Assembly (NCBI GenBank): GCA_963739305.1
Contig: CAVTZU010000028.1
Coordinates: 1-64,000 of the forward strand
Origin: Candidatus Bathyarchaeota archaeon
GTDB lineage: Archaea > Thermoproteota > Bathyarchaeia > Bathyarchaeales > Bathycorpusculaceae
Length of the DNA: 64,000 nucleotides
Direction of reading: 5' to 3'
Numbering within the stretch: the stretch's first letter is position 1; every line of letters begins with the position of its first letter. This document shows, one piece after another, positions 1 to 64,000 of the stretch. Both the position numbers and the translations under genes were made by a program. Below the pieces are notes generated by a model that made no database searches, was not told the origin of the DNA, and worked only from the letters and a program-made list of their open reading frames with translations.

Positions 1-46
1 GTTTTAAGCTTCAACTTCTATTTCGCGTTGTAAGAGGTTGAAACGC

Positions 47-847
47 ATGGGTGAGTTGGTTTTCATCGGCCTTGGTCTCAACGATGATCTGGGAATCAGT
101 CTTAGAGGGCTAGATGAGACCAGATCTGCTGATCACGTCTTCATCGAACTCTACACTAGTCTCTTACCTGAATTCTCTATCAACCGTTTTACCGAGCTAT
201 CTGGGAAGACGCCAAAGCCCGTCACGAGGAACGAGCTTGAAGATAAGAACGGAGAATTGATACTTAATGCCGCGCAATCCGGCAAGACCGTATTGCTTGT
301 GCCAGGAGACCCACTCATTGCAACAACGCACGTTGCTCTAAGGATCGCGGCTGAGAAGCGCAAGATAAGAACGCGAATAATCCATGGGGCATCGATTCTT
401 TCTGCAGCGATCGGCCTATCGGGGTTGCACAATTATAAATTCGGAAAGAGCGTGACCATACCTTTTCCGGACGAGACGCCGTCCACAACACCTTATGAGG
501 TTATCACTGAAAACAGGAAACGTGATCTTCATACTCTCTGTCTTCTGGACATTAGACCAGAGGAAAAAAGATATCTTACGATCAATGAAGGTTTGAGAGA
601 ACTGCTCAGAGTTGAGAAAATGAAGAATGAAAGGACAATAGATGACGAAGCCATCACGGTTGGAGTTGCTAGAGCCGGGAGCATTCAGCCAAAAGTGAAG
701 GCGGGATCAGTCAAAGAGCTTCTAGACTACGACTTCGGGTCTCCGCCTCACACGCTCATCTTCCCTGGAAAACTTCATTTCATGGAAGTCGACGCTCTAA
801 TCACTCTAGCAGGTGCACCTGAAACGTTGAGAAGGCTTTCAGAATGA
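47..847 (+). CDS. dph5: diphthine synthase
   Basis: LVFIGLGL, ELYTS, GDPLIATTH and YKFGKSVTIP motifs; ATG at 47 (track starts at TTG 38). Confidence 0.95.
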   Translation: MGELVFIGLGLNDDLGISLRGLDETRSADHVFIELYTSLLPEFSINRFTELSGKTPKPVTRNELEDKNGELILNAAQSGKTVLLVPGDPLIATTHVALRIAAEKRKIRTRIIHGASILSAAIGLSGLHNYKFGKSVTIPFPDETPSTTPYEVITENRKRDLHTLCLLDIRPEEKRYLTINEGLRELLRVEKMKNERTIDDEAITVGVARAGSIQPKVKAGSVKELLDYDFGSPPHTLIFPGKLHFMEVDALITLAGAPETLRRLSE

Positions 848-1140
848 GTCTGGAAGAACTAGTGACTAAGTACATCAACTCATCGACGCATGTCCTACGC
901 GAGATGAAATCCACCGAAAAATCCTTCATCGTCGAAGTGGACAAAGTCAAGGAAGTCTTAAGATGGGCCCGAGCCTACCTTGAAGATGCTGAGCATTTCA
1001 GAGAAAAGAAGAAATTCAACGTGAGCCTAACCTCTGTAGCCTATTGTGAAGGTTTGCTCGATGCCTTACGACTATTGGGAGCAGTGAGCTTTGAATGGCC
1101 AGAAACAACAAGGGACGAAGAAAAAGAAAGACAGTTCTAG
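844..1140 (+). CDS. DUF357 family protein
   Basis: AYLEDAEHF...YCEGLLDALRLLG signature; usual dph5 neighbour. Confidence 0.85.
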   Translation: MSLEELVTKYINSSTHVLREMKSTEKSFIVEVDKVKEVLRWARAYLEDAEHFREKKKFNVSLTSVAYCEGLLDALRLLGAVSFEWPETTRDEEKERQF

Positions 1141-1571
1141 CCTCAGGCGTCTTTGACCTACTCCACCTTGGTCACGTGCGCTTTCTAGAGGCTGCGAAAA
1201 AGACAGGAGGCCCGAACGCAAAGCTCGTTGTCGTGGTGGCAAGAGATAGCACTGTTGAAAGGAAAAAAGGCAAGAAACCCGTTATGCCAGAGTATCAACG
1301 CTGCGCGTTGGTGGCATCTTTGAAGGTGGTTGATCAGGCTATTCTTGGCCATAAGAATCTTGATATGGCCAAGGTTCTTGAAGAGATCAAGCCGGACATC
1401 GTCGCGCTTGGTTATGACAGTCACATCAGTAGTCTTGAGCGATCCGTTGATAGCGCCATCAAAAAGGAAGGGCTAAAGATTGAGGTTGCGAAGATCGCCA
1501 AGTTCAGTTCAGATGAGCTGGATAGTTCTTCGAAGATCAAGCAGAGAATCGTCGAGCAAGTTCAAAGATGA
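1095..1571 (+). CDS. ribL: FAD synthase (cytidylyltransferase family)
   Basis: GVFDLLHLGH (HxGH), VVVARD, PDIVALGYD. Confidence 0.85.
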   Translation: MARNNKGRRKRKTVLASGVFDLLHLGHVRFLEAAKKTGGPNAKLVVVVARDSTVERKKGKKPVMPEYQRCALVASLKVVDQAILGHKNLDMAKVLEEIKPDIVALGYDSHISSLERSVDSAIKKEGLKIEVAKIAKFSSDELDSSSKIKQRIVEQVQR

Positions 1572-1577
1572 TTAGAG

Positions 1578-2195
1578 ATGTTGAAGAATTCAAGTGAATA
1601 CGCTCCTACCTACGTGCTTATTGCATCAAACGTCGCCATCTACGCCTTCACATCATACCTGAGCGGCAATGCGTTCGAGATGAGCGACTCTGTTCTGATG
1701 CAATATGGGCAAATCAATTCCCTGGTGTTCAGTGGAGAGGTGTGGAGGTTATTCACAGCTATGTTCGTTCACGCAAATATCGCGCACATTGCGGGAAACA
1801 TGCTTGTCCTCTTCATATTCGGGCTTCGAGCCGAAAAAATGTTCGACCTGAAAGAGTATTTGGCAGTGTATCTTCTAAGCGGCTTAGCTGGGGGCTTGCT
1901 TACACTTGTCCCTCTTCTGGGACCCGACATGCTATCAGTGGGCGCATCAGGGGCAATTTTCGGCCTGATAGGGGCAGTCACAGTTTACGCTAGGCGATCG
2001 ATAGGTCAGTCGATAATAAGCGCACTAGTGTTCGTTTTTCTCTTGTTCGCAATCAACCTGGGCCAAAATGTCAATTATTTGGCACATCTTGGTGGCTTAG
2101 GCGCCGGTCTGCTGCTCGGGTATTTGCTGGCGACGACGCGTAAAACACACCAAGCAGTGACGTATGAATACAAATATCCTTCCTCGTACCCATAG
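1578..2195 (+). CDS. rhomboid intramembrane serine protease
   Basis: WRLFTAMFVH, HIAGNM, GASG, AHLGG. Confidence 0.93.
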   Translation: MLKNSSEYAPTYVLIASNVAIYAFTSYLSGNAFEMSDSVLMQYGQINSLVFSGEVWRLFTAMFVHANIAHIAGNMLVLFIFGLRAEKMFDLKEYLAVYLLSGLAGGLLTLVPLLGPDMLSVGASGAIFGLIGAVTVYARRSIGQSIISALVFVFLLFAINLGQNVNYLAHLGGLGAGLLLGYLLATTRKTHQAVTYEYKYPSSYP

Positions 2196-2228
2196 CGACG
2201 TTTCTTTCTAGGAAATGGTTTTCAAAAA

Positions 2229-2918
2229 CTAGGGCAACGTCATGACTTCAACCTTTGCTTTATGCCCGTCCTTCAGGCCAAGATGCTTCCTCAATTGAAC
2301 AGGGGCAATAATCTCTAACACGGAAGCATCATAGTGGCTTCTCAACGCGGATATGAGGGCACCCTTTACTTTGTTCTCGATGATCACAGGATAGCATTTC
2401 ACAGGACCAAAGGTTCGATCTTCATCCTTGAATCCTGCGATCTCTACTGCGGGGTAGCTCTCAAGCTCGTTTCGGGTCTTGATGTCGTACTCCGTTGTCA
2501 GTTTCAAATTAAGGGTGCCTGGATACGGGTCAAAACCCAATTTCTCAATGAACTGTTTTCGGTAAGGCTCCTTAGCGATGTAGTAAGCGCCTTCACCAAG
2601 TCCACTGAAAACCGTGCCCTCCAAAGTTATCGAAGGTGGATAGTTAGCCTCCATCAGAAAATGCAGCGTGGTGTAGAGTTTGCTTAGTTCTTTGGTTCCC
2701 ACATCCGTTATTCGTATCAGGCAACCATCGGGAGTCATTGTTCTTTTGATCCAGCCCATACGATCAAGGTCGATGAGATAGCGTGATGCTGTCTGCTGTG
2801 AAATTTGTAACTTCTGCGCCAAGTATTCAGTGGAGATTTTCGCGGTTCTTCGATGAGCTCCCATCTCAGCCAGTTTGAGTAACGTTAAGATATGTCGATT
2901 CGAATGATCGTCCGTCAC
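2229..2918 (-). CDS. ribK: CTP-dependent riboflavin kinase with N-terminal wHTH (RbkR type)
   Basis: HTH ISQQTASR; SGLGEGAYY, PYPGTLN, LEIIAP. Confidence 0.93.
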   Translation of the reverse strand: MTDDHSNRHILTLLKLAEMGAHRRTAKISTEYLAQKLQISQQTASRYLIDLDRMGWIKRTMTPDGCLIRITDVGTKELSKLYTTLHFLMEANYPPSITLEGTVFSGLGEGAYYIAKEPYRKQFIEKLGFDPYPGTLNLKLTTEYDIKTRNELESYPAVEIAGFKDEDRTFGPVKCYPVIIENKVKGALISALRSHYDASVLEIIAPVQLRKHLGLKDGHKAKVEVMTLP

Positions 2919-3065
2919 AGGGGAGCCTCGATCTAGAGTAGTACAGATTCAAGACTTTTATATTTAAGCGGCTCGAACACTCCCTGAAAACGAACAGTAA
3001 TGACCTCAGACCATTAAGGACACAGTCTAGACATGTTTATACAATCCATACGTAAACCTTATTTT

Positions 3066-3079
3066 TGAACGATTGTTCA
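3066..3079. promoter_or_regulatory. palindrome TGAAC-N4-GTTCA, candidate operator
   Basis: perfect 5-bp arms directly after a TATA-like AAACCTTATTTTT, about 30 bp before the GTG at 3108. Confidence 0.4.
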
Positions 3080-3107
3080 TACTTCAATTCCTAGGAAGGA
3101 GATCTAC

Positions 3108-3284
3108 GTGAAGGCATTGAATGTGGCTGCTCTAGCGCTGGACGCTGCTCTGTACGTAGTGTTTGGCTACATCTTCTATAGCATTCTCCCCTTACAAGCA
3201 CCAGGGCTAGGGACAGTTAGATCCTGGCCACAGGTGATTGGACCGGCAGGGTTTGCAGCGCTTTTTGGCACGGCCGAAAAATAG
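3108..3284 (+). pseudogene. 58-aa truncated ECF S-component paralog
   Basis: SD AGGAAGGAG then MKALNVAALALDAALYVVFG...VRSWPQVIGPAGFAALFG*, which aligns with the N-terminus of the next gene; below the ORF-track cut-off. Confidence 0.65.
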
Positions 3285-3296
3285 GGGCGGTAAGCG

Positions 3297-4061
3297 ACGA
3301 AAACCTCGGATGTTGCTGTAATAGGTATGTGCGCTGCGGCATATGCTGTGATTGGACGGTTGACCGACTTTGGCATCACTTTTGTAGGTGTAGCCTTTTG
3401 GCCTGCCGCTGTTATACCTGCCATTTTCGCCGTTCTGTATGGACCTTGGGTCGGGGGGACCGGTGCGGCCATAGGCATTTTCGCTAGGGACATGCTTTTC
3501 CATGGAGACCCTTTACTGAGTCTCACCGCTGGTGTCACCTCCAATTTTGTCATGTTCTTTATCATTGGTCATGTTTCACAGAGAAGCCTAGATTCGAAAA
3601 AGCTGGTATTGAGCACGGCGTTGGCTGGCGTGATCGTGGCTGGTGGTTTATTGCTGCCAACCCTATTGTTGCCCAACCAATTCGTGGGTTTCACAGGTCT
3701 GTCAACTTGGGAGATTGTTGCCATATTTGTTGTGACTGTCATCGTAAGTTTGAGTGTGATACTGATCGTTTCGAGGCGCTGGCGTGAATGGAGAAGTTAT
3801 GGGGTGGGGTCAGTGATTGGACAAGGCGTTGGAGCAGCAATCGTGGCGGTTGGAGTGTGGGGCTACAGTCAGTTTTTCTTTTCGGCGACGGCGTACTTCA
3901 AGAACCCTATTCAGGCTTCGTTTATTCCGATAATTTTCATCTGGACTTTTGCGACGGAGATACCGTTCGTCTTGCTCGCAGGTCCACCTGTAATTAAAGC
4001 GTGTTACCGTGCTTTTCCCTCTCTTGGGCTTAAGAAAAAAGCTGAAGAAAGAGGAAAATAA
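3297..4061 (+). CDS. ECF transporter substrate-specific (S) component, possibly for pantothenate or a related vitamin
   Basis: multi-TM protein with FWPAAVIPAIFAVLYGPWVGG motif; operonic with PoK and PPAT; first ATG at 3327, but homology extends to ACG 3297. Confidence 0.75.
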   Translation, partial: TKTSDVAVIGMCAAAYAVIGRLTDFGITFVGVAFWPAAVIPAIFAVLYGPWVGGTGAAIGIFARDMLFHGDPLLSLTAGVTSNFVMFFIIGHVSQRSLDSKKLVLSTALAGVIVAGGLLLPTLLLPNQFVGFTGLSTWEIVAIFVVTVIVSLSVILIVSRRWREWRSYGVGSVIGQGVGAAIVAVGVWGYSQFFFSATAYFKNPIQASFIPIIFIWTFATEIPFVLLAGPPVIKACYRAFPSLGLKKKAEERGK

Positions 4062-4997
4062 TTGTCAGCGAAGACAGCGAGGGCATTCGCTCCCGCGGGA
4101 ATTTCGAGTTTTTTTGAGATATGCGACACGTTGGAAGATGGAAGACCAATCGCAGATCTGCAAAGGATAGGGGCCAGGGGCGGCGGCTTCGTAATCGAAA
4201 AAGGAGTGACAACTGAAATCAGCATCGCATCTGCGGAAGAAAGCAAGATGCAAGTCGAGATAAATAAGCAACACACCTCCGAAGCCGAGACGACTAGTAC
4301 TGTGGTGAGAATGCTTCTGCAACAGGCTAATTCAACTTTCGATGTCAAAGTCAAACATCAAATCGAAGTTCCCATCGGAGCGGGATTCGGAACCAGCGCC
4401 GCGGGCGCCTTGAGCACGGCGTTGGCTTTGTCGAAAGCCTTGGGCCTGAACCATACCTACAACGAGCTGGGACAGATTGCCCACGCTGCCGAGATCGAAT
4501 GCAAAACCGGACTCGGAACCGTGGGTCCATTGATGATTGGCGGGTGCATACTCACGGTTGAGCCAGGCGCGCCAGGAAAGGCGGTTATAGACCGAATCCC
4601 TCTTACACCAAATCACGTCATCGTCGCGGGAATGCTGGAGGGCATACCAACGAAGAGTGTCCTATCCTCGTCTGAAAAACGATATGCGATCAACAAGAGC
4701 GGCAGAAAGACGCTGCAAAAAATCCTGTCAAATCCTTCACTTGACAACTTCATGCACTCCTGCCGAAATTTTGCGGAAGAAACAGGGTTTATGAACGGCA
4801 GGTTACGAGAGCTAGCAAATCTGGGAGAAAGAGCAGGGGCAATAGGTGTTGCCCAGAACATGGTAGGCCAAGTGATTCATGCGCTAACGACATCGGAAAA
4901 CGCAAATAGAGTTGCTCAAGCTTTTATGCAACTGCTTCCTCAGGAAAGAATCATCATATCAAAAATCGACTTTCAGGGCGCAAGATTGCTAGGATGA
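4062..4997 (+). CDS. pantoate kinase (GHMP kinase family)
   Basis: AFAPAGISSFF, PIGAGFGTSAA, AHAAEI..KTGLGTV, QNMVG. Confidence 0.9.
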   Translation: MSAKTARAFAPAGISSFFEICDTLEDGRPIADLQRIGARGGGFVIEKGVTTEISIASAEESKMQVEINKQHTSEAETTSTVVRMLLQQANSTFDVKVKHQIEVPIGAGFGTSAAGALSTALALSKALGLNHTYNELGQIAHAAEIECKTGLGTVGPLMIGGCILTVEPGAPGKAVIDRIPLTPNHVIVAGMLEGIPTKSVLSSSEKRYAINKSGRKTLQKILSNPSLDNFMHSCRNFAEETGFMNGRLRELANLGERAGAIGVAQNMVGQVIHALTTSENANRVAQAFMQLLPQERIIISKIDFQGARLLG

Positions 4998-5004
4998 GCT
5001 GAGA

Positions 5005-5487
5005 ATGAGGAAATACAAGACCGTGGCTGTTGGCGGCACATTTGACGAACTCCACAGAGGACACAAGACACTGCTCATGAAAGCCTTTGAAATCGGCGAC
5101 CAGGTCGTGATCGGTCTTAGCACCGACGAGTTTGCCAAGAAAATGATGAAACCGCACGCCGTTGCAACTTACGAAGAACGACTGAAGGATCTGCAAAGTT
5201 TTCTTCTGGAGCACAGCTGGGCAAAGCGTGCAAAAATAGTTCCTCTAAACGACTCACTTGGACCCATAGCAAAAAGCGATGGTGTCAACGCTCTCGTCGT
5301 AAGCAGAGAGACCGAAACCACGGCAGCAGAAATCAACAGGAAAAGGAAAGAAAGACAACTGCCTTCACTGAAGATCGAAGTTATCAATATGGTCCCTTCC
5401 GAAAATCACATACCGATCTCCACCACTCGGATAAGAAGCGGAGAAATAGACCGAGAAGGACACGTTTTAAAGCAGAAGATCTCTTAA
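5005..5487 (+). CDS. coaD: phosphopantetheine adenylyltransferase
   Basis: VAVGGTFDELHRGH, LVVSRET, PISTTRIRSGEID. Confidence 0.92.
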   Translation: MRKYKTVAVGGTFDELHRGHKTLLMKAFEIGDQVVIGLSTDEFAKKMMKPHAVATYEERLKDLQSFLLEHSWAKRAKIVPLNDSLGPIAKSDGVNALVVSRETETTAAEINRKRKERQLPSLKIEVINMVPSENHIPISTTRIRSGEIDREGHVLKQKIS

Positions 5488-5524
5488 CCCTATTTCTCAG
5501 CAAAGCACTAGAAGAGATTTAGAC

Positions 5525-6668
5525 GTGCATAGAACAGGGTTCGCTAAACTTCCACTTCACTACGGAAAAGCCCCAAGATACCTAATTGTCCGAATGCGCA
5601 AACTCGCGAAAGAAATCGTTACAATAATAATAGAAGAGTATGGATCTGATGACTTCCTGAGACGAATATCAGATCCCTTTTGGTTCCAAGCGCTCGGTTG
5701 TGTTCTAGGGTATGACTGGCACTCCTCAGGCGTGACCACCGTCCTTACAGGAACCTTAAAGCAGGCAATAATCCCAGAAGAACTTGGAGTAGCTGTGTGC
5801 GGTGGAAAAGGCAGAGTCTCCAAGCTGGCTCCTGAAGAAATCCAGGCAACCGGCGAAAAGTTCGGTTTTTCGGATGATAACATCGAATCTCTGCGATACG
5901 CGAGCAAACTAAGTGCAAAGGTAGATAACGCCGCGGTTCAGGCAGGATACCAGCTGTACCATCACGCTTTCTTCATGACTGAAAACAAGAAATGGGCCGT
6001 GGTGCAGCAGGGCATGTGTGCACAAGATCGAACGGCGCGACGTTACCACTGGCTCTCTGAAAAAACCCAAAAATTCGTTGTGGAACCGCACAACGCAATC
6101 GTTGGTGAAGCAAAACGCCAAGTAGTCTTGAACATGACGGCCAAGGAAAGCGAAGGGTCAAGGAACGCCTCGGTTGACGTGGCAAAAGAACCAACCAAGA
6201 GGTTGATGAGGATGGTCGTTTCTGCGAGACCTGAATTTCAAAAAAGCTTGACCGAATGGATACCCACAGAAGCAAATCCCGCTTTGGGAAGAGGATTCCC
6301 TGAGTATCTTTCGATGCCTTGGAACATAAACTGGAAAACCATGGAAAAAGTGTACGAGTTCCAGCCACGCAATTACGAAGAATTGTTGGGCTTCAAAGGT
6401 GTAGGGCCCGCTTCGGTGAGAGGACTCGCCTTGATCGCGGAGCTTATTTACGGGGAAAAGCCAAGTTGGAGAGATCCCGTGAAGTATTCCTTTGCATACG
6501 GTGGAAAGGATGGAGTGCCCTTTCCTGTTGATCGAAAAGCGATGGACGAATCGATTCAAATTCTCAGACAGTCAGTTCAGGAAGCGAAGAATAGGCGAGA
6601 ATGAGAAAATTCGATCTCTGCGGAGACTCAGAGAGCTCGTTCCCACAAGCTTTAGTCAAGACATATAA
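5525..6668 (+). CDS. DUF763 family protein, +1 frameshift near the C-terminus
   Basis: LPLHYGKAP, DWHSSG, GGKDGVP; called ORF ends at 6604, but removing one A at ~6590 gives AK-IGENEKIRSLRRLRELV, ending at 6668. Confidence 0.85.
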
Positions 6669-6721
6669 CCGCTTTCCTCATCACTTTAGATCATGTTGGC
6701 ATCACTGTGAGGTAAAGTGTC

Positions 6722-7354
6722 ATGAAATCTGAAGAGAAGTTGCGACTCGAAATATCTGGCTTATGTGGGATGTTTGCGCCGATAGTTGCGTTCGGTTGCA
6801 TTTTGCTTTCAATTGGGTATGCACCGAATTTCAGTTGGACAGATAACGCACTTAGCGACCTTGGTGTAATGGCGAATCCAACGTCAACTGTGTTCAACCT
6901 GGGACTGATTATTGGCGGGATACTTGCTATCGTATTCGCATCTGGACTGTTCATATTCTTCAGTGGAAGACTGGCCGGTCGGGTTGGGACCTTGCTGTTT
7001 TTGCTTGACACTCTGGCGTTGACTGGAATCGGAATCTTTCCGGAGAGTTCGGGGGCAATGCACTTGTATGCTTCTGTTGTCTTCTTTGCACTTTTCCCAT
7101 TGGCAATGTTTTTCATGACGGCTGCGTTCGTTCTTGCATCAAAAAACGGAATGGCTTGGTTTACCTTCCTCGTTTCAGTGTTTTCAGCCGTCGTGTGGAT
7201 TTCAGAGTTCTGGGTTCGTTACGTGCCAGGTGTGGCAATTCCCGAGACTCTCTCTGCGCTGGCAGCCTCTGTATGGGCAATCGTTGTCGGCTCCAGAATG
7301 CTGAGTACAAGGAAGAGTCCGAAAAAAATGTCAAACGATATGGCGAGTTTGTGA
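6722..7354 (+). CDS. DUF998 membrane protein
   Basis: FSWTDNALSDLG, GIGIFPE, several TM segments. Confidence 0.85.
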   Translation: MKSEEKLRLEISGLCGMFAPIVAFGCILLSIGYAPNFSWTDNALSDLGVMANPTSTVFNLGLIIGGILAIVFASGLFIFFSGRLAGRVGTLLFLLDTLALTGIGIFPESSGAMHLYASVVFFALFPLAMFFMTAAFVLASKNGMAWFTFLVSVFSAVVWISEFWVRYVPGVAIPETLSALAASVWAIVVGSRMLSTRKSPKKMSNDMASL

Positions 7355-7489
7355 AAACCAGAATATGATTAGAAAGCTTCGAACCGATTCGAAATTCAGA
7401 TACGAACGCGACAGTTTGGCTGTTGTTTAGAGAAACGTATTAAGGCAACACCTCCAGAAACGTATGTTTCACCTAATGAAGGACTGCAT

Positions 7490-8263
7490 ATGGCAATGGA
7501 CGCTGTCAAAGTGGAAGGACTCGTGGTCAGTTATGGTTCTTTCGTTGCAGTTGAAGGCTTGTCTTTCTCTGTGAAGAACGGCGAAATCTACGGACTCCTC
7601 GGTCCGAACGGCGCGGGCAAGACAAGCACGATCAAGGTTCTCGTGGGAGTCCTTCAACCACGTTCTGGCAAAGTGGAAATATACGGCACGCCAATTTCAG
7701 ATGAAGTGGCTGCGAAGAGTCAGATTGGCTATGTCCCAGAAGAAGTTGTGCTTTTGGATTCTTTGACGCCACGAGAATTTTTCGAGTTTGTAACGTCGAT
7801 AAGGCGATTGGACAAAGGAACTGCTAATTCAAAGCTTGAGAGATTTGTTTCGGCCTTTGAGCTTAAGCAATACTTTGACACCCCAATCGCGGCGTTGTCC
7901 ATGGGAAACAAACAGAAAGTCGCCATAGTCGCCGCTCTGCTGCACGATCCCAAATTGCTGATCTTGGATGAACCCTTAATAGGTTTGGACGCGCGTTCCT
8001 CAAAGATACTCAAGGAACTCATAACGTTCCACGCCAAAAAGGGAGGCGCCGTCATATTCTCGACCCACATCATGGAAGTTGCTGAAAAACTCTGCAACAA
8101 AGTTGCGATAATAAACAAAGGAAAAATAGTAGGCGAAGGCACTGTCGACGACCTTCGAAAGCTCGTCAGAACTGCAGGAGGTTCACTTGAAGACATCTTC
8201 TTGAAGGTTACAGAGCAGGAAGCAGGAATGCAGGACGTAATAAAAGCTCTGGAAGAGGAGTAG
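7490..8263 (+). CDS. ABC transporter ATP-binding protein
   Basis: GPNGAGKT, LSMGNKQK, LILDEP, STH. Confidence 0.95.
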   Translation: MAMDAVKVEGLVVSYGSFVAVEGLSFSVKNGEIYGLLGPNGAGKTSTIKVLVGVLQPRSGKVEIYGTPISDEVAAKSQIGYVPEEVVLLDSLTPREFFEFVTSIRRLDKGTANSKLERFVSAFELKQYFDTPIAALSMGNKQKVAIVAALLHDPKLLILDEPLIGLDARSSKILKELITFHAKKGGAVIFSTHIMEVAEKLCNKVAIINKGKIVGEGTVDDLRKLVRTAGGSLEDIFLKVTEQEAGMQDVIKALEEE

Positions 8264-8269
8264 AATCGA

Positions 8270-9907
8270 GTGAAGTTTACTGAACTCTGGAAACTCTCGA
8301 CCAAAGTGTACAAGGAAATCTCATTTCAATCCATTTTTTCACTCCGCTCAGGTTCAGGGTTACCTCAAAGCGGCAGAAGAGACATCAAGCAACTCGTCTC
8401 AAGCGCCAGAGTGAACACTCTGATCAGCAAACTAGTCACTACAATTTTTATAGGGGTGTTTGCTTTCATCGTCTTCCTGCCCGTTGTGATTGGCAGTGGC
8501 GGACCGCCTATGCCGCTGGAGAAAGCACTTCCTGGCGGCGTATCTGCTTTCCTCACTGTTGTATTGTTCCTGATAGTATTCATGGGACTTCAGGTTTCAA
8601 CCTCTTTTGTTTCTTCAAAAATCGTTGACGTGCTCAGTCCACTTCCACTTTCCAAGAATGAAATTTCGCAGGTAATTTTCCTCTGCTTCATCAGGATCTT
8701 CGACATCCCGTTAGTTGCCGCAGGCGTCGTTTTCCTTATCGTCTACTTCTTCATTGGGGGTTCAATCTTCGGCGGTCTCATATCACTCGTAGCCATCGGG
8801 GTCACGGAGATTTTTGCCCTTACCTTCACAGTTGTTTCTGCAAGATTCTTCTATGCGCGAGTCGCAAGGGCACCTGGAAAGTCGATATGGCACACATTCC
8901 TGCGACTTGTCTTCATGCTCGTATGGATTCTGCCGACCTTCGGAGCTTACTTCGTCGTAAATTTCGCGGGCCAAATTGTTGACTTCTTTGCCTACTTGAC
9001 TCAAGGCTTTTCAGCCATTTCTCATCTGCTTGTCTTGATTTACCCCTTCTCCTATGGTTTTCTTGTGTCTTACACAAGCTTCTTTCACACGGTAGACTAT
9101 TTCGCTTTAATTCTATCGATTGGCTCCAGCGCGGCATACGTGGCCTTCGCCTTCTACTGTCTAAGATGGGTAACGAAAACAGTCAGAGAAATCGGAACTG
9201 GAGCAGTAATCAAAGGGGCCAGAGAAGAGGTTAAAGACACGAAGGTCAGTCCCCAAATCCCATGGCTGGGAATCGTTCGCAAAGATTTGAGAGTCGCTTC
9301 AAGAGCACCATCGTTCGCGAGCCTTTTCCTTCTGCCTGTGGCACAGACAACCGTTCTGGCAATAACCTTCTCCTCGTTCAAAGATATCGGGCTGAGCACC
9401 GCTCTGGGCATTTTGACCGGCATCTCAATGATTACTCTTCTTCTTCCCCCAACTTTGCTGTCGATAGAAGGACTGGCCTCTTCCTACACGCGGCATCTTC
9501 CGTTGGGGAAAAGGACGTTGCTCACCGCGAAGACGTTGTTGGCAACAGTCACCTATATCTTCTCGTTACTGATTCTTGCAGTCGTGGCATACGCCCTCGG
9601 GAAGAACTTCTCGTCCATCCTTGCTTTCGGAATGATTCATACCTTCTCAGTTGCAGCAGCAGTTATGCTTGAACTCTCGATTCTCTTGAGAAAGTTCTGG
9701 AAGGAAGGGTTCGCAGTGGGCAACATTTACTCGAGAATCACAACTTACATCATGATCCTAATCCCTGGATACGTAATGGCAGCAATACCGATGATCTGCG
9801 CGATAGCCACGTTCTTCTTGGCGTCGTCCCTAGTTCTTCCTGTTTTCCTGATGGCAGCCTTCACAGAATTCGCCATTATGACGACAATCGTTTTTGTTGA
9901 GAAGTAG
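8270..9907 (+). CDS. ABC-2-type permease-like membrane protein
   Basis: about 12 TM segments; 6 bp downstream of the ABC ATPase. Confidence 0.75.
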   Translation: MKFTELWKLSTKVYKEISFQSIFSLRSGSGLPQSGRRDIKQLVSSARVNTLISKLVTTIFIGVFAFIVFLPVVIGSGGPPMPLEKALPGGVSAFLTVVLFLIVFMGLQVSTSFVSSKIVDVLSPLPLSKNEISQVIFLCFIRIFDIPLVAAGVVFLIVYFFIGGSIFGGLISLVAIGVTEIFALTFTVVSARFFYARVARAPGKSIWHTFLRLVFMLVWILPTFGAYFVVNFAGQIVDFFAYLTQGFSAISHLLVLIYPFSYGFLVSYTSFFHTVDYFALILSIGSSAAYVAFAFYCLRWVTKTVREIGTGAVIKGAREEVKDTKVSPQIPWLGIVRKDLRVASRAPSFASLFLLPVAQTTVLAITFSSFKDIGLSTALGILTGISMITLLLPPTLLSIEGLASSYTRHLPLGKRTLLTAKTLLATVTYIFSLLILAVVAYALGKNFSSILAFGMIHTFSVAAAVMLELSILLRKFWKEGFAVGNIYSRITTYIMILIPGYVMAAIPMICAIATFFLASSLVLPVFLMAAFTEFAIMTTIVFVEK

Positions 9908-10898
9908 TTGAGATCTTCATATCAGCGTAGATTTGTGAACAGCAAAGCGGTGAGAATGACACGAGGTATCCATGGCTTTCAGCAAACTTCACGGCCTCCT
10001 CTGTCGGAAAAGCTATAGCATCCGTTCCTGCCTTGATAGCAAGAATTTCAGTTTGAGTCCTGCTTTGGTCTCTTGGACGCATACAGCCTAGAACCAGTGG
10101 GGTTTCTGGGAACATTGTCCTCGCTGTGGCAATTACTTTTGCAATTTCTAAGGAGCCGGGAGGCCTTACGTTAGCCATCTCTGTCCCATGAATTGGCATG
10201 AAAGCAATTATGACAAGAGCTGAAGGCGTAAACTGAGAGATCATCTTCAACGCGTTGAATTCGCCTTTCAATTTGCCATTATCAAGCCCAACGATCACGT
10301 GGGGTACGTAAGTTACTCCAGCACGGTTCAGGGCTTGGATCGAATTCTCATAATCTTTCACCGTTATGTTGAGTCTGTAGACATTCCTTATCGTCTCGTC
10401 AGAGCCAATGATATCAAGAAGTGCCGTATCGACGCCAGCTTTCTTCAGCGCATTAGCCATTGGAAGATCGACAATGCCTGTGTGAACGAACACTGTCAAG
10501 CCTAATTCATGCTTGACTCTCCCGATGGTATCGGTGAATCGTTGTAGGGGGACAGCCCCGGTTGGTGAGCACCCGCCACTTATCAGACAGCCTAAGGCAC
10601 CCTCTTTCTTCAATTTGTCGCACAATGCGTAGAGCGCCCTCGGTGTAGTAGCTGGATACATGGTGTCCAAAACAACCCCGCCACAATGCTTGCATTTGAG
10701 CGGGCAGTCCTTACCAGTCACCGATATTGTAGGAAAACTGTTCGTCGAAGAACAAAAGTAGCTCGTCTTATAGTACATGAAACTGGGAGCATAAAAACGA
10801 ACGCGTCTTGGCCTCTCTTTGGAATGCTCCTCATTCAGAAAGCTTAAGAATTCTGTCTCAGTCATGCACCAGAGACTTTCAGCAGTCGGTCCTATCAT
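9876..10898 (-). CDS. lipS1: radical SAM lipoyl synthase subunit LipS1-like
   Basis: CPLKCKHC plus GCMR and C-terminal CC motifs. Confidence 0.75.
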   Translation of the reverse strand: MIGPTAESLWCMTETEFLSFLNEEHSKERPRRVRFYAPSFMYYKTSYFCSSTNSFPTISVTGKDCPLKCKHCGGVVLDTMYPATTPRALYALCDKLKKEGALGCLISGGCSPTGAVPLQRFTDTIGRVKHELGLTVFVHTGIVDLPMANALKKAGVDTALLDIIGSDETIRNVYRLNITVKDYENSIQALNRAGVTYVPHVIVGLDNGKLKGEFNALKMISQFTPSALVIIAFMPIHGTEMANVRPPGSLEIAKVIATARTMFPETPLVLGCMRPRDQSRTQTEILAIKAGTDAIAFPTEEAVKFAESHGYLVSFSPLCCSQIYADMKISTTSQQKRLSS

Positions 10899-10928
10899 CT
10901 TCTCTGAATGAATTGACCGACTATTTGC

Positions 10929-11282
10929 TTAATACTTTTCGTTTTGTCCTTCTGATTGTTCCTCGTAGTCCCTCGACATAATGGGAAGTGTTTGCATCGC
11001 ATCGTTTAGCGAAGAAAGGCTGCTTGAGATTTTTTCAAGGTATTTTCGGAAGTTCAAAGTCTTGAAAACAGCCACGCCTCTTTCTGTTATCCCAAACCTG
11101 GTGTTGTCAGGCAGGGCACGCTCTTCGACCAAGCCGTTTTCTATGAGAAAAACTAATCGTTTGCTGATCACTGTGCAGTCGATATCAGTTTCATAAGCTA
11201 TGCGATCGATCGACTGAGGCTTCTTAACTAACGCTTCCAGAATTGCTTCGTAGGATTCTAGCTTTGACCTTCGCAATAACAT
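10929..11282 (-). CDS. winged-helix transcriptional regulator
   Basis: RRSKLESYEAILEAL...LIENGLV...ITERG; likely ATG 11282. Confidence 0.75.
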   Translation of the reverse strand: MLLRRSKLESYEAILEALVKKPQSIDRIAYETDIDCTVISKRLVFLIENGLVEERALPDNTRFGITERGVAVFKTLNFRKYLEKISSSLSSLNDAMQTLPIMSRDYEEQSEGQNEKY

Positions 11283-11447
11283 GCACCCTTTCTTGAAAGT
11301 CATATTCATTTCAGATAAAGCATTTATGAATCTGCAATAATGAGCATCAAACAAGCGTCTATATTCAGGCTTCTCCCAGAAGGCAGAAACTCTTTAATTC
11401 AGAAGCAGCTTCAGCAAATTCCCAGGAACTCGGAGACTGGGACAATT

Positions 11448-12464
11448 ATGAATCCCTTGAACCATGAAACAGGATTGCCACCTCAGATTCGTGTCTCCAC
11501 CGGCTCAGCAGTGGTTCTCGGGCTATTAGACGCCAAACTTGACGCGCCGCCTACAACGGTCTATCTTATGACAAACAGACGAGGAAAATGCAACGCCAAT
11601 TGTCGATTTTGTCCACAGGCTCGAGAGAGTGCGGGCAGAGCGGACATGCTTTCCAGGGTCACTTGGCCGTTATTCCAAACTGAGACAGTAATCGACAGAA
11701 TTGAGTGCGCCTTCAAGGATGGCAAAGTCATGCGAGTCTGCATCCAAGCTTTGAATTATCCTCAAGTTTTGATCCACTTATTGGCAGTTGTGAGTTCGAT
11801 TCATTCGCGAGTGAAAATTCCCATCTCAGTTTCCTGTCAACCTCTTGGAAAGAGCAGTATTATTCATCTGTTTGAAGCTGGGGCCGAAAGAATCGGAATA
11901 CCTTTGGACGCCGTTACTGAAGAGATCTTCAAGAGAACAAAGGGTGTTTTGGTGCGAGGACCTTACGACTGGCAGAAGCAGTGCAGTCTGTTGAACGAGG
12001 CCGTCGATGTTTTTGGGAAGGGAAAAGTCAGTACCCACCTCATCGTGGGACTCGGCGAAACCGAAGAGCAGATGATTAGAATGATACAAGAATGTGTTGA
12101 CAAGTCTGTGGTCCCTGGACTTTTTGCTTTCACACCAATTCGGGGTACTGACCTTGAGAGCGAATCGACGCCGCCTCTCGAAAAGTACAGACGAATACAA
12201 CTTGCCCGCTATCTGATCTTGCACGGCATCGTCCGATTTGAAGAAATGAGCTTTAGCAACGAGGGAAACTTGGCTGATTTCGGGGTTGACAACGAGGTCT
12301 TACGTGACGTCATCGAGAGGGGAGAGGCTTTCCTTACGTGTGGCTGCCCAGACTGCAACCGTCCATATTACAATGAGAAACCAAGTGGTCCAATCTTTAA
12401 CTATCCGAGAAAAATGGTTCGAAACGAGATTTCAGAGATCAAGAAGCAATTTAAGTTAATGTGA
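11448..12464 (+). CDS. lipS2: radical SAM lipoyl synthase subunit LipS2-like
   Basis: CNANCRFC plus TCGCPDCNRPYYNE; start uncertain (track 11340). Confidence 0.78.
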   Translation: MNPLNHETGLPPQIRVSTGSAVVLGLLDAKLDAPPTTVYLMTNRRGKCNANCRFCPQARESAGRADMLSRVTWPLFQTETVIDRIECAFKDGKVMRVCIQALNYPQVLIHLLAVVSSIHSRVKIPISVSCQPLGKSSIIHLFEAGAERIGIPLDAVTEEIFKRTKGVLVRGPYDWQKQCSLLNEAVDVFGKGKVSTHLIVGLGETEEQMIRMIQECVDKSVVPGLFAFTPIRGTDLESESTPPLEKYRRIQLARYLILHGIVRFEEMSFSNEGNLADFGVDNEVLRDVIERGEAFLTCGCPDCNRPYYNEKPSGPIFNYPRKMVRNEISEIKKQFKLM

Positions 12465-12574
12465 ACTTTGGATTTTTCGACGACCTTTTTCCGAGATCTT
12501 TCGTATATCCGGTGATTCTTCTGAGTAGGTCTTCACCGCAATCGTGACTCAGAGTATTAATTGCCACTTCATAA

Positions 12575-14911
12575 TTGCTTTATCGTGAACAGGAATCTCG
12601 CTTCATTGTTCAGTGTTTCTACATAGCGGTGGGCATGTTGCCGGTCCAGAAGAAAAAGAGTAGTGTCGAGTCTTCCATAAGAGTTGTAATTGATCTGGAA
12701 GAGAAGATTCGCGTCTTGCACGTTGATGATGATTCTGATTTCTTGAAGACGGCCAAGCAGTGCTTGGAGATGCAAGGGCAATTTCAAGTCGACACGGTTA
12801 TTTCTGTAAAAGAAGCACGGGCAAAGTTGGAGAAAGAGAAGTACGACGTTATCATTTCTGATTATCAAATGTCCGGGGAAGACGGCCTGGAATTTCTCAA
12901 GTTGATTAGAGGAGAAGGAAACGCGACTCCTTTTATCCTTTTGACGGGAAAAGGCAGGGAAGAAGTCGCTATAAACGCGCTTAACCTCGGCGTTAATCAG
13001 TACCTGAACAAGGGAGGTGAACCTGAAACCGTCTACGCCGAATTGGCCCATTACATCAAACAGTTGGCAGAGACCAGAAAGATTGAGCAGAGACGACGTG
13101 AGTCAGATGAAAGGTTCCGAAACCTATTCGAAAAAGCATACGATGGACTGATCTTAGTAGACATCTCAGGAAAAATACTGGACATAAACCAAAAGGCGGC
13201 AGAAATAGCTGAGAAAAATAAGGAAGACATCATCGGAAAATCATTCCTTGATTTGGAATTAGTCAATCCAGAAGCGCTGCCACTTCTAGTTGAGAAACTC
13301 AAACAGGGTTCGATGGGAAGAGAATTAGAACCTTTCGAACTAGAAGTTCTGAGTCAAAAAGGGGCAAAAAAAACCGTCGAAATAGGATCTACGTTTGTCT
13401 TCAACAACAACAAACCTGTGGGTTCCCTAGCATTGGTAAGGGACATCACTCAACGCAAAAGAGCCGAGCAGGCACTCAAAGAATCAGAGGCAAAATATCG
13501 ATCGTTGGTCGAACAATCCCTGAATGGAATCCTTATAGCTCAAGGTCCGACGCCGCACATAGCCTTCGTAAACAAAACAATGAGCGATACTCTTGGTTAC
13601 ACTCCTGAAGAACTTTGTGCTTTTTCGCCGCAGCAAATAGAAATGATGGTTCCTGACGAAGATCGCGAACAGTTCCGCAGGTACCTCAGGGAACGCCTAG
13701 AAGGAAAGGATCTGCCAGCGCGCTATGAAGTTCGGGCTATTCGGAAAGATGGAAACGTCATCTGGCTCAGGGTATCTTCTAGATTGATCACTTACGAGGG
13801 AAGGGCAGCCGTTCAGATAATGTTCGTAGACATCAATGAAAGCAAGACAACTGAACAAACGCTTGCTGAAAACCAGCAAAAGTTCTCGGCTCTTTTCTTG
13901 GGCAACCCTGAGGCCACCGTGTACACAGGTTCAGACATGCACATTCTCGACATAAACCCTCGCTTCACGACCTTGTTTGGATATGTCCTGGACGAAGTGA
14001 AGGGAAGGCACCTAAACGACATCGTTGTTCCACGACACTTGATTGAAGAAGGAAAAATGCTGGACAAAAAAGCTGTTGACGGCTACGTCTACCACGATAC
14101 CGTTAGGATGAGAAAGGACGGATCTTTGGTTCCTGTTTCAGTCTCTGCAGCTCCCGTTTCAATTTCTAATCAATTGCTGGGTTACATCGGCGTCTACAAA
14201 GACATATCTCAACAGAAGAACGCAGAAGAAAAGCTGGCAGCGATGAATGAAAAACTAAGGGTAATCGGAGGATTGACGAGGCATGACGTTAGAAACAAGC
14301 TTTCCATCATTATGGGAAACACATACATAAACAAGAAAAGGCTGATGGACCATCCAGAAGCAATCGAAAGCTTCAAAGACATAGAATCAGCCTGCGATCT
14401 AATCGTGCGCATTTTTGATTTTGCCAAAGATTACGAAAGATTAGGTGTCGAGGAGCTGACCAATGTTGACGTGGAAGACGCTGTCAAGAAAGCAGCTTCA
14501 TTCTTCCCTGATTTGCAAGGAGTAAACATAGCAAACAAATGTCACGGACTGAGTGTGCTCGCTGACTCACTTCTGAGACAGCTTTTCTACAACCTGATCG
14601 ACAACTCACTAAAATACGGACAGAAGACTACCATTATCAGGATCCGTTATGAAGAATCTGAAACCCATCTTCAGCTTATCTATGAGGATGATGGAGTTGG
14701 AATTTCTCAAGAAGTAAAATCCAGAATTTTCAGTGAAGGCGTCACCACTGGCAAGGGTTCAGGATACGGACTCTATCTCATAAAGAAAATGATGGAAGTA
14801 TATGGCTGGACTATACAAGAAACTGGAAAACCTGGAAAAGGAGCCCGTTTCATTATAACGATCCCCAAGACAAGTCGGAATGGAAAAGAAAACTACGTGA
14901 CAGAGTCCTAG
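12575..14911 (+). CDS. hybrid sensor kinase (REC-PAS x3-HisKA-HATPase)
   Basis: VLHVDDD/ISDYQM receiver, three PAS repeats, RHDVRN H-box, NLIDNS, DDGVG, GYGL; true start probably near 12695. Confidence 0.92.
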   Translation: MLYREQESRFIVQCFYIAVGMLPVQKKKSSVESSIRVVIDLEEKIRVLHVDDDSDFLKTAKQCLEMQGQFQVDTVISVKEARAKLEKEKYDVIISDYQMSGEDGLEFLKLIRGEGNATPFILLTGKGREEVAINALNLGVNQYLNKGGEPETVYAELAHYIKQLAETRKIEQRRRESDERFRNLFEKAYDGLILVDISGKILDINQKAAEIAEKNKEDIIGKSFLDLELVNPEALPLLVEKLKQGSMGRELEPFELEVLSQKGAKKTVEIGSTFVFNNNKPVGSLALVRDITQRKRAEQALKESEAKYRSLVEQSLNGILIAQGPTPHIAFVNKTMSDTLGYTPEELCAFSPQQIEMMVPDEDREQFRRYLRERLEGKDLPARYEVRAIRKDGNVIWLRVSSRLITYEGRAAVQIMFVDINESKTTEQTLAENQQKFSALFLGNPEATVYTGSDMHILDINPRFTTLFGYVLDEVKGRHLNDIVVPRHLIEEGKMLDKKAVDGYVYHDTVRMRKDGSLVPVSVSAAPVSISNQLLGYIGVYKDISQQKNAEEKLAAMNEKLRVIGGLTRHDVRNKLSIIMGNTYINKKRLMDHPEAIESFKDIESACDLIVRIFDFAKDYERLGVEELTNVDVEDAVKKAASFFPDLQGVNIANKCHGLSVLADSLLRQLFYNLIDNSLKYGQKTTIIRIRYEESETHLQLIYEDDGVGISQEVKSRIFSEGVTTGKGSGYGLYLIKKMMEVYGWTIQETGKPGKGARFIITIPKTSRNGKENYVTES

Positions 14912-15095
14912 AAAACAGATATTTTCTCAAATACACTCTTGCTGAGGCTCGATCAGAAAACTTCTATAAACATCATTAATGCTAATGCCCCAAGGAATTC
15001 CATGGTAGAGAAACTCACCATATAAGTACAAACGTGACGTTAGTGATTTCGAGTCGAAAAATCTATGTGCAGGATGAGCAATTATGCACTCCTAA

Positions 15096-16022
15096 GTGGT
15101 CGTGAAAACGTTGGTTGAAGCTCCCGTTGAAGACAAACGTATCTCACTGAAAGAAGCAGTCCACCTTGTCCATGATGGTTCACACCTATTCTGGGGCGGC
15201 TTCGGCTTCCAACGCCCACCCATGGCCTTCGCACACGAACTAGTCAGACAGAAGAAGAGAGACCTCACACTGTACACGTGCGGCTCAGAAATGGACCTTG
15301 ACATACTTTCAGGTGCCAAGGTTGCATCTCGGTATGAGCTCGCGTTCTACGCGATAGAAGGAATAGGTCTGGTGCCGAACATTCAGAGACGAATCCGAGA
15401 AGGAGCAATTGAAATAGAGGACTACTCGAATTTGGCAATGGTAATGCGACTTTTAGGCGGTGCTCTTGGAGTCCCATTCATGCCGCTTAAGAGTATGCTC
15501 GGCACGGACATGCTTGCCAAAAAGAAGTTCAGGGAAAAGAAGGCAGAAGTCTTCAACTGTCCTTTTACTGGAGAAAAAGTGGTTCTTGTCCCGTCAGTCC
15601 GTCCAGATTTTAGCATAGTTCACGCTCAACGTGTGGATCGAGAAGGAAACGTTCAGATAGATGGAATCAAAGGAGAAGACGTGGAAGGTGCAAGAGCAGG
15701 AAAAAAAGTAATTGTACTGGCCGAAGAAATTGTGGATAGCGAGTTTATTCGATCCCAACCCGACCAAACGGTCATTCCAAACATCTACGTTACTCATGTC
15801 GTCGAGTGTCCTTGGGGTTCTTACCCAATGATGGTATACAACTACTACGATTACGACATGGAGCACGTACGAATGTACTATGATCAATGCAAGACAGAAG
15901 AGGGATGGCAAAAATACTGTGAAGACTACGTGACCAGCGTCAACAGTCACACAGAGTATTTGCAGAAAATCGGGATGGAACGACTCATGAAGCACAAAGC
16001 CCGAAAACCATTTCCATACTAG
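15096..16022 (+). CDS. CoA transferase subunit A (glutaconate CoA-transferase-like)
   Basis: GGFGFQRPPMAFAHEL, GVPFMP, CPFTGE, HAQRVDREGN. Confidence 0.88.
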   Translation: MVVKTLVEAPVEDKRISLKEAVHLVHDGSHLFWGGFGFQRPPMAFAHELVRQKKRDLTLYTCGSEMDLDILSGAKVASRYELAFYAIEGIGLVPNIQRRIREGAIEIEDYSNLAMVMRLLGGALGVPFMPLKSMLGTDMLAKKKFREKKAEVFNCPFTGEKVVLVPSVRPDFSIVHAQRVDREGNVQIDGIKGEDVEGARAGKKVIVLAEEIVDSEFIRSQPDQTVIPNIYVTHVVECPWGSYPMMVYNYYDYDMEHVRMYYDQCKTEEGWQKYCEDYVTSVNSHTEYLQKIGMERLMKHKARKPFPY

Positions 16023-16037
16023 GGAGGATCAAACGCA

Positions 16038-16835
16038 ATGACAAAGTACGCAAGACCTGAAGAATTCAACACGCTGGAGCTTATGGCAGTCTGCGGCTCC
16101 AGACAGATAAAGAATGGAGAAGTCGTTTTCATCGGAACAGGATTGCCGATGATCGCCGCTTTACTAGCTAAGAGAACCCATGCACCTGGGGCGAAGATTG
16201 TTTTTGAAGCCGGGTTCATAGATTCAAACGCCCGAGATATAGCCCTTTCAATCGCCGACTCGAGACTGGGTTGGCGAGCGTCCGGAGCAATAGGACTCCT
16301 TGAAACGCTGGGACTCATGCTTCAGGGGGGACACGTAGACGTCGGATTTGTGGGGGCAGCTCAGATTGACGAATTTGGCAACATAAACACGACATATATC
16401 GGGCCATTCGAAAAGCCCTCCGTGAGGCTGCCGGGTAGCGGAGGAGGAAATGACATAGTTTCCTCAGCCAAACGCATCGTAATAATAATGACTCATGAGA
16501 AGCGAAAAATGGTCAAGAAGCTCGATTACCTGACCAGTCCAGGCTACCTTGACGGACCCAAAGCAAGAGAAAACGCAGGCTTGATCGGAGGCGGACCGTC
16601 CCTTGTCGTTACTAACCTGTGCCAAATGGATTTTGACCAAGAGAAAAAACGCATCAGACTGGCCACGGTTCACCCAGGAGTCACCGTTGATCAGGTTCTC
16701 GAAAACTCTGGCTTCGACTTGATCACACCGAAAAACGTCCCAATCACAGACTTGCCAACGTGCGAGGAACTAGACTTGCTCCGAGCAATAGATCCAACAG
16801 GAATCTACATCCCAAGAACAAAGAATCCACGCTAG
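16038..16835 (+). CDS. CoA transferase subunit B
   Basis: FIGTGLP, FEAG, GAAQIDEFGNINTT, RLPGSGG. Confidence 0.88.
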   Translation: MTKYARPEEFNTLELMAVCGSRQIKNGEVVFIGTGLPMIAALLAKRTHAPGAKIVFEAGFIDSNARDIALSIADSRLGWRASGAIGLLETLGLMLQGGHVDVGFVGAAQIDEFGNINTTYIGPFEKPSVRLPGSGGGNDIVSSAKRIVIIMTHEKRKMVKKLDYLTSPGYLDGPKARENAGLIGGGPSLVVTNLCQMDFDQEKKRIRLATVHPGVTVDQVLENSGFDLITPKNVPITDLPTCEELDLLRAIDPTGIYIPRTKNPR

Positions 16836-16877
16836 ACCCGCAGTAAGAACTAGCAGGAACCTCTAACCAAGATCCAT

Positions 16878-16961
16878 CCACGAAAAAACCTGAGGGGTAG
16901 GATGTTTTAGACTGTTTGAAAACACTAAAAAACCACGTTGGTCAGTCCTTCACGCGCCCAT
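16878..16961 (+). repeat. ~84-bp intergenic element, copy A
   Basis: CCACGAAAAAA..GGGGTAGG.TGTTTTAGA..AAAACACT.AAAAACCA.GTTG..CAGTCC.TCAC.CGCCCAT; about 80% identical by eye to the reverse complement of 26216-26298. Confidence 0.9.
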
Positions 16962-16973
16962 ACTCTTCACTAA

Positions 16974-18308
16974 CTAACCAGGTGCCTTCGCCTGCGGCTG
17001 CACTAACTTAGGCTTCTGCTTCGTAACCTGCTCAACGATCCGCCAAAACTCTTCCTCGGTCCTACCCTTCCTCAAATCTTTCATCAACTTCTTAACCTGA
17101 TAGAAAGTCATCTGTGCTTCACCCTTGTCCAAAGCATCCTGAACCGCCCTCACCCTCTTCACGATCTCCTCAATCTGGAGCAGCGTAGCCCTAATTTCAG
17201 CCATCCGCAAGCGCTCCTCAACCACCTGCTTCCCCGTCTGCCGCCCAAGATGAAACTCCGTTTCCCTCCCAACAATCTCAGGCGGAAAAGGCTCAAAAAT
17301 AATCGGATTATCCACCATCGCCTTCAAATTCTCATCCATCTCATACGAAAACGCGTTTTCACCAATAATCGGCTTATGAAACTGAATAGGCAACGCAAAC
17401 GCCTTCTCAACCATCTGTGAAAGCCTATACAACTTCCCCAAGTCCACCCCGGTATCCACGTCATAAAGCAACTCCAACGCAGCACACACCTCCTCCAAAG
17501 GCGCACACCCAGACCGCTCACCGAAACCCGCAACGCTAGTAAACAGACAATCAACCCCCTCCTCCACAGCCGCCAGATTATTCGCCGTCGCCAACCCAAA
17601 ATCATTGTGACAGTGCACGCCCAACGGAACATCCTTCTTGAACAAGTCCCACAAACCATCCCTAACGTGAGAAACCAAATAACGCATCGACAACGGCCTC
17701 AAAAACCCAACCGTGTCCGCGATCACCAAACGATCAGCCCCAGCCCTGTACGCTGCTCCAAAGATCTCAAGAATCTCCTGCAACGGCGTCCGGGAACCAT
17801 CTTGAAGAACAAAATCAACCTTCAAACGATGCTTCTTCGCATACTCAACACACTCCACAGTGTCGGCAAGAACCTGCTTCTTACCCATCTTCAACCTGTA
17901 CCGCAACTGCAACTCATTAAACGCCGTAAAAATAGAAACCTCATCAACCCCACACTCAAAACACGTATCAACATCGCTCTTGAGAACACGCGCCAACGCC
18001 ACCAGACTCACCTGCTGAAAGCCCTCATTCGCGATCTTCTTCGCAGTACTCTTTTCCTCATCCGACAGCCCAGGAAAACCAACAGAAATCCTAGACACAC
18101 CCATCTCATCCATCATCTTAGCAAGCTTAACCTTCTCAACGTACGTCAAAAAGACGGCGGGTGCATGAACACCCTCATGCAAGGTCTCGTCCCAAACGAA
18201 AACCCTCTCAGGAAGCTTCGGAGGCAGGTTCTTCCTTAAATGGTTATAATTCGTAATCAGACCCTGAGCCTCAAGTTTTTTGAATATGGTTTTTCTCATA
18301 TGATACAC
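16974..18308 (-). CDS. homocitrate/isopropylmalate/citramalate synthase family protein with divergent active site
   Basis: DRE-TIM fold motifs ADTVG, HCHNDFG, GERSG, KPIIGENAF; DETLHEGVH replaces DxTLRDGEQ. Confidence 0.85.
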   Translation of the reverse strand: MYHMRKTIFKKLEAQGLITNYNHLRKNLPPKLPERVFVWDETLHEGVHAPAVFLTYVEKVKLAKMMDEMGVSRISVGFPGLSDEEKSTAKKIANEGFQQVSLVALARVLKSDVDTCFECGVDEVSIFTAFNELQLRYRLKMGKKQVLADTVECVEYAKKHRLKVDFVLQDGSRTPLQEILEIFGAAYRAGADRLVIADTVGFLRPLSMRYLVSHVRDGLWDLFKKDVPLGVHCHNDFGLATANNLAAVEEGVDCLFTSVAGFGERSGCAPLEEVCAALELLYDVDTGVDLGKLYRLSQMVEKAFALPIQFHKPIIGENAFSYEMDENLKAMVDNPIIFEPFPPEIVGRETEFHLGRQTGKQVVEERLRMAEIRATLLQIEEIVKRVRAVQDALDKGEAQMTFYQVKKLMKDLRKGRTEEEFWRIVEQVTKQKPKLVQPQAKAPG

Positions 18309-18463
18309 AACCCAACAACGCTGAACTTGGACTCACCTCTATTCTCACGACCGCTAATATAAAACTTACAAGAGAGACAAGCGACGCTCTCAATTTCATA
18401 GAACTCTGGAAAACCTTTTTAGCAAAATCATGAACTTAGTAAACCCACAACGTAGGTGGAAAA

Positions 18464-19330
18464 ATGACGGAAATCAGGAAGATAGCAGTTCTCGGCGCTG
18501 GACTGATGGGTCACGGAATTGCACAGGTGGCATCGCAAATCGGAAAGTATGAAGTGAACCTGAGAGATGTCGAACAACGCTTCATAGATGCTGGCATCAG
18601 CATGATAAAAGACAGTCTTCAACGATTTGTCAAGAAGGGTCAACTTTCGGAGGCAGATATGAAAGCGATAATGGCGAGAATTCACCCCGTGCTCGACCTC
18701 AAAGAAGCGGTTTCAAATGCGGACCTTATCATCGAAGCCATTCCCGAAAACCTGGAGCTAAAGAAAGCCACGTTTCGCGAAGTTGACGCTTATGCACCGA
18801 CTCACGCCTTGATAGTATCAAACACGTCCTCTGTGAGCATCACAGAGATGGCTTCATCAACCAAACGGCCTGAAAAAGTGTGTGGAATGCACTTCTTCAA
18901 CCCACCGCAACTCATGAAACTAATCGAAGTGATCAGAGGAGCCAAAACCTCTGATGAAACAGTTCACACAGTGCTCGACGTGGCACACAAGATGGACAAA
19001 GAGACCGTTCTTGTAAAGAAAGATAGCCCCGGATTCATCGTTAACCGCATACTCTTACCCGCCCTTAACGAGGCAGTAGCCCTCTACTGGGAAGAGGTCG
19101 CAGACAGAGATGATATCGACAAAGCCATAAAGCTCGGCCTCAACTGGCCCATGGGACCTCTGATGCTTCTCGACTACATCGGCCTTGACACAACGCTGGC
19201 GATCTCGGACGTGCTGACAAAGGAACTTGATCCCAAATTCCATGCCTCAACCGGACTCAAGCAAATGGTCAGAGCCCAACTCCTCGGCAGAAAGACAGGC
19301 AAAGGCTTCTATGACTGGACGCAGAAATAG
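18464..19330 (+). CDS. hbd: 3-hydroxyacyl(butyryl)-CoA dehydrogenase
   Basis: GAGLMGHGIA, SNTSS, GMHFFNP, GRKTGKGFY. Confidence 0.93.
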   Translation: MTEIRKIAVLGAGLMGHGIAQVASQIGKYEVNLRDVEQRFIDAGISMIKDSLQRFVKKGQLSEADMKAIMARIHPVLDLKEAVSNADLIIEAIPENLELKKATFREVDAYAPTHALIVSNTSSVSITEMASSTKRPEKVCGMHFFNPPQLMKLIEVIRGAKTSDETVHTVLDVAHKMDKETVLVKKDSPGFIVNRILLPALNEAVALYWEEVADRDDIDKAIKLGLNWPMGPLMLLDYIGLDTTLAISDVLTKELDPKFHASTGLKQMVRAQLLGRKTGKGFYDWTQK

Positions 19331-19347
19331 ACGAGGAGTCAACGCTC

Positions 19348-20130
19348 ATGGAGTTCAAAAACATCATCTTTGAGAAGAACCAAGGCGTGGCCACAATTAC
19401 CCTGAACCGACCTGAAGCCTTAAACGCTTTCAGCAGTGAAGTGATCGAAGAAGTGCTCGGAGCAATCGAAGACGTCAAAAAGGACGAAGACATTCGAGTT
19501 CTCGTGCTCACAGGAGCGGGCGAGAAAGCGTTCTCCGCTGGAGCGGACATAAAGGCCATGGCAGGAATGACAGCCCTCAAGGCAAGGGAACTTTCATTAA
19601 TGGGTGAAAAACTGTGCACGGCACTCGAAAACTTGGATATGCCTGTCATAGCAGGAATCAACGGCTACGCATTAGGCGGCGGAATGGAAGTTGCAATGGC
19701 TTGTGATCTGCGAATAGCCTCTGAGACTGCGAGAATGGGACAGACCGAAATCAACATAGGACTGATACCAGGATGGGGAGGAACTCAACGACTGACAAGA
19801 CTGGTAGGCATGACAAAGGCAAAAGAACTCGTTTTCACCGGAAGAATCATTGACGCAAAAACAGCGGAACAGTTGGGAATCCTTAACATGGTTGTTCCAC
19901 AGGACAAACTTAAGGAAACTCTACGGCAATTCGGAGCTGAATTGGCCTCTAAAGCTCCCGTGGCCCTTAAAGTTGCTAAGGCGTTGATCACCAAAGGGGC
20001 AAACATCAGTCTAGAATCAGCGCTGGAACTGGAACGGGAAGGCTTCGGCGTCGTTGGGTCCACTGAAGATCTGAAAGAAGGAGTTTTGGCCTTTACAAAC
20101 AAGAGAAAACCTGAGTTCAAGGGCAAGTAG
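19348..20130 (+). CDS. crt: enoyl-CoA hydratase (crotonase)
   Basis: LNRPEALNA, AFSAGADI, ALGGGME, GQTEINIGLIPGWGGTQRL. Confidence 0.93.
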   Translation: MEFKNIIFEKNQGVATITLNRPEALNAFSSEVIEEVLGAIEDVKKDEDIRVLVLTGAGEKAFSAGADIKAMAGMTALKARELSLMGEKLCTALENLDMPVIAGINGYALGGGMEVAMACDLRIASETARMGQTEINIGLIPGWGGTQRLTRLVGMTKAKELVFTGRIIDAKTAEQLGILNMVVPQDKLKETLRQFGAELASKAPVALKVAKALITKGANISLESALELEREGFGVVGSTEDLKEGVLAFTNKRKPEFKGK

Positions 20131-20274
20131 ATCGACTCTCATTTTTTCTTCAAATCCTGCTTTTTGAAGTTTCCCATCTGGGGAATTCGTCAACAGTTTC
20201 AAAAATGATATATTGAGGTAGGCTCGATGCCTAGTTCAAACAAAGGATCTGAATCTAGAAAACGGTGAAGAAAG

Positions 20275-20967
20275 TTGAAGTTCATAATCTTCGGACCCCC
20301 GGGTTCAGGAAAGGGAACTTATGCCTCGAGATTGCAAAACAAGCTGGGTGTAGACGTAATCGCTATGGGAGACATCTTCAGGGAGATAATGAAAGAAGAC
20401 TCGGCGTTAGGAAGAAAAGTAAAGGGATTCGTGGAGAAGGGACAGCTAGTACCTGATGATGTAGTCATTGAGGTTCTGAAGCAGCGTCTCGCCAGATCGA
20501 CCACGAAGAAAGGCTTCATTTTGGATGGTTTTCCGCGAACCATCGACCAGGCCAAAGCTTTGAATGGGCTTGTTGAAGTTGATGGAATAATACAGCTTAC
20601 TGTTCCAGATTGGATAATAATTGAGAGACTTTCAAGTCGAAGAATATGCGAAAAGTGCGGCGAAGTCTACAACATTCGTTTCTTAAGACCTAAAACCGAA
20701 GGAATCTGCGACAAATGCGGCGGACGACTGTACCAGCGATCTGACGACACACCAAAAGTAATCAAAGACCGAATTGGCGTTTACGAACGCCAGACTGAAC
20801 CAATCCTGCAATACTACGAGAAAGAGAAGATACCATTCGTCGAGTTCAAATGCGAGACACTTGACTTGCCGCCCGAGGTGGCCGTCGAAAGTATAATGAA
20901 ACAGCTTAAACAGCTGCAGGCTAGTTTGATTAGCAAATCAACAATAAAGAAAATATTGGGAGATTAG
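20275..20967 (+). CDS. adk: adenylate kinase (Zn-LID type)
   Basis: GPPGSGKGT, LDGFPRT, CEKCG...CDKCG LID. Confidence 0.95.
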   Translation: MKFIIFGPPGSGKGTYASRLQNKLGVDVIAMGDIFREIMKEDSALGRKVKGFVEKGQLVPDDVVIEVLKQRLARSTTKKGFILDGFPRTIDQAKALNGLVEVDGIIQLTVPDWIIIERLSSRRICEKCGEVYNIRFLRPKTEGICDKCGGRLYQRSDDTPKVIKDRIGVYERQTEPILQYYEKEKIPFVEFKCETLDLPPEVAVESIMKQLKQLQASLISKSTIKKILGD

Positions 20968-20983
20968 TGCAGAAAGGATGCTG

Positions 20984-22428
20984 TCAGCAGTTGCCTATTT
21001 CTTTTTTGAACGCGGTTGAAAGGTCTTTTTCCCAATTATCCAAGCTTCTAAGTTTTCCAAGGAAGAATCTAAGTACGGGTGGTTCGGAAACAAATTTCAG
21101 ACCTTTCACAAGCTTCTTGTGTGCATATAGCCATTTTATTCTGTCGATTGCGTATTCCATATGTGACACGGTGAATACTCTTCTCGGCAATGCGATTCTT
21201 GTCAATTCAATGTCTGCGTATACTTCTTTTCCGTCTTTGTCTCTGTCCATTGAAATTGTGCCTCGCTCCATGCTCCGAATGCCTGAGGCAATGTACAATG
21301 CGGCGGCTAACGCTCCTGCAGGATACTGGGATTGCGGGACGTGTGGCAGGAACTTCATAGCGTCTAGGTGGCAAGCAAGTCCGCCAGGTGGAGTAACGAC
21401 TGGAATTCCGGCTTTAGATAGTTTGTTGACAAAGTACTTAATCTGTTCAACTGAGCAACCAGCGACGTCTGGGTCAACCATTTCGCGCATTCCAACGCCC
21501 ATCGCGCCGATCTCTCTCATTGACATTCCTCCGTAGGTGAAGAAACCCTTCGTAAACTGGTAGCCATGGTTGGATCTGTTCGAAAAGTTTAGGTTGTTAG
21601 TTGCTATGCATCCTCCTCTGACAGATGTGTTCTTTCTGCCGCTCATGTAGTAGATGTCTGCAAAGTGAGCACATCTCTTTGACTATTTCTGCAACCGTCT
21701 TGTTTTCATATCCCTTTTCACGTTGCCTAATCAAGTACGCGTTTTCTGAGATGAGGCTCCCGTCTATAACTAGGAGCAACTCGTTTTCAACGCATATCTG
21801 CTTTATCTCTTTAAGATTCTTCATGGAGAAAGGTTGGCCGCCGATCAGATTCGTTGTGGCCTCCATCCGAACGAACCCTATCTTCTCTTTGCCGTATTTC
21901 TTGAGCACATCTTTCAGTTTCTTAGGATCCATACATCCCTTGAAAGGGTTCGTACTTTCGGTCTCCAATGCATCGTCATAATAGATTTCGAGGACTTTCA
22001 TCCCTTGGAGCTCAATGTGCGCCTTGGTTGTTGTAAAGTGGTAGTTGGTTGGAATTACCCCGTTCTGGCTTGGCATAGACTTTTGCAAGAAGATGTTCGG
22101 CTGCCCGTCCCTGATGGACGTTCATTACATACTTGTATCCTAGAACGTCTTCTACTGCCTTTGCAAACTCGTAAAAAGTCATGCTTCCCGCGTAAGCGTC
22201 ATCAACCTTCATCAGAGCCGCGTATTGGTTGTCGCTCATAGCGTTTACACCGCTGTCTGTGAGACAATCCAGGAACACGTCTTTTGTCTTCATCAGGAAG
22301 GTGTTGTATCCCGCCTCCTCTATCGCTTTGACTCTTTCGTCGATCGGCACCAGTTGAATCTTCTGCACCATTCTTGCCTTGTGCATTTCGATAGGGATTT
22401 CTTCCCCTGTGGATAGTTTTATGGACAT
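20984..22428 (-). pseudogene. tryptophanase / tyrosine phenol-lyase family gene split by indels (pseudogene or assembly error)
   Basis: three consecutive ORFs carry LTDSG..DDAYAGS..HQGRAAE, TNYHFTTT..GGQPFS and MSGRK(PLP Lys)..TYGGM..RIALPRRV..LRFF. Confidence 0.88.
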
Positions 22429-22597
22429 ACCGTAGACCTCGAGAGTTTGCTGTTATCAGCCGTTGATTATTATAATGCTTTCGGTGCTGCGTCTTTAGCC
22501 AAACTTTGTGTCTCCTAGCGACCACAACCTATATGTGAAGCTTCAGATTGTCAAGAATTTCAAGCGACTTGGGGAAAAACTGTTGCCAGATTTGAAG

Positions 22598-24460
22598 ATG
22601 CTGTTGCAGGATTTGGCTGGAAAACGACTGCTTCTTTTGGGAAACGAGGCCATAGCTCGTGGTATTCTTGAAGCAGGAGTGGGCGTTGTTACGACGTACC
22701 CTGGAACGCCAGCGTCGGAAATCGGTGACTCTATCTCAGAAATTGCCACAGATGCTGGTTTGTACATGGAGTATTCAGTCAACGAGATGGTTGCTGTTCA
22801 GGTGGCCGCGGGCGCCGCAAACTGCAAAGTCAGAGCGCTCACCGCTATGAAGCACGTTGGACTGAATGTTGCTGCTGACCTTGTGATGACGTTGGCTTAT
22901 ACTGGAGTGAGAGGAGGCTATGTGATTGTTACCGCAGACGATCCTGAATGCTATAGCTCGCAGAATGAACAGGACAATCGATTCTATGCGTTGCTTTCAA
23001 ATCTGCCGTGTCTTGAGCCTTCTGATCCGCAAGAAGCTAAGGATATGACGGTTTATGCTGTTGAGATTTCTGAGCAGCTTGAACTGCCCGTGCTGTTGAG
23101 GACGACGACGCGTGTGAATCACATGAGGGCGCCGGTCACGTTTGGGAAATTGAAGAAACCTGATCTGCGTGGCGAGTTTGTCAGGGATCTGAAACGGTTG
23201 AATATGGTTCCCGCTTTTTCAAGGCCGAAACATGCGGTTCTGTTGAGGCAGAGTGGAAAGGCCAAGGAGATCAGCGAGGCATCACCTTTCAACATGATAG
23301 TGAGGAAAGGCGGACAAATAGGGATAATTTCTTCAGGCGCTGCTTTCAACTACGCGGTTGAAGCTGCAGGTGTGCTCGGCTTGGATTCGGGAATTTTGAA
23401 GCTTGGCATGACGCACCCACTGCCTGAAAGACTGATCATTAGTTTTCTCAAGAATTTCAGGAAAGTCATCGTTGTCGAAGAGCTTGAGCCTTTCTTGGAA
23501 ATGCAGATTAAAGCGATTGCAAAAGACTTTGCCCCTCACGTTGAAGTCTGCGGGAAGATGGGCAGGGAGTTCTTTTCCCGAGAGGGTGAACTTTCAACGC
23601 GGTCAGTGGCCATCGGCCTGGCAAAAGCGACCGGAAGAAAATTGCCTGCTTATTTTCAGGAGATTGATGCAAAGTTTGCTGAGGCAACCAGAGATTTGCC
23701 GTCTAGACCGCCGATACTATGTGCTGGGTGTCCGCATCGAGCGTCCTTCTACACGATAAGGAAAGTGTTCGGGGATAAGGCGCTTTATCCCACAGATATC
23801 GGTTGCTATGCGCTCGGGATTTCGTCTCCTCTGAGTGTTGGAGACATAATGATTTGCATGGGTGCGAGTGTTGGTGTTGCTCAGGGAGTGAGCAGGGTAA
23901 CGGGTAGGGATACGATCGCGATTATTGGGGACTCAACGTTTTTCCACGCTGCGATGCCGGGGTTGGTGAATGCAGTCTATAATAACAGCAAGATCGTGGT
24001 GATTGTGTTGGATAATCAGGCTACCGCTATGACTGGACATCAGCCTCATCCTGGCACCGGGACGACAGGAATGGGTGTGACGTCGGAGAAGATTCTTGTT
24101 GAAAGGGTTGCTGAGGGTTGTGGGGTTAAGTATGTTAGGGTGGTGAATCCGTTTGAGACCAAGGCGGCTGCCAGAGTGTTGAGGGAAGCGGTTAAGCTGT
24201 CGGGGCCTTCGGTTGTTGTTTTTCGTTCGCCTTGTACGTTGATGGATCTTAGAGAAAGGCGTCGGAAGGGAGCAAAGGTTGTGCCTGCGAAGATTTCTGA
24301 GAAGTGCAATGGCTGCTTGGCTTGTGTCAAGCTGCTTGCTTGTCCAGCTATCGTGGTGGAAGCAGAAAAGCCGGTGATCGACGAGAACTCTTGCAGTGGA
24401 TGTGGGTTGTGTATCTCCGTTTGTCCGAACAAGGCGATAGAGGGGAGTTGTGCGGAATGA
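22598..24460 (+). CDS. iorA: indolepyruvate:ferredoxin oxidoreductase alpha subunit
   Basis: LLGNEAIARG, YPGTP, MKHVGLNVA, CAGCPH, IGDSTFFH, C-terminal ferredoxin; start uncertain. Confidence 0.93.
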   Translation: MLLQDLAGKRLLLLGNEAIARGILEAGVGVVTTYPGTPASEIGDSISEIATDAGLYMEYSVNEMVAVQVAAGAANCKVRALTAMKHVGLNVAADLVMTLAYTGVRGGYVIVTADDPECYSSQNEQDNRFYALLSNLPCLEPSDPQEAKDMTVYAVEISEQLELPVLLRTTTRVNHMRAPVTFGKLKKPDLRGEFVRDLKRLNMVPAFSRPKHAVLLRQSGKAKEISEASPFNMIVRKGGQIGIISSGAAFNYAVEAAGVLGLDSGILKLGMTHPLPERLIISFLKNFRKVIVVEELEPFLEMQIKAIAKDFAPHVEVCGKMGREFFSREGELSTRSVAIGLAKATGRKLPAYFQEIDAKFAEATRDLPSRPPILCAGCPHRASFYTIRKVFGDKALYPTDIGCYALGISSPLSVGDIMICMGASVGVAQGVSRVTGRDTIAIIGDSTFFHAAMPGLVNAVYNNSKIVVIVLDNQATAMTGHQPHPGTGTTGMGVTSEKILVERVAEGCGVKYVRVVNPFETKAAARVLREAVKLSGPSVVVFRSPCTLMDLRERRRKGAKVVPAKISEKCNGCLACVKLLACPAIVVEAEKPVIDENSCSGCGLCISVCPNKAIEGSCAE

Positions 24461-25065
24461 ATGAGTTCAACATAGTTCTTGCGGGCGTCGGGGGGCAGGG
24501 TACGCTTCTGGCTGCTGAAGCCTTAGGAGTGGCTGCCGTCAAGGAGAACTTGAATGTCAGGGTCAGTGAAATTCACGGTATGGCTCAGCGGGGCGGTGCG
24601 GTTGTGACGATGGTGAGGATAGGAGAGGATGTTGTGGCGCCCACCGTGTTGGAGGGGCGGGCGGATTTGTTGGTCGGGTTTGAGCCGCTCGAGACGTTGC
24701 GCAACCTGCGGTATGCTTCAGAGAAAACTCTTGTGATAATGAGTACGGAGAAAATTCCGCCGGTGGAGTTGGCGGCTAAGAACTTGAAGTATCCGGTCGT
24801 TGACGAGATTGTTAGGAGAGTGCGTTTTTTCACTGAGAACATTGTGGTTGTTGATGTGGTGCGGCTTGCGTGTGAGGCGGGGAGTGTTCTTGCGCGGAAT
24901 GTTGTGTTGTTGGGTGCTGCTGCTGGTACGGGGAAGTTGCCGTTGAAGAAAGAGAGTCTTGTTGAGGCTGTTAGTGAGCTTGTTCCGGTGAAAACTTTGA
25001 AGGTTAATCTGGCGGCTTTTGAGCTTGGTTTTGAGTGCGTCGAGGATAAGCTGGCGAAAGCTTAG
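24457..25065 (+). CDS. iorB: indolepyruvate:ferredoxin oxidoreductase beta subunit
   Basis: GVGGQG, EIHGMAQRGGAV, NVVLLGA; ATG at 24457 overlaps the iorA stop. Confidence 0.92.
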   Translation: MNEFNIVLAGVGGQGTLLAAEALGVAAVKENLNVRVSEIHGMAQRGGAVVTMVRIGEDVVAPTVLEGRADLLVGFEPLETLRNLRYASEKTLVIMSTEKIPPVELAAKNLKYPVVDEIVRRVRFFTENIVVVDVVRLACEAGSVLARNVVLLGAAAGTGKLPLKKESLVEAVSELVPVKTLKVNLAAFELGFECVEDKLAKA

Positions 25066-25427
25066 GTTTGCTGGGAGGTTTGAGGTGTGGTTTGGGTCTT
25101 TTCGTGTTCGAGTATTGCTTTGAGTATGTTTTGGAAGAGTTTCATGTCTGAGACGTCGACGACTGGGATTTGGAAGCTCTTGTCGATTTCGTAGAGTTTT
25201 TCGTATTTTGGGTGTTTGACGTAGCAGATTTGGCTTATTGGAAATTCTTTGTTTTTTATTTCTTGTTCGAAGGATTTTTCGTACACTTCGAGGCAGAGTA
25301 AGTAGCCGTTTATCCAGTACAGTCTGCTTGCGCCGTAGGTAGCGGCGCACCAGGCTATGTTGTCTTTGGATCGGTTGTCGGCGCCTAGGATGATGACTTT
25401 TTTCGTGGGCGAGATTTCTACGTTCAT
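25062..25427 (-). CDS. hypothetical protein
   Basis: 121-aa ORF 6 bp downstream of XPF on the same strand. Confidence 0.7.
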   Translation of the reverse strand: MNVEISPTKKVIILGADNRSKDNIAWCAATYGASRLYWINGYLLCLEVYEKSFEQEIKNKEFPISQICYVKHPKYEKLYEIDKSFQIPVVDVSDMKLFQNILKAILEHEKTQTTPQTSQQT

Positions 25428-25433
25428 TTTGGT

Positions 25434-26144
25434 TCACTCCGTGAATGGGGTGTTGAGGACTTCTTTAGCTTTGCTGCTGATTTTTGGTCCGAGTCCGTGG
25501 ACTGTTTCTGGCCAGTTGTCGACGTTTATCATGGCGTTCAGTGGAGTTTGGTAGCATTTGAGGATTGATAGGGCTTTTTCTCGGCCGACGTTTGGTAGGC
25601 TTGCGATGAGATAGAGTTGGGCGTCGGTTGTGGTGTCGACTTTTTTGAAGGGGTGGACTGTGGGGGTTCTTTTTTCTGTGATTTGTTCTTGGCGGGCGGC
25701 TGTGTAGAGGAAGTCGATGGTTTCTTTGTATGATGTTGTGGTTATGATGGGCATGCCGTTGCGGGCGAGGTTGAACATTGCGCCCCAGACTGAGGCGGGT
25801 TGGATGCGGCTGTACTTGTAGATTATTGGTAGGTAGCCTTCTAGGAGTAGGAGGGATCGTGGGTAGACTTCTTTGAGTTTGAAGATTTGTTCGAAGAGGA
25901 AGCGGCGGGTGAGGGTGTAGACGAAGTCTTGGACGGTTTTTCTTTCGACGGCGCAGACGTCGGAGAGGACGTAGTCGCCTTTTTCGAGGGTTGCTGTTTT
26001 GATGCAGGCGCCGCGTTCTTGGAGGCCTTTGACGATTTTGTGTGCGGTGCTTGCTTCGCGGCTGTCGACGATTATGGTGGGTTGTTGGGGGTCGGTGGGT
26101 TTTTTTTCTTTCAGGAACGGGAGGAGGCTTTCGGCGTTGGACAT
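25434..26144 (-). CDS. xpf: XPF/ERCC4 structure-specific endonuclease (short form)
   Basis: IIVDSRE, GDY...VERKT, C-terminal HhH (LPNVG, VHGLGP). Confidence 0.9.
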   Translation of the reverse strand: MSNAESLLPFLKEKKPTDPQQPTIIVDSREASTAHKIVKGLQERGACIKTATLEKGDYVLSDVCAVERKTVQDFVYTLTRRFLFEQIFKLKEVYPRSLLLLEGYLPIIYKYSRIQPASVWGAMFNLARNGMPIITTTSYKETIDFLYTAARQEQITEKRTPTVHPFKKVDTTTDAQLYLIASLPNVGREKALSILKCYQTPLNAMINVDNWPETVHGLGPKISSKAKEVLNTPFTE

Positions 26145-26215
26145 GTGTTCAGCTCACAGTGGTATTGCTCAATCGATGGCGTCTTATTTGCTTTTGCAGA
26201 AGGACACGTTCGGTG

Positions 26216-26298
26216 ATGGGCGGGTGAGGGACTGGTCAACATGGTTTTTGAGTGTTTTAAGCTCTAAAACACCCTACCCCCCGGCCTTTTTTTCGTGG
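26216..26298 (-). repeat. ~84-bp intergenic element, copy B (inverted)
   Basis: reverse-complement match to 16878-16961; internal perfect IR GTGTTTTA-AGCTC-TAAAACAC. Confidence 0.9.
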
Positions 26299-26451
26299 GC
26301 GGTGCTGTGGCTGGGGCTGTTCTAGGGGGTTTTGATGGTTTTGTCGGTGGTTTCCTGTTGCTTTTGCATGTTGAATCTCTCAATTTGACCTCGTGTAGCG
26401 AATAAATATTAGCGACGTCGTGTAGAGGTTGGTTCAAACTGGGGAATCGGA

Positions 26452-26814
26452 TTGGAGAAGATCATATCGTGCTGTGGAATCGTGTGTTCTGATTGTCCTA
26501 CTTACTTAGCGACTAGGGCGAACGATGACGCGGAAAGGAAGAGAGTTGCGGAGCTGTGGACGAAGGAGTACGGTCGTCCATTCAAGCCTGAAGATATAAA
26601 CTGTGACAGCTGTCAATCAAGGGGGACACGAGTGTTCGGCTACACTGGAATATGTGAGATCAGGAAGTGTGCACAGGGGAGAGCCCTGAAGAACTGCGCC
26701 TATTGTGATGATTACAAGTGCGAGAAGCTGTCGAAACTTCACGAGCAGGCGCCTAAACTGAAAGAAACGCTTGATCAGGTCAGAAAGAGCCTGGGCAAAG
26801 ACACGAAGCATTAG
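26452..26814 (+). CDS. DUF3795 Cys-rich protein
   Basis: CGIVCSDCP, CDSC, CEIRKCA, NCAYCDDYKC. Confidence 0.85.
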   Translation: MEKIISCCGIVCSDCPTYLATRANDDAERKRVAELWTKEYGRPFKPEDINCDSCQSRGTRVFGYTGICEIRKCAQGRALKNCAYCDDYKCEKLSKLHEQAPKLKETLDQVRKSLGKDTKH

Positions 26815-26898
26815 CTCGCAAACAAAGCTGGACGCGAGTTTCCGGAAAGATAAACACAAATGAAGTGGAGAATAAGTGGAAGCAGATTTTTTCCGCGT

Positions 26899-27990
26899 CT
26901 AGAAAGCCGTGAAGCCACTGACTGTCTGCTTGTCAAACCTCTTGATCAATTCTAGCGTCAACTTTATCGCGTTCTCAACGTCGTCGAAGCTCAAGATGCC
27001 GACGTGTGAATGAATATGCCTCGTCGGCGCGCTTATCACGATGCTGGGACAACCGGCGCGACTCATGTGAATCCTGCTTGCGTCGGTTCCGCCCATCGCC
27101 ACCAACGAGAGTTGATAGGGAATTTTGGCTTTCTTCGCCGTATCGATGACGAACTGTTTGAGTGCTTGATTAGGAATCATGGAGCTGTCGAAGGTCAAGA
27201 TTGATGGCCCTTTGCCCATTTTGGTAGGTGCCTCTTGTGGCTGCACTCCAGGGACGTCGCCTGCAATGTCCACTTCCAAAACGATGGCTACGTCCGGATC
27301 TACCATGTGAGCTACTGTTGCTGCTCCTCTCGCACCGACCTCTTCCTGAACCGTGGCTGCTCCGTACACGGTGTTAGGATGCTTGATCTTCTGCTCTGCG
27401 AGTCGGCGCACGACTTCCATCGCGATGAACGCGCCTATCCTGTCATCAAAGGCTTTCCCCATCCCAAGCTTTCCGCCGCGAATCGTCGAGAAGGCGGAGA
27501 ATGGCACGACGGGGTCACCTATTTTCACGCCCATACTCTCGGCGTCTTTCTTGCTTGTCGCACCGATGTCAATGAACATGAATCTCTTTTCAACCACCTT
27601 CTTCGCTTCATCAGGAGGCAACAGGTGCGGCGGTTTTGCGGCGATGACGCCTGGAATATCTCCTTTCTCTGTTCTGACGACAACGCGTTGAGAGAGAAGT
27701 ACTTGGTCCCACCATCCGCCTAAAGGACTGAATGTGAGGAAACCCGTCCGATCTTCGATGCCGGAAATCACGAAGCCGACCTCGTCGATGTGTCCTGCGA
27801 GCAGAACGCGAGGTTGCTCGGAAGAGCCTTTCTGCGTAAAAATGACTGAACCCAATTTGTCGGTCATCACTTCGTCTGCATAACTCTTGACTGACTTCTT
27901 GACGATCGCTGCCGTTTCAAGTTCAAAACCAGCAGGTCCGAATGATTCAAGCATCTCCTTGAGAATGCTCAGAGATTTCTTGTCAACCAT
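26899..27990 (-). CDS. M42 family aminopeptidase (TET-like)
   Basis: GHIDEVG, KAFDDRIG, QEEVG, GGTDA, RHIHS. Confidence 0.95.
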   Translation of the reverse strand: MVDKKSLSILKEMLESFGPAGFELETAAIVKKSVKSYADEVMTDKLGSVIFTQKGSSEQPRVLLAGHIDEVGFVISGIEDRTGFLTFSPLGGWWDQVLLSQRVVVRTEKGDIPGVIAAKPPHLLPPDEAKKVVEKRFMFIDIGATSKKDAESMGVKIGDPVVPFSAFSTIRGGKLGMGKAFDDRIGAFIAMEVVRRLAEQKIKHPNTVYGAATVQEEVGARGAATVAHMVDPDVAIVLEVDIAGDVPGVQPQEAPTKMGKGPSILTFDSSMIPNQALKQFVIDTAKKAKIPYQLSLVAMGGTDASRIHMSRAGCPSIVISAPTRHIHSHVGILSFDDVENAIKLTLELIKRFDKQTVSGFTAF

Positions 27991-28143
27991 TGTTTCACCA
28001 ACGACCCATCATTCGATTTGCCCTTTCGGTATTTATGTCCTTTGCAAATCATCGATCGCGTGTCGAACGGATAAGGGTCATTGCCTTGAGGGTCGGACAA
28101 GTATTATACGCAACCTCTACTAACTTCAGGCAGTCTCAGTGAG

Positions 28144-28710
28144 ATGTTGCGATTGCATCACAAGACCTTCTATGGCGATGAGACGGAAAGGAGAAAGTGG
28201 CAGAACCCTGATTCCATACTTGCGGACATTGGATTACGTCCAGGCTTGACTTTCGTCGATGTTGGCTGTGGAGACGGCTTCTTTGCTCTTCCTGCTGCCA
28301 GAATTGTAGGCAAAGAAGGAAAAGTCTACGCATTGGATTTGGATGCAGTAGCCATCTCTTCACTGAAAGAAAAAGCCTCGAGGAGCAATCTGACGAATGT
28401 CGAAACTCGGGTCGGTGCCGCTGAGGATACTATCTTCTGTGAGTCATGTGCTGATGTCTTGTTTTTCGGAATCGTTCTGCATGACTTTGATGATCCAGCG
28501 AAAGTGCTCAAAAACGCTGCTAGAATGATTAAACCGAGCGGCCGACTCGTCGATCTAGACTGGAAGAAGCAGCCCATGAGTTTCGGGCCGCCGGAGAATA
28601 TCAGGTTTAGTGAAGAGGAAGCGGCAAAGTTGATTTTCAAAGCAGGCTTCAAGGTTGAACAGAAGAGAGAAGCCGGTCCGTTCCATTATGTAATAACTGC
28701 GAAGCCTTGA
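28144..28710 (+). CDS. class I SAM-dependent methyltransferase
   Basis: VDVGCGDG, KPSGRLVDLDW. Confidence 0.9.
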   Translation: MLRLHHKTFYGDETERRKWQNPDSILADIGLRPGLTFVDVGCGDGFFALPAARIVGKEGKVYALDLDAVAISSLKEKASRSNLTNVETRVGAAEDTIFCESCADVLFFGIVLHDFDDPAKVLKNAARMIKPSGRLVDLDWKKQPMSFGPPENIRFSEEEAAKLIFKAGFKVEQKREAGPFHYVITAKP

Positions 28711-28831
28711 CTGGTTATGACAGGGAGATAGGAACGCTCGCGCTAAGAAAAATCGATTTAACGTTCTCTAGGGCGCGCTACGATGAAAGACTTATAGAAG
28801 TTCCCTGGAACGAAAGGTTCACAAAAGCACT

Positions 28832-28981
28832 TCATGTCATATTAAGGTACATAGGAACAATCCCACCAGGAGGGCGCATCCACAGTCCCCTTGTATCAAT
28901 TAATATTATGAAAACAGCAACGGCAAGAAAGACTACAAAGGCGGATAAGGCAATTAAGAGTATTACGTCATTTCTTCTCAC
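28832..28981 (-). CDS. small single-TM protein (49 aa)
   Basis: GTG start, MRRNDVILLIALSAFVVFLAVAVFIILIDT... Confidence 0.4.
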   Translation of the reverse strand: MRRNDVILLIALSAFVVFLAVAVFIILIDTRGLWMRPPGGIVPMYLNMT

Positions 28982-29086
28982 GCTGGATTGATGTTCCCCT
29001 TCAAGTGTCGGATTTTCTCCGTCTGTCACGCCTGCTGCTCCCCGATTACACAATGAGTTCCACTCACTCTTTTCTTTTTCCATTCC

Positions 29087-29115
29087 TTGGGTTTGGGGGT
29101 AAAATTCTGTCCCAA
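29087..29115 (-). repeat. degenerate inverted copy of the GGATAAAACTTTACCCC element
   Basis: reverse complement TTGGGACAGAATTTTACCCCCAAACCCAA versus TTGGATAAAACTTTACCCCCAAACCCAA at 32887. Confidence 0.7.
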
Positions 29116-29164
29116 TTGTTCTGAAACATAGTCTTTTATCCATCTTCCAACCCCAGTCCAGTTT

Positions 29165-29719
29165 GTGTTGCTGGCATTTATAATTGGATTTGTTTTCACC
29201 TTCGTTTTTCTGAGATGGAAAAAGGCGTTTGGAAGACGAGCCTGGACAATGGCTATTGTTCTTTTCGTCGTGTTTTCTTTTTCTCTTGCTTACCTTTCTG
29301 TTTCGAGCGTTTGGACACCTCATGCATTGAGCGATGACGTTTTTTACCAGGAAGAACATGCACATGGCGAATTTGCGGGGTCGTTTCCATGGTCTGAACT
29401 TTCTTATCCACTTACTTTAGGAGTAGTTCATACTCCTTTCAAGCAATTGATATTCCAATACCCCAACGCTTATGGCGAAGTTCGTCTCGACGTATTTTTT
29501 GCAGACTCAAGTGTCGTCCGAATCAATGGCACATTTTGGTATTTCTACCCAGTTATGGGGCCCATGCCATTACAATACAAGATTGACTCCTTGTTCTCAG
29601 ACCCGTCACAGTTCTTTGGTTTTCTGATAGGTCTTTATGCTCTTGTCAACCTTATCGGAGCACTTCTGGGAATCATAATCTCAAAAACACTGTACAAAAG
29701 AGTCCACCTTCATCATTGA
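29165..29719 (+). CDS. hypothetical membrane protein, possibly 5'-truncated
   Basis: three hydrophobic segments, no recognised family. Confidence 0.55.
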   Translation: MLLAFIIGFVFTFVFLRWKKAFGRRAWTMAIVLFVVFSFSLAYLSVSSVWTPHALSDDVFYQEEHAHGEFAGSFPWSELSYPLTLGVVHTPFKQLIFQYPNAYGEVRLDVFFADSSVVRINGTFWYFYPVMGPMPLQYKIDSLFSDPSQFFGFLIGLYALVNLIGALLGIIISKTLYKRVHLHH

Positions 29720-29924
29720 ACTCTTTGTGTCCAAAACGTTTGAAAATCCAACAACAGGCCAATTCTTCTGGTTCGGCTATGACTTTCCAGCAATATGGAT
29801 GTATACTCGTTTCGTGTACTACCCCTTATATCCCCCCTCTTACTTCTTGTCTGCCTCTTTTCTTGCTGCTAAATACTGTTCCGTGAATACAGTATACATC
29901 ATGCCCTGCGGACACGATAACTTT

Positions 29925-29941
29925 GGATAAAACTTTACCCC
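29925..29941 (+). repeat. GGATAAAACTTTACCCC copy 1
   Basis: exact 17-mer also at 32889 and 35207. Confidence 0.92.
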
Positions 29942-30581
29942 AACCAACAACAAAGGTATAGGGTTATTCAAAGCCAGATATGGGAACCAAGAATACGCTT
30001 CCGAAAAGCCGTGTAGAAAATTGTATACTCGATTCACCATACATCTGTTGGTTAGGTTGCTGGATTAGGAAAGTCAGTTAGTACTACGAGGGGCAAAAAA
30101 GATGCGGAAATTTGCCCCTCGCAATGCGTGAATTAATATCCACCATCGAGAACAGCCGAAATTTGACGACATAAGTCGCGTTTTTCTGGTTTCAATTGCA
30201 GCCTTGCGTTTATTTCGACAAGAAACTCTTTCCAAAAACTCACGTGTTTACTTCGTGGATGAAAATGACAAAGGTCAGTTATGGTCCAGGGTTCAAGGTC
30301 AATAATGGCTTCCGCGGGTGTATTCCCCCTTCTACTACAAAAGACTGCAAGTCAAGCATTCTCTTACACGAGAAATGCCCAACAAAGGAAAGGTACAACG
30401 CAAAACACTTGAAGGAAAGTGTTTCCAGAGGTTCAAGCGGGCATTTTGACATCCGCATTTGGAACCCTGAAAGGAAAACCTTGCCAATTCTCATCGTTTT
30501 GTTCTTCGATGGACCGGTCGGCATCTTCAAATGGCTGGGTTCTTGTAGAAGGCTTTGTGAAACACTATCTTGTGGGCGCAT

Positions 30582-32423
30582 TCATTTTTGCGGATGTGCT
30601 TTCCGTAGATTCCACGCCAAAATCTCTGTTCCTATTGCGACAAGAAGCCTGAAAGTGTTCCACAGCCTCTTGATGCTCAAATTATGCGAGAATAGAAAAG
30701 CGAGTCTCTCTATCAGAGAGGAATGATCTGGTTCGCTTAACCACTTCAGATCCACTTCGAGGTTCATCGTCGAATCATCCTGTCTTCCACGTATGACTCG
30801 TATGTACTCAACAGTCTTTTTAGTTGTCTTGAACACGAAACTGACAGTAGCGTCGTCGAGGCTTAATGAGCATTGAATCTTTTGAGGGCCAAGTATTCGG
30901 AGGAACCTCGTCATTTCTAAAGCTTCATGCACCCCCACCTCTCTAGTATACGCTTCTACATGAGGGTCTACCCAAGCCTCAAGAAACGCCTTTATATGCG
31001 GGCCAAAGTTGTCCTTCTGTAACTCATTTCCATTATTCGTCAGGAAACCTACATTAAATGTTCTTTCTCGAATGAAATCTACTAGCACCTTCTTTCTCCT
31101 AGTTCTTTTCTGAAAGACCATCTCCTGATCAATAAACGTGTCCATATTCCAGAACTTTGCCATACAGTAGGTCGCCATCTCTTCAATATTCTCTTTCGAT
31201 AGATGCTTAGTCCTATAGACGGAGTGCATCTCGTCAAAATTGTCCCAGTTGGTCTCGAAGATCAATCCTTGCTTATCCAGTTCCTCATAGAACTCTGTCC
31301 CGGGAAACGGCGTCGCAATGCCGAAGGCGGCAGCCGTCAAACCAATCTCCTTCGCGTAGGTCGGAAAAGCTTTGATCTCCTCCGCCGTTTGATCCGGGAG
31401 GCCAATCACGAATGTGCCGCCTGCTCTGCCGCCGTTTTCACGTATGTTCCGAACTGCTTCCCTATGAACCCTAGTGGTCATGCCCTTTTTGGTTGACTTC
31501 AAATCCTTGGAGTTGGGGCTTTCTATACCCATCTCAAATTTGATTATACCTGCTCCGCACATCTTCTTCACGATCTCCGGGCTTTTGGCCATCGCGTCCG
31601 CTCTAACCAATGCGCAGAATTCTATGTTCAGATCGTGTTCCATCAACAAGTTGCAGAGGCGGTTGACCCTATTCGGGTTACCCATGAAGTTGGGATCGGC
31701 GAAGACGACGCTTAGAGGTCTCCTTTCATGATATTCTGCCATCTCCAGAATCTCTTTCACAACATTTTCTGGTGACCGACATCTCAAACAGCCATGGCTC
31801 ATACTTGGCTCGCAGCAAAAGCTGCAGACTCCATTGCAGCCCCTAGACATCACTATCACGTCGCAATCTGTTGTGCGGTCTTGGCTCTTGTACGAGTACT
31901 GTCTCAAACGCCGGGCTGGAAAAGGAAGAATATCCAGATTTTCAATTCTTGGTCTATCCTCATTGTGGATTATTTTTCCGCCCTTCTTGTAAGAGGCTCC
32001 GAGCACATCCTCAGGAGTGCCCTTCTCCACAAGTTCCCTCATAGTAAGCTCTCCTTCACCGCGAACAACCATGTCGATCTGTGGGCAGGAAAGCATTAAG
32101 TCTGGAACACTTGTCGGGTGATACCCGCCTATGACCGTTGTGGCTCCATTCTTCTTAGCGATCTTCGCGAGACGTAGACCTTGGTTATGCTCCGTTGCGG
32201 ATAACGAAATGCCCACTAGGTCTGGGCAGTAGAGGTTGATCAGGTCTTGGAATGTTCTGTGTTCCATCTCCATGTCAATGATATGAACGTCTTCAACAGT
32301 GTCCTCGATATAAGCCGCAATGTACTCCAAGCCAATAGGTATCAAGTCAAAAGCAAAGCTCAAGCCTTTCCTTCCAGAAGACTTCACCAGCAAGATTCTT
32401 TTAAATGACACTCGAAACACCAA
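30582..32423 (-). CDS. B12-binding radical SAM enzyme with C-terminal extension
   Basis: PIGLEYIAA, GGYHPT, RGEGE, SRGCNGVCSFC, TPFPGT. Confidence 0.9.
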   Translation of the reverse strand: MVFRVSFKRILLVKSSGRKGLSFAFDLIPIGLEYIAAYIEDTVEDVHIIDMEMEHRTFQDLINLYCPDLVGISLSATEHNQGLRLAKIAKKNGATTVIGGYHPTSVPDLMLSCPQIDMVVRGEGELTMRELVEKGTPEDVLGASYKKGGKIIHNEDRPRIENLDILPFPARRLRQYSYKSQDRTTDCDVIVMSRGCNGVCSFCCEPSMSHGCLRCRSPENVVKEILEMAEYHERRPLSVVFADPNFMGNPNRVNRLCNLLMEHDLNIEFCALVRADAMAKSPEIVKKMCGAGIIKFEMGIESPNSKDLKSTKKGMTTRVHREAVRNIRENGGRAGGTFVIGLPDQTAEEIKAFPTYAKEIGLTAAAFGIATPFPGTEFYEELDKQGLIFETNWDNFDEMHSVYRTKHLSKENIEEMATYCMAKFWNMDTFIDQEMVFQKRTRRKKVLVDFIRERTFNVGFLTNNGNELQKDNFGPHIKAFLEAWVDPHVEAYTREVGVHEALEMTRFLRILGPQKIQCSLSLDDATVSFVFKTTKKTVEYIRVIRGRQDDSTMNLEVDLKWLSEPDHSSLIERLAFLFSHNLSIKRLWNTFRLLVAIGTEILAWNLRKAHPQK

Positions 32424-32888
32424 AGTTAATGCGAAAACTATTACGGTAACTTATAAAAACCAATCGCGTTCCAGGCACGCTTAGCCGCTTCAATCTGCCT
32501 TTTCCTTTGATTTTTCCATGTTATTACACGATATTAATATAAGAGATTTTCAAAAGAAAAGTCACTTTCTACTCCTAAGTCAAACCAACTAGCAGTATTG
32601 GAACAGTCAGTATTTCCTTGAAAATCTCTATGTCTCGTTTTACGTTCTGAAATCTCAGTAGCGCGCGCTAAGGTGTACAGGGCGTATACTCGATTTCGAT
32701 AACATCTATCTATAGTAGATTCTGACATATCCTTCCTGTTCCATTAATGTCCATAGGTGTATCCTGAATCAGGTATCCAGTCTTTCGCCATCCATGAGGA
32801 AGCATGTGGATAGTTGTCCGTTAACCGTCGTCCGTCGCGGTCGCCGCCGTGGTTCGCGGTCGTCGTAGTCCGTCCGTCGTGGTTGGTT

Positions 32889-32905
32889 GGATAAAACTTT
32901 ACCCC
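32889..32905 (+). repeat. GGATAAAACTTTACCCC copy 2 with low-complexity flanks
   Basis: left flank (GTC/GGTT)n, right flank (CCCAAA)n. Confidence 0.92.
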
Positions 32906-33030
32906 CAAACCCAAACCCAAAACCCACGGAACCGACAAAGACTAATAATGAGTTGTCCTACGCATCTAGTTGAGGCTTGTCGGTGAGCCTAGGCAGAAAA
33001 ATTTCAAACGCGCGCGCAGCTGTTGGTAGC

Positions 33031-33768
33031 ATGAACAGCAGAATTGTGTTGCTCACTTTGATCTCAACGTTCCTGTTGTTTGCATTGGTTGTGGCAGCAT
33101 CAGCTCAGACGAGGGTAGTAGGCGTTAGTGTGGGAAACAAGTTTAGGTATAGTTTCATCATTAGCTGGAGTTCAAACGACCCGAGTGCTACACCTCCGTC
33201 CTCCCTAATAGATAACAACAATACAGAATGGATGGAGATTTCCGTTACAGGCATTTCTGGCACAAACATAACAGGACAAACGATTCAACATTACAAGAAC
33301 GGGACCGAAACAACCACGGACGTCTGGATAGACTTATACACTGGACCTAGCGGGAATACGTTGCCCTATTTCATTTCAGCCAACCTAGCAGCAGGCGATT
33401 CTGCCTACACTTCGTCTCCATTCAATACTACTTGGATCATGAACGAGACCGTGCCTAGAACGTACATAAGCGGTGCAAGAGACACAAACCACATCAACGC
33501 AACGGCCTCGTATGAGACAGAAAGTTTCCCTACTAACATGTACTGGGACAAGTCGACAGGAGTCTTCGTTGAGTTAATGCAAGAAAACACAAATAAGACA
33601 GACGCATACACTGCAACTTCGTTATTCGACATCCAAATCATCAGTCCAGACCTCTGGACAATCCCCGAGTTTCCCGCATGGATCTCCGCACTGCTTATAC
33701 TCATCGCGCTCACGTCAGCCACAATGGTCATCGCTAGACAAAGACAACCCAAAAGACCCTTCCGCTAA
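33031..33768 (+). CDS. secreted surface protein with PEF-CTERM-like anchor
   Basis: signal peptide, VGVSVGN, many N-x-S/T sequons, YWDKSTG, C-terminal IPEFP + TM + basic tail. Confidence 0.8.
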   Translation: MNSRIVLLTLISTFLLFALVVAASAQTRVVGVSVGNKFRYSFIISWSSNDPSATPPSSLIDNNNTEWMEISVTGISGTNITGQTIQHYKNGTETTTDVWIDLYTGPSGNTLPYFISANLAAGDSAYTSSPFNTTWIMNETVPRTYISGARDTNHINATASYETESFPTNMYWDKSTGVFVELMQENTNKTDAYTATSLFDIQIISPDLWTIPEFPAWISALLILIALTSATMVIARQRQPKRPFR

Positions 33769-34005
33769 ACCTTCTTTCCACAGCGCGCGACCACCAATAG
33801 AACGCAAACACAAAATCAAATACAAATAACCCCTCTTTCCTTTTGTTCGAGATTATGCTTGACCATTATGTCGCGCTCGCATAACGCTCGCGCTCCAACC
33901 CTCAAAAACTGGAAACAACAACTAGAACGCGTTTATAATCTGAAGATAAAACCTTACCTCAACCAATCAAGTGATTTCTTTATAGGGCGAGTCTCTACTG
34001 ATTAC

Positions 34006-34233
34006 ATGGAGATTGAAAGTTTGGATAGAAGAGCCAAACTAATCGGTCTTGGCGTCCTTCTGATCATCAGTGGCATAGTAATTCCATTTCTCTGGGTTAT
34101 TGAGCATCACAACTCACTAAATGGACTGGAAGTGATTACATACGAGTTTCCTCTGCAATACTATGGTGGCGTACTGACAGTCCTTGGCATAATCATAGCT
34201 GTAATAGGGCTGAAATTGAAGGATAAAACGTAA
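34006..34233 (+). CDS. small two-TM membrane protein
   Basis: two hydrophobic helices; start uncertain (track 33859). Confidence 0.55.
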   Translation: MEIESLDRRAKLIGLGVLLIISGIVIPFLWVIEHHNSLNGLEVITYEFPLQYYGGVLTVLGIIIAVIGLKLKDKT

Positions 34234-34304
34234 ACGCGTGCGCGCGCGCTTAAGCCCCTCTGCACCAGGGACCTGAGTGCGCGTTAGCGGGCAATACTTC
34301 GATC

Positions 34305-35102
34305 TTAGGTAGCACCTGTTTCTAAAGTGGTTAAGAGCTGGTCTTCTATCTGTACGTGGTATCTGAAGTGTTCATTCGGGTCCTTTAGCAAGACGTAGGT
34401 CCAGTAGATTCCGAACAACCCAAGAGTTACTAGGTTCAATATGAAGTAGAGAGCAAAGCTTCTGTCAGGCAGTGCCTCCGTTCTTCTTGGCACGGAAAAC
34501 TTGACGCCGCATTTGTCCAGTGTTTTGCTCATGTCTTCCCAGAATCCATCTTCTCTTCTCTCATGCTTGTAGAAGTCCTTCATAAGAAAATACCACACAT
34601 AAAGGGCGGCGATACCCGTGATCACCGACAGAATAGCCCAAAGCACCGCGTTTTTCTCGGTCTCCTCCGCCTTGACTTCTCTCACAGTCCTATCGCCAGA
34701 TGCCAAACCAACTTCCACATCGACACCCTTTCTAGTCGCTATTGCTTTCACTGCGGCCACAACATCCTCAAAAAGGAAAATCTGCCTCTTGAAATGGGCA
34801 TTACGCCTTCGAACCAGCCTGTATATGAGTATTAGATCCACAATGAAACTGACTCCGATAACTACATACACCAATGCTATGATTCCGAAAATACCCGGCA
34901 AAAATTGAGATGCAGAAAACTGACCTGGACTGGAAGTCACCGTTCCAACCGCGAAAAAGAAGGCACCGATGACCAGCGCAAATATCAAGAAACCCATAAT
35001 GAAGGGGAGGAGATAAATGAGTATCCATGCACTCGACATCATCGAGTCGGTCTCCACACGCATCCGAATATCTTTCTTTATGTTTTCATTTTCAACACTC
35101 AA
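34305..35102 (-). CDS. DUF4234-like membrane protein
   Basis: LYFILNLVTLGLFGIYWTY, RRRNAHF, DPNEHF. Confidence 0.7.
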   Translation of the reverse strand: MSVENENIKKDIRMRVETDSMMSSAWILIYLLPFIMGFLIFALVIGAFFFAVGTVTSSPGQFSASQFLPGIFGIIALVYVVIGVSFIVDLILIYRLVRRRNAHFKRQIFLFEDVVAAVKAIATRKGVDVEVGLASGDRTVREVKAEETEKNAVLWAILSVITGIAALYVWYFLMKDFYKHERREDGFWEDMSKTLDKCGVKFSVPRRTEALPDRSFALYFILNLVTLGLFGIYWTYVLLKDPNEHFRYHVQIEDQLLTTLETGAT

Positions 35103-35206
35103 TCTATTCGCCCCTTTTCGATGAATACATATCCTATCCGACGATTAAAAGTTTTTGACAAAACTACCGCGCGCTGAGTAAGAGAGAGTAAAATAGAGTG
35201 GGTTTG

Positions 35207-35223
35207 GGATAAAACTTTACCCC
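35207..35223 (+). repeat. GGATAAAACTTTACCCC copy 3
   Basis: TTGGGATAAA-AC-TTTACCCCAA, 9/10 arm match. Confidence 0.92.
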
Positions 35224-35343
35224 AACAGCCAGACGACGTTGCAGAAAGGTTATTGCTGGAAGATCGAGTCAAGCGGGTTTATATGAAAATTTATGAAAAA
35301 CCAATTTAGAAATGTGGCTATAAAAAGGATGGAAAAAGGAGCT

Positions 35344-36648
35344 TTATGGTCCTTTCTTGGTGATTTCTTTCACGATGCCCGCGGCCACTGTTGTGCCCAT
35401 GTCCCGTACTGCGAAACGCCCAAGCTCTTCAAATTCCACGAAGGTTTCCATTGCAATTGGGTGAAGCGGTTCCATCTTTACGATAGCCGCGTCTCCCGTC
35501 TTCAGGAACGCAGGTTTCTCTTCGACGACTTGTCCTGTACGTGGGTCGATCTTTCTGATTAGCTCCGTGAATTTGCATGCGATTTGTCCTGTGTGGTAGT
35601 GCAACACTGGCGTGTATCCGGCTGCGACAGCCGTCGGGTGGTAGATTACGATTATCTGTCCGATGAACTCCTTGACTACCGTTGGTGGGCTCGACACGTG
35701 TCCGCATACGTCTCCGCGGTGAATGTCTGTTTTTGCGACTCCTCGAATGTTGAAACCGATGTTGTCGCCTGGTTCGGCCTTCGGGATTCTTTCATGGTGC
35801 ATTTCGAGCGATTTCACTTCGCCTTGTTTGTTCGAGGGCATGAAGATTACGATGTCGTTTTCTTTGATTATGCCAGTCTCAACTCTGCCAACTGGGACGG
35901 TACCTACTCCTGTGATGCTGTAGACATCTTGGATTGGTACCCGCAGCGGTTTGTTCGTGGGTTTTGACGGCACTTCAAACGTGTCCAGAGCTTCGATCAG
36001 TGTCGGTCCGATGTACCATGGCATCTTTTCGCTCTTCTTGACGAGGTTTTCGCCTGTCCAGCCTGAGGTTGGCACGAACGGAATCTTTTCGATCTTGAAG
36101 CCTACCATCTTTAGCATTCTGCTGACTTCGTTCTTGATTTCATTGTAGCGTTCTTGGCTGTAGTTGACGGAGACGTCGTCCATCTTGTTGACGGCGACGA
36201 CTAGTTGTCGTACTCCTAGTGTGAACGCGAGGAATGCGTGTTCTCTGGTTTGTCCGCCTGGTCCGATGCCTGCTTCGAATTCTCCTCTTCTAGCTGAGCA
36301 GAACAGGACGGCACCGTCAGCTTGGCTGGCGCCCGTGATCATGTTTTTTACGAAGTCTCTGTGACCGGGTGCGTCGATGACTGTGAAGTAGAATTTCTTG
36401 GTTTCGAACTTTAGGAATCGAAGGTCGATGGTTACTCCTCGTTCTCTTTCCTCTTTGAGGTTGTCGAGGACCCATGCAAACTTGAAGCTTTCTTTTCCTG
36501 CTGCCTTTGCTTCTTCTTCGAACTGCTTTATGGTTCTCTCGTCGACTGCTCCCGCAAGGTATAGCAGGTGTCCTGTGGTTGTGGATTTTCCGTGGTCAAC
36601 GTGACCCATGATGACGAGGTTTAGGTGTGGCTTTCCGACTTTGCTCAT
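35344..36648 (-). CDS. tuf: translation elongation factor EF-1 alpha
   Basis: [39 protein letters not shown]; ATG after SD GGAGGAG. Confidence 0.98.
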
Positions 36649-36874
36649 TTCTTCTCCTCCTATTTTCAATAATTTCCTCTAGATTTTAGTGATTTCGTTA
36701 ACACAACTGTTCGATCAGTTATTTTAAGTTTGCCGAGGTTAAAGGTCACTTTGCGTTATTGGATACAAATGGAAACATCGCTGATTCGCGCAGCAAACTT
36801 CCTTTGTTAAGTCTTCCGTTATGACGTCTTAACCGAGTAAAAACGACGATCGGCCATCGTTCTGGTCAGACTGA

Positions 36875-37357
36875 CTACATCATAAAACCATTTCTTGTGA
36901 GAACTATTGCAGTTCCTTTCCTCACAATCGTATTGCATGAAAATTCAACTCCGCCTATACTGAGAGCATCTTTGGTTGCTACGATCGCATGTGGATACCC
37001 TTCAATATGAAAAACGCCATTGACCTCAACCTCAGTTGGTTTGTGAAAGATTAGTTCGAAAATCTTTGCGTTATCACTTTTTCTTGTCAAGGTCATTTTC
37101 TTGATATCGTTCCCTTCCCGTTCCTCTTTGCCTTCGTAGTCCTTATGAATATGAACGAATGAGGTTGACTTGTACACTTTTCCCAACAAATCATTTTTGT
37201 CATCTCTTATTTCAACGTCTATCATAGGTTTAGAATCTGAGGCTCGCAACTCATATTTGAAAAGTTGCTTGTCTTTCCCATTGTCTCTGAAAACTATTGG
37301 TACGTCTACACCAATCAAGCGATTGCTTCCAAAAAGAACGGTAATCAATGATTTCAC
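36875..37357 (-). CDS. hypothetical protein
   Basis: 160-aa ORF with upstream BRE/TATA-like repeat. Confidence 0.7.
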   Translation of the reverse strand: MKSLITVLFGSNRLIGVDVPIVFRDNGKDKQLFKYELRASDSKPMIDVEIRDDKNDLLGKVYKSTSFVHIHKDYEGKEEREGNDIKKMTLTRKSDNAKIFELIFHKPTEVEVNGVFHIEGYPHAIVATKDALSIGGVEFSCNTIVRKGTAIVLTRNGFMM

Positions 37358-37377
37358 CGAGAGTTACTATTCTCTTT

Positions 37378-37415
37378 GTTCAGCTATAACTTTTCCGCAA
37401 AACCAGAAACTGACT
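37378..37415 (-). promoter_or_regulatory. 38-bp direct repeat copy 1 (BRE/TATA-like GCGGAAAAGTTATA on - strand)
   Basis: 34/38 identical to 37849-37886. Confidence 0.7.
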
Positions 37416-37456
37416 AAGAACCGATAAAAAAGTTGTCTATTGGGGTTGTTCTTAGC

Positions 37457-37801
37457 TTATGCAACGGTATTCCATATTGACTGCGTAATAGGCGTGTGGT
37501 GGTCTTTTATTTTGTGCCATTCTGTCATAAGCTCCTTGATCTCTTTGTGCTCGAAAATTCTCTTCTCCCACTTCTTCATGTCTTCCATGCTTTTGAATTC
37601 ACACATTTCAACGTATGTGCCAGCTACTCCACCGTATTCTTGCTCGAAAATTCGCCACGATATCAGTCCTTCAAAAACCTTCGAGTCTGCCTTCATAATT
37701 TTTCGGAATTTTTTCATCAAAGCCTGAAATTCTGCTCGCTTTCCATCTTTGATCCCGCATGTTAAAACAAAGACGATACCCATATTTCTGTTCACCTCCA
37801 C
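37457..37801 (-). CDS. ABM/NIPSNAP-like dimeric alpha-beta barrel protein
   Basis: IKDGKRAEF...TYVEMCEFKSMEDMKKWE pattern. Confidence 0.6.
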   Translation of the reverse strand: MEVNRNMGIVFVLTCGIKDGKRAEFQALMKKFRKIMKADSKVFEGLISWRIFEQEYGGVAGTYVEMCEFKSMEDMKKWEKRIFEHKEIKELMTEWHKIKDHHTPITQSIWNTVA

Positions 37802-37848
37802 ATCTTGCTATTCGTTCACGCTAGGTCAAACTCTAAGTATATTGTCTG

Positions 37849-37886
37849 GTTCACCTATAGCTTTTCCGCAAAACCAAAAACTGGCT
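37849..37886 (-). promoter_or_regulatory. 38-bp direct repeat copy 2
   Basis: GTTCACCTATAGCTTTTCCGCAAAACCAAAAACTGGCT. Confidence 0.7.
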
Positions 37887-38048
37887 TGAAAACATTCCTA
37901 GAGGAGTCTTTTACCGTTTTTCGGGTTTGTGTTTTTCTCTTATTCTTTTTTGGTGTAGTTCCATCGTATGCTTTCTTGGCAATTCTTTCTCGCACACCGT
38001 CAGAGATTTGAGACAAATTCTTAAGGCGTATAAGGCTCTTATTCAAAC

Positions 38049-39620
38049 ATGGCTAAGACCGCATTCGCCTTTAACACGTTGTATTATGGCGATAACCTAG
38101 AAGTTCTTAGAAAGCATTTTTTAGATAACTCTGTTGACCTCGTTTATCTCGACCCACCATTCAATAGCAAAGCTGACTATAACATTCTTTTCAAAGAATC
38201 GACAGGTGAGCAATCAGTAGCCCAGATTCAAGCGTTTAGCGATTTTTGGCATTGGGATAAGAATGCAGAGAGCACGTACTTGGAGATTCAAGAAGATCCG
38301 AACCTAACAGAGATGGTTCAGTTTCTCAAAGCACATCTGGGCAGAAACGACATGATGGCGTACCTTGTAATGATGATAGTAAGGCTAAAAGAACTTCACA
38401 GAGTGCTTGAGCTCACAGGTTCTTTGTATCTTCATTGTGATACAAACGCGAGCCACTACCTCAAATTAGTGCTTGACTCGATTTTTGGGCCTAGGAACTT
38501 TCGGAATGAAATCATCTGGAAGCGCGTCACTGCCCACTCAGATGCGGAAAGGTATGGCAGAGTTGCAGATCGATTACTTTTCTATTCCAAGACTGACGGA
38601 TACAAATTCAACAGACAGAGCAGGGCTCGCAAAGAAGACTACATAAAGACAAAGTTCTCTCATGTAGACAAAGAAGGCAGACATTTCAGACTCGATAATC
38701 TAAATCCGCCTGGAGGTCGAGGACCTATTTACGAGTTTCACGGGATAACCAGACCCTGGAGATTCACGCAAGAAAAGATGCTGCAACTTGAAAAGCAAGG
38801 TCTGATTTATACTAAATCAAGAATACCGCAACTTGTACGATACTTAGATGAGCTTGAAGCGAAAGGCGGAGCAGCGGTGCATGAGATTTGGGACGATATT
38901 CCGCCTATCAATTCAATGGCTAAGGAACGGATGGGCTTTCAGACGCAGAAACCGATACCGTTGCTTGAACGAATCATTTCGGCGAGCAGCAACGAGGGCG
39001 ATTTGGTTCTTGATCCATTCTGTGGTTGCGGAACGACTATCATGGCTGCTCAAAAACTGAAAAGAACATGGATAGGAATAGACATAACGCACCTGGCAAT
39101 TTCACTCATCAGATCACGACTTAAAGAAATTCATATAGTGGCTAACAAGGACTATAAAATCATTGGCGAACCTGCCGATTTTGAAAGTGCGAGAGAACTA
39201 GCAGAAACAAATCCGTATCAGTTTCAGTGGTGGGCTCTTTCGTTGATTGATGCAAGACCTGCTGGACAAACAAACGAGAGTCAACAAGGAAAGAAGGGTG
39301 CAGACAAGGGCATAGATGGATGGTTGACTTTCCGAGAGACTGACAATCTAAATCTGAAAAGAATAGTGATTCAAGTGAAGGGTGGAACACATATAGGTGC
39401 TCAGATTGTGAGAGACTTAATCGGAACGGTTCAAGCTACTAAATCAGCAATGGGCATACTCATAACTTTGTATGAACCCACAGAACAGATGAAGCAAGCA
39501 GCGATGGAAGCAGAATACTACGAATCGCCAACATGGGGACACAAATACCCAAAGATTCAGATAATGACAATTCCCGAACTGCTTAAGGGCTCGAAACCCA
39601 TTCTGCCACACACTCACTGA
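38049..39620 (+). CDS. N6-A/N4-C DNA methyltransferase (beta class) fused to Mrr-like PD-(D/E)XK domain
   Basis: LYYGDNL, YLDPPF, TQKP, DPFCGCGTT; C-terminal ADKGIDG...IQVKGG. Confidence 0.9.
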   Translation: MAKTAFAFNTLYYGDNLEVLRKHFLDNSVDLVYLDPPFNSKADYNILFKESTGEQSVAQIQAFSDFWHWDKNAESTYLEIQEDPNLTEMVQFLKAHLGRNDMMAYLVMMIVRLKELHRVLELTGSLYLHCDTNASHYLKLVLDSIFGPRNFRNEIIWKRVTAHSDAERYGRVADRLLFYSKTDGYKFNRQSRARKEDYIKTKFSHVDKEGRHFRLDNLNPPGGRGPIYEFHGITRPWRFTQEKMLQLEKQGLIYTKSRIPQLVRYLDELEAKGGAAVHEIWDDIPPINSMAKERMGFQTQKPIPLLERIISASSNEGDLVLDPFCGCGTTIMAAQKLKRTWIGIDITHLAISLIRSRLKEIHIVANKDYKIIGEPADFESARELAETNPYQFQWWALSLIDARPAGQTNESQQGKKGADKGIDGWLTFRETDNLNLKRIVIQVKGGTHIGAQIVRDLIGTVQATKSAMGILITLYEPTEQMKQAAMEAEYYESPTWGHKYPKIQIMTIPELLKGSKPILPHTH

Positions 39621-39728
39621 AACATAAGTACTATTCTTAAAGAAAATCGCGTATGCCTAAGACTATTTCACGTTCAAAGTCTGCCCAAAGGTTTTATTTC
39701 TCTAATGACAGTCTAATGAATGGTTTGA

Positions 39729-40541
39729 ATGGAAGACAAAATAGCGGCATATCAACAGCGACGGAAAGATCGAACAAGATCTTTGAGGATAATAGTCGTA
39801 TTTTGGGCAGCCTATGTGACCATAGCCACCTTAGTAACGTATTATGAACGCGTTACTTTCTACATTTTTTCTCAATCGGATATATAGGAGCATTTGTAAC
39901 ATTTTTTGCGTTTTTGAAAGCCCACTCTCCAGAAAAGTATGAAATCAGGATAAGTTATGATTTCTCAACAGCAATGTCATTTCTGAAGATGAGTGAAAAG
40001 GAAAAAGGACGAGCAGCAGGTCGTCATAGAAGGAAGGCTGCCAACTACATCAGAAGTGCGCTGGACTGGGTGAGTAGGCTCTCAAACCTCGCTGAACGCT
40101 CTGAGATAATGGAAAAAGAGATGTGTGAAAGACTCGAGACATTCAGAGTCGATGTTGAGAAATTCGTTTTGCCGCGAATAGCAATTCAAGAAGACGCAAA
40201 TCGTCTTGAACCAATGCTCAGTGGATTTTCCAAATTCTTCGCAGATCAATGGGAATCATATGGAATGAAACAACTTGACGAGATAAACAAGAATGTCCAA
40301 AGTTTGGGCAATCCTTCAAAACAATTGGGAACTTTTCGGACTGCCTTGCGTAGTTTTGTCAAATATAAAGCCGATAACTCTGCTTCTTTCGTCGATTCTA
40401 GGCTTTGGCGCAGCAACTGCCATCATTTTAGGCATTCTCACTGTTGACGCATTTGGATGGATCAGATCGAACGTTGGTTCTTTCATACTTGCTGGTACTG
40501 CACTAAGTGCATCTATCGCAGGGATATTCACGAGAAGCTAG
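39729..40541 (+). pseudogene. membrane protein split by two frameshifts
   Basis: MEDKIAAY..TM joins the 39914 frame via a T-run near 39865; a second shift near 40365 adds two C-terminal TMs. Confidence 0.55.
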
Positions 40542-40653
40542 AAGCGGGCATGCTTTCATGTTCATTTTTACTTAGGTCTCTCTCAGTTTGCTTAATGTCG
40601 TTTCGGGAAAGGTCTTTTATCTGAAAATCGGGGCAGGTTTCATTGTGGGCTTG

Positions 40654-40857
40654 ATGGAGACAAAACAGAAAGCAATACTTCATTATCTTCAGAACGAACC
40701 GGTTGAAATTCCAAAAGACGATCTGTTCGTCAGCATAACCCTTCACAGATTGCCCGCGACGTTGGTGCGGTTGTTCGCTTTGAAAGTTGCGTATCAATAT
40801 CCCGGCGGAATAAGCGAAGCAATCCAAGACCTAATGAAGAAAGCAATCAGAGATTGA
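40654..40857 (+). CDS. small ribbon-helix-helix-like DNA-binding protein
   Basis: VSITLHRLPATLVRLF...GISEAIQDLMKKAI (strand-helix-helix pattern). Confidence 0.55.
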   Translation: METKQKAILHYLQNEPVEIPKDDLFVSITLHRLPATLVRLFALKVAYQYPGGISEAIQDLMKKAIRD

Positions 40858-40950
40858 TATTTACTGCGCGCAAAACAGGCCCAAACTGTGCCAGAACAGC
40901 GGTATTCTGCCAAGTTTTCTGGTTACGAAGCGTTCTTGAGCTTACCTACC

Positions 40951-41116
40951 GAGAAGTTTGAACTTCTCTCCAAACGGTATCGCTTACTGACAAGCTAGAT
41001 TTTCTTTGTAAAGTAAAGGCGAATCATATTAGGATCCAAATATGTTAAGTAGGAAGGTCTAGAAAAAAAGGAAGTAAGAGGCTCTAATACTGCTTCGGGA
41101 GAAGTTTGAACTTCTC
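40951..41116. repeat. pair of GAGAAGTTTGAACTTCTC palindromes (40951-40968, 41099-41116)
   Basis: identical 18-mers with perfect 8-bp arms. Confidence 0.9.
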
Positions 41117-41460
41117 GGAGTGAGAAGGGCTACTTGGTTCTGTGATTCCAATAGGTATGCAGTCCGGTCTATTCCTGCCACGACCACACTTTTTGTAATG
41201 GTTGAGAACTCGAAAAATGTTGAAGAAAAAACGAACCAATAGCACCTCAGCGAGGCGTGCCCACTATTATACGATACTCTTCAGAATCTGAAAAGCGCGA
41301 ATCCAAAAGAAACGAATTTCAAATTCTCATGTATAATCTGTCAAATAGGTTCGCCTTCGTTTCTCTACGGCATTTTTCCCTTAGAAATCGTAAGTCGTCG
41401 AAGTAGGCTAACGCATATAGGATTTAAGCGGCTAGCTGATTCAGGTGAGAGGATGCGTCT

Positions 41461-41811
41461 GTGGACCAAAGGTTATCAGCTATTTATCCTAAACGGAATC
41501 CTGAAGAGCGTTTCATCGCATTAGAAGAGGTCAAAATGCTTCTGAAGTCTAGGCTTGTCAACGTAGATTGTATGCTTGAAGTCCTTTTCAAATCAAATTA
41601 TGGATGCATTGACTTCAACATTGGCGACATCGCAATTCAATTTGTGCGCGGTTTTGGAGTGTGGTCTGAAAGAAGGGATGTGATTCAAATGACAGTTGAG
41701 CTTCAAAAAGATGATGTTGGAGAAATAATTGGATATGAGTATACCCTTGTTGAACTTGGGAGGATAAACGCGCAGAAACTAGCAAAATCAGACATTCGGG
41801 AGGAGGGCTGA
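41461..41811 (+). CDS. hypothetical protein
   Basis: 116-aa ORF abutting the downstream eS31 paralog. Confidence 0.6.
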   Translation: MDQRLSAIYPKRNPEERFIALEEVKMLLKSRLVNVDCMLEVLFKSNYGCIDFNIGDIAIQFVRGFGVWSERRDVIQMTVELQKDDVGEIIGYEYTLVELGRINAQKLAKSDIREEG

Positions 41812-41973
41812 TTGAAAGCTCACTATGCCATCGAGAACGGTAGAATCTTGCGGACCAACCCCTTCTGTCCGAGATGTGGTGAAGGAGTTTTTATGGCAGA
41901 CAAAGGTGAATGGTGGTCATGCGGAAAATGCGGAGACAGATACAACAAGAAAGCTTTTGCGCGTCGCTGCTGA
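41812..41973 (+). CDS. ribosomal protein S27ae (eS31) paralog, Zn ribbon
   Basis: SD GGAGG, TTG start, MKAHYAIENGRILRTNPFCPRCGEGVFMADKGEWWSCGKCGDRYNKKAFARRC; not in the ORF track. Confidence 0.8.
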   Translation: MKAHYAIENGRILRTNPFCPRCGEGVFMADKGEWWSCGKCGDRYNKKAFARRC

Positions 41974-42036
41974 AATTGACTCCATATAACAAAAACTGAT
42001 TTAATGCCGCTCAAAGCAAGACTTGGTGAGAAGGAA

Positions 42037-42590
42037 TGTTGGTGAAAGCAGATCCTAAAGACATTTTCCAAAAATTCATGAAGGATTCCGAGATCAAGGG
42101 TTCTTGACCAAACGCACGATACCAGGAATGACAAAGATCCTGAAGAGATATTTCTTTGAAATGGGAAAAAGCATGGGCTTCGAACCCTTGACAACAATGA
42201 GCGGAAAGGAGAAGAGCTTCGAGTACCTGTTAGATCTCTGTTGGAATGTCATAGATCAGAAGGAAATATGGCTTGAAATGGTATTGGAAAGCGAATTGAG
42301 TGAGCGAAAAGTTGAGAGTACTTTATACGACTTCGAGAAGCTAACTGACGTGAAAGCCTTCCTCAAAATCGGAATTTTCCACCCACAAATCAAGCGAGTT
42401 GAAGAAATAGCGTTAAGATGCGCCGAATTGATAAGGCGACACAGGATCAAGATCACGGGAACAATACTTGGTGATTTTCTTGACCGAGAGACAGAGAAAC
42501 AGAAGATGGTACCTGAAAGCCTCTGGTTTGCTGTTTGACAACATGGGCAAAGCCAAGATGAAAATGCAAGAGAAAGAATTCGACTGGTGA
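42037..42590 (+). pseudogene. frameshifted PD-(D/E)XK nuclease-like gene
   Basis: LDLCW...LESEL...YDFEKLTDVKAFLKIGI in 42104-42538; apparent C-terminus EQYLVIFL..FDW* in another frame. Confidence 0.5.
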
Positions 42591-42675
42591 AGGCGCGCAC
42601 GAGATGATGGGCTTTAAACCTTTCGCAAAATCGATATTGTTAAGTTATTTGTGGCGCGCGCAAAAATTAGAAAAG

Positions 42676-43197
42676 CTAGTCTACCACAAATGACTTAAGA
42701 GTATCCGCAACATCCGTGAGCGTTCGATTGCATTGTGCGATCAGTTTTCCTAAGCACTTTGCATACTTTTTATCTTCGATCAGACCTTCCCATGCCCTTA
42801 TGTCTTCATCTTTTGGTTTTTCGTTGTTCATCTCTGTAATTTGAGCTTGTAATCGACTGCATTCTTGCTTCCAACCCGTTTCCTTAGATTCGAGTTCTTT
42901 AACGAGTTGAAGTGCGATCTCCGCTTGTTTTCGTTTTATTCTGTAGTATGGCAGAGTCTTCTCGAGAAAAGCCCTCTGTATCCCCATTATCTTCAGAATC
43001 CAGTAGTACATTGTGTTTCGTTTTGACGGCTCCTTGAAGGTCTTCTTATACACTGTACCACCGTATCTCGAAAGGGCCTTCACAAAGTCAGCATCAGTCT
43101 GTCCAAGCACGATCGCTATTGCGTATTTGCCTGACTTCAAGATCGAACCATCGCCGTCGAAAATGCCTGCGACGTACGCTGCTTGATCACTTCTCAT
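42676..43197 (-). CDS. free-standing single-motif LAGLIDADG homing-endonuclease-like protein
   Basis: AAYVAGIFDGDGSI, LPYYRIKRKQAE. Confidence 0.8.
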   Translation of the reverse strand: MRSDQAAYVAGIFDGDGSILKSGKYAIAIVLGQTDADFVKALSRYGGTVYKKTFKEPSKRNTMYYWILKIMGIQRAFLEKTLPYYRIKRKQAEIALQLVKELESKETGWKQECSRLQAQITEMNNEKPKDEDIRAWEGLIEDKKYAKCLGKLIAQCNRTLTDVADTLKSFVVD

Positions 43198-43399
43198 ATC
43201 TTCGAAATGTTTGCTTGCTTGAAATCTCTGTCTGTAGAGACTCTCTTCCCGTTTGCATCGCCTCCTGCGTAGTTATTGGCACCTCACCGACTTGATGACT
43301 AACCAATTCCCAACTCGCCGAATCTGGATTAAGGATAGCAATATCGATTTTCTAGAAGTATAATAAAGCGGTTGCGGGGGCGCGCTGGAATAGGAGATA

Positions 43400-44310
43400 C
43401 TACGATTGCAGATTTCTCTCGTATGCTTGCTTTATTAATTCAACAGCATATGTCACCTGATCGCTTGAACGGACCTTAAACCTAATGTCTCCCGTCGCCC
43501 AATGGCCTACGTTGCTACAATCTTCTGCGATGTGAGCTGGGTCGCGTAAATCGTTAATTGGGACATCGAGGTACACCTTGACGGCTGAAGATTGTATTAC
43601 GAATTCCGTGAAGTTACGCTTCATTTCGTATGCAATGTAATGTTTCTTCACTTTTTCCCGTATATCGGGGTTCATGTCATAAAATCGATGTTCAATTTTC
43701 TCAAATATGCCCTTGATGACGTTGTTCTTCTTGCCGAGGCGGTCATCAGAGTATACACTTTGATTTCCTTTCTTATTCGCGCGGTAGGGTTACTTGTCCG
43801 AAAACCAGAAACCTGCCCAAACTGTGGCTTCAGTCGTCTAAGAAATCACAGGGCCTTCGAAAAAATATACTTCCACTATTTAAATGGCATGTTCGGGTTC
43901 GAAGCGCCTAACTGATAGGCGTTAAATGATTTCGCAATAAAGATTATTTTAGACTGGAACCAATCAACGTCCATTCTCACATTAATTCTTCGCTCAAGGG
44001 CAAGCTGGAAATCCCCCTTATGGCTCAAAAGCAAGTTGAGATACGAATAGCCCTGATCTATTAGGCTGTAGTCCTCGGATTCTTTGTATTCGATTATGAC
44101 CAGCGATTTGCTTTCTGGGTCGAATGCAACAGTGTCTATGCGAAAGGGCGGAACATTTCTATATTCGGTTTCAACAAACCTCAGTCCAAAAATCTCCTCA
44201 AGGTTATTTTCAACGAGCGTTTGAAGTTCTTTCTCGTTCCTGATTTTGGAAGTGCTAATTAACTTGACCTTTCCGTTTATCACCTTGAATAATGTCACGA
44301 ATCTCACCAC
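43400..44310 (-). pseudogene. NucS-like endonuclease + DUF5655 protein, disrupted
   Basis: EKELQ..RIDTVAFD..IIEYK (43876-44310), stop in PFK*WKY, then KKHYIAY..VGHWATGD (43400-43675). Confidence 0.8.
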
Positions 44311-44445
44311 AGTTTACAAGTTTATTGTTTCACTTTCTTGTCAATTTAAATCTTAGTGAACAGTGCGCGCTTAGAATGTGCTAAAACGATGGTTATTCTA
44401 CGTATCGGAGAGAAATTGCGCGCGCGACTTGCTGCCACTCCGCAT

Positions 44446-46848
44446 TTAATGACAAACCACATCTATCTGTTGTCTGCAGCCAGCGTTCGGACATCTCAGT
44501 CTTTTCATGTCTTGGTAATATTTGAGAAATGCGCCACAATCAGGACAACTAAAATCCAGATGCAATTCATGAATGGCAATGCAAAATCTCCTTACTTCTT
44601 CTATCGAAACGTTTTCCGCTTCCAGATTATCATGAGACAGAAGATTTCCCATTATTGTTGTGGCCTCCAGTTCTTGGAAGCATTCAGAGGTTTTTTGCTT
44701 GAATGCGCTATCAACTAGAAGTGTTTCCAATCTTGCTTTTGCTGGTGTAAACAAGTCAGCGACAGTGTATCCGCTCGTCTTGAAGATTGGGCGAGCCATT
44801 ATGTCCTCACAAATGTTCTTCAGAAGCCACTCTAGATAACGCCTCCCTTCGTTTGCTGCTCCTGATCTGTCACTTGAACCGATTTTACTCTCTATGTATT
44901 CCCAACGAGGCTTGAAAGGCTCGACTATCGGACCTGTTTCAAGAGTCCATTTAGTTATTTCCATATTCTTGCATTCCCCAGTTATCCCAAAAGCACGTTG
45001 GTTTGCACATAGTTGGTCGTACCATATTGCGTCATGCGTCGTTATGAAGAGCTGATAGTTTCTAAATTGCTCAAACAAGAGTTTGCAGATTAGTCCCCTA
45101 TGCTGTGAATCAATTGTTGTCACGACATCGTCGAGCACTATGAAGTTACAGTCTTTATTGAATTTCTTTGCGAACGCGAGAAAAACACACAGACCCAATG
45201 AATCGAGATGCCCTTCACTTGTAAAGGCTCTCGGGTCCTCTTTGGATCCGAACGATTCAATTTTCAGATCAGTGCTTGCCCTTCGAGCCATTTCAACGTT
45301 AATCTCAACGTTCTTGTGTGGTTCGTTTGGATGAAGCGTTGAATAAAACGTGTTAACGTTTCCCCTGATTGAATCATACACTTCATTCATCTTCATCTTT
45401 TTAGTCTCACAAAAAGCCTCATACACTTTTTTCGCGTCAATGCTTTGTTTCTCTTCTGTGACAAGAGCATCATCAATCTCTCTTAGTTCTTTGACCAGAA
45501 CGCTGACTTTGTTCGCGAGGTCAATCACGTTCATCTTCTCTTTCCAATCCCTTGTGACTCCGATTTCTTTGAACAGCTTTTTGCATTTCGTGCGCGAGAG
45601 TCTTATCAGCCTCTCGACTGTCTTCATATATTCTGCGAATTGATCGACTGACATCTCTTTCTCTAGTTTGAGCTCCTTGGCTAACTTGAGTTTCTCTTTG
45701 AGTTTCGTCAATCTTTCCCGTGCTTTTTCAAGACCTGTGCGTGTCCTGTTCAGCTGTTCAAGTGGCTTGATCTTTTCGCAAACGCTCTCTATGTTTTCCA
45801 AGAGCGAGCCAAGTTTGTCTTCCAGGTCAGAAACACTTTGTCTGACTTCGGTTGCCTCTTTCGAGAGCCCGCTTAATGTCTGAAGACGACTCTTAATCTG
45901 TTCAATCAGTTTTTGTCTATCGACATCCTGTCCGCAGAAAGGGCAGATGCCTCTTTCATCCTTTTCAACAACCTGTTGCCCTTTCACAAGGAAATCCCTC
46001 AGAAACATTTCCTTCTTGGATTTCTCTTCTAGTAATGGCTTCATTTTGGCGTTAAGCTCACTTAGGCAATCGGTAATTTCATCGTCAATAGAAAAATGTT
46101 CGAGTTCTTCTATGGCCTCGTTGAGTTTCAATACCTGCTCTATGCCAGCAGATTCCTTGAAAGTTTTAAGAAATTCGTCGCTAATCTTGCCAGTATCATC
46201 AAACGATGTCAGAGGTGTGAATTTGACCTTGTTGAGCTTTGTATTCAAAGAATCCAAAGCATGTTTCGCGTCCGCAATATCTTCACTTAGATATCCCGAA
46301 ATGTTTGTCAGAACAGTTTCTCTTCTTTCTTTCCTCATTACAAAGTTGCTGTTCAGCTCTTCAGATGCTCTTTTCATGGCAAGTTCAAAATTGTCCAACC
46401 GCTCTACTCCAATAATGCTTGCAATTGCTCGGAATCTTTCTGCGGGAATGCTCGCGATGAACTTGAGAATTTGCGACCTTCGCAGAACAAACGTCCCTCT
46501 TTGACCTTCCTCAAAGTACTTCAGCATTTGTCCTGATGGTTCAGGTTTGGCTTCAAAAGTGCGCTCTAGCGTTACATTTCCTGGATAGAATGCAACCTTG
46601 ATGCTAACATCTTCCTTATTGAAGTTCTTGTGTGGACCATGTTTCGAAAGAGACAGACTCTGGGTTCCCTCACCTTCAAACATAGACAATTTGCCAGTAA
46701 AAAAGAACTCGAATGCCTCAACTATTGAGCTCTTGCCAGTAGCATTCTCTCCCTTGAGAAAGAAGTTCTTACCATCAAGAATCAATTCAAGATCTGAAAT
46801 ACCTCTAAACGCATGTATGCTGACGGATTTAATGCTGGGCATTTTCAT
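44446..46848 (-). CDS. Rad50/RloC-like ABC ATPase with coiled coil, Zn hook and HEPN-like C-terminus
   Basis: AFRGI, GENATGKSS, CPFCGQ, SEGH, LDDVVTTID, TTHD, GRRYLE...NLLSHDN, terminal CPDC..C..C. Confidence 0.85.
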   Translation of the reverse strand: MKMPSIKSVSIHAFRGISDLELILDGKNFFLKGENATGKSSIVEAFEFFFTGKLSMFEGEGTQSLSLSKHGPHKNFNKEDVSIKVAFYPGNVTLERTFEAKPEPSGQMLKYFEEGQRGTFVLRRSQILKFIASIPAERFRAIASIIGVERLDNFELAMKRASEELNSNFVMRKERRETVLTNISGYLSEDIADAKHALDSLNTKLNKVKFTPLTSFDDTGKISDEFLKTFKESAGIEQVLKLNEAIEELEHFSIDDEITDCLSELNAKMKPLLEEKSKKEMFLRDFLVKGQQVVEKDERGICPFCGQDVDRQKLIEQIKSRLQTLSGLSKEATEVRQSVSDLEDKLGSLLENIESVCEKIKPLEQLNRTRTGLEKARERLTKLKEKLKLAKELKLEKEMSVDQFAEYMKTVERLIRLSRTKCKKLFKEIGVTRDWKEKMNVIDLANKVSVLVKELREIDDALVTEEKQSIDAKKVYEAFCETKKMKMNEVYDSIRGNVNTFYSTLHPNEPHKNVEINVEMARRASTDLKIESFGSKEDPRAFTSEGHLDSLGLCVFLAFAKKFNKDCNFIVLDDVVTTIDSQHRGLICKLLFEQFRNYQLFITTHDAIWYDQLCANQRAFGITGECKNMEITKWTLETGPIVEPFKPRWEYIESKIGSSDRSGAANEGRRYLEWLLKNICEDIMARPIFKTSGYTVADLFTPAKARLETLLVDSAFKQKTSECFQELEATTIMGNLLSHDNLEAENVSIEEVRRFCIAIHELHLDFSCPDCGAFLKYYQDMKRLRCPNAGCRQQIDVVCH

Positions 46849-46999
46849 TCCTTCCCTTAAAGACTTCCAGAAGTTTCTCTTTTGAGTCGAGCTCGTTGTT
46901 TTCCCAGAGCCTTTTCAGCCCAGCTAAAACGTTGGCGGAGACTCTTTCCGCTTCAATCTTCCTGAGGAATTGCTCCAAGACCTCTTGTTCAATGCCCAA
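46829..46999 (-). CDS. 56-aa helical protein overlapping the ATPase start
   Basis: MGIEQEVLEQFLRKIEAERVSANVLAGLKRLWENNELDSKEKLLEVFKGRNENAQH*; not in the ORF track. Confidence 0.65.
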   Translation of the reverse strand: MGIEQEVLEQFLRKIEAERVSANVLAGLKRLWENNELDSKEKLLEVFKGRNENAQH

Positions 47000-47688
47000 A
47001 TCATCACACCATTATCGTGTTTTCGGTTGCGACAGACAGAGTTCAACTATTTCTTTTATCTTCTATTAGGATTTTTGGTTTAACGTGCTTCTCGGAGATA
47101 TCGCAAAGCGCAGTGCGTGCGCCTAAACCCCTAAAAATGAGCGCAAACCCTACGATCTATTTTTCTTAACAGAACAGCGCGCCGCAATCTTCAATTACCA
47201 TGCTTTTCACATTTGTTCGCACTTGATGTTACAATAGTGGACAAACGATCATTTCGGCGCCGATATACCGCGCGTGATACAAACGTTCAGTTTTCATTCA
47301 ATAACACTTATCTATCTGTGTACGACGGCACCTCTTTAAGGGGGGTATGGAGGTGAAAACGGACGAAATCCAAGTACAGGAAACTTTTGCCAAGTGAAGT
47401 TTACGTCGGTGTATCTGGCAGAACTGGACTTCCATATGGTAGAGTCAAATGGTCCAGGAAAAGACGATAGACTGCTTCATCGCTTTTGCCCAAACGGAGT
47501 GTTTCGCGCACTGAAGGCAACACGCGCTGGTGGATGCAAGCGCTACAAGTTTTCTGCAGATGAGTGCACAGAAATCTTAAATTTCCAAGGCAACAGAAGA
47601 CAAACGAGAGGTCCAGGTTGAGTAAAAGGAGAATGATTTGTGGAGATTTAGCCATTGTAGGAATAGTAGCAATGGGACAAGCGGTAAT

Positions 47689-48651
47689 ATGGAAAGCAAG
47701 ACAATCGCAGCTAGCCTCTTTTCTCTATTCTTAGTTCTCAGCCTGGTTTGCTCTTGTTCGGCTCAGAACGAAACTAACACAGCCCACGTATCGGACAAAG
47801 CAGTTTCATTTGTTCTTTCAAACTTCAATTCGACAATAGGCTTATGTTCTGAAGTCCCACACGGGACGCCAAACAGCCAGAATTTCAATGGCGACGTTTT
47901 CTGGATAACAAGCGATAACCTTCTAGCATATGCACTTCTGCAACAGTATAACGCATCAGTGGCCAACACCATACTGCAAACCATGAAAGCCTATGCAGCA
48001 GCTCATACCGACTTGCCAACAGATAGTCGGGGAATTCCCGTAAGCTATAAGCATGAACCCATCATAAACGATTCTTTTCCAGATGACTTTCAACCAAGAG
48101 GATACGTCTATTGCGACCTAACTTTAACTGACTCGTATGAAGTCAAAATTGAAGTGAATAACGGTTCGATCTGGCCAGACTGGCAAAACTATTCTGACGA
48201 ACTGGCATGGATGGGTTTGAGCTGTCTTAACAAAGGGGGCGCGCTCTATTATTCTCAGGCGCAGACACTCTATTATCAGATGATGAGTATGTGGGATGGC
48301 AAAGGATTCAATGACACACAATATCGCCATCTTGGATATTACGAAACATTCAAGCTAGGTCTAGCCATTTACCTAAGAAAAGACTTGGGCCTAAATCAAA
48401 CACAAGCAGAACAGGAGATGGATTCAATTATCCAACTATGCAAGAAAGAAAACGGTGGAATCTGCGTCAACTACAACGACAATTTAGACACTTGGGGAAA
48501 TCCAAATACAGAAACCACCGCATTAATTGGATTAGCTTACACCGAAGTGACTAACCCAATTCCAGAGTTTCCATCATTCCTAATTCTGCCACTATTCATG
48601 ATAGCAACGCTTCTAGCAATCACAGTCTGCAAGAGAAGACGTGTGACCTGA
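47689..48651 (+). CDS. secreted protein with PEF-CTERM-like anchor
   Basis: signal peptide, sequons, C-terminal PIPEFP + TM + KRRR. Confidence 0.8.
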   Translation: MESKTIAASLFSLFLVLSLVCSCSAQNETNTAHVSDKAVSFVLSNFNSTIGLCSEVPHGTPNSQNFNGDVFWITSDNLLAYALLQQYNASVANTILQTMKAYAAAHTDLPTDSRGIPVSYKHEPIINDSFPDDFQPRGYVYCDLTLTDSYEVKIEVNNGSIWPDWQNYSDELAWMGLSCLNKGGALYYSQAQTLYYQMMSMWDGKGFNDTQYRHLGYYETFKLGLAIYLRKDLGLNQTQAEQEMDSIIQLCKKENGGICVNYNDNLDTWGNPNTETTALIGLAYTEVTNPIPEFPSFLILPLFMIATLLAITVCKRRRVT

Positions 48652-49024
48652 GCGAGCCCGATTTGAAAGCAAGCGTCGATATAGAAGGCTGCTCCGCTAG
48701 AGAGATGCACATTCAGAAGACGCCAGAAAACGAAAAATGTTGAACTTTCCAGAGCCAAATAGCGCCGCAGTCCGAAACTCTCTCACCACGACGATACTTT
48801 TTGTGGTGCTTGATCGCGAGTCAACCGTTATGAAACTATTTGCTGAGGTTGAGAACGAACTAACCACTACTGAATCTCTTGTAACACTCGAAAATTGTTC
48901 AACTTTTTACGACCCAATAGCAGCGCAGTTCTGCCTAGGTTCCGAGCTTCCGTACTCTTTACGACCAAGTCACGTAGAACAAACGATTTTTGATTTGATT
49001 TGGCTTTGCTTAACTACCTCCTCC

Positions 49025-49213
49025 GAGAAGCCACGGCTTCTCTCGGAAGTCAAACGACGTTCGTCTTCTACATGATTCCTACCGAGTGGTATGTGGGGAG
49101 TAGCCCTTTCAGAGCTGCCCAGGCTAGGCAGACGACGATGGAAAAGCGAGTTCTCGATCTGAAAAAATGAGGCATCTTCGCTATTACCTCTTACCGAGAA
49201 GTTCGAACTTCTC
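49025..49213. repeat. pair of GAGAAG-N6-CTTCTC palindromes (49025-49042, 49196-49213)
   Basis: GAGAAGCCACGGCTTCTC and GAGAAGTTCGAACTTCTC, both preceded by CC and followed by TCGGA. Confidence 0.88.
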
Positions 49214-49253
49214 TCGGAGCTAAATTGGGATCGAGGTGCAAAAAAAGAGATTC

Positions 49254-50378
49254 TTAAGCCTCGTTTGAGAGCAAGAGTTTTCCAGAGGGCAACGTGGCTA
49301 CGTAGCGAAAGCCTTCTTCTAATTTCTGCCCAAGTTCTGACTCTTTGACGATGACTTGGCATTTTCCGCTTCCAGGCGGGCACTGTTCTGGGTTCTTCTT
49401 GACTTTCTGCCTGAGCATTTGTAATTCTTGCATCCGTTTGAGAACGTCTTCGGGCAAGCGTTTTTTCAACTCTTCGATCTCTTTGGCTCTCTTGTCGAGA
49501 TCGATGTTCCGTGTAAAGCACGTTAGTTCTTGGACTTTCGCGTAGTCGGTCCTTAGAGAGTCCACCGAGACGTATGCGCTCTCGCTCGTGACTTTGCCGA
49601 CGATAAGCTTGAATTTCTCTGTGCTCATAACCGATGCGAGACGGTCGATTAGGAATTTCCTTAGTGCGTGAAACCTTATCCGCTTATCACCTGTCGCTAG
49701 TCCAGCTTTCTTTACCAAACGCTTGACGACGCGTGAAAGCATGATTTCTGAGCTATAATCTAGCATTTGGTCTGACTGCGAAGTTTTCGCTTCGCGCGCG
49801 AGTTTTTCGAGCATCTGCTTAACGATTGGAACCGCGTCGTAATCGAGAAATGGATATGCTTTGACGGATTCTTTTCCCGTGTTCAGGGGGCCTATTCCGA
49901 TCGGTGCTTCGCGCGAGAGGTACGGCTCGAAGTCGCCTCGACGCAGCTTTAAGAAATCTGACGGACGCAGGCCGAGACTCTTGCCGACTCTGATGATATA
50001 CTTCTCTGGCAAGTCGCCTACGTCGTCTAGTTTCCGTAAGTCTTCTGTCGAAAACCTGTAATCTTCTTGCGCGTTGTGCGTTTCTCCGAGCCGTTTTGTC
50101 TCAGTTCGCCTAAATTGCAGTTGAGTTCTGTGGTAGCTAAAGAAACTCCGAGCAGCCGTTATTATGACTCTCGCTGAGTTCGGTGTTAAGCCGCTGTCCA
50201 GTAAGGCCTGTTTGCAAGCCATGACTTTTCGTTCCCAAGCGTACTTTACTTGGTCGTCGGTCGAGCTAACTGACTGCTTGCGATCTGCTAAGATTTCGTC
50301 GCCTGTCATCTTGACGAATCTTAAGAAATGGATAAACGCTTCTGAGTAAGTTCGACTCGTAGACTTTTTCTGAGCCAC
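49254..50378 (-). mobile_element. tyrosine recombinase / integrase
   Basis: LGLRPSDF (R), RFHALRKF (HxxR), IVGK..SAYV (Y); N-terminal core-binding domain; frame stays open to ACG 50435. Confidence 0.88.
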
Positions 50379-50494
50379 TAGCCATTCGTTCGTCGCGTTA
50401 TCGTTTGGGTATGATATTCTTTCTTTGTTTCTCGTCTTCTAACTTCCTTAAGAAGACTAAAGGCACTGCCTCTCGTATAGATTTCCGACAAATT

Positions 50495-50522
50495 AGGTTA
50501 GAAATTTTAAGATTTCTAACAT
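50495..50522. promoter_or_regulatory. 11-6-11 inverted repeat upstream of the integrase
   Basis: AGGTTAGAAAT-TTTAAG-ATTTCTAACAT, arms 10/11. Confidence 0.6.
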
Positions 50523-50670
50523 ACAAAGTCGGTTTGCTTTGTAGCTGCGCCGTAAGAAAAGTTGACTCGCGCGCGCGAATGAGTAGGATTTTGAGTTTAT
50601 GTTTTCATATTTTTTCCTGTCCTGCATTTTAAAATATGCGCACAAACATCTATTCTAGTGGGAAACTACC

Positions 50671-51573
50671 ATGCCCATAAACGAACTTGACCTCCTTCTA
50701 ACTTACAAATGCAACCTAGAATGCGATCACTGCTTTGTCTTCGGCAGCCCAAATGCAAGAGGGGTAATGAAAATTGCTGGCATACGAGAAATACTGAAGG
50801 AAGCAAAAAAGATCAGGAGCATTGACTGGATATACATTGAAGGTGGCGAACCTGTTCTTTACTATCCAATTCTCTTGTGGGCGTTGCGTGAAGCAAAGAA
50901 GCAGGGGTTCAAGACTGGCTTTATTACGAATGCTTATTGGGCAACGTCGATTGAAGACGCAAAAGAATGGCTGAAACCTATTTCAGAAATAGGCATATCG
51001 GACGTGATAATAAGCGATGATCTCTTCCATTACGGCAAGGAAGAAGAAAGCCTTTCCAAATATGCTTTTCAAGCAGCTAAAGAGTTAGCGGTGCCTGCTA
51101 GTAACATCAGTATAGAGCAACCCAAAGAATATATGGCTGGGAAAGAATGGAAAGGGAAGCCTGTCACAGAAGGGGCTGTGCTATTCAAAGGAAGACCTGC
51201 TGAAAAACTCGTCGAAGGCTTGCCGAGGAGACCGTGGCAAGAATTTGACAAGTGCTTAGACGAGGATTTCTCCAACCAGAAGCGGGTGCACATCGACCCG
51301 TTTGGTTATGTTCACCTGTGTCAAGGCATAACCATGGGAAACATGAAGAAGACCCCGCTTCACCGATTGTTTGAACAGTTCGACCCACACAAGCACCCTA
51401 TATGTGAACCAATTCTAAATGGAGGCCCAGCTGAACTTGTCAGAACATACCATGTTGATCACGAAGAAGGCTACGTGGACGAATGCCACCTATGCTATTC
51501 AACCCGGCTGAAACTGCGAAAGATATTTCCACAGATTCTTGCACCAGACCAGATGTACGGAGTCTTCACTTAG
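50671..51573 (+). CDS. radical SAM protein
   Basis: TYKCNLECDHC, GGEP, ITNAYWA, DECHLCY. Confidence 0.9.
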   Translation: MPINELDLLLTYKCNLECDHCFVFGSPNARGVMKIAGIREILKEAKKIRSIDWIYIEGGEPVLYYPILLWALREAKKQGFKTGFITNAYWATSIEDAKEWLKPISEIGISDVIISDDLFHYGKEEESLSKYAFQAAKELAVPASNISIEQPKEYMAGKEWKGKPVTEGAVLFKGRPAEKLVEGLPRRPWQEFDKCLDEDFSNQKRVHIDPFGYVHLCQGITMGNMKKTPLHRLFEQFDPHKHPICEPILNGGPAELVRTYHVDHEEGYVDECHLCYSTRLKLRKIFPQILAPDQMYGVFT

Positions 51574-51594
51574 AGCACGCGCAGAAAAAAGGAA

Positions 51595-52446
51595 TCATGG
51601 GTAGTGCTGGTTGAAGTGGCCGGCTAGGATGATGGCATCGTAGATGTCGATTGTGTTGTCACCGTTGATGTCGGCGTTGACATTCCAATGCAAATTGCCC
51701 ACGTGGGTGTTGAAACCTCCTGCAAGCGTTATCGCGTCATAAATATCCACGGTGAAGTCGCCATTCACGTCGCCTGGCATGGTCAAGACCATGGAGGTGC
51801 CAGCTGTCAGATTGCCTGCAAGTGCCCCTATGTTGCAGTTGCCATAGGCAAAGCCTGTGGTGTTCCAAATGAATTGGACGGTTGCGGAGTTGTCAGTTGC
51901 TAAGGTAACGTTTTGTGATCCTAGGATAGTTGTGTTAGCGTAGGCTGTGACGTTGAAGGTCTCACTTTGGTTGCCCATGTTCATGAGCATTACGTTCACA
52001 GGCAGTTGACAACCTTGACCAACAACATTCTTAGATGGCGCAACGCTCATCACAGCGCTCGCGCTGCACAGGCTGCCATTTATCCAATCTAGGAAATAGG
52101 TTTGTGAATGCTCATCAAAACTAATCGTTCCGTTGATTACAACCATGTTCCCGACAACAAACCCTTCGGGAAATGTGCATCCCAGTTGCCCATTAAAAGT
52201 CAAAAACATAAAAGAACCACATGGATTCGGGTCAAGGCTTGGGTCAATGCTGTCTACAATTATGCCAGCGTAGACCGCGCTCACATTAGCGTAGCTTAAA
52301 GTACCGACCACGGTGTAAGTCGCCACAGTCGCGCGTGCGCGCGCACCCCCTAGGCAGGCTACTAAAATGATACAGATTATTCCAAGCGCGATAAGGACGC
52401 CTTTGCTGGCGATTTTCGTTTCTTTTGTTTCATTCACGTTTGACAT
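51595..52446 (-). CDS. secreted CARDB + dockerin-like protein, apparently chimeric
   Basis: ETFNVTAYAN..WNTTG (CARDB); GDVNGDFTVDIYD..ADINGDNTIDIYD (dockerin repeats). Confidence 0.8.
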   Translation of the reverse strand: MSNVNETKETKIASKGVLIALGIICIILVACLGGARARATVATYTVVGTLSYANVSAVYAGIIVDSIDPSLDPNPCGSFMFLTFNGQLGCTFPEGFVVGNMVVINGTISFDEHSQTYFLDWINGSLCSASAVMSVAPSKNVVGQGCQLPVNVMLMNMGNQSETFNVTAYANTTILGSQNVTLATDNSATVQFIWNTTGFAYGNCNIGALAGNLTAGTSMVLTMPGDVNGDFTVDIYDAITLAGGFNTHVGNLHWNVNADINGDNTIDIYDAIILAGHFNQHYP

Positions 52447-52546
52447 CCTACCATAGCAGTGTCCAGTGTAAGATATAAGTCCGCGCGCCCTACTGGCGAC
52501 ACGCAGAAATAACGGGTTGATACAGAATAGTCCTGCGATGATGTGA

Positions 52547-52717
52547 ATGGTGGATTATGTAAACGGGAGCGCTAATGACAACTGGTACTGGTGCAAGAAC
52601 TGGACTCAATACACCACGTACATCTACGAACAGCTATCAGGAACGCGACGTCCACCAAAGTTACACCTTTGCCCTCAATGCAAAGCAAAGGAAGACAACA
52701 AAGACTGCACAACATAG
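52547..52717 (+). CDS. 56-aa Cys/Trp small protein
   Basis: MVDYV..DNWYWCKNWTQY..LCPQCKAKEDNKDCTT*; not in the ORF track. Confidence 0.55.
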   Translation: MVDYVNGSANDNWYWCKNWTQYTTYIYEQLSGTRRPPKLHLCPQCKAKEDNKDCTT

Positions 52718-52898
52718 CGCATGCTCGCGCCTACTCATATCCGTTTATTCAGTCGCTGACGGCGCTCAACCACCCACAGCGCACGCTCAAAGATGTTCAA
52801 AAAACGATTTGAGGCATAAAATTGCTAAATGTCGCATGCGCTAACACGTTGAAAACTAATCGCGAAACTGGGGGTTTCTAGCGAAGGTCGATAGGTTT

Positions 52899-53142
52899 GT
52901 GGGAATAATACTAGTGAATACGGAGAACAAAGTTCTTCTGCAACTTAGGTCAAAGGATGACTATCTTTATCCAGATTGCTGGACCTTGCCTGGCGGGAGG
53001 GTTGAGGAGGGTGAAATTCTTGAACAGGCCATTGTCAGGGAAGTGAAGGAGGAGTTGGGGTGGGATCTTCGCGGATGCGGTCTTTTCAGGACTATTGTTT
53101 TAAACGATTCCGATGGGATCATGGAGCGCCATAAGCGCGCGC
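52899..53142 (+). pseudogene. truncated Nudix hydrolase
   Basis: VLLQLR, WTLPGGRVEEGEILEQAIVREVKEELG; similarity ends at a (GC)4 tract. Confidence 0.8.
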
Positions 53143-53217
53143 AAATTCCAAGATCAGGCAGGCATCCTGTTGCCCCGCTTCGTAGAGAACTGGGAAAACG
53201 GGGCAAGCCCTGCTCGA

Positions 53218-55281
53218 TCATGCAATTTGCAACGTAAAACGTTCAATTTGCCGAGCACAGTCTGATGGGTTCTCCACGGTTATCATTTCTTTCTGGAAAT
53301 AACCCGGCAACAGACGTTTTACGTAGTGCTGAATGGCTCGATCATCCAGAATCACGATGTATCCTTTATCTTCCGCAGATCTGTGGACACGCCCGCAGGC
53401 CTGAACCAGTCGAAGTATTGCCGGGGTTAGATAAGCATAGGTTCTCCCATTTCCTGGAAACTGTTGTTCAAGATAATCTACCAGTGATTCCTGGTAAGCA
53501 TCCCACGTTGCATAGGGCAACCCGACAGCGACAACTCCTTTCAACACGTTGTGTGGGTAGTCCATTCCCTCGCTCAGTTTGCCACCCATCACCCCGTAAA
53601 GAACGCTGTTGTTTGAGCGTGTTAGCTTCTGGATCACATCATTTCGCCTAGTGTCCTGCTCTTCCATGATTATTGCCCTGTTCGTCTCTATTGAAGAGGC
53701 AACCCTTCGCATCAATTGATAACTCGTGAAGAAAACCGCCAGGTTACCCTGAGTAGAGTCCGATATGGCTTCAATATATTTCTTCCATTTGTCAAGCATT
53801 TGGTCAGTTCTTCTCTTGAACTCTGACGACACGTCCTTGGCTACCATTATGAGCCTGTTCTTTCGTGGAAAAGGAGGATCAAACTCTTTCAAACAAGTTT
53901 GGTTTGCCTTGTATAGCATTAAATCTCTATAGACGTCGGGAGGTGACAAGAAACCGCTCATGAGAATGGTTCCTCGTGCTTCCCTCAAGACGAGATCGAC
54001 GATTTCTCTTCCGTCGAAACTTCGGACTTCTAGCGTAACTTGGTCTTTCTGGCCTCTTTCGATCAGATGGAAGTATTCTGATCCAACGTTCTTGAAGAAG
54101 CTCTCCATGAACGTGCCGATTCGAAAATTGTAGCTCGCGATCCTCGTTGAACCAGATTTAAGCTGCTTCTGTTTGACACTTTCTCCATACTCTTGAAGCA
54201 TCGCAGCGGCTTCCAGGCCTGAGACACCATTGTGAGCTAGAAACAAGTCATTGATCTCTTGAGGGTTAAGTCGCTTGAGCTCTTCATTTCTCAAAGTTTG
54301 ACGGGCGTGCCTAAAAATGTCCTCCATCACAAGGTTCAGAAGTTCTCTGACCGAACCTACCGACTCATGCTCGAAGATTTCAGTCTCCTTAACGGCTCGT
54401 TCCACGAAGCTCATCGTCAACTTGTCGGAAAGAAGCTCTCTGGCAAAAGTTGGAAGATTGTGCGCTTCATCGACAATCAGGAAAACTTTCGAAAAGCCAG
54501 ATCCGAAACCCTTCATAATCGTCTCCCTGATCTTGGGATCAAAAACGTAGTGATACGTCCCAAGAAAAACATTCACTCTCGGCAGAACCCTCTTGAGGGC
54601 TTCGTGAGGGCAGAACCCGCGTTCAGACATCACGTCAACGGATTCCTCTGGCGCAAGAATTCTTCGGGCGCATTCAAGAGCCAATTCTTCCGCCTCTCTT
54701 TTGCCCTTCACAAGGTTCATGTAGAATCTGCAGAAGGGCTTGGTCGACGACTCGCAGTTATCCTTCAGCCTCTTGCACTCTTCAAAAAAGTCTACATAAG
54801 ATAAGTCGCCCCGAGCGTTCATGGGACACATGTCCTGTTTGCTGAAGAATGAGATTGCTGAAATGTTTCTCGAGAGCGCTTTCAACTCCTTGAGGTATAT
54901 GTGCAATTGACTTCTGGTTCTGAAGCAGATCACAAGTCTGTTTTCTTCGAGCTGAGGCAGAACGGCAAGCAGGGATGCGAGCGATTTGCCTACGCCACAA
55001 GGAGCACTACCGAAGAAAACCTCTCTATTTTTCAGCGCCTCGGTTGCTGCTTGAACAAACTCCATCTGTTCTTTACGAGCTTCATAGTTCTCAGGGAGAA
55101 GTTTTCCTTTCTGGCTCGTCCCTTTCGCCTTTTGGCGAACAGTTTTGGGAAGCTCAGAAACCCTGTTTGCAGATATCAGATAAGTGCCACAGTCACTGCA
55201 AAAACGGTTACTTTCATACTCTTCTGAAGAATAGGTTCGGCCACAAGTGTGGCAAGCATAGTTTCGGGGCAAGCTTTTCAA
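53218..55281 (-). CDS. XPD/Rad3/DinG-family Fe-S helicase with N-terminal Zn ribbon
   Basis: CHTC..CSDC, APCGVGKS, Fe-S Cys, DEAHN, SEGMDY, QACGRVHR. Confidence 0.9.
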   Translation of the reverse strand: MKSLPRNYACHTCGRTYSSEEYESNRFCSDCGTYLISANRVSELPKTVRQKAKGTSQKGKLLPENYEARKEQMEFVQAATEALKNREVFFGSAPCGVGKSLASLLAVLPQLEENRLVICFRTRSQLHIYLKELKALSRNISAISFFSKQDMCPMNARGDLSYVDFFEECKRLKDNCESSTKPFCRFYMNLVKGKREAEELALECARRILAPEESVDVMSERGFCPHEALKRVLPRVNVFLGTYHYVFDPKIRETIMKGFGSGFSKVFLIVDEAHNLPTFARELLSDKLTMSFVERAVKETEIFEHESVGSVRELLNLVMEDIFRHARQTLRNEELKRLNPQEINDLFLAHNGVSGLEAAAMLQEYGESVKQKQLKSGSTRIASYNFRIGTFMESFFKNVGSEYFHLIERGQKDQVTLEVRSFDGREIVDLVLREARGTILMSGFLSPPDVYRDLMLYKANQTCLKEFDPPFPRKNRLIMVAKDVSSEFKRRTDQMLDKWKKYIEAISDSTQGNLAVFFTSYQLMRRVASSIETNRAIIMEEQDTRRNDVIQKLTRSNNSVLYGVMGGKLSEGMDYPHNVLKGVVAVGLPYATWDAYQESLVDYLEQQFPGNGRTYAYLTPAILRLVQACGRVHRSAEDKGYIVILDDRAIQHYVKRLLPGYFQKEMITVENPSDCARQIERFTLQIA

Positions 55282-55386
55282 AGCAAACTAGGCTTCAGAC
55301 CAGCAACATATACTTTGTTGGCATGGTAAACGCAAAAACGCGAGGAACACGCGCTGTACGGGTTCCTTTTTGAGTTTCAGTCCTGC

Positions 55387-55653
55387 TCAAGTGCGCGCTC
55401 CGGATTGCAGATCTTTGGTTGATGTCGCCCCGTCTTTCCGCCAGAGCTTTCTGAACCCTTCTTCCTGCTCTGGTGTAATCTTGAACCCGAGTTTTTCTTC
55501 CAGAAAAATTCCTACTAGGCGAACTGCAAAATAGGCTTCAGCCGAGTTATTTGTCCTCTTCTGTAACAGATCCAGAACCTTCTTTGACACTCGCAAGCAT
55601 TTCTGTATATCAACCGGAACTTTGGCAGAAGTCTCTGTCTTTTTTGCGCACAT
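55387..55653 (-). CDS. hypothetical protein
   Basis: 88-aa ORF; last codons formed by GCGCGC. Confidence 0.55.
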   Translation of the reverse strand: MCAKKTETSAKVPVDIQKCLRVSKKVLDLLQKRTNNSAEAYFAVRLVGIFLEEKLGFKITPEQEEGFRKLWRKDGATSTKDLQSGART

Positions 55654-55799
55654 ACCGTTTTCCCGCCAGCAAGTCTATTTCACTAGGTCAATAAATGTTT
55701 CTAAGGTTTTGTGTTCGACGCACAACACAATAGTTTGGGCACTATTGGAACAAACTTAAAAGCCGACTTTTCGAATTAAGAGTTGGACGAGTTCAATAA

Positions 55800-56978
55800 A
55801 TGCCAGCCAATTTGCCCCCAGACGCAAGAAAGAAATGGGCAGAGGTCGAGGAAACACACAACCCTCGGGAAAGACTCCAGAAAATGGAGGAGTTCCTTAG
55901 CCTTGTCCCAAAGCACAAGGGCACAGCAAAAACGTGTGCACAAGTCAAGAAACAAATGTCTTCACTGCGAAAGGAAATCGAAGAGAAGAAAAAGAAGAAA
56001 AAAGCCAGCAAGGGCGGTCCGAAAACCTTCATCGAGAAAGAAGGAGCAGCGCAGGTTGCTCTCATAAGCATGACCAAGGCAGGAAGGAGCAGTCTCCTAT
56101 CGTCACTAACGCGGGCTAAAGTTGAAATCTCAACCAACTTGTACGCAACGAGGAGCCCGATTCCAGGAATTATGACATATCAGGACCTTCAGATCCAGAT
56201 AATAGAGGCCCCTGCACTCATGGAGGGAGCAGCAGACGGCAAAGCGTGGGGACTTCAAACCCTCGGCATAGCCAGAAACGCTGACGGCCTCATCATCGTA
56301 GTCGACCTTGCACAGGACCCAGTCAAACAGTTATCTATAATTCTCGATGAATTGAGCAGAGCACGAATATCGACCATCAAACCCACGTCAAAGGTCGAGA
56401 TCGAAAGAAAATACATGGGCATTGGCTTGCGAATAATAGTGTTCGGAAGACTTGTCAACTGCACTTTCAAGGAAGTCGAAGAACTCCTGAAAGGCTACAA
56501 CGTCACCGACGCGATCGTGAAGATTTCCGGTGACGCAACACTCAGTGACATTGAAGAAGCCATATTCGAAATAATGGTTTACAGACCAACGGTGATAATT
56601 GCAAACAAAATTGACCTCCAAGGAGCTGAAGGGAACCTTAAGCGGCTTCAAGCCTATCTCGGCAACCGACTTCCAGCAGTTGCTGTTTCAGCCTTGACGG
56701 GAACTGGATTGGACAAGATCGGCGAGAACCTGTTCAACACGCTTGAGATAATACGCATTTACACCAAGGAACCAAACGAGAGGGAATACTCGAAAAAACC
56801 GTTTATCCTGAGGAAAGGATCAACGATATTCAACCTTGCGAAAAGCATCCATAGCGATTTCAAAGACGACTTCTACTTTGCCAGGGTCTGGTCCGAGCGA
56901 CTAGTCTTCAGTCCCCAAAAAGTCGGCTCCACGTTCAAGCTTCAAGACGGAGACGTAGTGGAAATCCATCTGAAATAG
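55800..56978 (+). CDS. DRG/OBG-family GTPase with TGS domain
   Basis: VPKHKGT, KEGAAQV, NKID, IRIYTK, LQDGDVVEIH. Confidence 0.9.
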   Translation: MPANLPPDARKKWAEVEETHNPRERLQKMEEFLSLVPKHKGTAKTCAQVKKQMSSLRKEIEEKKKKKKASKGGPKTFIEKEGAAQVALISMTKAGRSSLLSSLTRAKVEISTNLYATRSPIPGIMTYQDLQIQIIEAPALMEGAADGKAWGLQTLGIARNADGLIIVVDLAQDPVKQLSIILDELSRARISTIKPTSKVEIERKYMGIGLRIIVFGRLVNCTFKEVEELLKGYNVTDAIVKISGDATLSDIEEAIFEIMVYRPTVIIANKIDLQGAEGNLKRLQAYLGNRLPAVAVSALTGTGLDKIGENLFNTLEIIRIYTKEPNEREYSKKPFILRKGSTIFNLAKSIHSDFKDDFYFARVWSERLVFSPQKVGSTFKLQDGDVVEIHLK

Positions 56979-57002
56979 AAAACAATGAAGAAAATAAACA
57001 GC

Positions 57003-57605
57003 CTATCTGGAAGCTTGAGCAACCCTTTCAATTTCGTTGCGTTTAGCAACAGCAAAGCTTTTCATGTCATTGTTCCCGGCCATTATCAGCTCTTCAGCCA
57101 AGCATTCATCTATCGAACGCGGGTTGTTCGACGATGCTTGCCTGGCACCGTCCGAGATGTGCCGCAGTGCGAGATCAACTCTTCTCTGAGGTGAAACGTC
57201 CACCGATAGGTGGTACACGACTCCACCGTAGCTGACTCTTGTCGTGTCTTCGCACGGAGACGAGTTCTCCACGGCTTTGACCAAGACTTCGACTGGGTTT
57301 TTGCCCGTTCGCAAGTTGATTATTTCCAGTGCGTTCTTCACTACGTTTGTCACCTTGGCTTTCTTTCCGGAGTTCTTGCCTGGACGCATCAGATTGTTTG
57401 CCACTCTTTCGACGATGTTGACGCCTGCCTTCCGAAAACGTTTGTGCTCGTGCCTTCCCATACTGTGCGGAATCACGACTGGCCTCAGGGAAATGTACCT
57501 TTGCAGCCCGGGATCCTTCACTTCCACGTTCTTGAAGCTCCATTTCCCGAAAAGCTTGATCTCTTTCGACTGTTTCTCTTCCTGCTTCTGACTCAAAACA
57601 CTCAC
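57003..57605 (-). CDS. rps7: 30S ribosomal protein S7
   Basis: [32 protein letters not shown]. Confidence 0.97.
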
Positions 57606-58042
57606 CGAGCCGGCTTCTGCTTCCGCCCATAAACGAGTTCGTTAAGTGAAACTCCGTTAACTGTTATGACCTTCCAACGAACGCCCGGAATGTCTCCCAT
57701 GCTTCTCCCACGAGAGCCTCCTATGCCTTCAACTAATACCTCATCGTGCTCGTCGACAACGTTCAAGGCACCATCTCCGGGAAGGAAAGCCGTTATGAGA
57801 CGACCGTTCTTAATGAGCTGCGTTCTCACGCACTTACGAATGGCACTGTTGGGCTGCTTGCTCTCGACCCCGACCTTCTCAAGAACGATACCGCGACCCA
57901 TGGGTGATCCTTCTAGAGGATCCGCTTTGACGTCAAGCCTCAACATTCGACGCTTGTAATACCGAATACTCCAGCGAAACCTCTGCCTCTTTTCAACAAG
58001 CGCTCTTGCGGCAAATTCGCCTTTCGGGGACTTAGAACCCAT
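57602..58042 (-). CDS. rps12: 30S ribosomal protein S12
   Basis: [23 protein letters not shown]. Confidence 0.98.
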
Positions 58043-58153
58043 TGAAAGATTTCCTCTCGCTACGTCTAATCACAAGTCTAATATTTAAACTGAACTACGA
58101 TGGTCGCAGCCCTCTTTTGAAGAAAAATGCCACGTTATTCCTTGTTTGCCGAT

Positions 58154-59059
58154 TTAGGTTTCAGAACTGAAGAGATTCTGCAGATAGATTTTGCCCTTCC
58201 CTAAAGTTCCGCCGTAGTTTGCGGCAGTTATCCTCTTCACGCCGTGGACTGTTGTGGCACTTTCTATCCCGACTTTCATCGCCATGTTCAAATCTTCAGG
58301 TCTCAGCGCACTGACTATGACTTCGTAAACGCATCTGACTCCATCAGGAATCATGCTTCCCTCCATCTTCGCCAACGTCGGGCAATACGCGTCGTTGGTC
58401 GTGGCCACAGCATCCTTGTAGGTCTTTCCACCGACCTTAGTCCCTGACGACGCGAACTTACCGAGCACATAAGGAATTCTCTTTGCAGCATCAACTGCCC
58501 GCTCCGCTGCTTCCAACGCTGCCGCATCCGTCTGCGCGAAGATCAAAAACATACCACCCGTCACGCCTTTCGCTATTCCAAACTTCTTTTCAACATAGAA
58601 ATAACCGTCCATCCTCGGTATCCTGAAGACTTCTCGTCCGAAAGCTTTGACTTCCTCCTCAAACCCGTCGCCGAACGCCTGAATCATCGTTCCCTTGATA
58701 TCAACGAAATCCACCGCCATCTCTCTCGGCAGGGCATCGAACACGCTCGTCTTCGGATAAGGCATAACGCCCTTTCTTATTCTCAATACCGAACACTCCT
58801 TCAGTGCCTCGGCCTTCCTGTCAAGAAATTGAAGAATAAACCCTGGTCTGCCGTCAGGAGTCTCTTCAAGCTTCGCCTCAACCTCAATCGATGCTTCACA
58901 AGGCGGAACAGTAGCCGACCTCCCCAGCCCCTTTGCTTCCAACGCGGATTCCAGAGCCCATTTCCTGTTGACAGACGTTATCAGCACCCTGGCAACCCGC
59001 ACCGTGAAAGTCTCACAGAAAGTATCATCAATCGGAACTCCATTAATCCTCAAATCCAA
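58154..59059 (-). CDS. formylmethanofuran:H4MPT formyltransferase (Ftr) paralog
   Basis: NGVPIDDTFCE, ETPDGRPG, FGDGFE, TTNDAYCPTL, VYEVIV, ANYGGTLGK. Confidence 0.85.
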   Translation of the reverse strand: MDLRINGVPIDDTFCETFTVRVARVLITSVNRKWALESALEAKGLGRSATVPPCEASIEVEAKLEETPDGRPGFILQFLDRKAEALKECSVLRIRKGVMPYPKTSVFDALPREMAVDFVDIKGTMIQAFGDGFEEEVKAFGREVFRIPRMDGYFYVEKKFGIAKGVTGGMFLIFAQTDAAALEAAERAVDAAKRIPYVLGKFASSGTKVGGKTYKDAVATTNDAYCPTLAKMEGSMIPDGVRCVYEVIVSALRPEDLNMAMKVGIESATTVHGVKRITAANYGGTLGKGKIYLQNLFSSET

Positions 59060-59209
59060 CTCAGATCACCCGTTTCCACTGGCCCCTATTTCTCCATAGC
59101 TCATGGTTCTTCTAAGACTTTTCAATACTCATTCTTGAATCGTGGCTAAAAACTTAATTGGTCACGGCATTCCATTATCTTCAGCGAAGGGTTTTCACGA
59201 GGTTTCAAG

Positions 59210-60538
59210 ATGAACATTACAGAAGTCACAAAAATCATTCAAAAAGAAAATGTGAGAGAGATTGCCCTCCAGTTCGCCGACATATCAGGGATCTTGCACT
59301 CTCTCTGGATACCTTCTGAACTTTTCTCAAAAACTGCTGAAGAAGGAATACACACGGACGGTTCATCCGTTGACATGGTGGATATAAGCGAAAGCGACTT
59401 GAAACTGAAACCAGACCCAAGCACGTTTACCATACTTCCCCCAGGTCTTTTCGCTCAGAAGACAGCGAGGGTCGCCTGCGACATCTACGAACCTGAATCA
59501 AGAAAAACACTCGAAATTGATCCGCGGCACATACTGAAGAAAGTCATCGAGGACGCCAAGAAGATTTTTGGAAACACGATCACATACAACGCATGCAGTG
59601 AAATTGAATACTTTGTTTTCGACAAAGCAGAAAACGGGGCGATAAGACTGATTGATAACGCCGGGTACCTTGCTAGCCCGCCAGCCGACGCCGGCGCAGA
59701 TTTGAGGCTTGAGATCACCGAAAACCTCAGAAACATAGGCATCCTTGTTGAAAAACACCATCACGAAGTGCCCCCTGGAAAATCCGAGTTGAATTTGGCC
59801 TACTGCGACGCTTTGAAGATGGCTGACACAATATACCTAGTGAAGTTCCTTGTAAAAATGATGGCCGCCAGAAGGGGACTCGTCGCCTCATTCATGCCCA
59901 AGCCATTTCATGACGGATATGGATGCGGACTGCACACGCACGTCAGCCTAACCGATGACAAAAAAAGGAAGAACCTGTTCTACGACCCGAAAGGAACCTG
60001 CGGCCTCAGCAAGACGGCGTTGCAGTTCATCGCGGGCATCTTGTGCCACGCAAGAGCTCTAGCAGCAATCACTAACCCTTCAGTCAACTCTTACAAAAGG
60101 CTCGTTCCAGGCTGGGAGGCTCCTGTTTACCTTTCTTGGGCAAAGTACAACAGGTCGGTCCTTGTCAGGGTGCCCCCTGGAAAAGAGATGAGGACCAGGC
60201 TGGAGTACAGGCCGACGGATGGATCCTGCAACTTCTACCTTGCTTTTGCAGCTATATTGGCCGCAGGGCTGGATGGGATAAGAAGAGGAGTTGAGCTTCC
60301 GGATCCCGTCGAAGAAGACATATACGCCATGACTGAGAAGGAGAGAGCTGAAAGAGGCATCGCAATACTCCCTGGAAATCTCGGGGAGGCTTTGGTCGAA
60401 TTCTCAAAGGACAAGTGCTTGCAGGATACCTTGGGGCATCCTTTCTGCAGAGAATTCCTGAGGATAAAGAGCAAAGAATGGCGAGACTTCAACCTGACCG
60501 TCCATGAATGGGAACGGAAAAGATACTTGGACGTCTAG
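59210..60538 (+). CDS. glutamine synthetase family protein
   Basis: DGSS, EIEYF, HHEV, FMPKP, GLHTH, SYKRLVPGWEAP, RLEYR. Confidence 0.9.
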   Translation: MNITEVTKIIQKENVREIALQFADISGILHSLWIPSELFSKTAEEGIHTDGSSVDMVDISESDLKLKPDPSTFTILPPGLFAQKTARVACDIYEPESRKTLEIDPRHILKKVIEDAKKIFGNTITYNACSEIEYFVFDKAENGAIRLIDNAGYLASPPADAGADLRLEITENLRNIGILVEKHHHEVPPGKSELNLAYCDALKMADTIYLVKFLVKMMAARRGLVASFMPKPFHDGYGCGLHTHVSLTDDKKRKNLFYDPKGTCGLSKTALQFIAGILCHARALAAITNPSVNSYKRLVPGWEAPVYLSWAKYNRSVLVRVPPGKEMRTRLEYRPTDGSCNFYLAFAAILAAGLDGIRRGVELPDPVEEDIYAMTEKERAERGIAILPGNLGEALVEFSKDKCLQDTLGHPFCREFLRIKSKEWRDFNLTVHEWERKRYLDV

Positions 60539-60560
60539 TAGGACACAGAAGGGGAAAGAC

Positions 60561-61832
60561 TTGGCCAAAAAAGCGGATTTCGCAATAATCAATGCAAATG
60601 AGCTCATGACCGTAGGAGGAACAAGCTACAAGCCCCGAGCTCGGGAAAAAATGAGTGATCTTGGAATAGTGAAGAATGGAGCTGTAGCAGTCAAGAATGG
60701 AAGGATAATTTCGGTTGGCACGACGAAAAAAGTCGTGGAAGAACTAGAAGACGGATTTGAAACCATCGACGCCACCGGAAAGCTTGTTACTCCAGGGCTA
60801 ATCGACCCCCACGTGCATCTTGTTTTCGGCGGCTCGAGGGAAGAAGAACTCGAACAGATGGCTGTCAAGGGCATTCCGTACTTGGAAATCAAAGCAAAAG
60901 GAGGAGGAATGCCCACAACCCTCAGGAAAACAGCGGAGACATCCACGGAAGAACTCCTCAAACGAACAGTGAAGATACTTGACACCATGTTGATCCACGG
61001 CACCACAACGATAGAAGCAAAAAGCGGGTATGAAATGACCTTGCAAGGCGAAATCAGACAGCTAGAGATCATCAGAAAACTCGACGATACTCATCCGATC
61101 GACCTAGTCCCAACTTTCATGGCCCAAGGTATCCCGTTTGAATACGAAAACAAGGTCGACCGACTGACAGACGAGATCGTTGAAGAATGGGTTCCAGAGG
61201 TAGCGAAGAAAAAGCTCGCAGAGTATTGTGACGTGTTCTGCGAGAAAGGCTACTTCAACGTGGAGCAGTCGAGGCGAATACTTGAAGCCGGAAAGAAATC
61301 GGGTATGAAGCCGAGGATTCACGCTGACTGGCTGGCCCACAGTGGAGGCGCAAAGCTGGGCGCAGAGTTAGGAGTCGTCTCTGCCGACCACCTGATCTTC
61401 ACGCCGCAAGATGAGATCGACACCTTGGTTAGAAAAGGTATTATGGGAACGTTTCTGCCGACGACACCGTTCTGTTATTTGGGAACTTATGCGAAGGCGA
61501 GGGACATAATCAACAGAGGGTTGCCTGTTGCGTTAGGGACCGACCTGAGCGCAGCTGACTGGTGTGAATCAATGCAGATGATGATGACGATCGCTATACT
61601 CCAGATGAGGATGACCACAGAAGAGGCATTTGTGGCCTCAACGATCAACGCGGCTCATGCCGTGGAACGCGCCCATGAAATCGGTAGCCTAGAAGAAGGA
61701 AAGAAAGCCGACATCGTGATTTTCGACGCCCCCAACCACAAGTACGTCTCATATCATTATGGCGTCAACCTAGCTGAGAAAGTCTTCAAAGACGGAAAGC
61801 TTGCAGCTGAGAGAGGAAGAAGAGTAAAGTAG
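60561..61832 (+). CDS. hutI: imidazolonepropionase
   Basis: PGLIDPHVHLVFGGSREEE, GTTTIEAKSGY, DVFCEKG, SADHL, YHYGVN. Confidence 0.88.
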   Translation: MAKKADFAIINANELMTVGGTSYKPRAREKMSDLGIVKNGAVAVKNGRIISVGTTKKVVEELEDGFETIDATGKLVTPGLIDPHVHLVFGGSREEELEQMAVKGIPYLEIKAKGGGMPTTLRKTAETSTEELLKRTVKILDTMLIHGTTTIEAKSGYEMTLQGEIRQLEIIRKLDDTHPIDLVPTFMAQGIPFEYENKVDRLTDEIVEEWVPEVAKKKLAEYCDVFCEKGYFNVEQSRRILEAGKKSGMKPRIHADWLAHSGGAKLGAELGVVSADHLIFTPQDEIDTLVRKGIMGTFLPTTPFCYLGTYAKARDIINRGLPVALGTDLSAADWCESMQMMMTIAILQMRMTTEEAFVASTINAAHAVERAHEIGSLEEGKKADIVIFDAPNHKYVSYHYGVNLAEKVFKDGKLAAERGRRVK

Positions 61833-61902
61833 ACAACAAAAACGAGAGATATTGAAGAGAAAACGTATTCAGGCCATGAACGATGACTCTATTCGCCCTC
61901 AC

Positions 61903-63456
61903 TCACCTTTCAAGTATGAACGTCTTCTTGTGCAGTGTTGGCGTTGGTATTCGTTCCATCAGCATCCTGTCAGCAGGCTTATTGCTAAGCCCGACTGGTT
62001 GAAGCTTCTGCGCAAGCTCAAGGGCTGATTCGAGTTTTGTGCTTCTTTCAGCAAATATCTCCATCATGACCTGGTCTTTTTTGACGTGATCGCCCAGTTT
62101 TGTTTTCAGCAGCAGCCCGGCTCCTTTGTCTCTTGGCGCGCCCGCTTCTTTAGCTATCCTCGCGATTCCTTCGTTGCTCACCCAGAGGACTTCTCCATCC
62201 TGAGGCGCCTTCAACACAGAGGTTTCGTGTCCGACGATGATATCTTCCGGTTTTACTTTCGAATTACCGCCCTGAGCCTCGATTATTTCGCGAAGCTTTT
62301 TCTCGGCTTTTCCTGATTTCAAGAATTCCTCAGCTACTTGTTTTCCGTTCTTGGTTCCAACCATATCCAAAAGTATGCCGGCAAGGTTGACGACCTTCTC
62401 TTGAAGGTCAGGGGGACCGTGACCCATAATAGTCGAGAGAGCTTCTCTTGCTTCTAACGCCGGTCCAACCGCGCTCCCAAGGGGCTGTTCACCGAAGGTG
62501 ACTCCGACTTGAACGTTCATTCCTAAACGTTTTCCCAAGTCCATGAAATCGGCTGCAAGAGCTTCTGCCTCACCGATGGTTTTTATCTTCGCTCCTCTTC
62601 CGGTTGGTATGTCCAACACGACGTGCGTCGCACCTATGGCTTTCTTCTTGCTCATGATTGAAGGAAGAAGCATTGGGTCTATCGCCAACGGATACTCGAC
62701 TTGAATAAAGATATCATCAGCAGGCGCCAACTCGAGTGCCCCTCCCCACACCAAGCAGCCATTCGTCTTTTCGACGACGCCTCTTATTTCATCAACCGAC
62801 AATTTTACTGGACACAAAACTTCCACGCGATCTGCAGTTCCGGCTGGCGAGGTCACGGCTCTTGATGACGTTTTTGGGATCGTGAAACCAGCAGCTGCGA
62901 TTATCGGCACGACGAGGATTGACGTCTTGTCTCCCGGAATGCCGCCGATGCTGTGTTTGTCGAGTATCGGCTTCTTCCCCAGCGCCAAGGTGCTTCCAGT
63001 CTCCACCATTGCCCTAGACAACGATTCAGCTTCTTCCATGCTCATCCCGTGAATGTAAAGAGCGGTGAGAAAAGATGCTAGTTCAATGTTGCTGAGGTGG
63101 CCTTCAACGACATCATGGATTATTGAGACTATCTCATTTTCTCGCAGCCGACTGTTGTTGATTTTTGCCTGGATGTAACTGAGCGATTCTGGAAGATTGA
63201 CAGATTCGACTTCAACGTTCTCTTCCCCTACTATGTCCAGTTTCTTAGCTGGCTCTTCATAGAGACCGATTGACTTGCGCGAGAAATTGGCGGCTACGTT
63301 CACTATCGCGACCGCCTCCTTATCCCTGTAGGATATTCTCACTCTGTCAGAAGAGAGAACGCCCAGGTAGTTTGCAGATGTCTCATCAAGCACCGCAACG
63401 CTTCTACCGCCTGCTTGTATATGCAGAAGTTTCGCCTTGAGCTTCATCAATACCAC
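61903..63456 (-). CDS. AMP phosphorylase
   Basis: DKHSIGGIPG, PKTSSRAVTSPAGTAD, VGPALEA, AGAPRDKGAG. Confidence 0.93.
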   Translation of the reverse strand: MVLMKLKAKLLHIQAGGRSVAVLDETSANYLGVLSSDRVRISYRDKEAVAIVNVAANFSRKSIGLYEEPAKKLDIVGEENVEVESVNLPESLSYIQAKINNSRLRENEIVSIIHDVVEGHLSNIELASFLTALYIHGMSMEEAESLSRAMVETGSTLALGKKPILDKHSIGGIPGDKTSILVVPIIAAAGFTIPKTSSRAVTSPAGTADRVEVLCPVKLSVDEIRGVVEKTNGCLVWGGALELAPADDIFIQVEYPLAIDPMLLPSIMSKKKAIGATHVVLDIPTGRGAKIKTIGEAEALAADFMDLGKRLGMNVQVGVTFGEQPLGSAVGPALEAREALSTIMGHGPPDLQEKVVNLAGILLDMVGTKNGKQVAEEFLKSGKAEKKLREIIEAQGGNSKVKPEDIIVGHETSVLKAPQDGEVLWVSNEGIARIAKEAGAPRDKGAGLLLKTKLGDHVKKDQVMMEIFAERSTKLESALELAQKLQPVGLSNKPADRMLMERIPTPTLHKKTFILER

Positions 63457-63539
63457 ACCCGCACACTATAAGCGCGGTTGAAATTAAAGCCTTTAAGCAA
63501 CCTAGACCAAACAATTCGAAGCACAGGGGTTTGCTAATC

Positions 63540-64000
63540 TTGAGATACGTGGATTTTGTCGACTTGAAATACAAGCCGAACGAGACGGAAGTTATCTGCA
63601 CCTTCCTAGTCGAGCCACAAGGAGTAAGCATGAAAGAAGCCGCAGGTGCAGTTGCTGCTGAAAGCTCCATAGGAACGTGGACAGAGCTGACAACGATCAA
63701 ACCATACGTCGAAAGACTTGCCGCTCACGTGTTCAGCATCAAAGACAACACTGCAAAAATCGCGTATCCAATAGAGCTCTTCGAGCCTGGAAACATGCCT
63801 AACATCCTCAGTAGCGTCGCGGGAAACGTCTTCGGACTGAGAACTCTGAAAAACCTGCACCTCGACGACGTGGATTTCCCAGACAGGCTTGCAAAAAGCT
63901 TCAAAGGCCCAAAGTACGGAGTCGAAGGAGTCCGCAAAATCTTGAAAGTCTACGATCGCCCGTTGGTGGGAACGATCATCAAACCAAAGCTCGGCCTGAA
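63540..64000 (+). CDS. rbcL: form III RuBisCO large subunit (partial, runs off window)
   Basis: manual translation: AVAAESSIGTWT, IAYPIELFE, VAGNVFG, GPKYG, GTIIKPKLGL. Confidence 0.92.
   Translation, partial: MRYVDFVDLKYKPNETEVICTFLVEPQGVSMKEAAGAVAAESSIGTWTELTTIKPYVERLAAHVFSIKDNTAKIAYPIELFEPGNMPNILSSVAGNVFGLRTLKNLHLDDVDFPDRLAKSFKGPKYGVEGVRKILKVYDRPLVGTIIKPKLGL

Follow-up and report, generated by a model that had tools for sequence, protein, structure and literature searches.

In vertebrate mitochondria, where strand-displacement replication leaves a strand single-stranded for some time, C>T and A>G changes nearly saturate synonymous sites on one strand. Other systems act from a cis site or a repeat and have one-sided or local effects of kilobase range that decay over 1–3 kb: immunoglobulin somatic hypermutation is somatic and affects both strands, Chi is not known to leave a compositional footprint at Chi/RecBCD hotspots, and fungal RIP introduces C>T changes on both strands, lowers G+C and leaks from repeats into flanking genes. 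We know of no MITE that skews its flanks. In bacteria and archaea, replication leaves the leading strand G+T-rich; this asymmetry is ascribed to deamination in whichever strand is exposed in single-stranded form (PMC10030826), and the same review describes the non-template strand as G+T-rich under transcription. Here we describe short islands of strand bias anchored to a dispersed repeat in the genome of an uncultivated peat/soil archaeon (a Bathyarchaeia MAG). We found no description of repeat-anchored strand-bias islands in the literature, and these islands suggest an undescribed directional DNA process.

The window, a stretch of 64,000 nt from one contig of this genome, contains two islands facing each other. 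The 84-bp element reported there by the first-pass annotation is real: positions 16878–16961 (+) and 26296–26216 (−) are 81% identical over 84 nt. Copy 1 is degenerate (core 16879–16951, + strand; nhmmer E = 6e-13), and copy 2 is full length (about 150 nt; 26215–26374, − strand; core 26297–26226; E = 3e-21). Each island lies 3' of its own copy on the element-sense strand, so polarity flips with element orientation, as proposed. In island 1 (16952–18400) the + strand, which is element-sense, is A/C-rich, with a GC skew of −0.29 to −0.44 and an AT skew of +0.16 to +0.22. It contains an HMGL-like/homocitrate-synthase-like gene (16974–18308, − strand; Pfam HMGL-like); its stop codon falls about 23 nt beyond the copy 1 core, and its third positions, read on the gene strand, are A5 C9 G50 T36. 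In island 2 (23500–26214) the + strand is G/T-rich and the − strand, here element-sense, is therefore A/C-rich (+ strand GC skew +0.29 to +0.39; AT skew as low as −0.38). The 60-nt counts given for these zones were exact: 17941–18000 is A20 C24 G7 T9 (A+C 44/60), 24901–24960 has G24 T19 (G+T 43/60) and 26041–26100 has G28 T20 (G+T 48/60). In 1-kb windows, + strand GC skew reached −0.44 at 17.0–18.0 kb and +0.37 to +0.39 at 24–26.5 kb, and the sign of AT skew matched that of GC skew in both islands. The keto skew of the two islands peaked at 0.316 and 0.396, against a genome-wide SD of 0.099 and 0.1/99.9 percentiles of −0.37/+0.40 (9144 windows of 1 kb). The spacer between the islands (18464–22428) is unskewed, with keto and GC skew near background and ordinary third positions. 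It carries genes for a 3-hydroxyacyl-CoA dehydrogenase (Pfam 3HCDH match), an enoyl-CoA-hydratase-like protein, an adenylate-kinase-like protein and a beta-eliminating lyase, the last broken into at least three ORFs, two of which match Pfam Beta_elim_lyase. The skew had also been described as strongest near the element; it does decay with distance, but it has no peak there and instead forms a plateau across the first 1–1.5 kb.

The bias follows the DNA strand rather than the genes. Island 2 spans genes of both strands, as the annotation had noted: on the + strand, the 3' part of an iorA-like gene (22508–24460; Pfam TPP_enzyme_C/POR_N; third positions of the second half A15 C15 G37 T33) and iorB (24457–25065; Pfam POR; A7 C12 G47 T33), and on the − strand, orf121 (25062–25427; A39 C50 G9 T2) and XPF (25434–26144; Pfam ERCC4; A35 C59 G5 T1). 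Across islands, element-sense third positions were equal in the two gene orientations (A.36 C.48 G.11 T.05 in co-oriented genes; A.35 C.46 G.12 T.07 in anti-oriented genes). Because gene orientation has no effect on element-sense composition, the skew is not a codon bias or a bias from transcription of the resident genes. The skew spans gene borders, fading gradually. Genome-wide, 21 genes have a G/T-rich coding strand (K3 ≥ 0.5), and 15 of them are anti-oriented and no more than 4.5 kb downstream of a copy. Third positions were balanced in the XPF orthologues of 11 relatives and the HMGL orthologues of 7 congeners; the skew thus arose on this lineage, after the element-bearing lineage separated from its congeners.

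These findings bear on whether the islands formed in place at all. Integrase genes, typical mobile cargo, share an A/C-rich composition across several genomes, and one IMG/VR contig bears the element, as might be expected if the genes came from a mobile element whose own genome is skewed. Two other readings of this kind are selection of synonymous sites for an A/C-rich, unstructured RNA and an assembly artefact. However, the viral copy has no island, the island genes are syntenic housekeeping genes of ordinary identity to congeners (XPF 83–86%, HMGL 74–81%), the anti-oriented genes hold the complement of the preferred codons, the same islands recur in independent assemblies and runs, and the skew fades gradually across gene borders. 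We regard all three readings as scarcely credible; the balanced XPF and HMGL orthologues and the orientation-independent third positions largely refute them.

We found the same association throughout the genome, in which nhmmer detected 28 copies. Against a null of 20,000 random 1.5-kb windows, 13 of 28 copies exceeded the 99th percentile downstream of the element (binomial p = 3e-19), compared with 0 of 27 upstream, which bears out the proposed co-location and polarity. The oriented mean keto skew was −16 to −22 per 100 nt across 0 to +1.5 kb, fell off to the background level at about +3 kb, and was flat upstream of −500. Island tracts are 1.5–3.5 kb long, with at least 25 islands per 2.3 Mb; genes in other islands include ThyX, PheRS beta and an M48 peptidase. 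Six more degenerate copies (nhmmer E = 0.02–1.6) each stood at the head of a correctly polarised island, and 20 copies in two sister species (G003 and G004; this genome is G000) gave a matching oriented profile. Metagenome contigs supplied 37 de-duplicated copies that have 1 kb or more of sequence downstream; in that downstream sequence, A+C was at least 0.60 in 21 and at most 0.42 in none, and upstream A+C reached 0.60 in 2 of 41 copies. In 400 kb of a congener without the element (G001), the 99.9th percentile was 0.22, compared with 0.40 here, and there were only two weak islands.

A>G and C>T changes have accumulated on the strand that meets the element with its 3' end; seen from the element-sense strand, they are T>C and G>A. 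Changes of this kind on one strand are the spectrum that single-strand deamination would give. Residual values on the element-sense strand were 0.13 for T/(T+C) and 0.25 for G/(G+A); A>G has gone at least as far as C>T. Very probably, these are polar tracts beside a dispersed repeat that are nearly saturated for A>G and C>T, blind to gene orientation, of post-split origin and still largely intact in their encoded proteins. They resemble mitochondrial asymmetry in having a defined cis start, a gradient with distance and near-saturation, but they are chromosomal, multi-copy and short, their A>G changes are no less complete than their C>T changes, and the exposed mitochondrial strand has the polarity of a nascent strand leaving the origin, whereas here the G/T-rich strand runs toward the element. 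A kilobase-range effect anchored in cis is shared with somatic hypermutation, Chi/RecBCD hotspots and RIP leakage; here, G+C is unchanged (0.49–0.53), and the change involves one strand, is inherited and is compatible with intact proteins. Replication asymmetry, which this genome also displays around an orc1/cdc6 gene, likewise makes G exceed C and T exceed A on one strand, but it is chromosome-scale, reaches a skew of only about 0.05–0.13 here and switches only at origins and termini, whereas the islands span 1.5–3.5 kb, reach 0.3–0.45 overall and 0.7–0.9 at third positions, and are anchored to a repeat. Transcription asymmetry and GC-skewed R-loop regions at promoters and terminators are, like the islands, kilobase-scale, polar, started in cis and blind to codons; however, island polarity follows the element rather than genes, the magnitude is far higher, and the sign, described as G+T-rich on the non-template strand (PMC10030826), is reversed for transcription leaving the element.

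The element itself is a dispersed repeat of about 150 nt that is intergenic in all 28 copies of the genome. Alignment of the 28 copies with their flanks placed the limits of homology at about −77 and +72. Copy 1 has an A-run (16883–16888), a G-rich block (16894–16901), then a TTTTAGA block; its right-hand motif is CCACGTTGG. Copy 2 begins with TCAACATG (26374–26367, − strand), followed by an A/C-rich arm, an A7 run (T7 on the + strand, 26287–26293), a G-rich block, TTTTAGAG and the inverted CATGTTGA (26244–26237). The core is conserved between copies and the left arm is variable, as expected of a binding site. In its size, intergenic location, copy number, lineage-specific subfamilies (in G000, G003 and G004) and inverted motifs (TCAACATG / CATGTTGA), the element resembles MITEs and small intergenic repeats; unlike in MITEs, the right-hand inverted motif is internal, with homology running about 15–25 nt past it.

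The tie between element and skew is strong but not exclusive. Of the two kinds of counterexample that the annotation had named, each was found in part: islands of equal strength occur without the element at integrase genes, some glycosyltransferases and a few others, and about 9 of the 28 copies have no island despite similar-looking cores. In every element-less island the coding strand is A/C-rich, which hints at a link with transcription direction, and the integrase islands begin just 5' of the start codon and end at a T-run past the stop. These features would suit a portable promoter, an explanation that we consider rather unlikely. The right half of the element would be a candidate archaeal core promoter, with TTTTAGA as TATA box, an A-rich block about 10 nt before the start and initiation in CATGTTGA; transcription would leave the element and stop stochastically at 1.5–3.5 kb whatever the gene orientation, and in these archaea the non-template strand of heavily transcribed DNA would become A/C-rich, for instance if the template were re-synthesised with errors or repaired less well. 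TTTTAGA indeed lies about 24–31 nt upstream of a conserved ATG/TTGA across an unconserved spacer (counted by eye), and the TATA-like hexamers TTTAAA, TTTTAA and CTTAAA are over-represented between −45 and −18 of this genome's genes, as is TTTTAG, by 2.2-fold. The highly expressed EF-1alpha, L11, NusG and SAM synthetase genes lean the same way (for example, A36 C38 G19 T7), although ordinary translational selection can give A/C-ending codons in such genes, island K3 falls to −0.87 compared with −0.47 for EF-1alpha, and the 16S rRNA leader and trailer have no such skew. Element-sense A+C dropped by 0.074 at T5+ runs, compared with 0.037 at A5+ runs and 0.040 at random sites (n = 17, p about 0.01–0.02), and a T5+ run lay within 260 nt at 6 of 9 island-less copies compared with 3 of 25 island copies. 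These T-run tests are largely circular, however, because islands are T-poor; the metagenome contrast (3/12 versus 2/25, p = 0.30) was not significant, island ends defined by GC skew alone lay a median of 514 nt from a T5+ run (458 nt by chance), and three islands run on past T5 runs at +71 to +182. A promoter also does not predict the same-sign upstream leak or the A/C-rich left arm, and the sign would be the reverse of every transcription-associated asymmetry described, in which the non-template strand is G+T-rich (PMC10030826).

Transcription in the other direction would restore the sign. If transcripts running toward the element halted at its T-run (T7), G-rich RNA would form stable R-loops close to the transcript's 3' end, deamination would strike the non-template strand that they displace, and the rising G-skew would favour further R-loops, leaving the G+T-rich non-template strand of the classical pattern (PMC10030826). 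The sharp island edge at oligo-T, the conservation of the A7 run in G000 copies and the anti-oriented gene ends lying within about 25 nt of the element in 10 of 19 island copies all fit such R-loops. However, co-oriented genes open the other 9 of 19 islands, each of which would need a strong antisense promoter 2–3 kb away, and T-runs on the G/T strand (T8 at 26100–26107; T6 near 25252) should end transcripts early; on the element-sense strand, the 6 kb downstream of island copies contain 354 A5+ runs and 132 T5+ runs. The bias increases toward the element (+0.28 in the first half of iorA, +0.87 in XPF) instead of declining along the presumed transcript, the A-run is just 4–5 nt long in G004 copies, and the genes involved are ordinary metabolic genes. 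We consider a terminator with R-loop formation very improbable as the explanation.

Adjacent copies within 25 kb of each other comprised 6 convergent, 0 divergent and 3 tandem pairs (p = 0.01), and one metagenome contig carries a convergent pair 10.3 kb apart. Convergent pairs are the arrangement of a Ter-type trap, and a protein on the asymmetric core could halt forks arriving from the island side, so that behind the stalled fork the lagging-strand template, which is the strand running to the element, stays single-stranded, or nascent DNA is resected, and that strand becomes enriched in G/T. The sign fits, and copies facing the permissive way would have no island without differing in sequence. 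This genome has a legible replication skew, which turns cleanly from − to + at an orc1/cdc6 gene (C11:52.8 kb), and the window's pair lies where background GC skew turns from + to −. The same readout counts against a polar fork barrier: by eye, background skew agrees at about 5 and conflicts at about 8 of 13 copies, the island of the copy at C11:127 kb faces away from the forks of the clear origin on that contig, and the copy at C17:52.6 kb is in the blocking orientation toward a second orc1/cdc6 gene, yet has no island. Archaeal Okazaki fragments are short, so kilobase-long single-stranded DNA behind an arrested fork is unexpected. About 34 polar barriers per 2.3 Mb would be costly, and the integrase islands would stay unexplained; a barrier of this kind is improbable.

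We tentatively favour a break or entry site within the element followed by polar loss of the element-sense strand, a reading drawn from geometry and sign that we hold to be possible rather than probable. The conserved core would be a protein recognition site where breakage of, or entry into, the element-sense strand recurs, and this strand would then be removed 5'→3' for kilobases downstream and for a few hundred nucleotides upstream. The complementary strand would be left single-stranded, its A and C deaminating, or would serve as the sole repair template; re-filling of the gap would fix these changes, and lesions on the element-sense strand would be erased. The sign fits, since 5'→3' resection from the element would be expected to leave the G/T-rich strand single-stranded. 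A+C at −240 to −80 was 0.58–0.61 in island copies compared with 0.51–0.56 in island-less copies, and metagenome copies had 55% A+C at −500 to −250; this same-sign upstream excess fits short-range removal of the same strand the other way. G+T excess on an exposed strand is a known signature of single-strand deamination (PMC10030826). Several observations count against strand breakage. The element folds weakly as single-stranded DNA (folding z −0.5 to −1.7, with no strong hairpin), about 9 of 28 copies with similar cores have no island, the excess of convergent pairs (6 of 9) is not predicted, and the link of element-less islands with transcription direction is left unexplained. Spontaneous deamination favours C, yet here A>G is no less complete than C>T. 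No nickase candidate linked to the element was found: tyrosine recombinases are plentiful yet spread among relatives (26 of 31 genomes), RVT_1 had no match in any of the five genomes searched, and a TnpB-type family gave nothing above the cut-off, with one sub-threshold match in G004.

Repeated strand loss of this kind would act as a one-directional ratchet, reaching 90–99% saturation without a large rise in the overall mutation rate. Measured to an outgroup congener, the HMGL protein distance of G000 exceeds that of its sister group by only about 1–2 points; because divergence is barely raised, the island process may be bias rather than hypermutation. A strain of about 93% identity has the same islands, and its XPF island differs by about 3%, compared with 7–9% in the flanks, which, together with the low HMGL divergence, argues for a ratchet rather than hypermutation.

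The strand asymmetry that the first-pass annotation had reported in the window was reproduced exactly in its 60-nucleotide counts (A+C 44/60 at positions 17941–18000; G+T 43/60 at 24901–24960 and 48/60 at 26041–26100). In 1-kb windows, GC skew of the + strand fell to −0.44 at 17–18 kb and rose to between +0.37 and +0.39 at 24–26.5 kb. AT skew changed in the matching sense in both islands, and G+C remained steady across them at 0.49–0.53. The window is the opening 64 kb of contig C28 in a genome of 2.32 Mb and 36 contigs. Keto skew, computed as (G+T−A−C)/L, had a standard deviation of 0.099 over the 9144 one-kb windows of that genome, and the island peaks of 0.32 and 0.40 compare with a 99.9th percentile of 0.40. 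The metagenome runs that contain most of the stretch are from peat; of the 20 runs listed for it, none was of RNA. At 57000–59500, GC skew went down to −0.26 without a matching AT skew, and the island signature was absent there.

Both islands lie beside copies of a dispersed repeat. The 84-bp element proposed earlier is real and forms the core of this repeat, which is about 150 nt long. Iterated nhmmer searches identified 28 copies in the genome, all 28 of them intergenic and either solitary or spaced 5–20 kb apart. Alignment of the copies revealed, in the sense orientation, (T)CAACATG as the left end; then some 75 nt of arm, with an A+C content near 72% but a sequence that differs among copies; a run of A residues, A7 in this genome; the G-rich block G6-TA-G3; a TTTTAGA(G/C) block 3′ of the G-rich block, followed by about 12 unconserved nt; a right motif, CAAAANC-CATGTTGA, the inverse of the left end; and a right tail of a further 15–25 nt that is kept within subfamilies. 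The copy beside the first island (16879–16951, + strand) is degenerate, and that beside the second lies at 26297–26226 on the − strand.

We compared the repeat with known classes of element. An Rfam scan of 16–27 kb (E ≤ 1) gave no match to either window copy, only a chance snoRNA-like match elsewhere, and RNAalifold found no consensus RNA structure among 27 copies in either orientation. With neither a covariance-model match nor a conserved structure, the repeat does not qualify as a structured RNA family. Single-stranded DNA folds of both window copies were no better than those of shuffled sequences (z −0.5 to −1.7). MITEs carry terminal inverted repeats, a target-site duplication and a cognate transposase; in the repeat, short inverted motifs were seen. 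Integron attC sites have an RYYYAAC inverse core and a GTTRRRY core at their ends, fold as imperfect palindromes into a long single-stranded hairpin and stand in arrays beside an integron integrase. By eye, the ends of many copies are compatible with these cores (left ..TTCAAC.., right ..GTTGAGT or GTTGAAC), and GTTGACC is incompatible; an attC hairpin or array was ruled out because only the 8-bp end motifs pair, the folds are weak and the copies stand alone or 5–20 kb apart. Elements of the IS200/IS605-TnpB type have subterminal hairpins, and their host genome encodes TnpB or TnpA. Judged by the TnpB family and by folding, the repeat is not of this type: PF07282 had no match over the cut-off in five genomes and single-stranded folding is poor. 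Diversity-generating retroelements and retrons require a reverse transcriptase gene and leave adenine-specific changes between template and variable repeats. We found no RVT_1 match in the source genome, in the two element-bearing sister species (G003 and G004) or in G001 and G002, and both kinds of transition occur on one strand over kilobases, so retro-mutagenesis of this kind does not apply.

To relate skew to the repeat, we aligned all 28 copies in one orientation. Mean keto skew was near zero upstream of −500, −24 per 100 nt in the bin containing the arm and −16 to −22 over 0 to +1.5 kb, and it regained background by about +3 kb. The islands thus start sharply at the element, extend to one side only, hold a plateau for 1–1.5 kb and then decay. 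Measured against 20,000 random 1.5-kb windows (99th percentile of A+C, 0.622), the downstream side exceeded the 99th percentile at 13 of 28 copies (binomial p 3e-19) and the 95th at 18, and the corresponding upstream counts were 0 and 3 of 27. Six more degenerate matches (E 0.02–1.6) each bordered an island on the side and with the polarity that their orientation predicts. Counted by eye, the left neighbour gene is co-oriented with the element at 12 of 18 island-bearing copies versus two of nine island-less ones; this left gene is usually unskewed.

The same pattern was found beyond the source genome. All genomes compared are metagenome-assembled (MAGs). The repeat family had eight matches in G003, 21 in G004 and few or none in 26 other relatives. 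When twenty copies fetched from the two sister species were oriented alike, the profile of the source genome recurred, mean skew lying at −13 to −25 between 0 and +2.25 kb; by eye, about 11 of them have a clear island. The element-free congener G001 served as a negative control: over 400 kb its 99.9th percentile was 0.22, and only two islands, both weak, were present. A pattern scan of metagenomes matched at least 120 stretches, from which 80 loci were taken; removal of copies with near-identical flanks kept 61 of 82. In this de-duplicated set, A+C was 0.60 or more downstream of 21 of the 37 copies with at least 1 kb of sequence there and 0.42 or less at none, and upstream it reached 0.60 at only 2 of 41. 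The element pattern also matched one viral stretch: a 22-kb IMG/VR contig classed as viral (L157) carries a copy, with skew on neither side.

The bias is located at synonymous sites, and its direction is set by the DNA strand and not by the gene. Third positions, read on each gene's own strand, were A5 C9 G50 T36 in the HMGL-like gene (−) of the first island; in the second island they were A7 C12 G47 T33 in iorB (+), A39 C50 G9 T2 in orf121 (−) and A35 C59 G5 T1 in XPF (−). Genes neighbouring the islands had ordinary third positions, and codon positions 1 and 2 within islands were shifted only slightly. In the +90 to +1500 interval, taken over every island copy, third positions on the element-sense strand were A.36, C.48, G.11 and T.05 in genes co-oriented with that strand and A.35, C.46, G.12 and T.07 in anti-oriented genes, which on their own strand therefore use G/T-ending codons (A.07, C.12, G.46, T.35). 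Because the two gene classes are alike on the element-sense strand, translational codon-usage bias does not explain the islands. Nor does known transcription-associated strand asymmetry, since polarity tracks the element and the non-template strand of XPF is A/C-rich. From this composition the changes are the two transitions: the element-sense strand has gone from T to C and from G to A, which reads as A>G and C>T on the complementary strand. Residual bases in the islands showed general TA avoidance only, with no deaminase-like neighbour context.

In 11 relatives with no element nearby, third positions of XPF were A8–28, C22–28, G22–42 and T20–30, and HMGL had balanced third positions in seven congeners. 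Judged from these orthologues, the islands are a derived state. The genes affected are housekeeping genes, encoding ERCC4/XPF, POR, an HMGL-like protein, ThyX, PheRS beta, an M48 peptidase, FKBP and Fe-S oxidoreductases. The HMGL protein lies about 1–2 points farther from an outgroup congener than its sister group does, and the unskewed neighbour gene gave much the same result; XPF carried 53 lineage-specific nucleotide changes versus 23–35 on comparable terminal branches, about twice as many. A related strain (about 93% identical; contigs of run X6 from another study) has the islands in common with the source genome, and the two differed by about 3% inside the XPF island (25181–26251) versus 7–9% in the flanks and the rest of the region (14002–25209 and 26263–29092). 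The modest protein change and the strain data would be better explained by a process with strong directionality that is at equilibrium or close to it than by ongoing random hypermutation. The strain's counterpart of the first window copy is unchanged in length and has diverged in sequence. Foreign origin, selection or artefact as the source of the islands is hardly tenable: synteny and the orthologues exclude it, as do the complementary codons used in anti-oriented genes and the recurrence in independent assemblies.

We then considered skewed DNA across the genome, using a set of crude ORF picks (1992 genes, 77% of the genome). A G/T-rich coding strand (K3 ≥ 0.5) was found in 21 genes, 15 of which are anti-oriented and lie no more than 4.5 kb downstream of a copy; the usual codon preference of the genome cannot account for such genes. 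Nine other genes with G/T-rich coding strands were weak (K3 0.45–0.60). Strong islands with no detectable element occur at C28:104001–106500, outside the window on the same contig, and at C15:85751–89000, C17:104251–105750 and C11:148501–150000. All genes in these four have an A/C-rich coding strand (glycosyltransferase, secreted repeat protein, aminotransferase). Several tyrosine-integrase genes (Pfam Phage_integrase) also form sharp islands of about 1 kb, with an extremely A/C-rich coding strand (for example, A52 C42 G4 T3), that terminate at a T-run after the stop codon. These were seen in the source genome (C25:17964–18764, C26:10877–11962, C15:5005–5919, C15:106319–107104 and C10:6122–6796) and in the relatives G024 (locus L138), G001 (L139) and G008 (L142). 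Neither an element copy nor a shared motif was found near the skewed integrase genes, and the edges of the nine weak genes and the regions upstream of five skewed integrases had nothing in common that would indicate a second element family. Integrases occur in 26 of 31 relatives, which rules out their distribution as a correlate of the element. Some skewed integrase genes are frameshifted, and one begins within a tRNA-like sequence. The claim of the first-pass annotation that skew is tied to and polarised by the element was thus upheld, but not as an exclusive tie: in addition to these element-less islands, about nine of the 28 copies, members of subfamilies with longer common flanks (−195 to +184), have no island. 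Skew islands without the element and copies without polarised skew had both been named in advance as observations against the association; each occurs in part, yet the association is not undone.

Many element-less genes also have an A/C-rich coding strand. Highly expressed ones, among them the genes for EF-1alpha, L11, NusG and SAM synthetase, lie at K3 about −0.5 and are less extreme than the integrase genes. The non-template strand of highly expressed genes and of the element-less islands has an island-like composition, as might be expected if the element were a portable promoter. Archaeal core promoters comprise a TATA box centred at about −26 to −27, an A/T-rich proximal element at about −10 and a pyrimidine–purine initiator, and by eye the conserved blocks of the repeat are spaced like these three parts. 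However, TTTTAG was only 2.2-fold enriched among local TATA-region hexamers, versus 7–11-fold for TTTAAA-type hexamers; the islands are far more skewed than the EF-1alpha gene; and the flanks of the 16S rRNA gene are unskewed. Tests on T-runs as terminators (island end against the first T5+ run, drop in A+C across T5+ runs, and early T-runs at island-less copies) were suggestive at best and largely circular, because the islands are T-poor. The sign is also opposite to the G+T richness of non-template strands described in PMC10030826. We consider a promoter within the element somewhat unlikely. The single 16S gene (C17:31979–33472) has protein-coding ORFs within a few hundred nucleotides on each side, and from these ORF picks a directly adjoining 23S gene appears to be absent.

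Replication skew is readable in this genome. At about 52.8–55 kb of contig C11, an orc1/cdc6 gene lies at a clean negative-to-positive switch of background GC skew, likely a replication origin. A switch at an origin or terminus is a sign change that lasts for tens to hundreds of kilobases on each side, and the islands, unlike the C11 switch at about 55 kb, regain background within 1.5–3.5 kb. Neighbouring copies face each other far more often than expected: adjacent copies are convergent in six of nine pairs and divergent in none (p 0.01). The convergent pairs are C7 12241/21652, C23 19664/29197, C28 16879/26297 (the window pair), C36 60080/67801, C22 9478/28296 and C18 88935/109718; three are spaced 9.41–9.53 kb, and a metagenome locus (L183) has a convergent pair 10.3 kb apart. 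Ter-like barriers are oppositely oriented around termination zones, with the blocking face towards the incoming fork, and the window pair sits at a + to − change in background skew. Against a polar fork barrier, orientation relative to background skew was, by eye, compatible at about five copies and contrary at about eight, and both cases near orc1/cdc6 genes fail. We regard such a barrier as improbable.

Of the two strands of an island, the one rich in G/T has its 3′ end against the element. An excess of G+T is described as the outcome of deamination on exposed strands in PMC10030826. The observed sign would be obtained if the G/T-rich strand were left single-stranded, re-synthesised with G·T mispairs or favoured in mismatch resolution. 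Transcription towards the element with R-loop formation would also have the classical sign, but it would need distal antisense promoters at half of the islands and transcripts that cross many T-runs, and we judge it very improbable. On account of the sign we favour, tentatively and at less than even likelihood, a break or entry site in the core followed by polar removal of the element-sense strand. A protein would recognise the conserved core, and the element-sense strand, broken or entered there, would be stripped away 5′→3′ for kilobases; limited removal of that strand in the opposite direction might produce the same-sign leak seen 100–400 nt upstream. Several points count against this break model: no nuclease was found for it, A>G change in the islands is no less complete than C>T, the convergent pairs are left unexplained, and the element-less islands follow gene orientation. 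Mechanisms not yet conceived hold about a quarter of the probability.

Among known phenomena, replication skew, mitochondrial strand asymmetry and transcription or R-loop skew come closest, as do polar cis-acting sites, of which somatic-hypermutation promoters and Chi are examples. None of these joins a dispersed repeat, kilobase-long one-sided tracts, near-saturated synonymous sites and indifference to gene orientation, and full-text literature searches, judged at the level of titles and abstracts, gave no description of repeat-anchored skew islands or of this element. We suggest that the islands are a local strand asymmetry produced by a polar DNA transaction, and there is a considerable probability that the system behind them is of a new kind. 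It is possible, although on balance doubtful, that Bathyarchaeia have a dedicated element-targeted transaction in which a protein recognises the core and opens one strand, and polar removal and re-synthesis, or strand-biased repair, rewrites every free site over 2–3 kb. Such a system would do in nature what engineered targeted mutators do, at anchored sites and with heritable effect; housekeeping genes could be recoded by it, and convergent pairs might delimit chromosomal units of about 10 kb. If the process acts in situ, synonymous sites would preserve, as a fossil record, a polar DNA transaction of a major group of uncultivated archaea, giving its start point, the strand touched, its reach and its carriage by a mobile repeat. 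Nicking, priming, transcription and stalling on archaeal chromosomes, otherwise out of reach of tests, would then become testable through the islands.

The islands distort statistics of codon usage, GC skew, horizontal transfer and binning, and in these genomes local skew is no guide to an origin or terminus. Anti-oriented essential genes, PheRS beta and HMGL among them, are pushed into the codons that are least preferred. Within the unskewed spacer between the two window islands, a gene for a beta-eliminating lyase (tryptophanase-like; 20984–22428, − strand) is broken into overlapping ORFs, at least three in number, and two of these match consecutive parts of the Pfam family; it is probably a frameshifted pseudogene.

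Follow-up and report, generated by a model that had tools for sequence, protein, structure and literature searches.

Short alternating-GC tracts coincide with rearrangement junctions in variable islands of a Bathyarchaeia genome

Genes and tracts of the locus

The window, by which we mean the whole 64-kb stretch of DNA analysed, carries between 28.8 and 55.4 kb a series of gene-sized segments interspersed with short alternating G/C tracts and set among conserved backbone genes (Table 1). The M42 peptidase and methyltransferase genes keep their adjacency and order in genomes G001, G008, G005 and G009, and the tract at 28773 lies at the left end of 6.6 kb absent from G001 and G008, in which about 190 nt, free of tracts, separate the methyltransferase and EF-1alpha genes. 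For the segment that follows this tract, none of the five same-genus genomes searched had a match at the corresponding place. The EF-1alpha gene, although inside the span of the preliminary description, belongs to the conserved backbone and is no cassette; each of the five genomes searched has it at this backbone position, with 82-84% nucleotide identity. Between EF-1alpha and the DRG GTPase, G001 and G008 have 1.76 kb without tracts, G005 has 4.2 kb and four tracts, and G009 has about 6 kb and six tracts.

Table 1. Coordinates of features in the 64-kb window.
Feature	Position	Strand	Remarks	Basis
M42 peptidase	26899-27990	-	conserved backbone	Pfam
Methyltransferase	28144-28710	+	conserved backbone	Pfam
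Tract GCGCGC	28773..28778		63 nt past methyltransferase stop	
Extra segment	28779..32660		small ORFs; B12-binding radical SAM gene 30582-32423 (-)	Pfam
Tract TAGCGCGCGCTA	32661..32668		full consensus	
Unit	33009..33789	+	ORF 32977-33768; tracts 33009-33017, 33783-33789	
ORF	33859-34233	+	10-nt tract 34240-34249 begins 7 nt after	
DUF4234 membrane-protein gene	34305-35102	-	tract 35168-35174, 66 nt upstream of start	Pfam
EF-1alpha	35344..36669	-	backbone	Pfam
EF-1alpha to DRG GTPase interval	36733..55767		about 19 kb	
N6/N4 DNA methylase fused to Mrr-like nuclease	38049..39620	+	in low-GC part of island	Pfam, NCBIfam
Tract GCGCGC	40866..40871			
LAGLIDADG ORF	42676-43197	-	unit 42593..43385; single copy in genome	
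LAGLIDADG tracts	42593-42598; 42654-42661; 43380-43385		second 15 nt past stop; third 183 nt upstream	
Unit	43400..44426	-	ORF 43400-43675 (DUF5655); ORF 43876-44310 (faint nuclease-like match); tracts 43778-43783, 44365-44370, 44418-44426	
AAA_15/SMC-like ATPase gene	44446-46848	-	flanked by tracts 44418-44426 and 47177-47182	
ORF	47638-48651		contains tract 48239	
Divergent integrase-like ORF	49254..50378	-	internal CGCGCG tracts 49793-49800, 49910-49915	
Radical-SAM unit	50568..51582	+	tract 50568-50577, about 94 nt upstream region, ORF 50671-51573	
Degenerate tract GCACGCGCAG			immediately past stop of radical-SAM ORF	
Dockerin-domain protein gene	51595-52446	-	unit 51595..52488; 5'-side tracts 52330-52335, 52337-52344, 52482-52488	
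NUDIX ORF, truncated	52899-53237	+	runs into tract 53135	
XPD/Rad3 helicase unit	52899..55398	-	ORF 53218-55281; tracts 53135-53142 (76 nt past stop), 55393-55398 (112 nt upstream)	
Conserved backbone	55800..58042		DRG-type GTPase (+), ribosomal proteins S7 and S12 (-)	Pfam
Confirmed GCGCGC positions	28773, 32661, 33010, 33783, 34240, 35169, 40866, 42593, 42654, 43380, 44365, 44418, 47177, 48239, 49794, 50569, 52337, 52483, 53135, 55393			
Tracts outside 28773-55398	4567, 7990, 13718, 27027, 62136			

Several of the units have relatives whose similarity stops at a tract. One foreign metagenome contig, about 95% identical, ceases to match at the tract on the ATPase side (44426), and the match of a foreign contig in another record ends at the edge of the XPD unit (55399). 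In the dockerin region, a foreign contig carries a tract-length variant at the joint 52330>52344, and an 86% match in G009 begins at 52483. The XPD gene has another location in all five genomes searched and also in loci L001-L006. The ORF at 32977-33768, called a PEF protein in the preliminary description, has no family match, and its homologue (L018), which lies elsewhere in G001 (863235-863966, 78% nucleotide identity), likewise has a tract on the 5' side. Copies of the radical-SAM unit, 89-93% identical at the nucleotide level, occur in unrelated contexts: about 15 flank contexts were found among 20 copies, with at least 15 contexts other than that of the window, whose own flanks were present in none of 80 metagenome loci. 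Homology ends on the left at the tract (50562-50570) in eight loci from six contexts, and a tract lies 6-31 nt past the stop codon in eight radical-SAM loci.

All 20 GCGCGC positions listed in the preliminary description were found again; it had overlooked 13718 and the tracts in CGCGCG phase at 7990, 43778, 47269, 49910 and 52330. Defined as maximal alternating G/C runs of at least 6 nt, the tracts of the window number 29, with 24 in 28773-55398 and five outside, and overlapping GCGCGC matches number 33 against 10.9 +/- 4.3 expected, a count that none of 100 shuffles attained. The reported contrast in density with the rest of the window is genuine; the 24 tracts place the span in about the top 2% of 304 same-size genome windows (95th percentile 20, maximum 34). 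Most tracts are indeed intergenic, those at 48239, 49793 and 49910 lying within long ORFs. Their lengths had been put at 6-16 nt; the longest single tracts measure 10 nt (34240-34249 and 50568-50577), and about 16 nt is attained only by the compound CGCGCG-t-GCGCGCGC at 52330-52344.

Sequence, abundance and placement of the tracts

The consensus of the tracts is TA-GCGCGCGC-TA, i.e. TA(GC)4TA, with an even-length G...C core that is mostly GCGCGCGC. Among 295 maximal 8-mers, the flanking bases are T at +1 (0.52) and A at +2 (0.49), and no bases are conserved beyond 2 nt on either side. In this peat archaeon and some of its relatives the GCGCGCGC palindrome is present in hundreds of copies; it is the octamer with the highest count in the 2.3 Mb genome (359 sites against about 23 expected, or 718 against 46 over both strands), and between genes it occurs 139 times against 15 for CGCGCGCG. 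GCGCGC is likewise the most over-represented hexamer. Tract lengths peak at 8 nt and stop at 10 nt, and the ratio of 8-, 9- and 10-nt tracts (0.59:0.34:0.06) is that expected of an even G...C core with random neighbours. In aligned DNA the tracts remain stable and erode through point substitutions, also in copies sharing the same context, and 193 allele comparisons revealed no change in length by GC units and no clean gain or loss of a 6-10 nt tract. Tracts do not lengthen by slippage, and the proposal that they grow through repeated insertion is not borne out. Nor do they form a local array around a recombinase, as had been suggested: the genome holds 899 tracts in 29 islands, and the motif is carried by all ten same-genus Bathyarchaeia genomes and, in a patchy distribution that includes several other families, by 14 of the 151 sampled genomes of the class.

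With gene calls from a crude longest-ORF caller, tract density is 13.1 per 10 kb in intergenic and 2.0 in coding DNA, a 6.4-fold difference. Tract-bearing spacers are clustered: 124 pairs of them are adjacent, where permutations give 56.3 +/- 6.3. Tracts lie at a median distance of 91 nt from the start codon and 29 nt from the stop codon; they avoid the last 30 nt ahead of start codons and are frequent shortly past stop codons. In a comparison with 400 kb of G001, tracts were found in 2 of 85 conserved-adjacent spacers but in 28 of 183 spacers at edges of synteny; counted in G001, the corresponding figures were 4/85 and 32/132, with 43/135 for spacers lacking an ortholog on either side. None of the six tract-bearing conserved spacers is common to both genomes. 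Tracts are therefore scarce in conserved spacers, without positional conservation between species, and the preliminary description's alternative of equal frequency in core spacers does not hold.

These features recall the highly iterated palindrome HIP1 (GCGATCGC) of cyanobacteria (PMC5861425; PMC4390886), which is described as enriched in both coding and non-coding DNA at conserved positions (PMC5861425) and linked to orphan methyltransferases (PMC5861425; PMC4390886). The tracts share with HIP1 an octameric GC-rich palindrome that is lineage-specific and over-represented tens of times. A HIP1-like compositional drive, in which a methylation-linked repair bias would enrich the palindrome without any role in rearrangement, is nevertheless scarcely credible here: the tetramer GCGC is not enriched (ratio 1.02), the C5 methyltransferase family PF00145 was not found in G000 or in eight of ten same-genus genomes, and, unlike HIP1, the tracts are for the most part kept out of coding DNA and of conserved spacers, are not conserved in position and lie at rearrangement junctions.

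Junctions of inserted, replaced and deleted segments

Junctions of insertions, replacements and deletions coincide with tracts in metagenome assemblies, from which all sequences compared here derive. Three of nine chained strain-level events are tract-bounded: a 4198-bp insertion in C2 has TAGCGCGCGC at both sides where the empty site in C3 has a single copy, C13 and C17 differ by a replaced stretch that has a tract at each end, and the third is C6/C9. Three of the remaining events are bounded by a different dispersed repeat, one is tRNA-linked and two have no repeat, indicating that general recombination at any short repeat also operates. Of the 274 internal homology ends among 85 fetched loci, 40 fall within 3 nt of a tract (14.6%, against 3.4% of random non-ORF positions), and a junction lies within 5 nt of a tract in 12 of 18 indel rows; these counts are not independent, as alleles are paired and one unit is counted in several loci. 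In two cases a deleted gene is replaced by a tract. At L089 a rhomboid gene is reduced to its ATG and four codons, followed by CGCGCGCG and the downstream DNA, whereas at L094 the gene is intact and the tract absent; at L116 a tract stands in place of 2607 nt present in L073, the cut falling inside a 655-aa ORF. The direction of such events was taken from gene integrity rather than from an outgroup.

We favour, with some reserve, the explanation that the tracts represent a single palindrome, specific to the lineage and hyper-abundant, which marks the seams of variable-genome segments, with breakage and joining in or beside them. A segment would typically comprise one gene or two together with the upstream region belonging to them, and would be gained, lost or exchanged by breakage and rejoining in or beside a tract. 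The span from 28.8 to 55.4 kb is one of the 29 tract-dense islands, and about 26 kb of segments would have been inserted here into the conserved methyltransferase / EF-1alpha / DRG-S7-S12 backbone. As a conjecture, a lineage-specific break-and-join reaction would leave a self-complementary GC seam behind or use one again. If joining left (GC)3-5 at the new junction, or required it there, this would explain tracts exactly at sites of gene deletion; if tracts already present were reused as crossover points, an insertion with the tract duplicated around it would be accounted for. Among the observations that count against this explanation, besides the six strain-level events without tract boundaries, 28 of the 38 internal homology ends in the source assembly lie away from tracts (10 within 20 nt), about 80% of those in the 85 loci lie more than 10 nt away, and a 5.4 kb difference at 58.1-63.5 kb of the window has edges without a tract.

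It is quite improbable that the tracts are an ordinary intergenic signal, such as a protein-binding site, terminator, insulator or Z-DNA former, with which breakpoints coincide through a shared intergenic location or passive repeat recombination. Such a signal would account for the placement of tracts relative to starts and stops, for junctions at another dispersed repeat and for the excess of perfect GCGCGCGC copies over any single one-mismatch variant (359 against at most 78), but it fits poorly with the near-absence of tracts from conserved-order spacers, the point-mutation decay of copies in the same context, the enrichment of junctions over random non-ORF positions and the deletion scars inside genes.

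Candidate enzymes and known systems

The preliminary description had seen a cassette array, with the recombinase at 49.3-50.4 kb as a candidate enzyme. Its delimitation of gene-sized units that vary between strains and genomes holds, with breakpoints in or adjoining tracts and a cargo of surface, defence and metabolic genes. The cassette-like reading is partly supported by the tract-bounded events, the units in many contexts and the tracts at deletions; the notion of a fixed crossover site is not supported, as it does not predict tracts arising at deletion junctions inside genes. The local integrase-like ORF was rejected as the joining enzyme: its Phage_integrase match is below threshold (23 bits, cut-off 27.1), it had no NCBIfam or PDB sequence match, and used as a query it was not found in five of ten same-genus genomes, all five of which carry tracts.

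A dedicated integron-like system, in which a recombinase would read TA(GC)4TA, excise a one-tract circle and reinsert it at another tract, is unlikely in our estimation. It would accommodate the single tract between neighbouring units, the duplicated tract around the C2 insertion, the C13/C17 swap, the 12-bp palindrome defined by the flanks, the recurrence of one unit in many contexts and a patchy spread over the class like that of a transferable determinant. Against it, searches yielded no integron integrase (best 34.9 bits, cut-off 265), no attC-like site fitting the tracts and no serine recombinase, and genera free of tracts have similar numbers of tyrosine recombinases. Tyrosine recombinase sites known so far are longer than a tract with its 2-nt flanks, where conservation ends, and some units have a tract at one end only (indel events 1, 2 and 5). 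An attC site measures 57-141 bp, whereas the separator here has 6-10 bp and two semi-conserved bases per side, without attC-like structure. Bacterial and archaeal integrons, consisting of an IntI integrase and attC-bounded gene cassettes (Ghaly et al., 2022, PMC9668308), resemble the tract islands in their runs of single-gene units, palindromic separator, accessory cargo and units that recur in many contexts with their boundary at the separator. They differ from the tract units, which include an upstream region of their own, occur in either orientation and are spread over 29 dispersed islands instead of one array beside intI, and whose tracts are also found at deletion junctions within genes.

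That the tracts are excision footprints or targets of a TA-targeting cut-and-paste element, with TA as target duplication and GCGC/GCGC as terminal remnants, is very unlikely. The TA flanks, even length, G...C phase and intergenic location would agree with such an element, as would tracts exactly at the site of a missing segment (indel events 16 and 18). However, the missing segments lack GC termini and are cut inside genes, no clean tract insertion or deletion was seen among the 193 comparisons, G000 has no DDE_3 (IS630) transposase, TnpB zinc-ribbon domain (PF07282) or Y1 transposase, no high-copy IS family was found, and DDE_Tnp_1 is weakly enriched (8/14 tract-rich genomes against 48/137 others). 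REP/REPIN elements, which have RAYT transposases, are likewise short intergenic palindromes in hundreds of copies; the tracts differ from them in the missing Y1 transposase, in a motif of at most 12 bp, too short for a hairpin, and in bounding genes instead of spreading alone.

To return to break-and-join at GC seams, tracts at the seams of inserted, deleted and swapped gene-sized pieces point to an undescribed mode of gene reshuffling. End-joining filler known to us has no constant sequence, whereas tract filler is always (GC)n. The two are alike in placing nucleotides absent from both parents at deletion or insertion junctions, and G000 encodes LigD Prim-Pol, Ku and a ligase-phosphoesterase in one complete operon. 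Ku, however, was detected in only 3 of 14 tract-rich genomes and in 31 of 137 others. Terminal transferase activity is described for the LigD polymerase of this pathway (PMC8656161; see also PMC4797286).

Z-DNA-forming (GC)n is unstable, and type II topoisomerases cleave runs of alternating purines and pyrimidines; the likeness lies in alternating GC runs as break-prone sites. These processes would leave the origin of the tracts, their fixed 8-bp size and their TA flanks unexplained, and type IIA topoisomerase occurs in one of 151 genomes of the class.

A GC palindrome concentrated between genes

Our analysis showed that the window contains 29 tracts, defined as maximal runs of alternating G and C that are 6 nt or longer. 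Twenty-four of them lie within 28773-55398, a span that the preliminary description had read as a (GC)n-delimited cassette array around a tyrosine recombinase, and five lie outside it. Every GCGCGC position given in that description is present in the sequence; a site at 13718 and the tracts in CGCGCG phase had been overlooked, and the longest single tract in the window is 10 nt rather than the 16 nt proposed as the upper end of a 6-16 nt range. GCGCGC has 33 overlapping matches in the window against 10.9 +/- 4.3 expected, a count reached by 0 of 100 shuffles. Its placement is mostly intergenic, as had been described: long ORFs contain three tracts of the span (48239, 49793 and 49910), and the others are found between ORFs or at ORF edges. 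Scanning the window for Rfam families and tRNAs gave no match.

The same excess is seen throughout the source assembly (2.317 Mb, 36 contigs, 97% complete, 7.8% contamination), of which the window is C28:1-64000. Under first-order and maximal-order Markov models alike, no hexamer of the assembly is more over-represented than GCGCGC. The genome contains 899 tracts, at 13.1 per 10 kb of intergenic and 2.0 per 10 kb of coding DNA as divided by a crude longest-ORF caller (2278 ORFs, 83% coding). Its commonest octamer is GCGCGCGC, present at 359 sites where about 23 would be expected (718 against 46 when both strands are counted). The phase is fixed in intergenic DNA (GCGCGCGC 139, CGCGCGCG 15), and intergenic tract lengths have their mode at 8 nt (154 tracts) and fall to 2 tracts at 11 nt. 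The first flanking base of 295 maximal 8-mers is T in 52% and the second A in 49%, which gives the consensus TA(GC)4TA; the flanks of 6-mer tracts are random, and no conservation was detected beyond 2 nt of the tract around 506 intergenic tracts and the 295 8-mer cores. The 8-, 9- and CG-phase 10-mers occur in a ratio of 0.59:0.34:0.06, matching the expectation for an even G...C core with random neighbours, and transitions are about twofold enriched among one-mismatch variants of the motif.

Spacers bearing tracts cluster along the genome (124 adjacent pairs against 56.3 +/- 6.3 in 2000 permutations), and 29 tract-dense islands span 21% of it. Genes with tracts on both sides (n = 124) have a GC content of 0.465 against 0.478, and the median distance to the nearest tract is 91 nt upstream of start codons and 29 nt downstream of stop codons. 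The gene families enriched in the islands are ABC ATPases, SSB-like OB-fold proteins and ZIP transporters, and recombinases are not among them. The sequence TAGCGCGCGCTA occurs 29 times in the source genome (reversed control, 0) and is present in 8/10 same-genus and 0/10 other-genus genomes, and AGCGCGCGCT is found in all ten same-genus genomes at 7-114 copies each. When the class was sampled, 14 of 151 genomes, from at least five families, proved tract-rich (at least 10 copies, control at most 5), including all five members of one family and five of the seven of another. A full-text literature search found no published description of the motif.

Tracts and the variable genome

Tracts are not equally frequent in core intergenic DNA. 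In a comparison of the source genome with the first 400 kb of the same-genus genome G001 (197 reciprocal best hits, mean 70% amino-acid identity), a tract was present in 2/85 spacers between orthologues adjacent in both genomes against 28/183 at synteny edges on the source side, and on the G001 side in 4/85 conserved spacers, 32/132 edge spacers and 43/135 spacers without an orthologue on either side. Since conserved spacers are short, the contrast is weaker per base (3.3 against 9.6 per 10 kb in the source genome, 9.3 against 27.3 in G001). In what is a small sample, 0/6 tract-bearing conserved spacers are common to the two genomes.

The span proposed as an array is, by Pfam, a mixture of core and accessory genes (see table). 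DNA searches of five same-genus genomes identified a conserved backbone consisting of M42 peptidase, a methyltransferase, EF-1alpha and DRG GTPase-S7-S12, and compared with G001 and another genome of the genus, G008, the window has additional sequence in two segments, 28.7-35.3 kb and 36.7-55.8 kb. The G001 and G008 spacers that match these two segments have no tracts, whereas the interval between EF-1alpha and DRG measures 4.2 kb with four tracts in G005 and about 6 kb with six in G009, both also of the genus; the tracts thus arrive together with the additional sequence. No tract borders the third difference, which lies at 58.1-63.5 kb. The LAGLIDADG ORF and other island genes are single-copy in the genome. 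The XPD/Rad3 helicase, normally a housekeeping gene, stands in a neighbourhood that differs from those in the five same-genus genomes and in six loci from named relatives (L001-L006), and its homologues among named records all come from Candidatus Bathyarchaeia MAGs.

Many contig ends of the source assembly overlap other contigs at 95-99% identity, which indicates that strain variants were retained as separate contigs; these suit strain-level comparison, and genome-wide counts therefore include some duplicated DNA. The expectation that strain breakpoints fall in the tracts was borne out for a part of them: 10 of 38 internal homology ends within the assembly lie at most 20 nt from a tract, and three of the nine events obtained by homology chaining are tract-bounded, the remainder lying elsewhere. 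Contig C2 has a 4198-bp insertion with TAGCGCGCGC at both sides, laid out internally as tract, gene, tract, gene, tract, and the empty site in C3 has a single copy. Between C13 and C17, 2.0 kb is replaced by 2.9 kb, with homology ending exactly at tracts on both sides in both alleles, and C6 and C9 differ by 774 bp, the right junction being inside a tract and the short allele also having one. The cargo of these events comprises cohesin/dockerin and SBP-dockerin proteins, two NosD-like beta-helix proteins, a STAND ATPase and a short-chain dehydrogenase; it includes no transposase. At another three events the boundaries are formed by a second dispersed repeat, with the core GGGGTAAAGTTTTATCC; one event adjoins a tRNA end and two are without a repeat.

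The 85 comparison loci have 274 internal homology ends, distinct but not independent, of which 40 (14.6%) lie at most 3 nt from a tract; the corresponding proportion is 3.4% when random non-ORF positions are taken and 1.1% when all positions are. Of 18 indels or replacements among these loci, 12 have one or both junctions no more than 5 nt from a tract. Comparison over 36501-56500 with foreign contigs (Logan contigs of small share, derived from other peat and sediment metagenomes) gave anecdotal breaks, among 32 of 2178 pieces, at tracts 44426 and 55399 and at the non-tract positions 47012 and 50610.

The radical-SAM unit is 91% identical to its counterpart in G005 and 90% to that in G001, against 74-84% for core genes. 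The gene itself keeps 89-93% nucleotide identity in genomes whose core genes are at 74-84% to the window, which suggests a recent horizontal spread of this single gene. Its best NCBIfam matches, to YydG-type epimerase and prokaryotic viperin, are far below cut-off. Twenty copies at 81% nucleotide identity or more have about 15 distinct flank contexts, and the window's neighbours were found beside its relatives at 0/80 metagenome loci. Homology to the window starts at 50562-50570, inside the tract, in eight loci representing six contexts, and in eight loci a tract lies 6-31 nt past the stop codon and is followed by unrelated DNA. About 94 nt of upstream DNA is conserved with the unit, and copies in the same context have the decayed tracts gcgcacgcg, gcgggcg and gcgtgcgcg.

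Origin of the tracts

The best-supported reading of these observations is that the variable genome is a mosaic on the scale of single genes, with TA(GC)4TA marking its seams. The events show three configurations: a tract at each end with one tract in the short allele; a tract at a single end; and a tract present in one allele at the precise point where the other allele has a segment that lacks tracts at its ends. Of this third configuration, two cases could be polarised. The rhomboid gene that is intact at locus L094 (Pfam, 104.6 bits) is reduced in L089 to the ATG and four codons, followed by CGCGCGCG and then by DNA found downstream of the gene; L073 has a 655-aa ORF, of which the 3' end alone is present in L116, immediately after the tract. 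The tract allele is the deletion derivative in both, and newly formed junctions can thus acquire a tract. Once present, tracts are stable: they are identical in 89/97 haplotig and 83/96 locus comparisons (4 and 2 of these merely alignment-shifted), the others differ by point substitutions or divergent flanks, and no clean insertion or deletion of a tract and no change in length by GC units was seen in the 97 and 96 comparisons. Together with the deletion junctions, this argues against a conserved regulatory site, against the lengthening by repeated insertion suggested in the preliminary description, and against a dinucleotide microsatellite driven by slippage, which would be expected to vary in unit number and for which the peak of lengths at 8 nt is likewise unsuitable. 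Of the candidate mechanisms, the one compatible with the largest number of configurations is a reaction by which a self-complementary GC stretch is left behind or reused.

Archaeal integrons share the bacterial structure of IntI and attC (PMC9668308). The tracts resemble them in that one unit, that of the radical SAM gene, occurs site-bounded in many contexts, and to this extent the integron-like reading of the span holds. It does not hold as a local array, the tracts being genome-wide and class-wide: an integron has one array beside intI, where here there are 29 islands. IntI was not found in the 97% complete source genome, where the highest TIGR02249 score is 34.9 bits and the cut-off 265. 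The attC sites are structured imperfect palindromes with conserved outer boxes, in contrast to tract flanks unconserved beyond 2 nt, and integron cassettes are promoterless and in one orientation, whereas the units here run both ways with a median of 91 nt upstream.

The motif is like cyanobacterial HIP1 in being a hyper-abundant octameric palindrome. HIP1 is enriched and keeps its positions in coding as well as non-coding DNA, and is linked to methyltransferases (PMC5861425; PMC4390886); the present motif is unlike it in its intergenic bias and in that none of the few tract-bearing conserved spacers is common to the source genome and G001. Of the methyltransferases, the C5 type (PF00145) was found neither in the source genome nor in 8/10 same-genus genomes. 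REP/RAYT systems have a Y1 (HUH) transposase and hairpin repeats of at least 20 nt, against 0 matches to PF01797 in the source genome and a motif of at most 12 nt.

End joining by Ku and LigD was considered as a source of the seams. The LigD polymerase has terminal transferase activity (PMC8656161), and Ku appeared genus-linked among 41 relatives. The link is gone in the class sample, where Ku is present in 34/151 genomes (3/14 tract-rich, 31/137 others), and this lead thus fails.

The integrase-like ORF at 49.3-50.4 kb had been put forward as a recombinase and a candidate enzyme. Motifs HALR and, later, AY can be seen by eye in its translation, and its match to Phage_integrase is below cut-off (23 bits against 27.1, profile positions 22-140 of 172), with no NCBIfam or PDB sequence match. 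Its closest same-genus relative is 30% identical, and this query did not find it in 5/10 same-genus genomes; we therefore rejected it as the general enzyme on account of its weak profile score and patchy occurrence within the genus. The number of tyrosine recombinases fails to separate tract-rich from tract-free genera (9-12 in larger same-genus genomes, up to 12 in tract-free genera), and gyrase is present in only 1/151 genomes. Profile searches of the source genome found no IS630 DDE_3, TnpB zinc-ribbon domain (PF07282) or serine recombinase/resolvase, nor is there a high-copy IS family. It has two DDE_Tnp_1 genes, and the association of this family with tracts is weak at best (8/14 tract-rich genomes against 48/137 others).

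It is possible, though we regard it as a tentative proposal with less than an even chance of being right, that several Bathyarchaeia lineages have an undescribed break-and-join pathway that heals or targets ends with self-complementary (GC)3-5, leaving TA(GC)4TA at every seam. Any two ends carrying such a stretch would be joinable, single genes with their own promoters would become portable modules, and each seam would keep the motif. Genes would in this way be captured, lost and shuffled by a new mechanism requiring neither an integron integrase nor a transposase. If a dedicated reaction does make the seams, it would represent a new route of genome plasticity in very abundant uncultured archaea of sediments and peat, and would account for the gene-by-gene exchange of their accessory genes (surface, defence, metabolic). 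The motif would serve as a simple searchable marker of recent rearrangement, and the scatter of tract-rich genomes over families offers a handle for an enzyme search by phylogenetic profiling. In contrast to HIP1, whose function is still open, the iterated palindrome here is measurably linked to structural variation.

Other elements of the window and genome

Positions of features in the window and, where a contig (C) is named, elsewhere in the source assembly
Feature	Position	Description	Basis
EF-1alpha	35344-36669	core gene	Pfam
XPD/Rad3 helicase	53218-55281	core gene	Pfam
B12-radical SAM enzyme	within 28773-55398	core gene	Pfam
Low-GC stretch of the span 28773-55398		methylase-Mrr fusion, LAGLIDADG ORF, SMC-like ATPase, weak integrase-like ORF	Pfam and composition
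Integrase-like ORF	49254-50378	candidate recombinase of the preliminary description	Phage_integrase, below cut-off
Radical-SAM unit	50569-51578	radical SAM gene
NUDIX ORF	52899-53237	profile positions 7-60 of 134 only
DUF5655 ORF	43400-43675
ORF upstream of DUF5655	43876-44310	faint Shedu-type nuclease match
74-nt direct repeats (GYTATAACTTTTCCGCAAAACC...)	37378-37451, 37849-37922	bracket ORF 37457-37801
Copy of the unit with 74-nt repeats	C20:93052-93496	97% identical
Palindrome TACCGAGAAGTTYGAACTTCTCTC	40947-40970, 41095-41118, 49023-49047, 49192-49218
Repeat with core GGGGTAAAGTTTTATCC	29925-29952, 32889-32916, 35207-35234	dispersed, intergenic
TATA-binding protein genes	C11:77950-79198 and paralogues	five paralogues, mean 76% identity
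End-joining operon	C32:50048-53119	LigD Prim-Pol, Ku, ATP-dependent ligase fused to 3'-phosphoesterase

The DUF5655 ORF and the nuclease-like ORF upstream of it look like one frameshifted defence-type gene, whose length their sum fits, and the tract at 43778 between 43.4 and 44.3 kb was for this reason not taken as evidence of a scar. The NUDIX ORF enters the tract at 53135-53142 and overlaps the 3' end of the XPD gene; covering only part of its profile, it is a truncated gene fragment. The end-joining operon, outside the window, is complete, of archaeal type, and lies between the AlaRS and LeuRS genes. Members of the SSB-like OB-fold family are found in three tract-dense islands, one of them adjoining a TATA-binding protein gene.

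The second dispersed repeat has arms TTTGGGTTTG and CAAACCCAAA around its core and 45 genome copies at up to 2 mismatches, against 0 for the reversed control; judged by its sequence, it is possibly a hairpin or a strong promoter. Short matches to the 74-nt repeat are dispersed across each of the five related genomes, and its edges are where many of the foreign contigs stop. The palindrome TACCGAGAAGTTYGAACTTCTCTC is confined to the window's island apart from one site with 4 mismatches on C29. Two of its copies are near-identical and in direct orientation, separated by 8.2 kb; the right-hand copy lies 40 nt from the integrase-like ORF, and this pair may represent the att sites of an integrated element.
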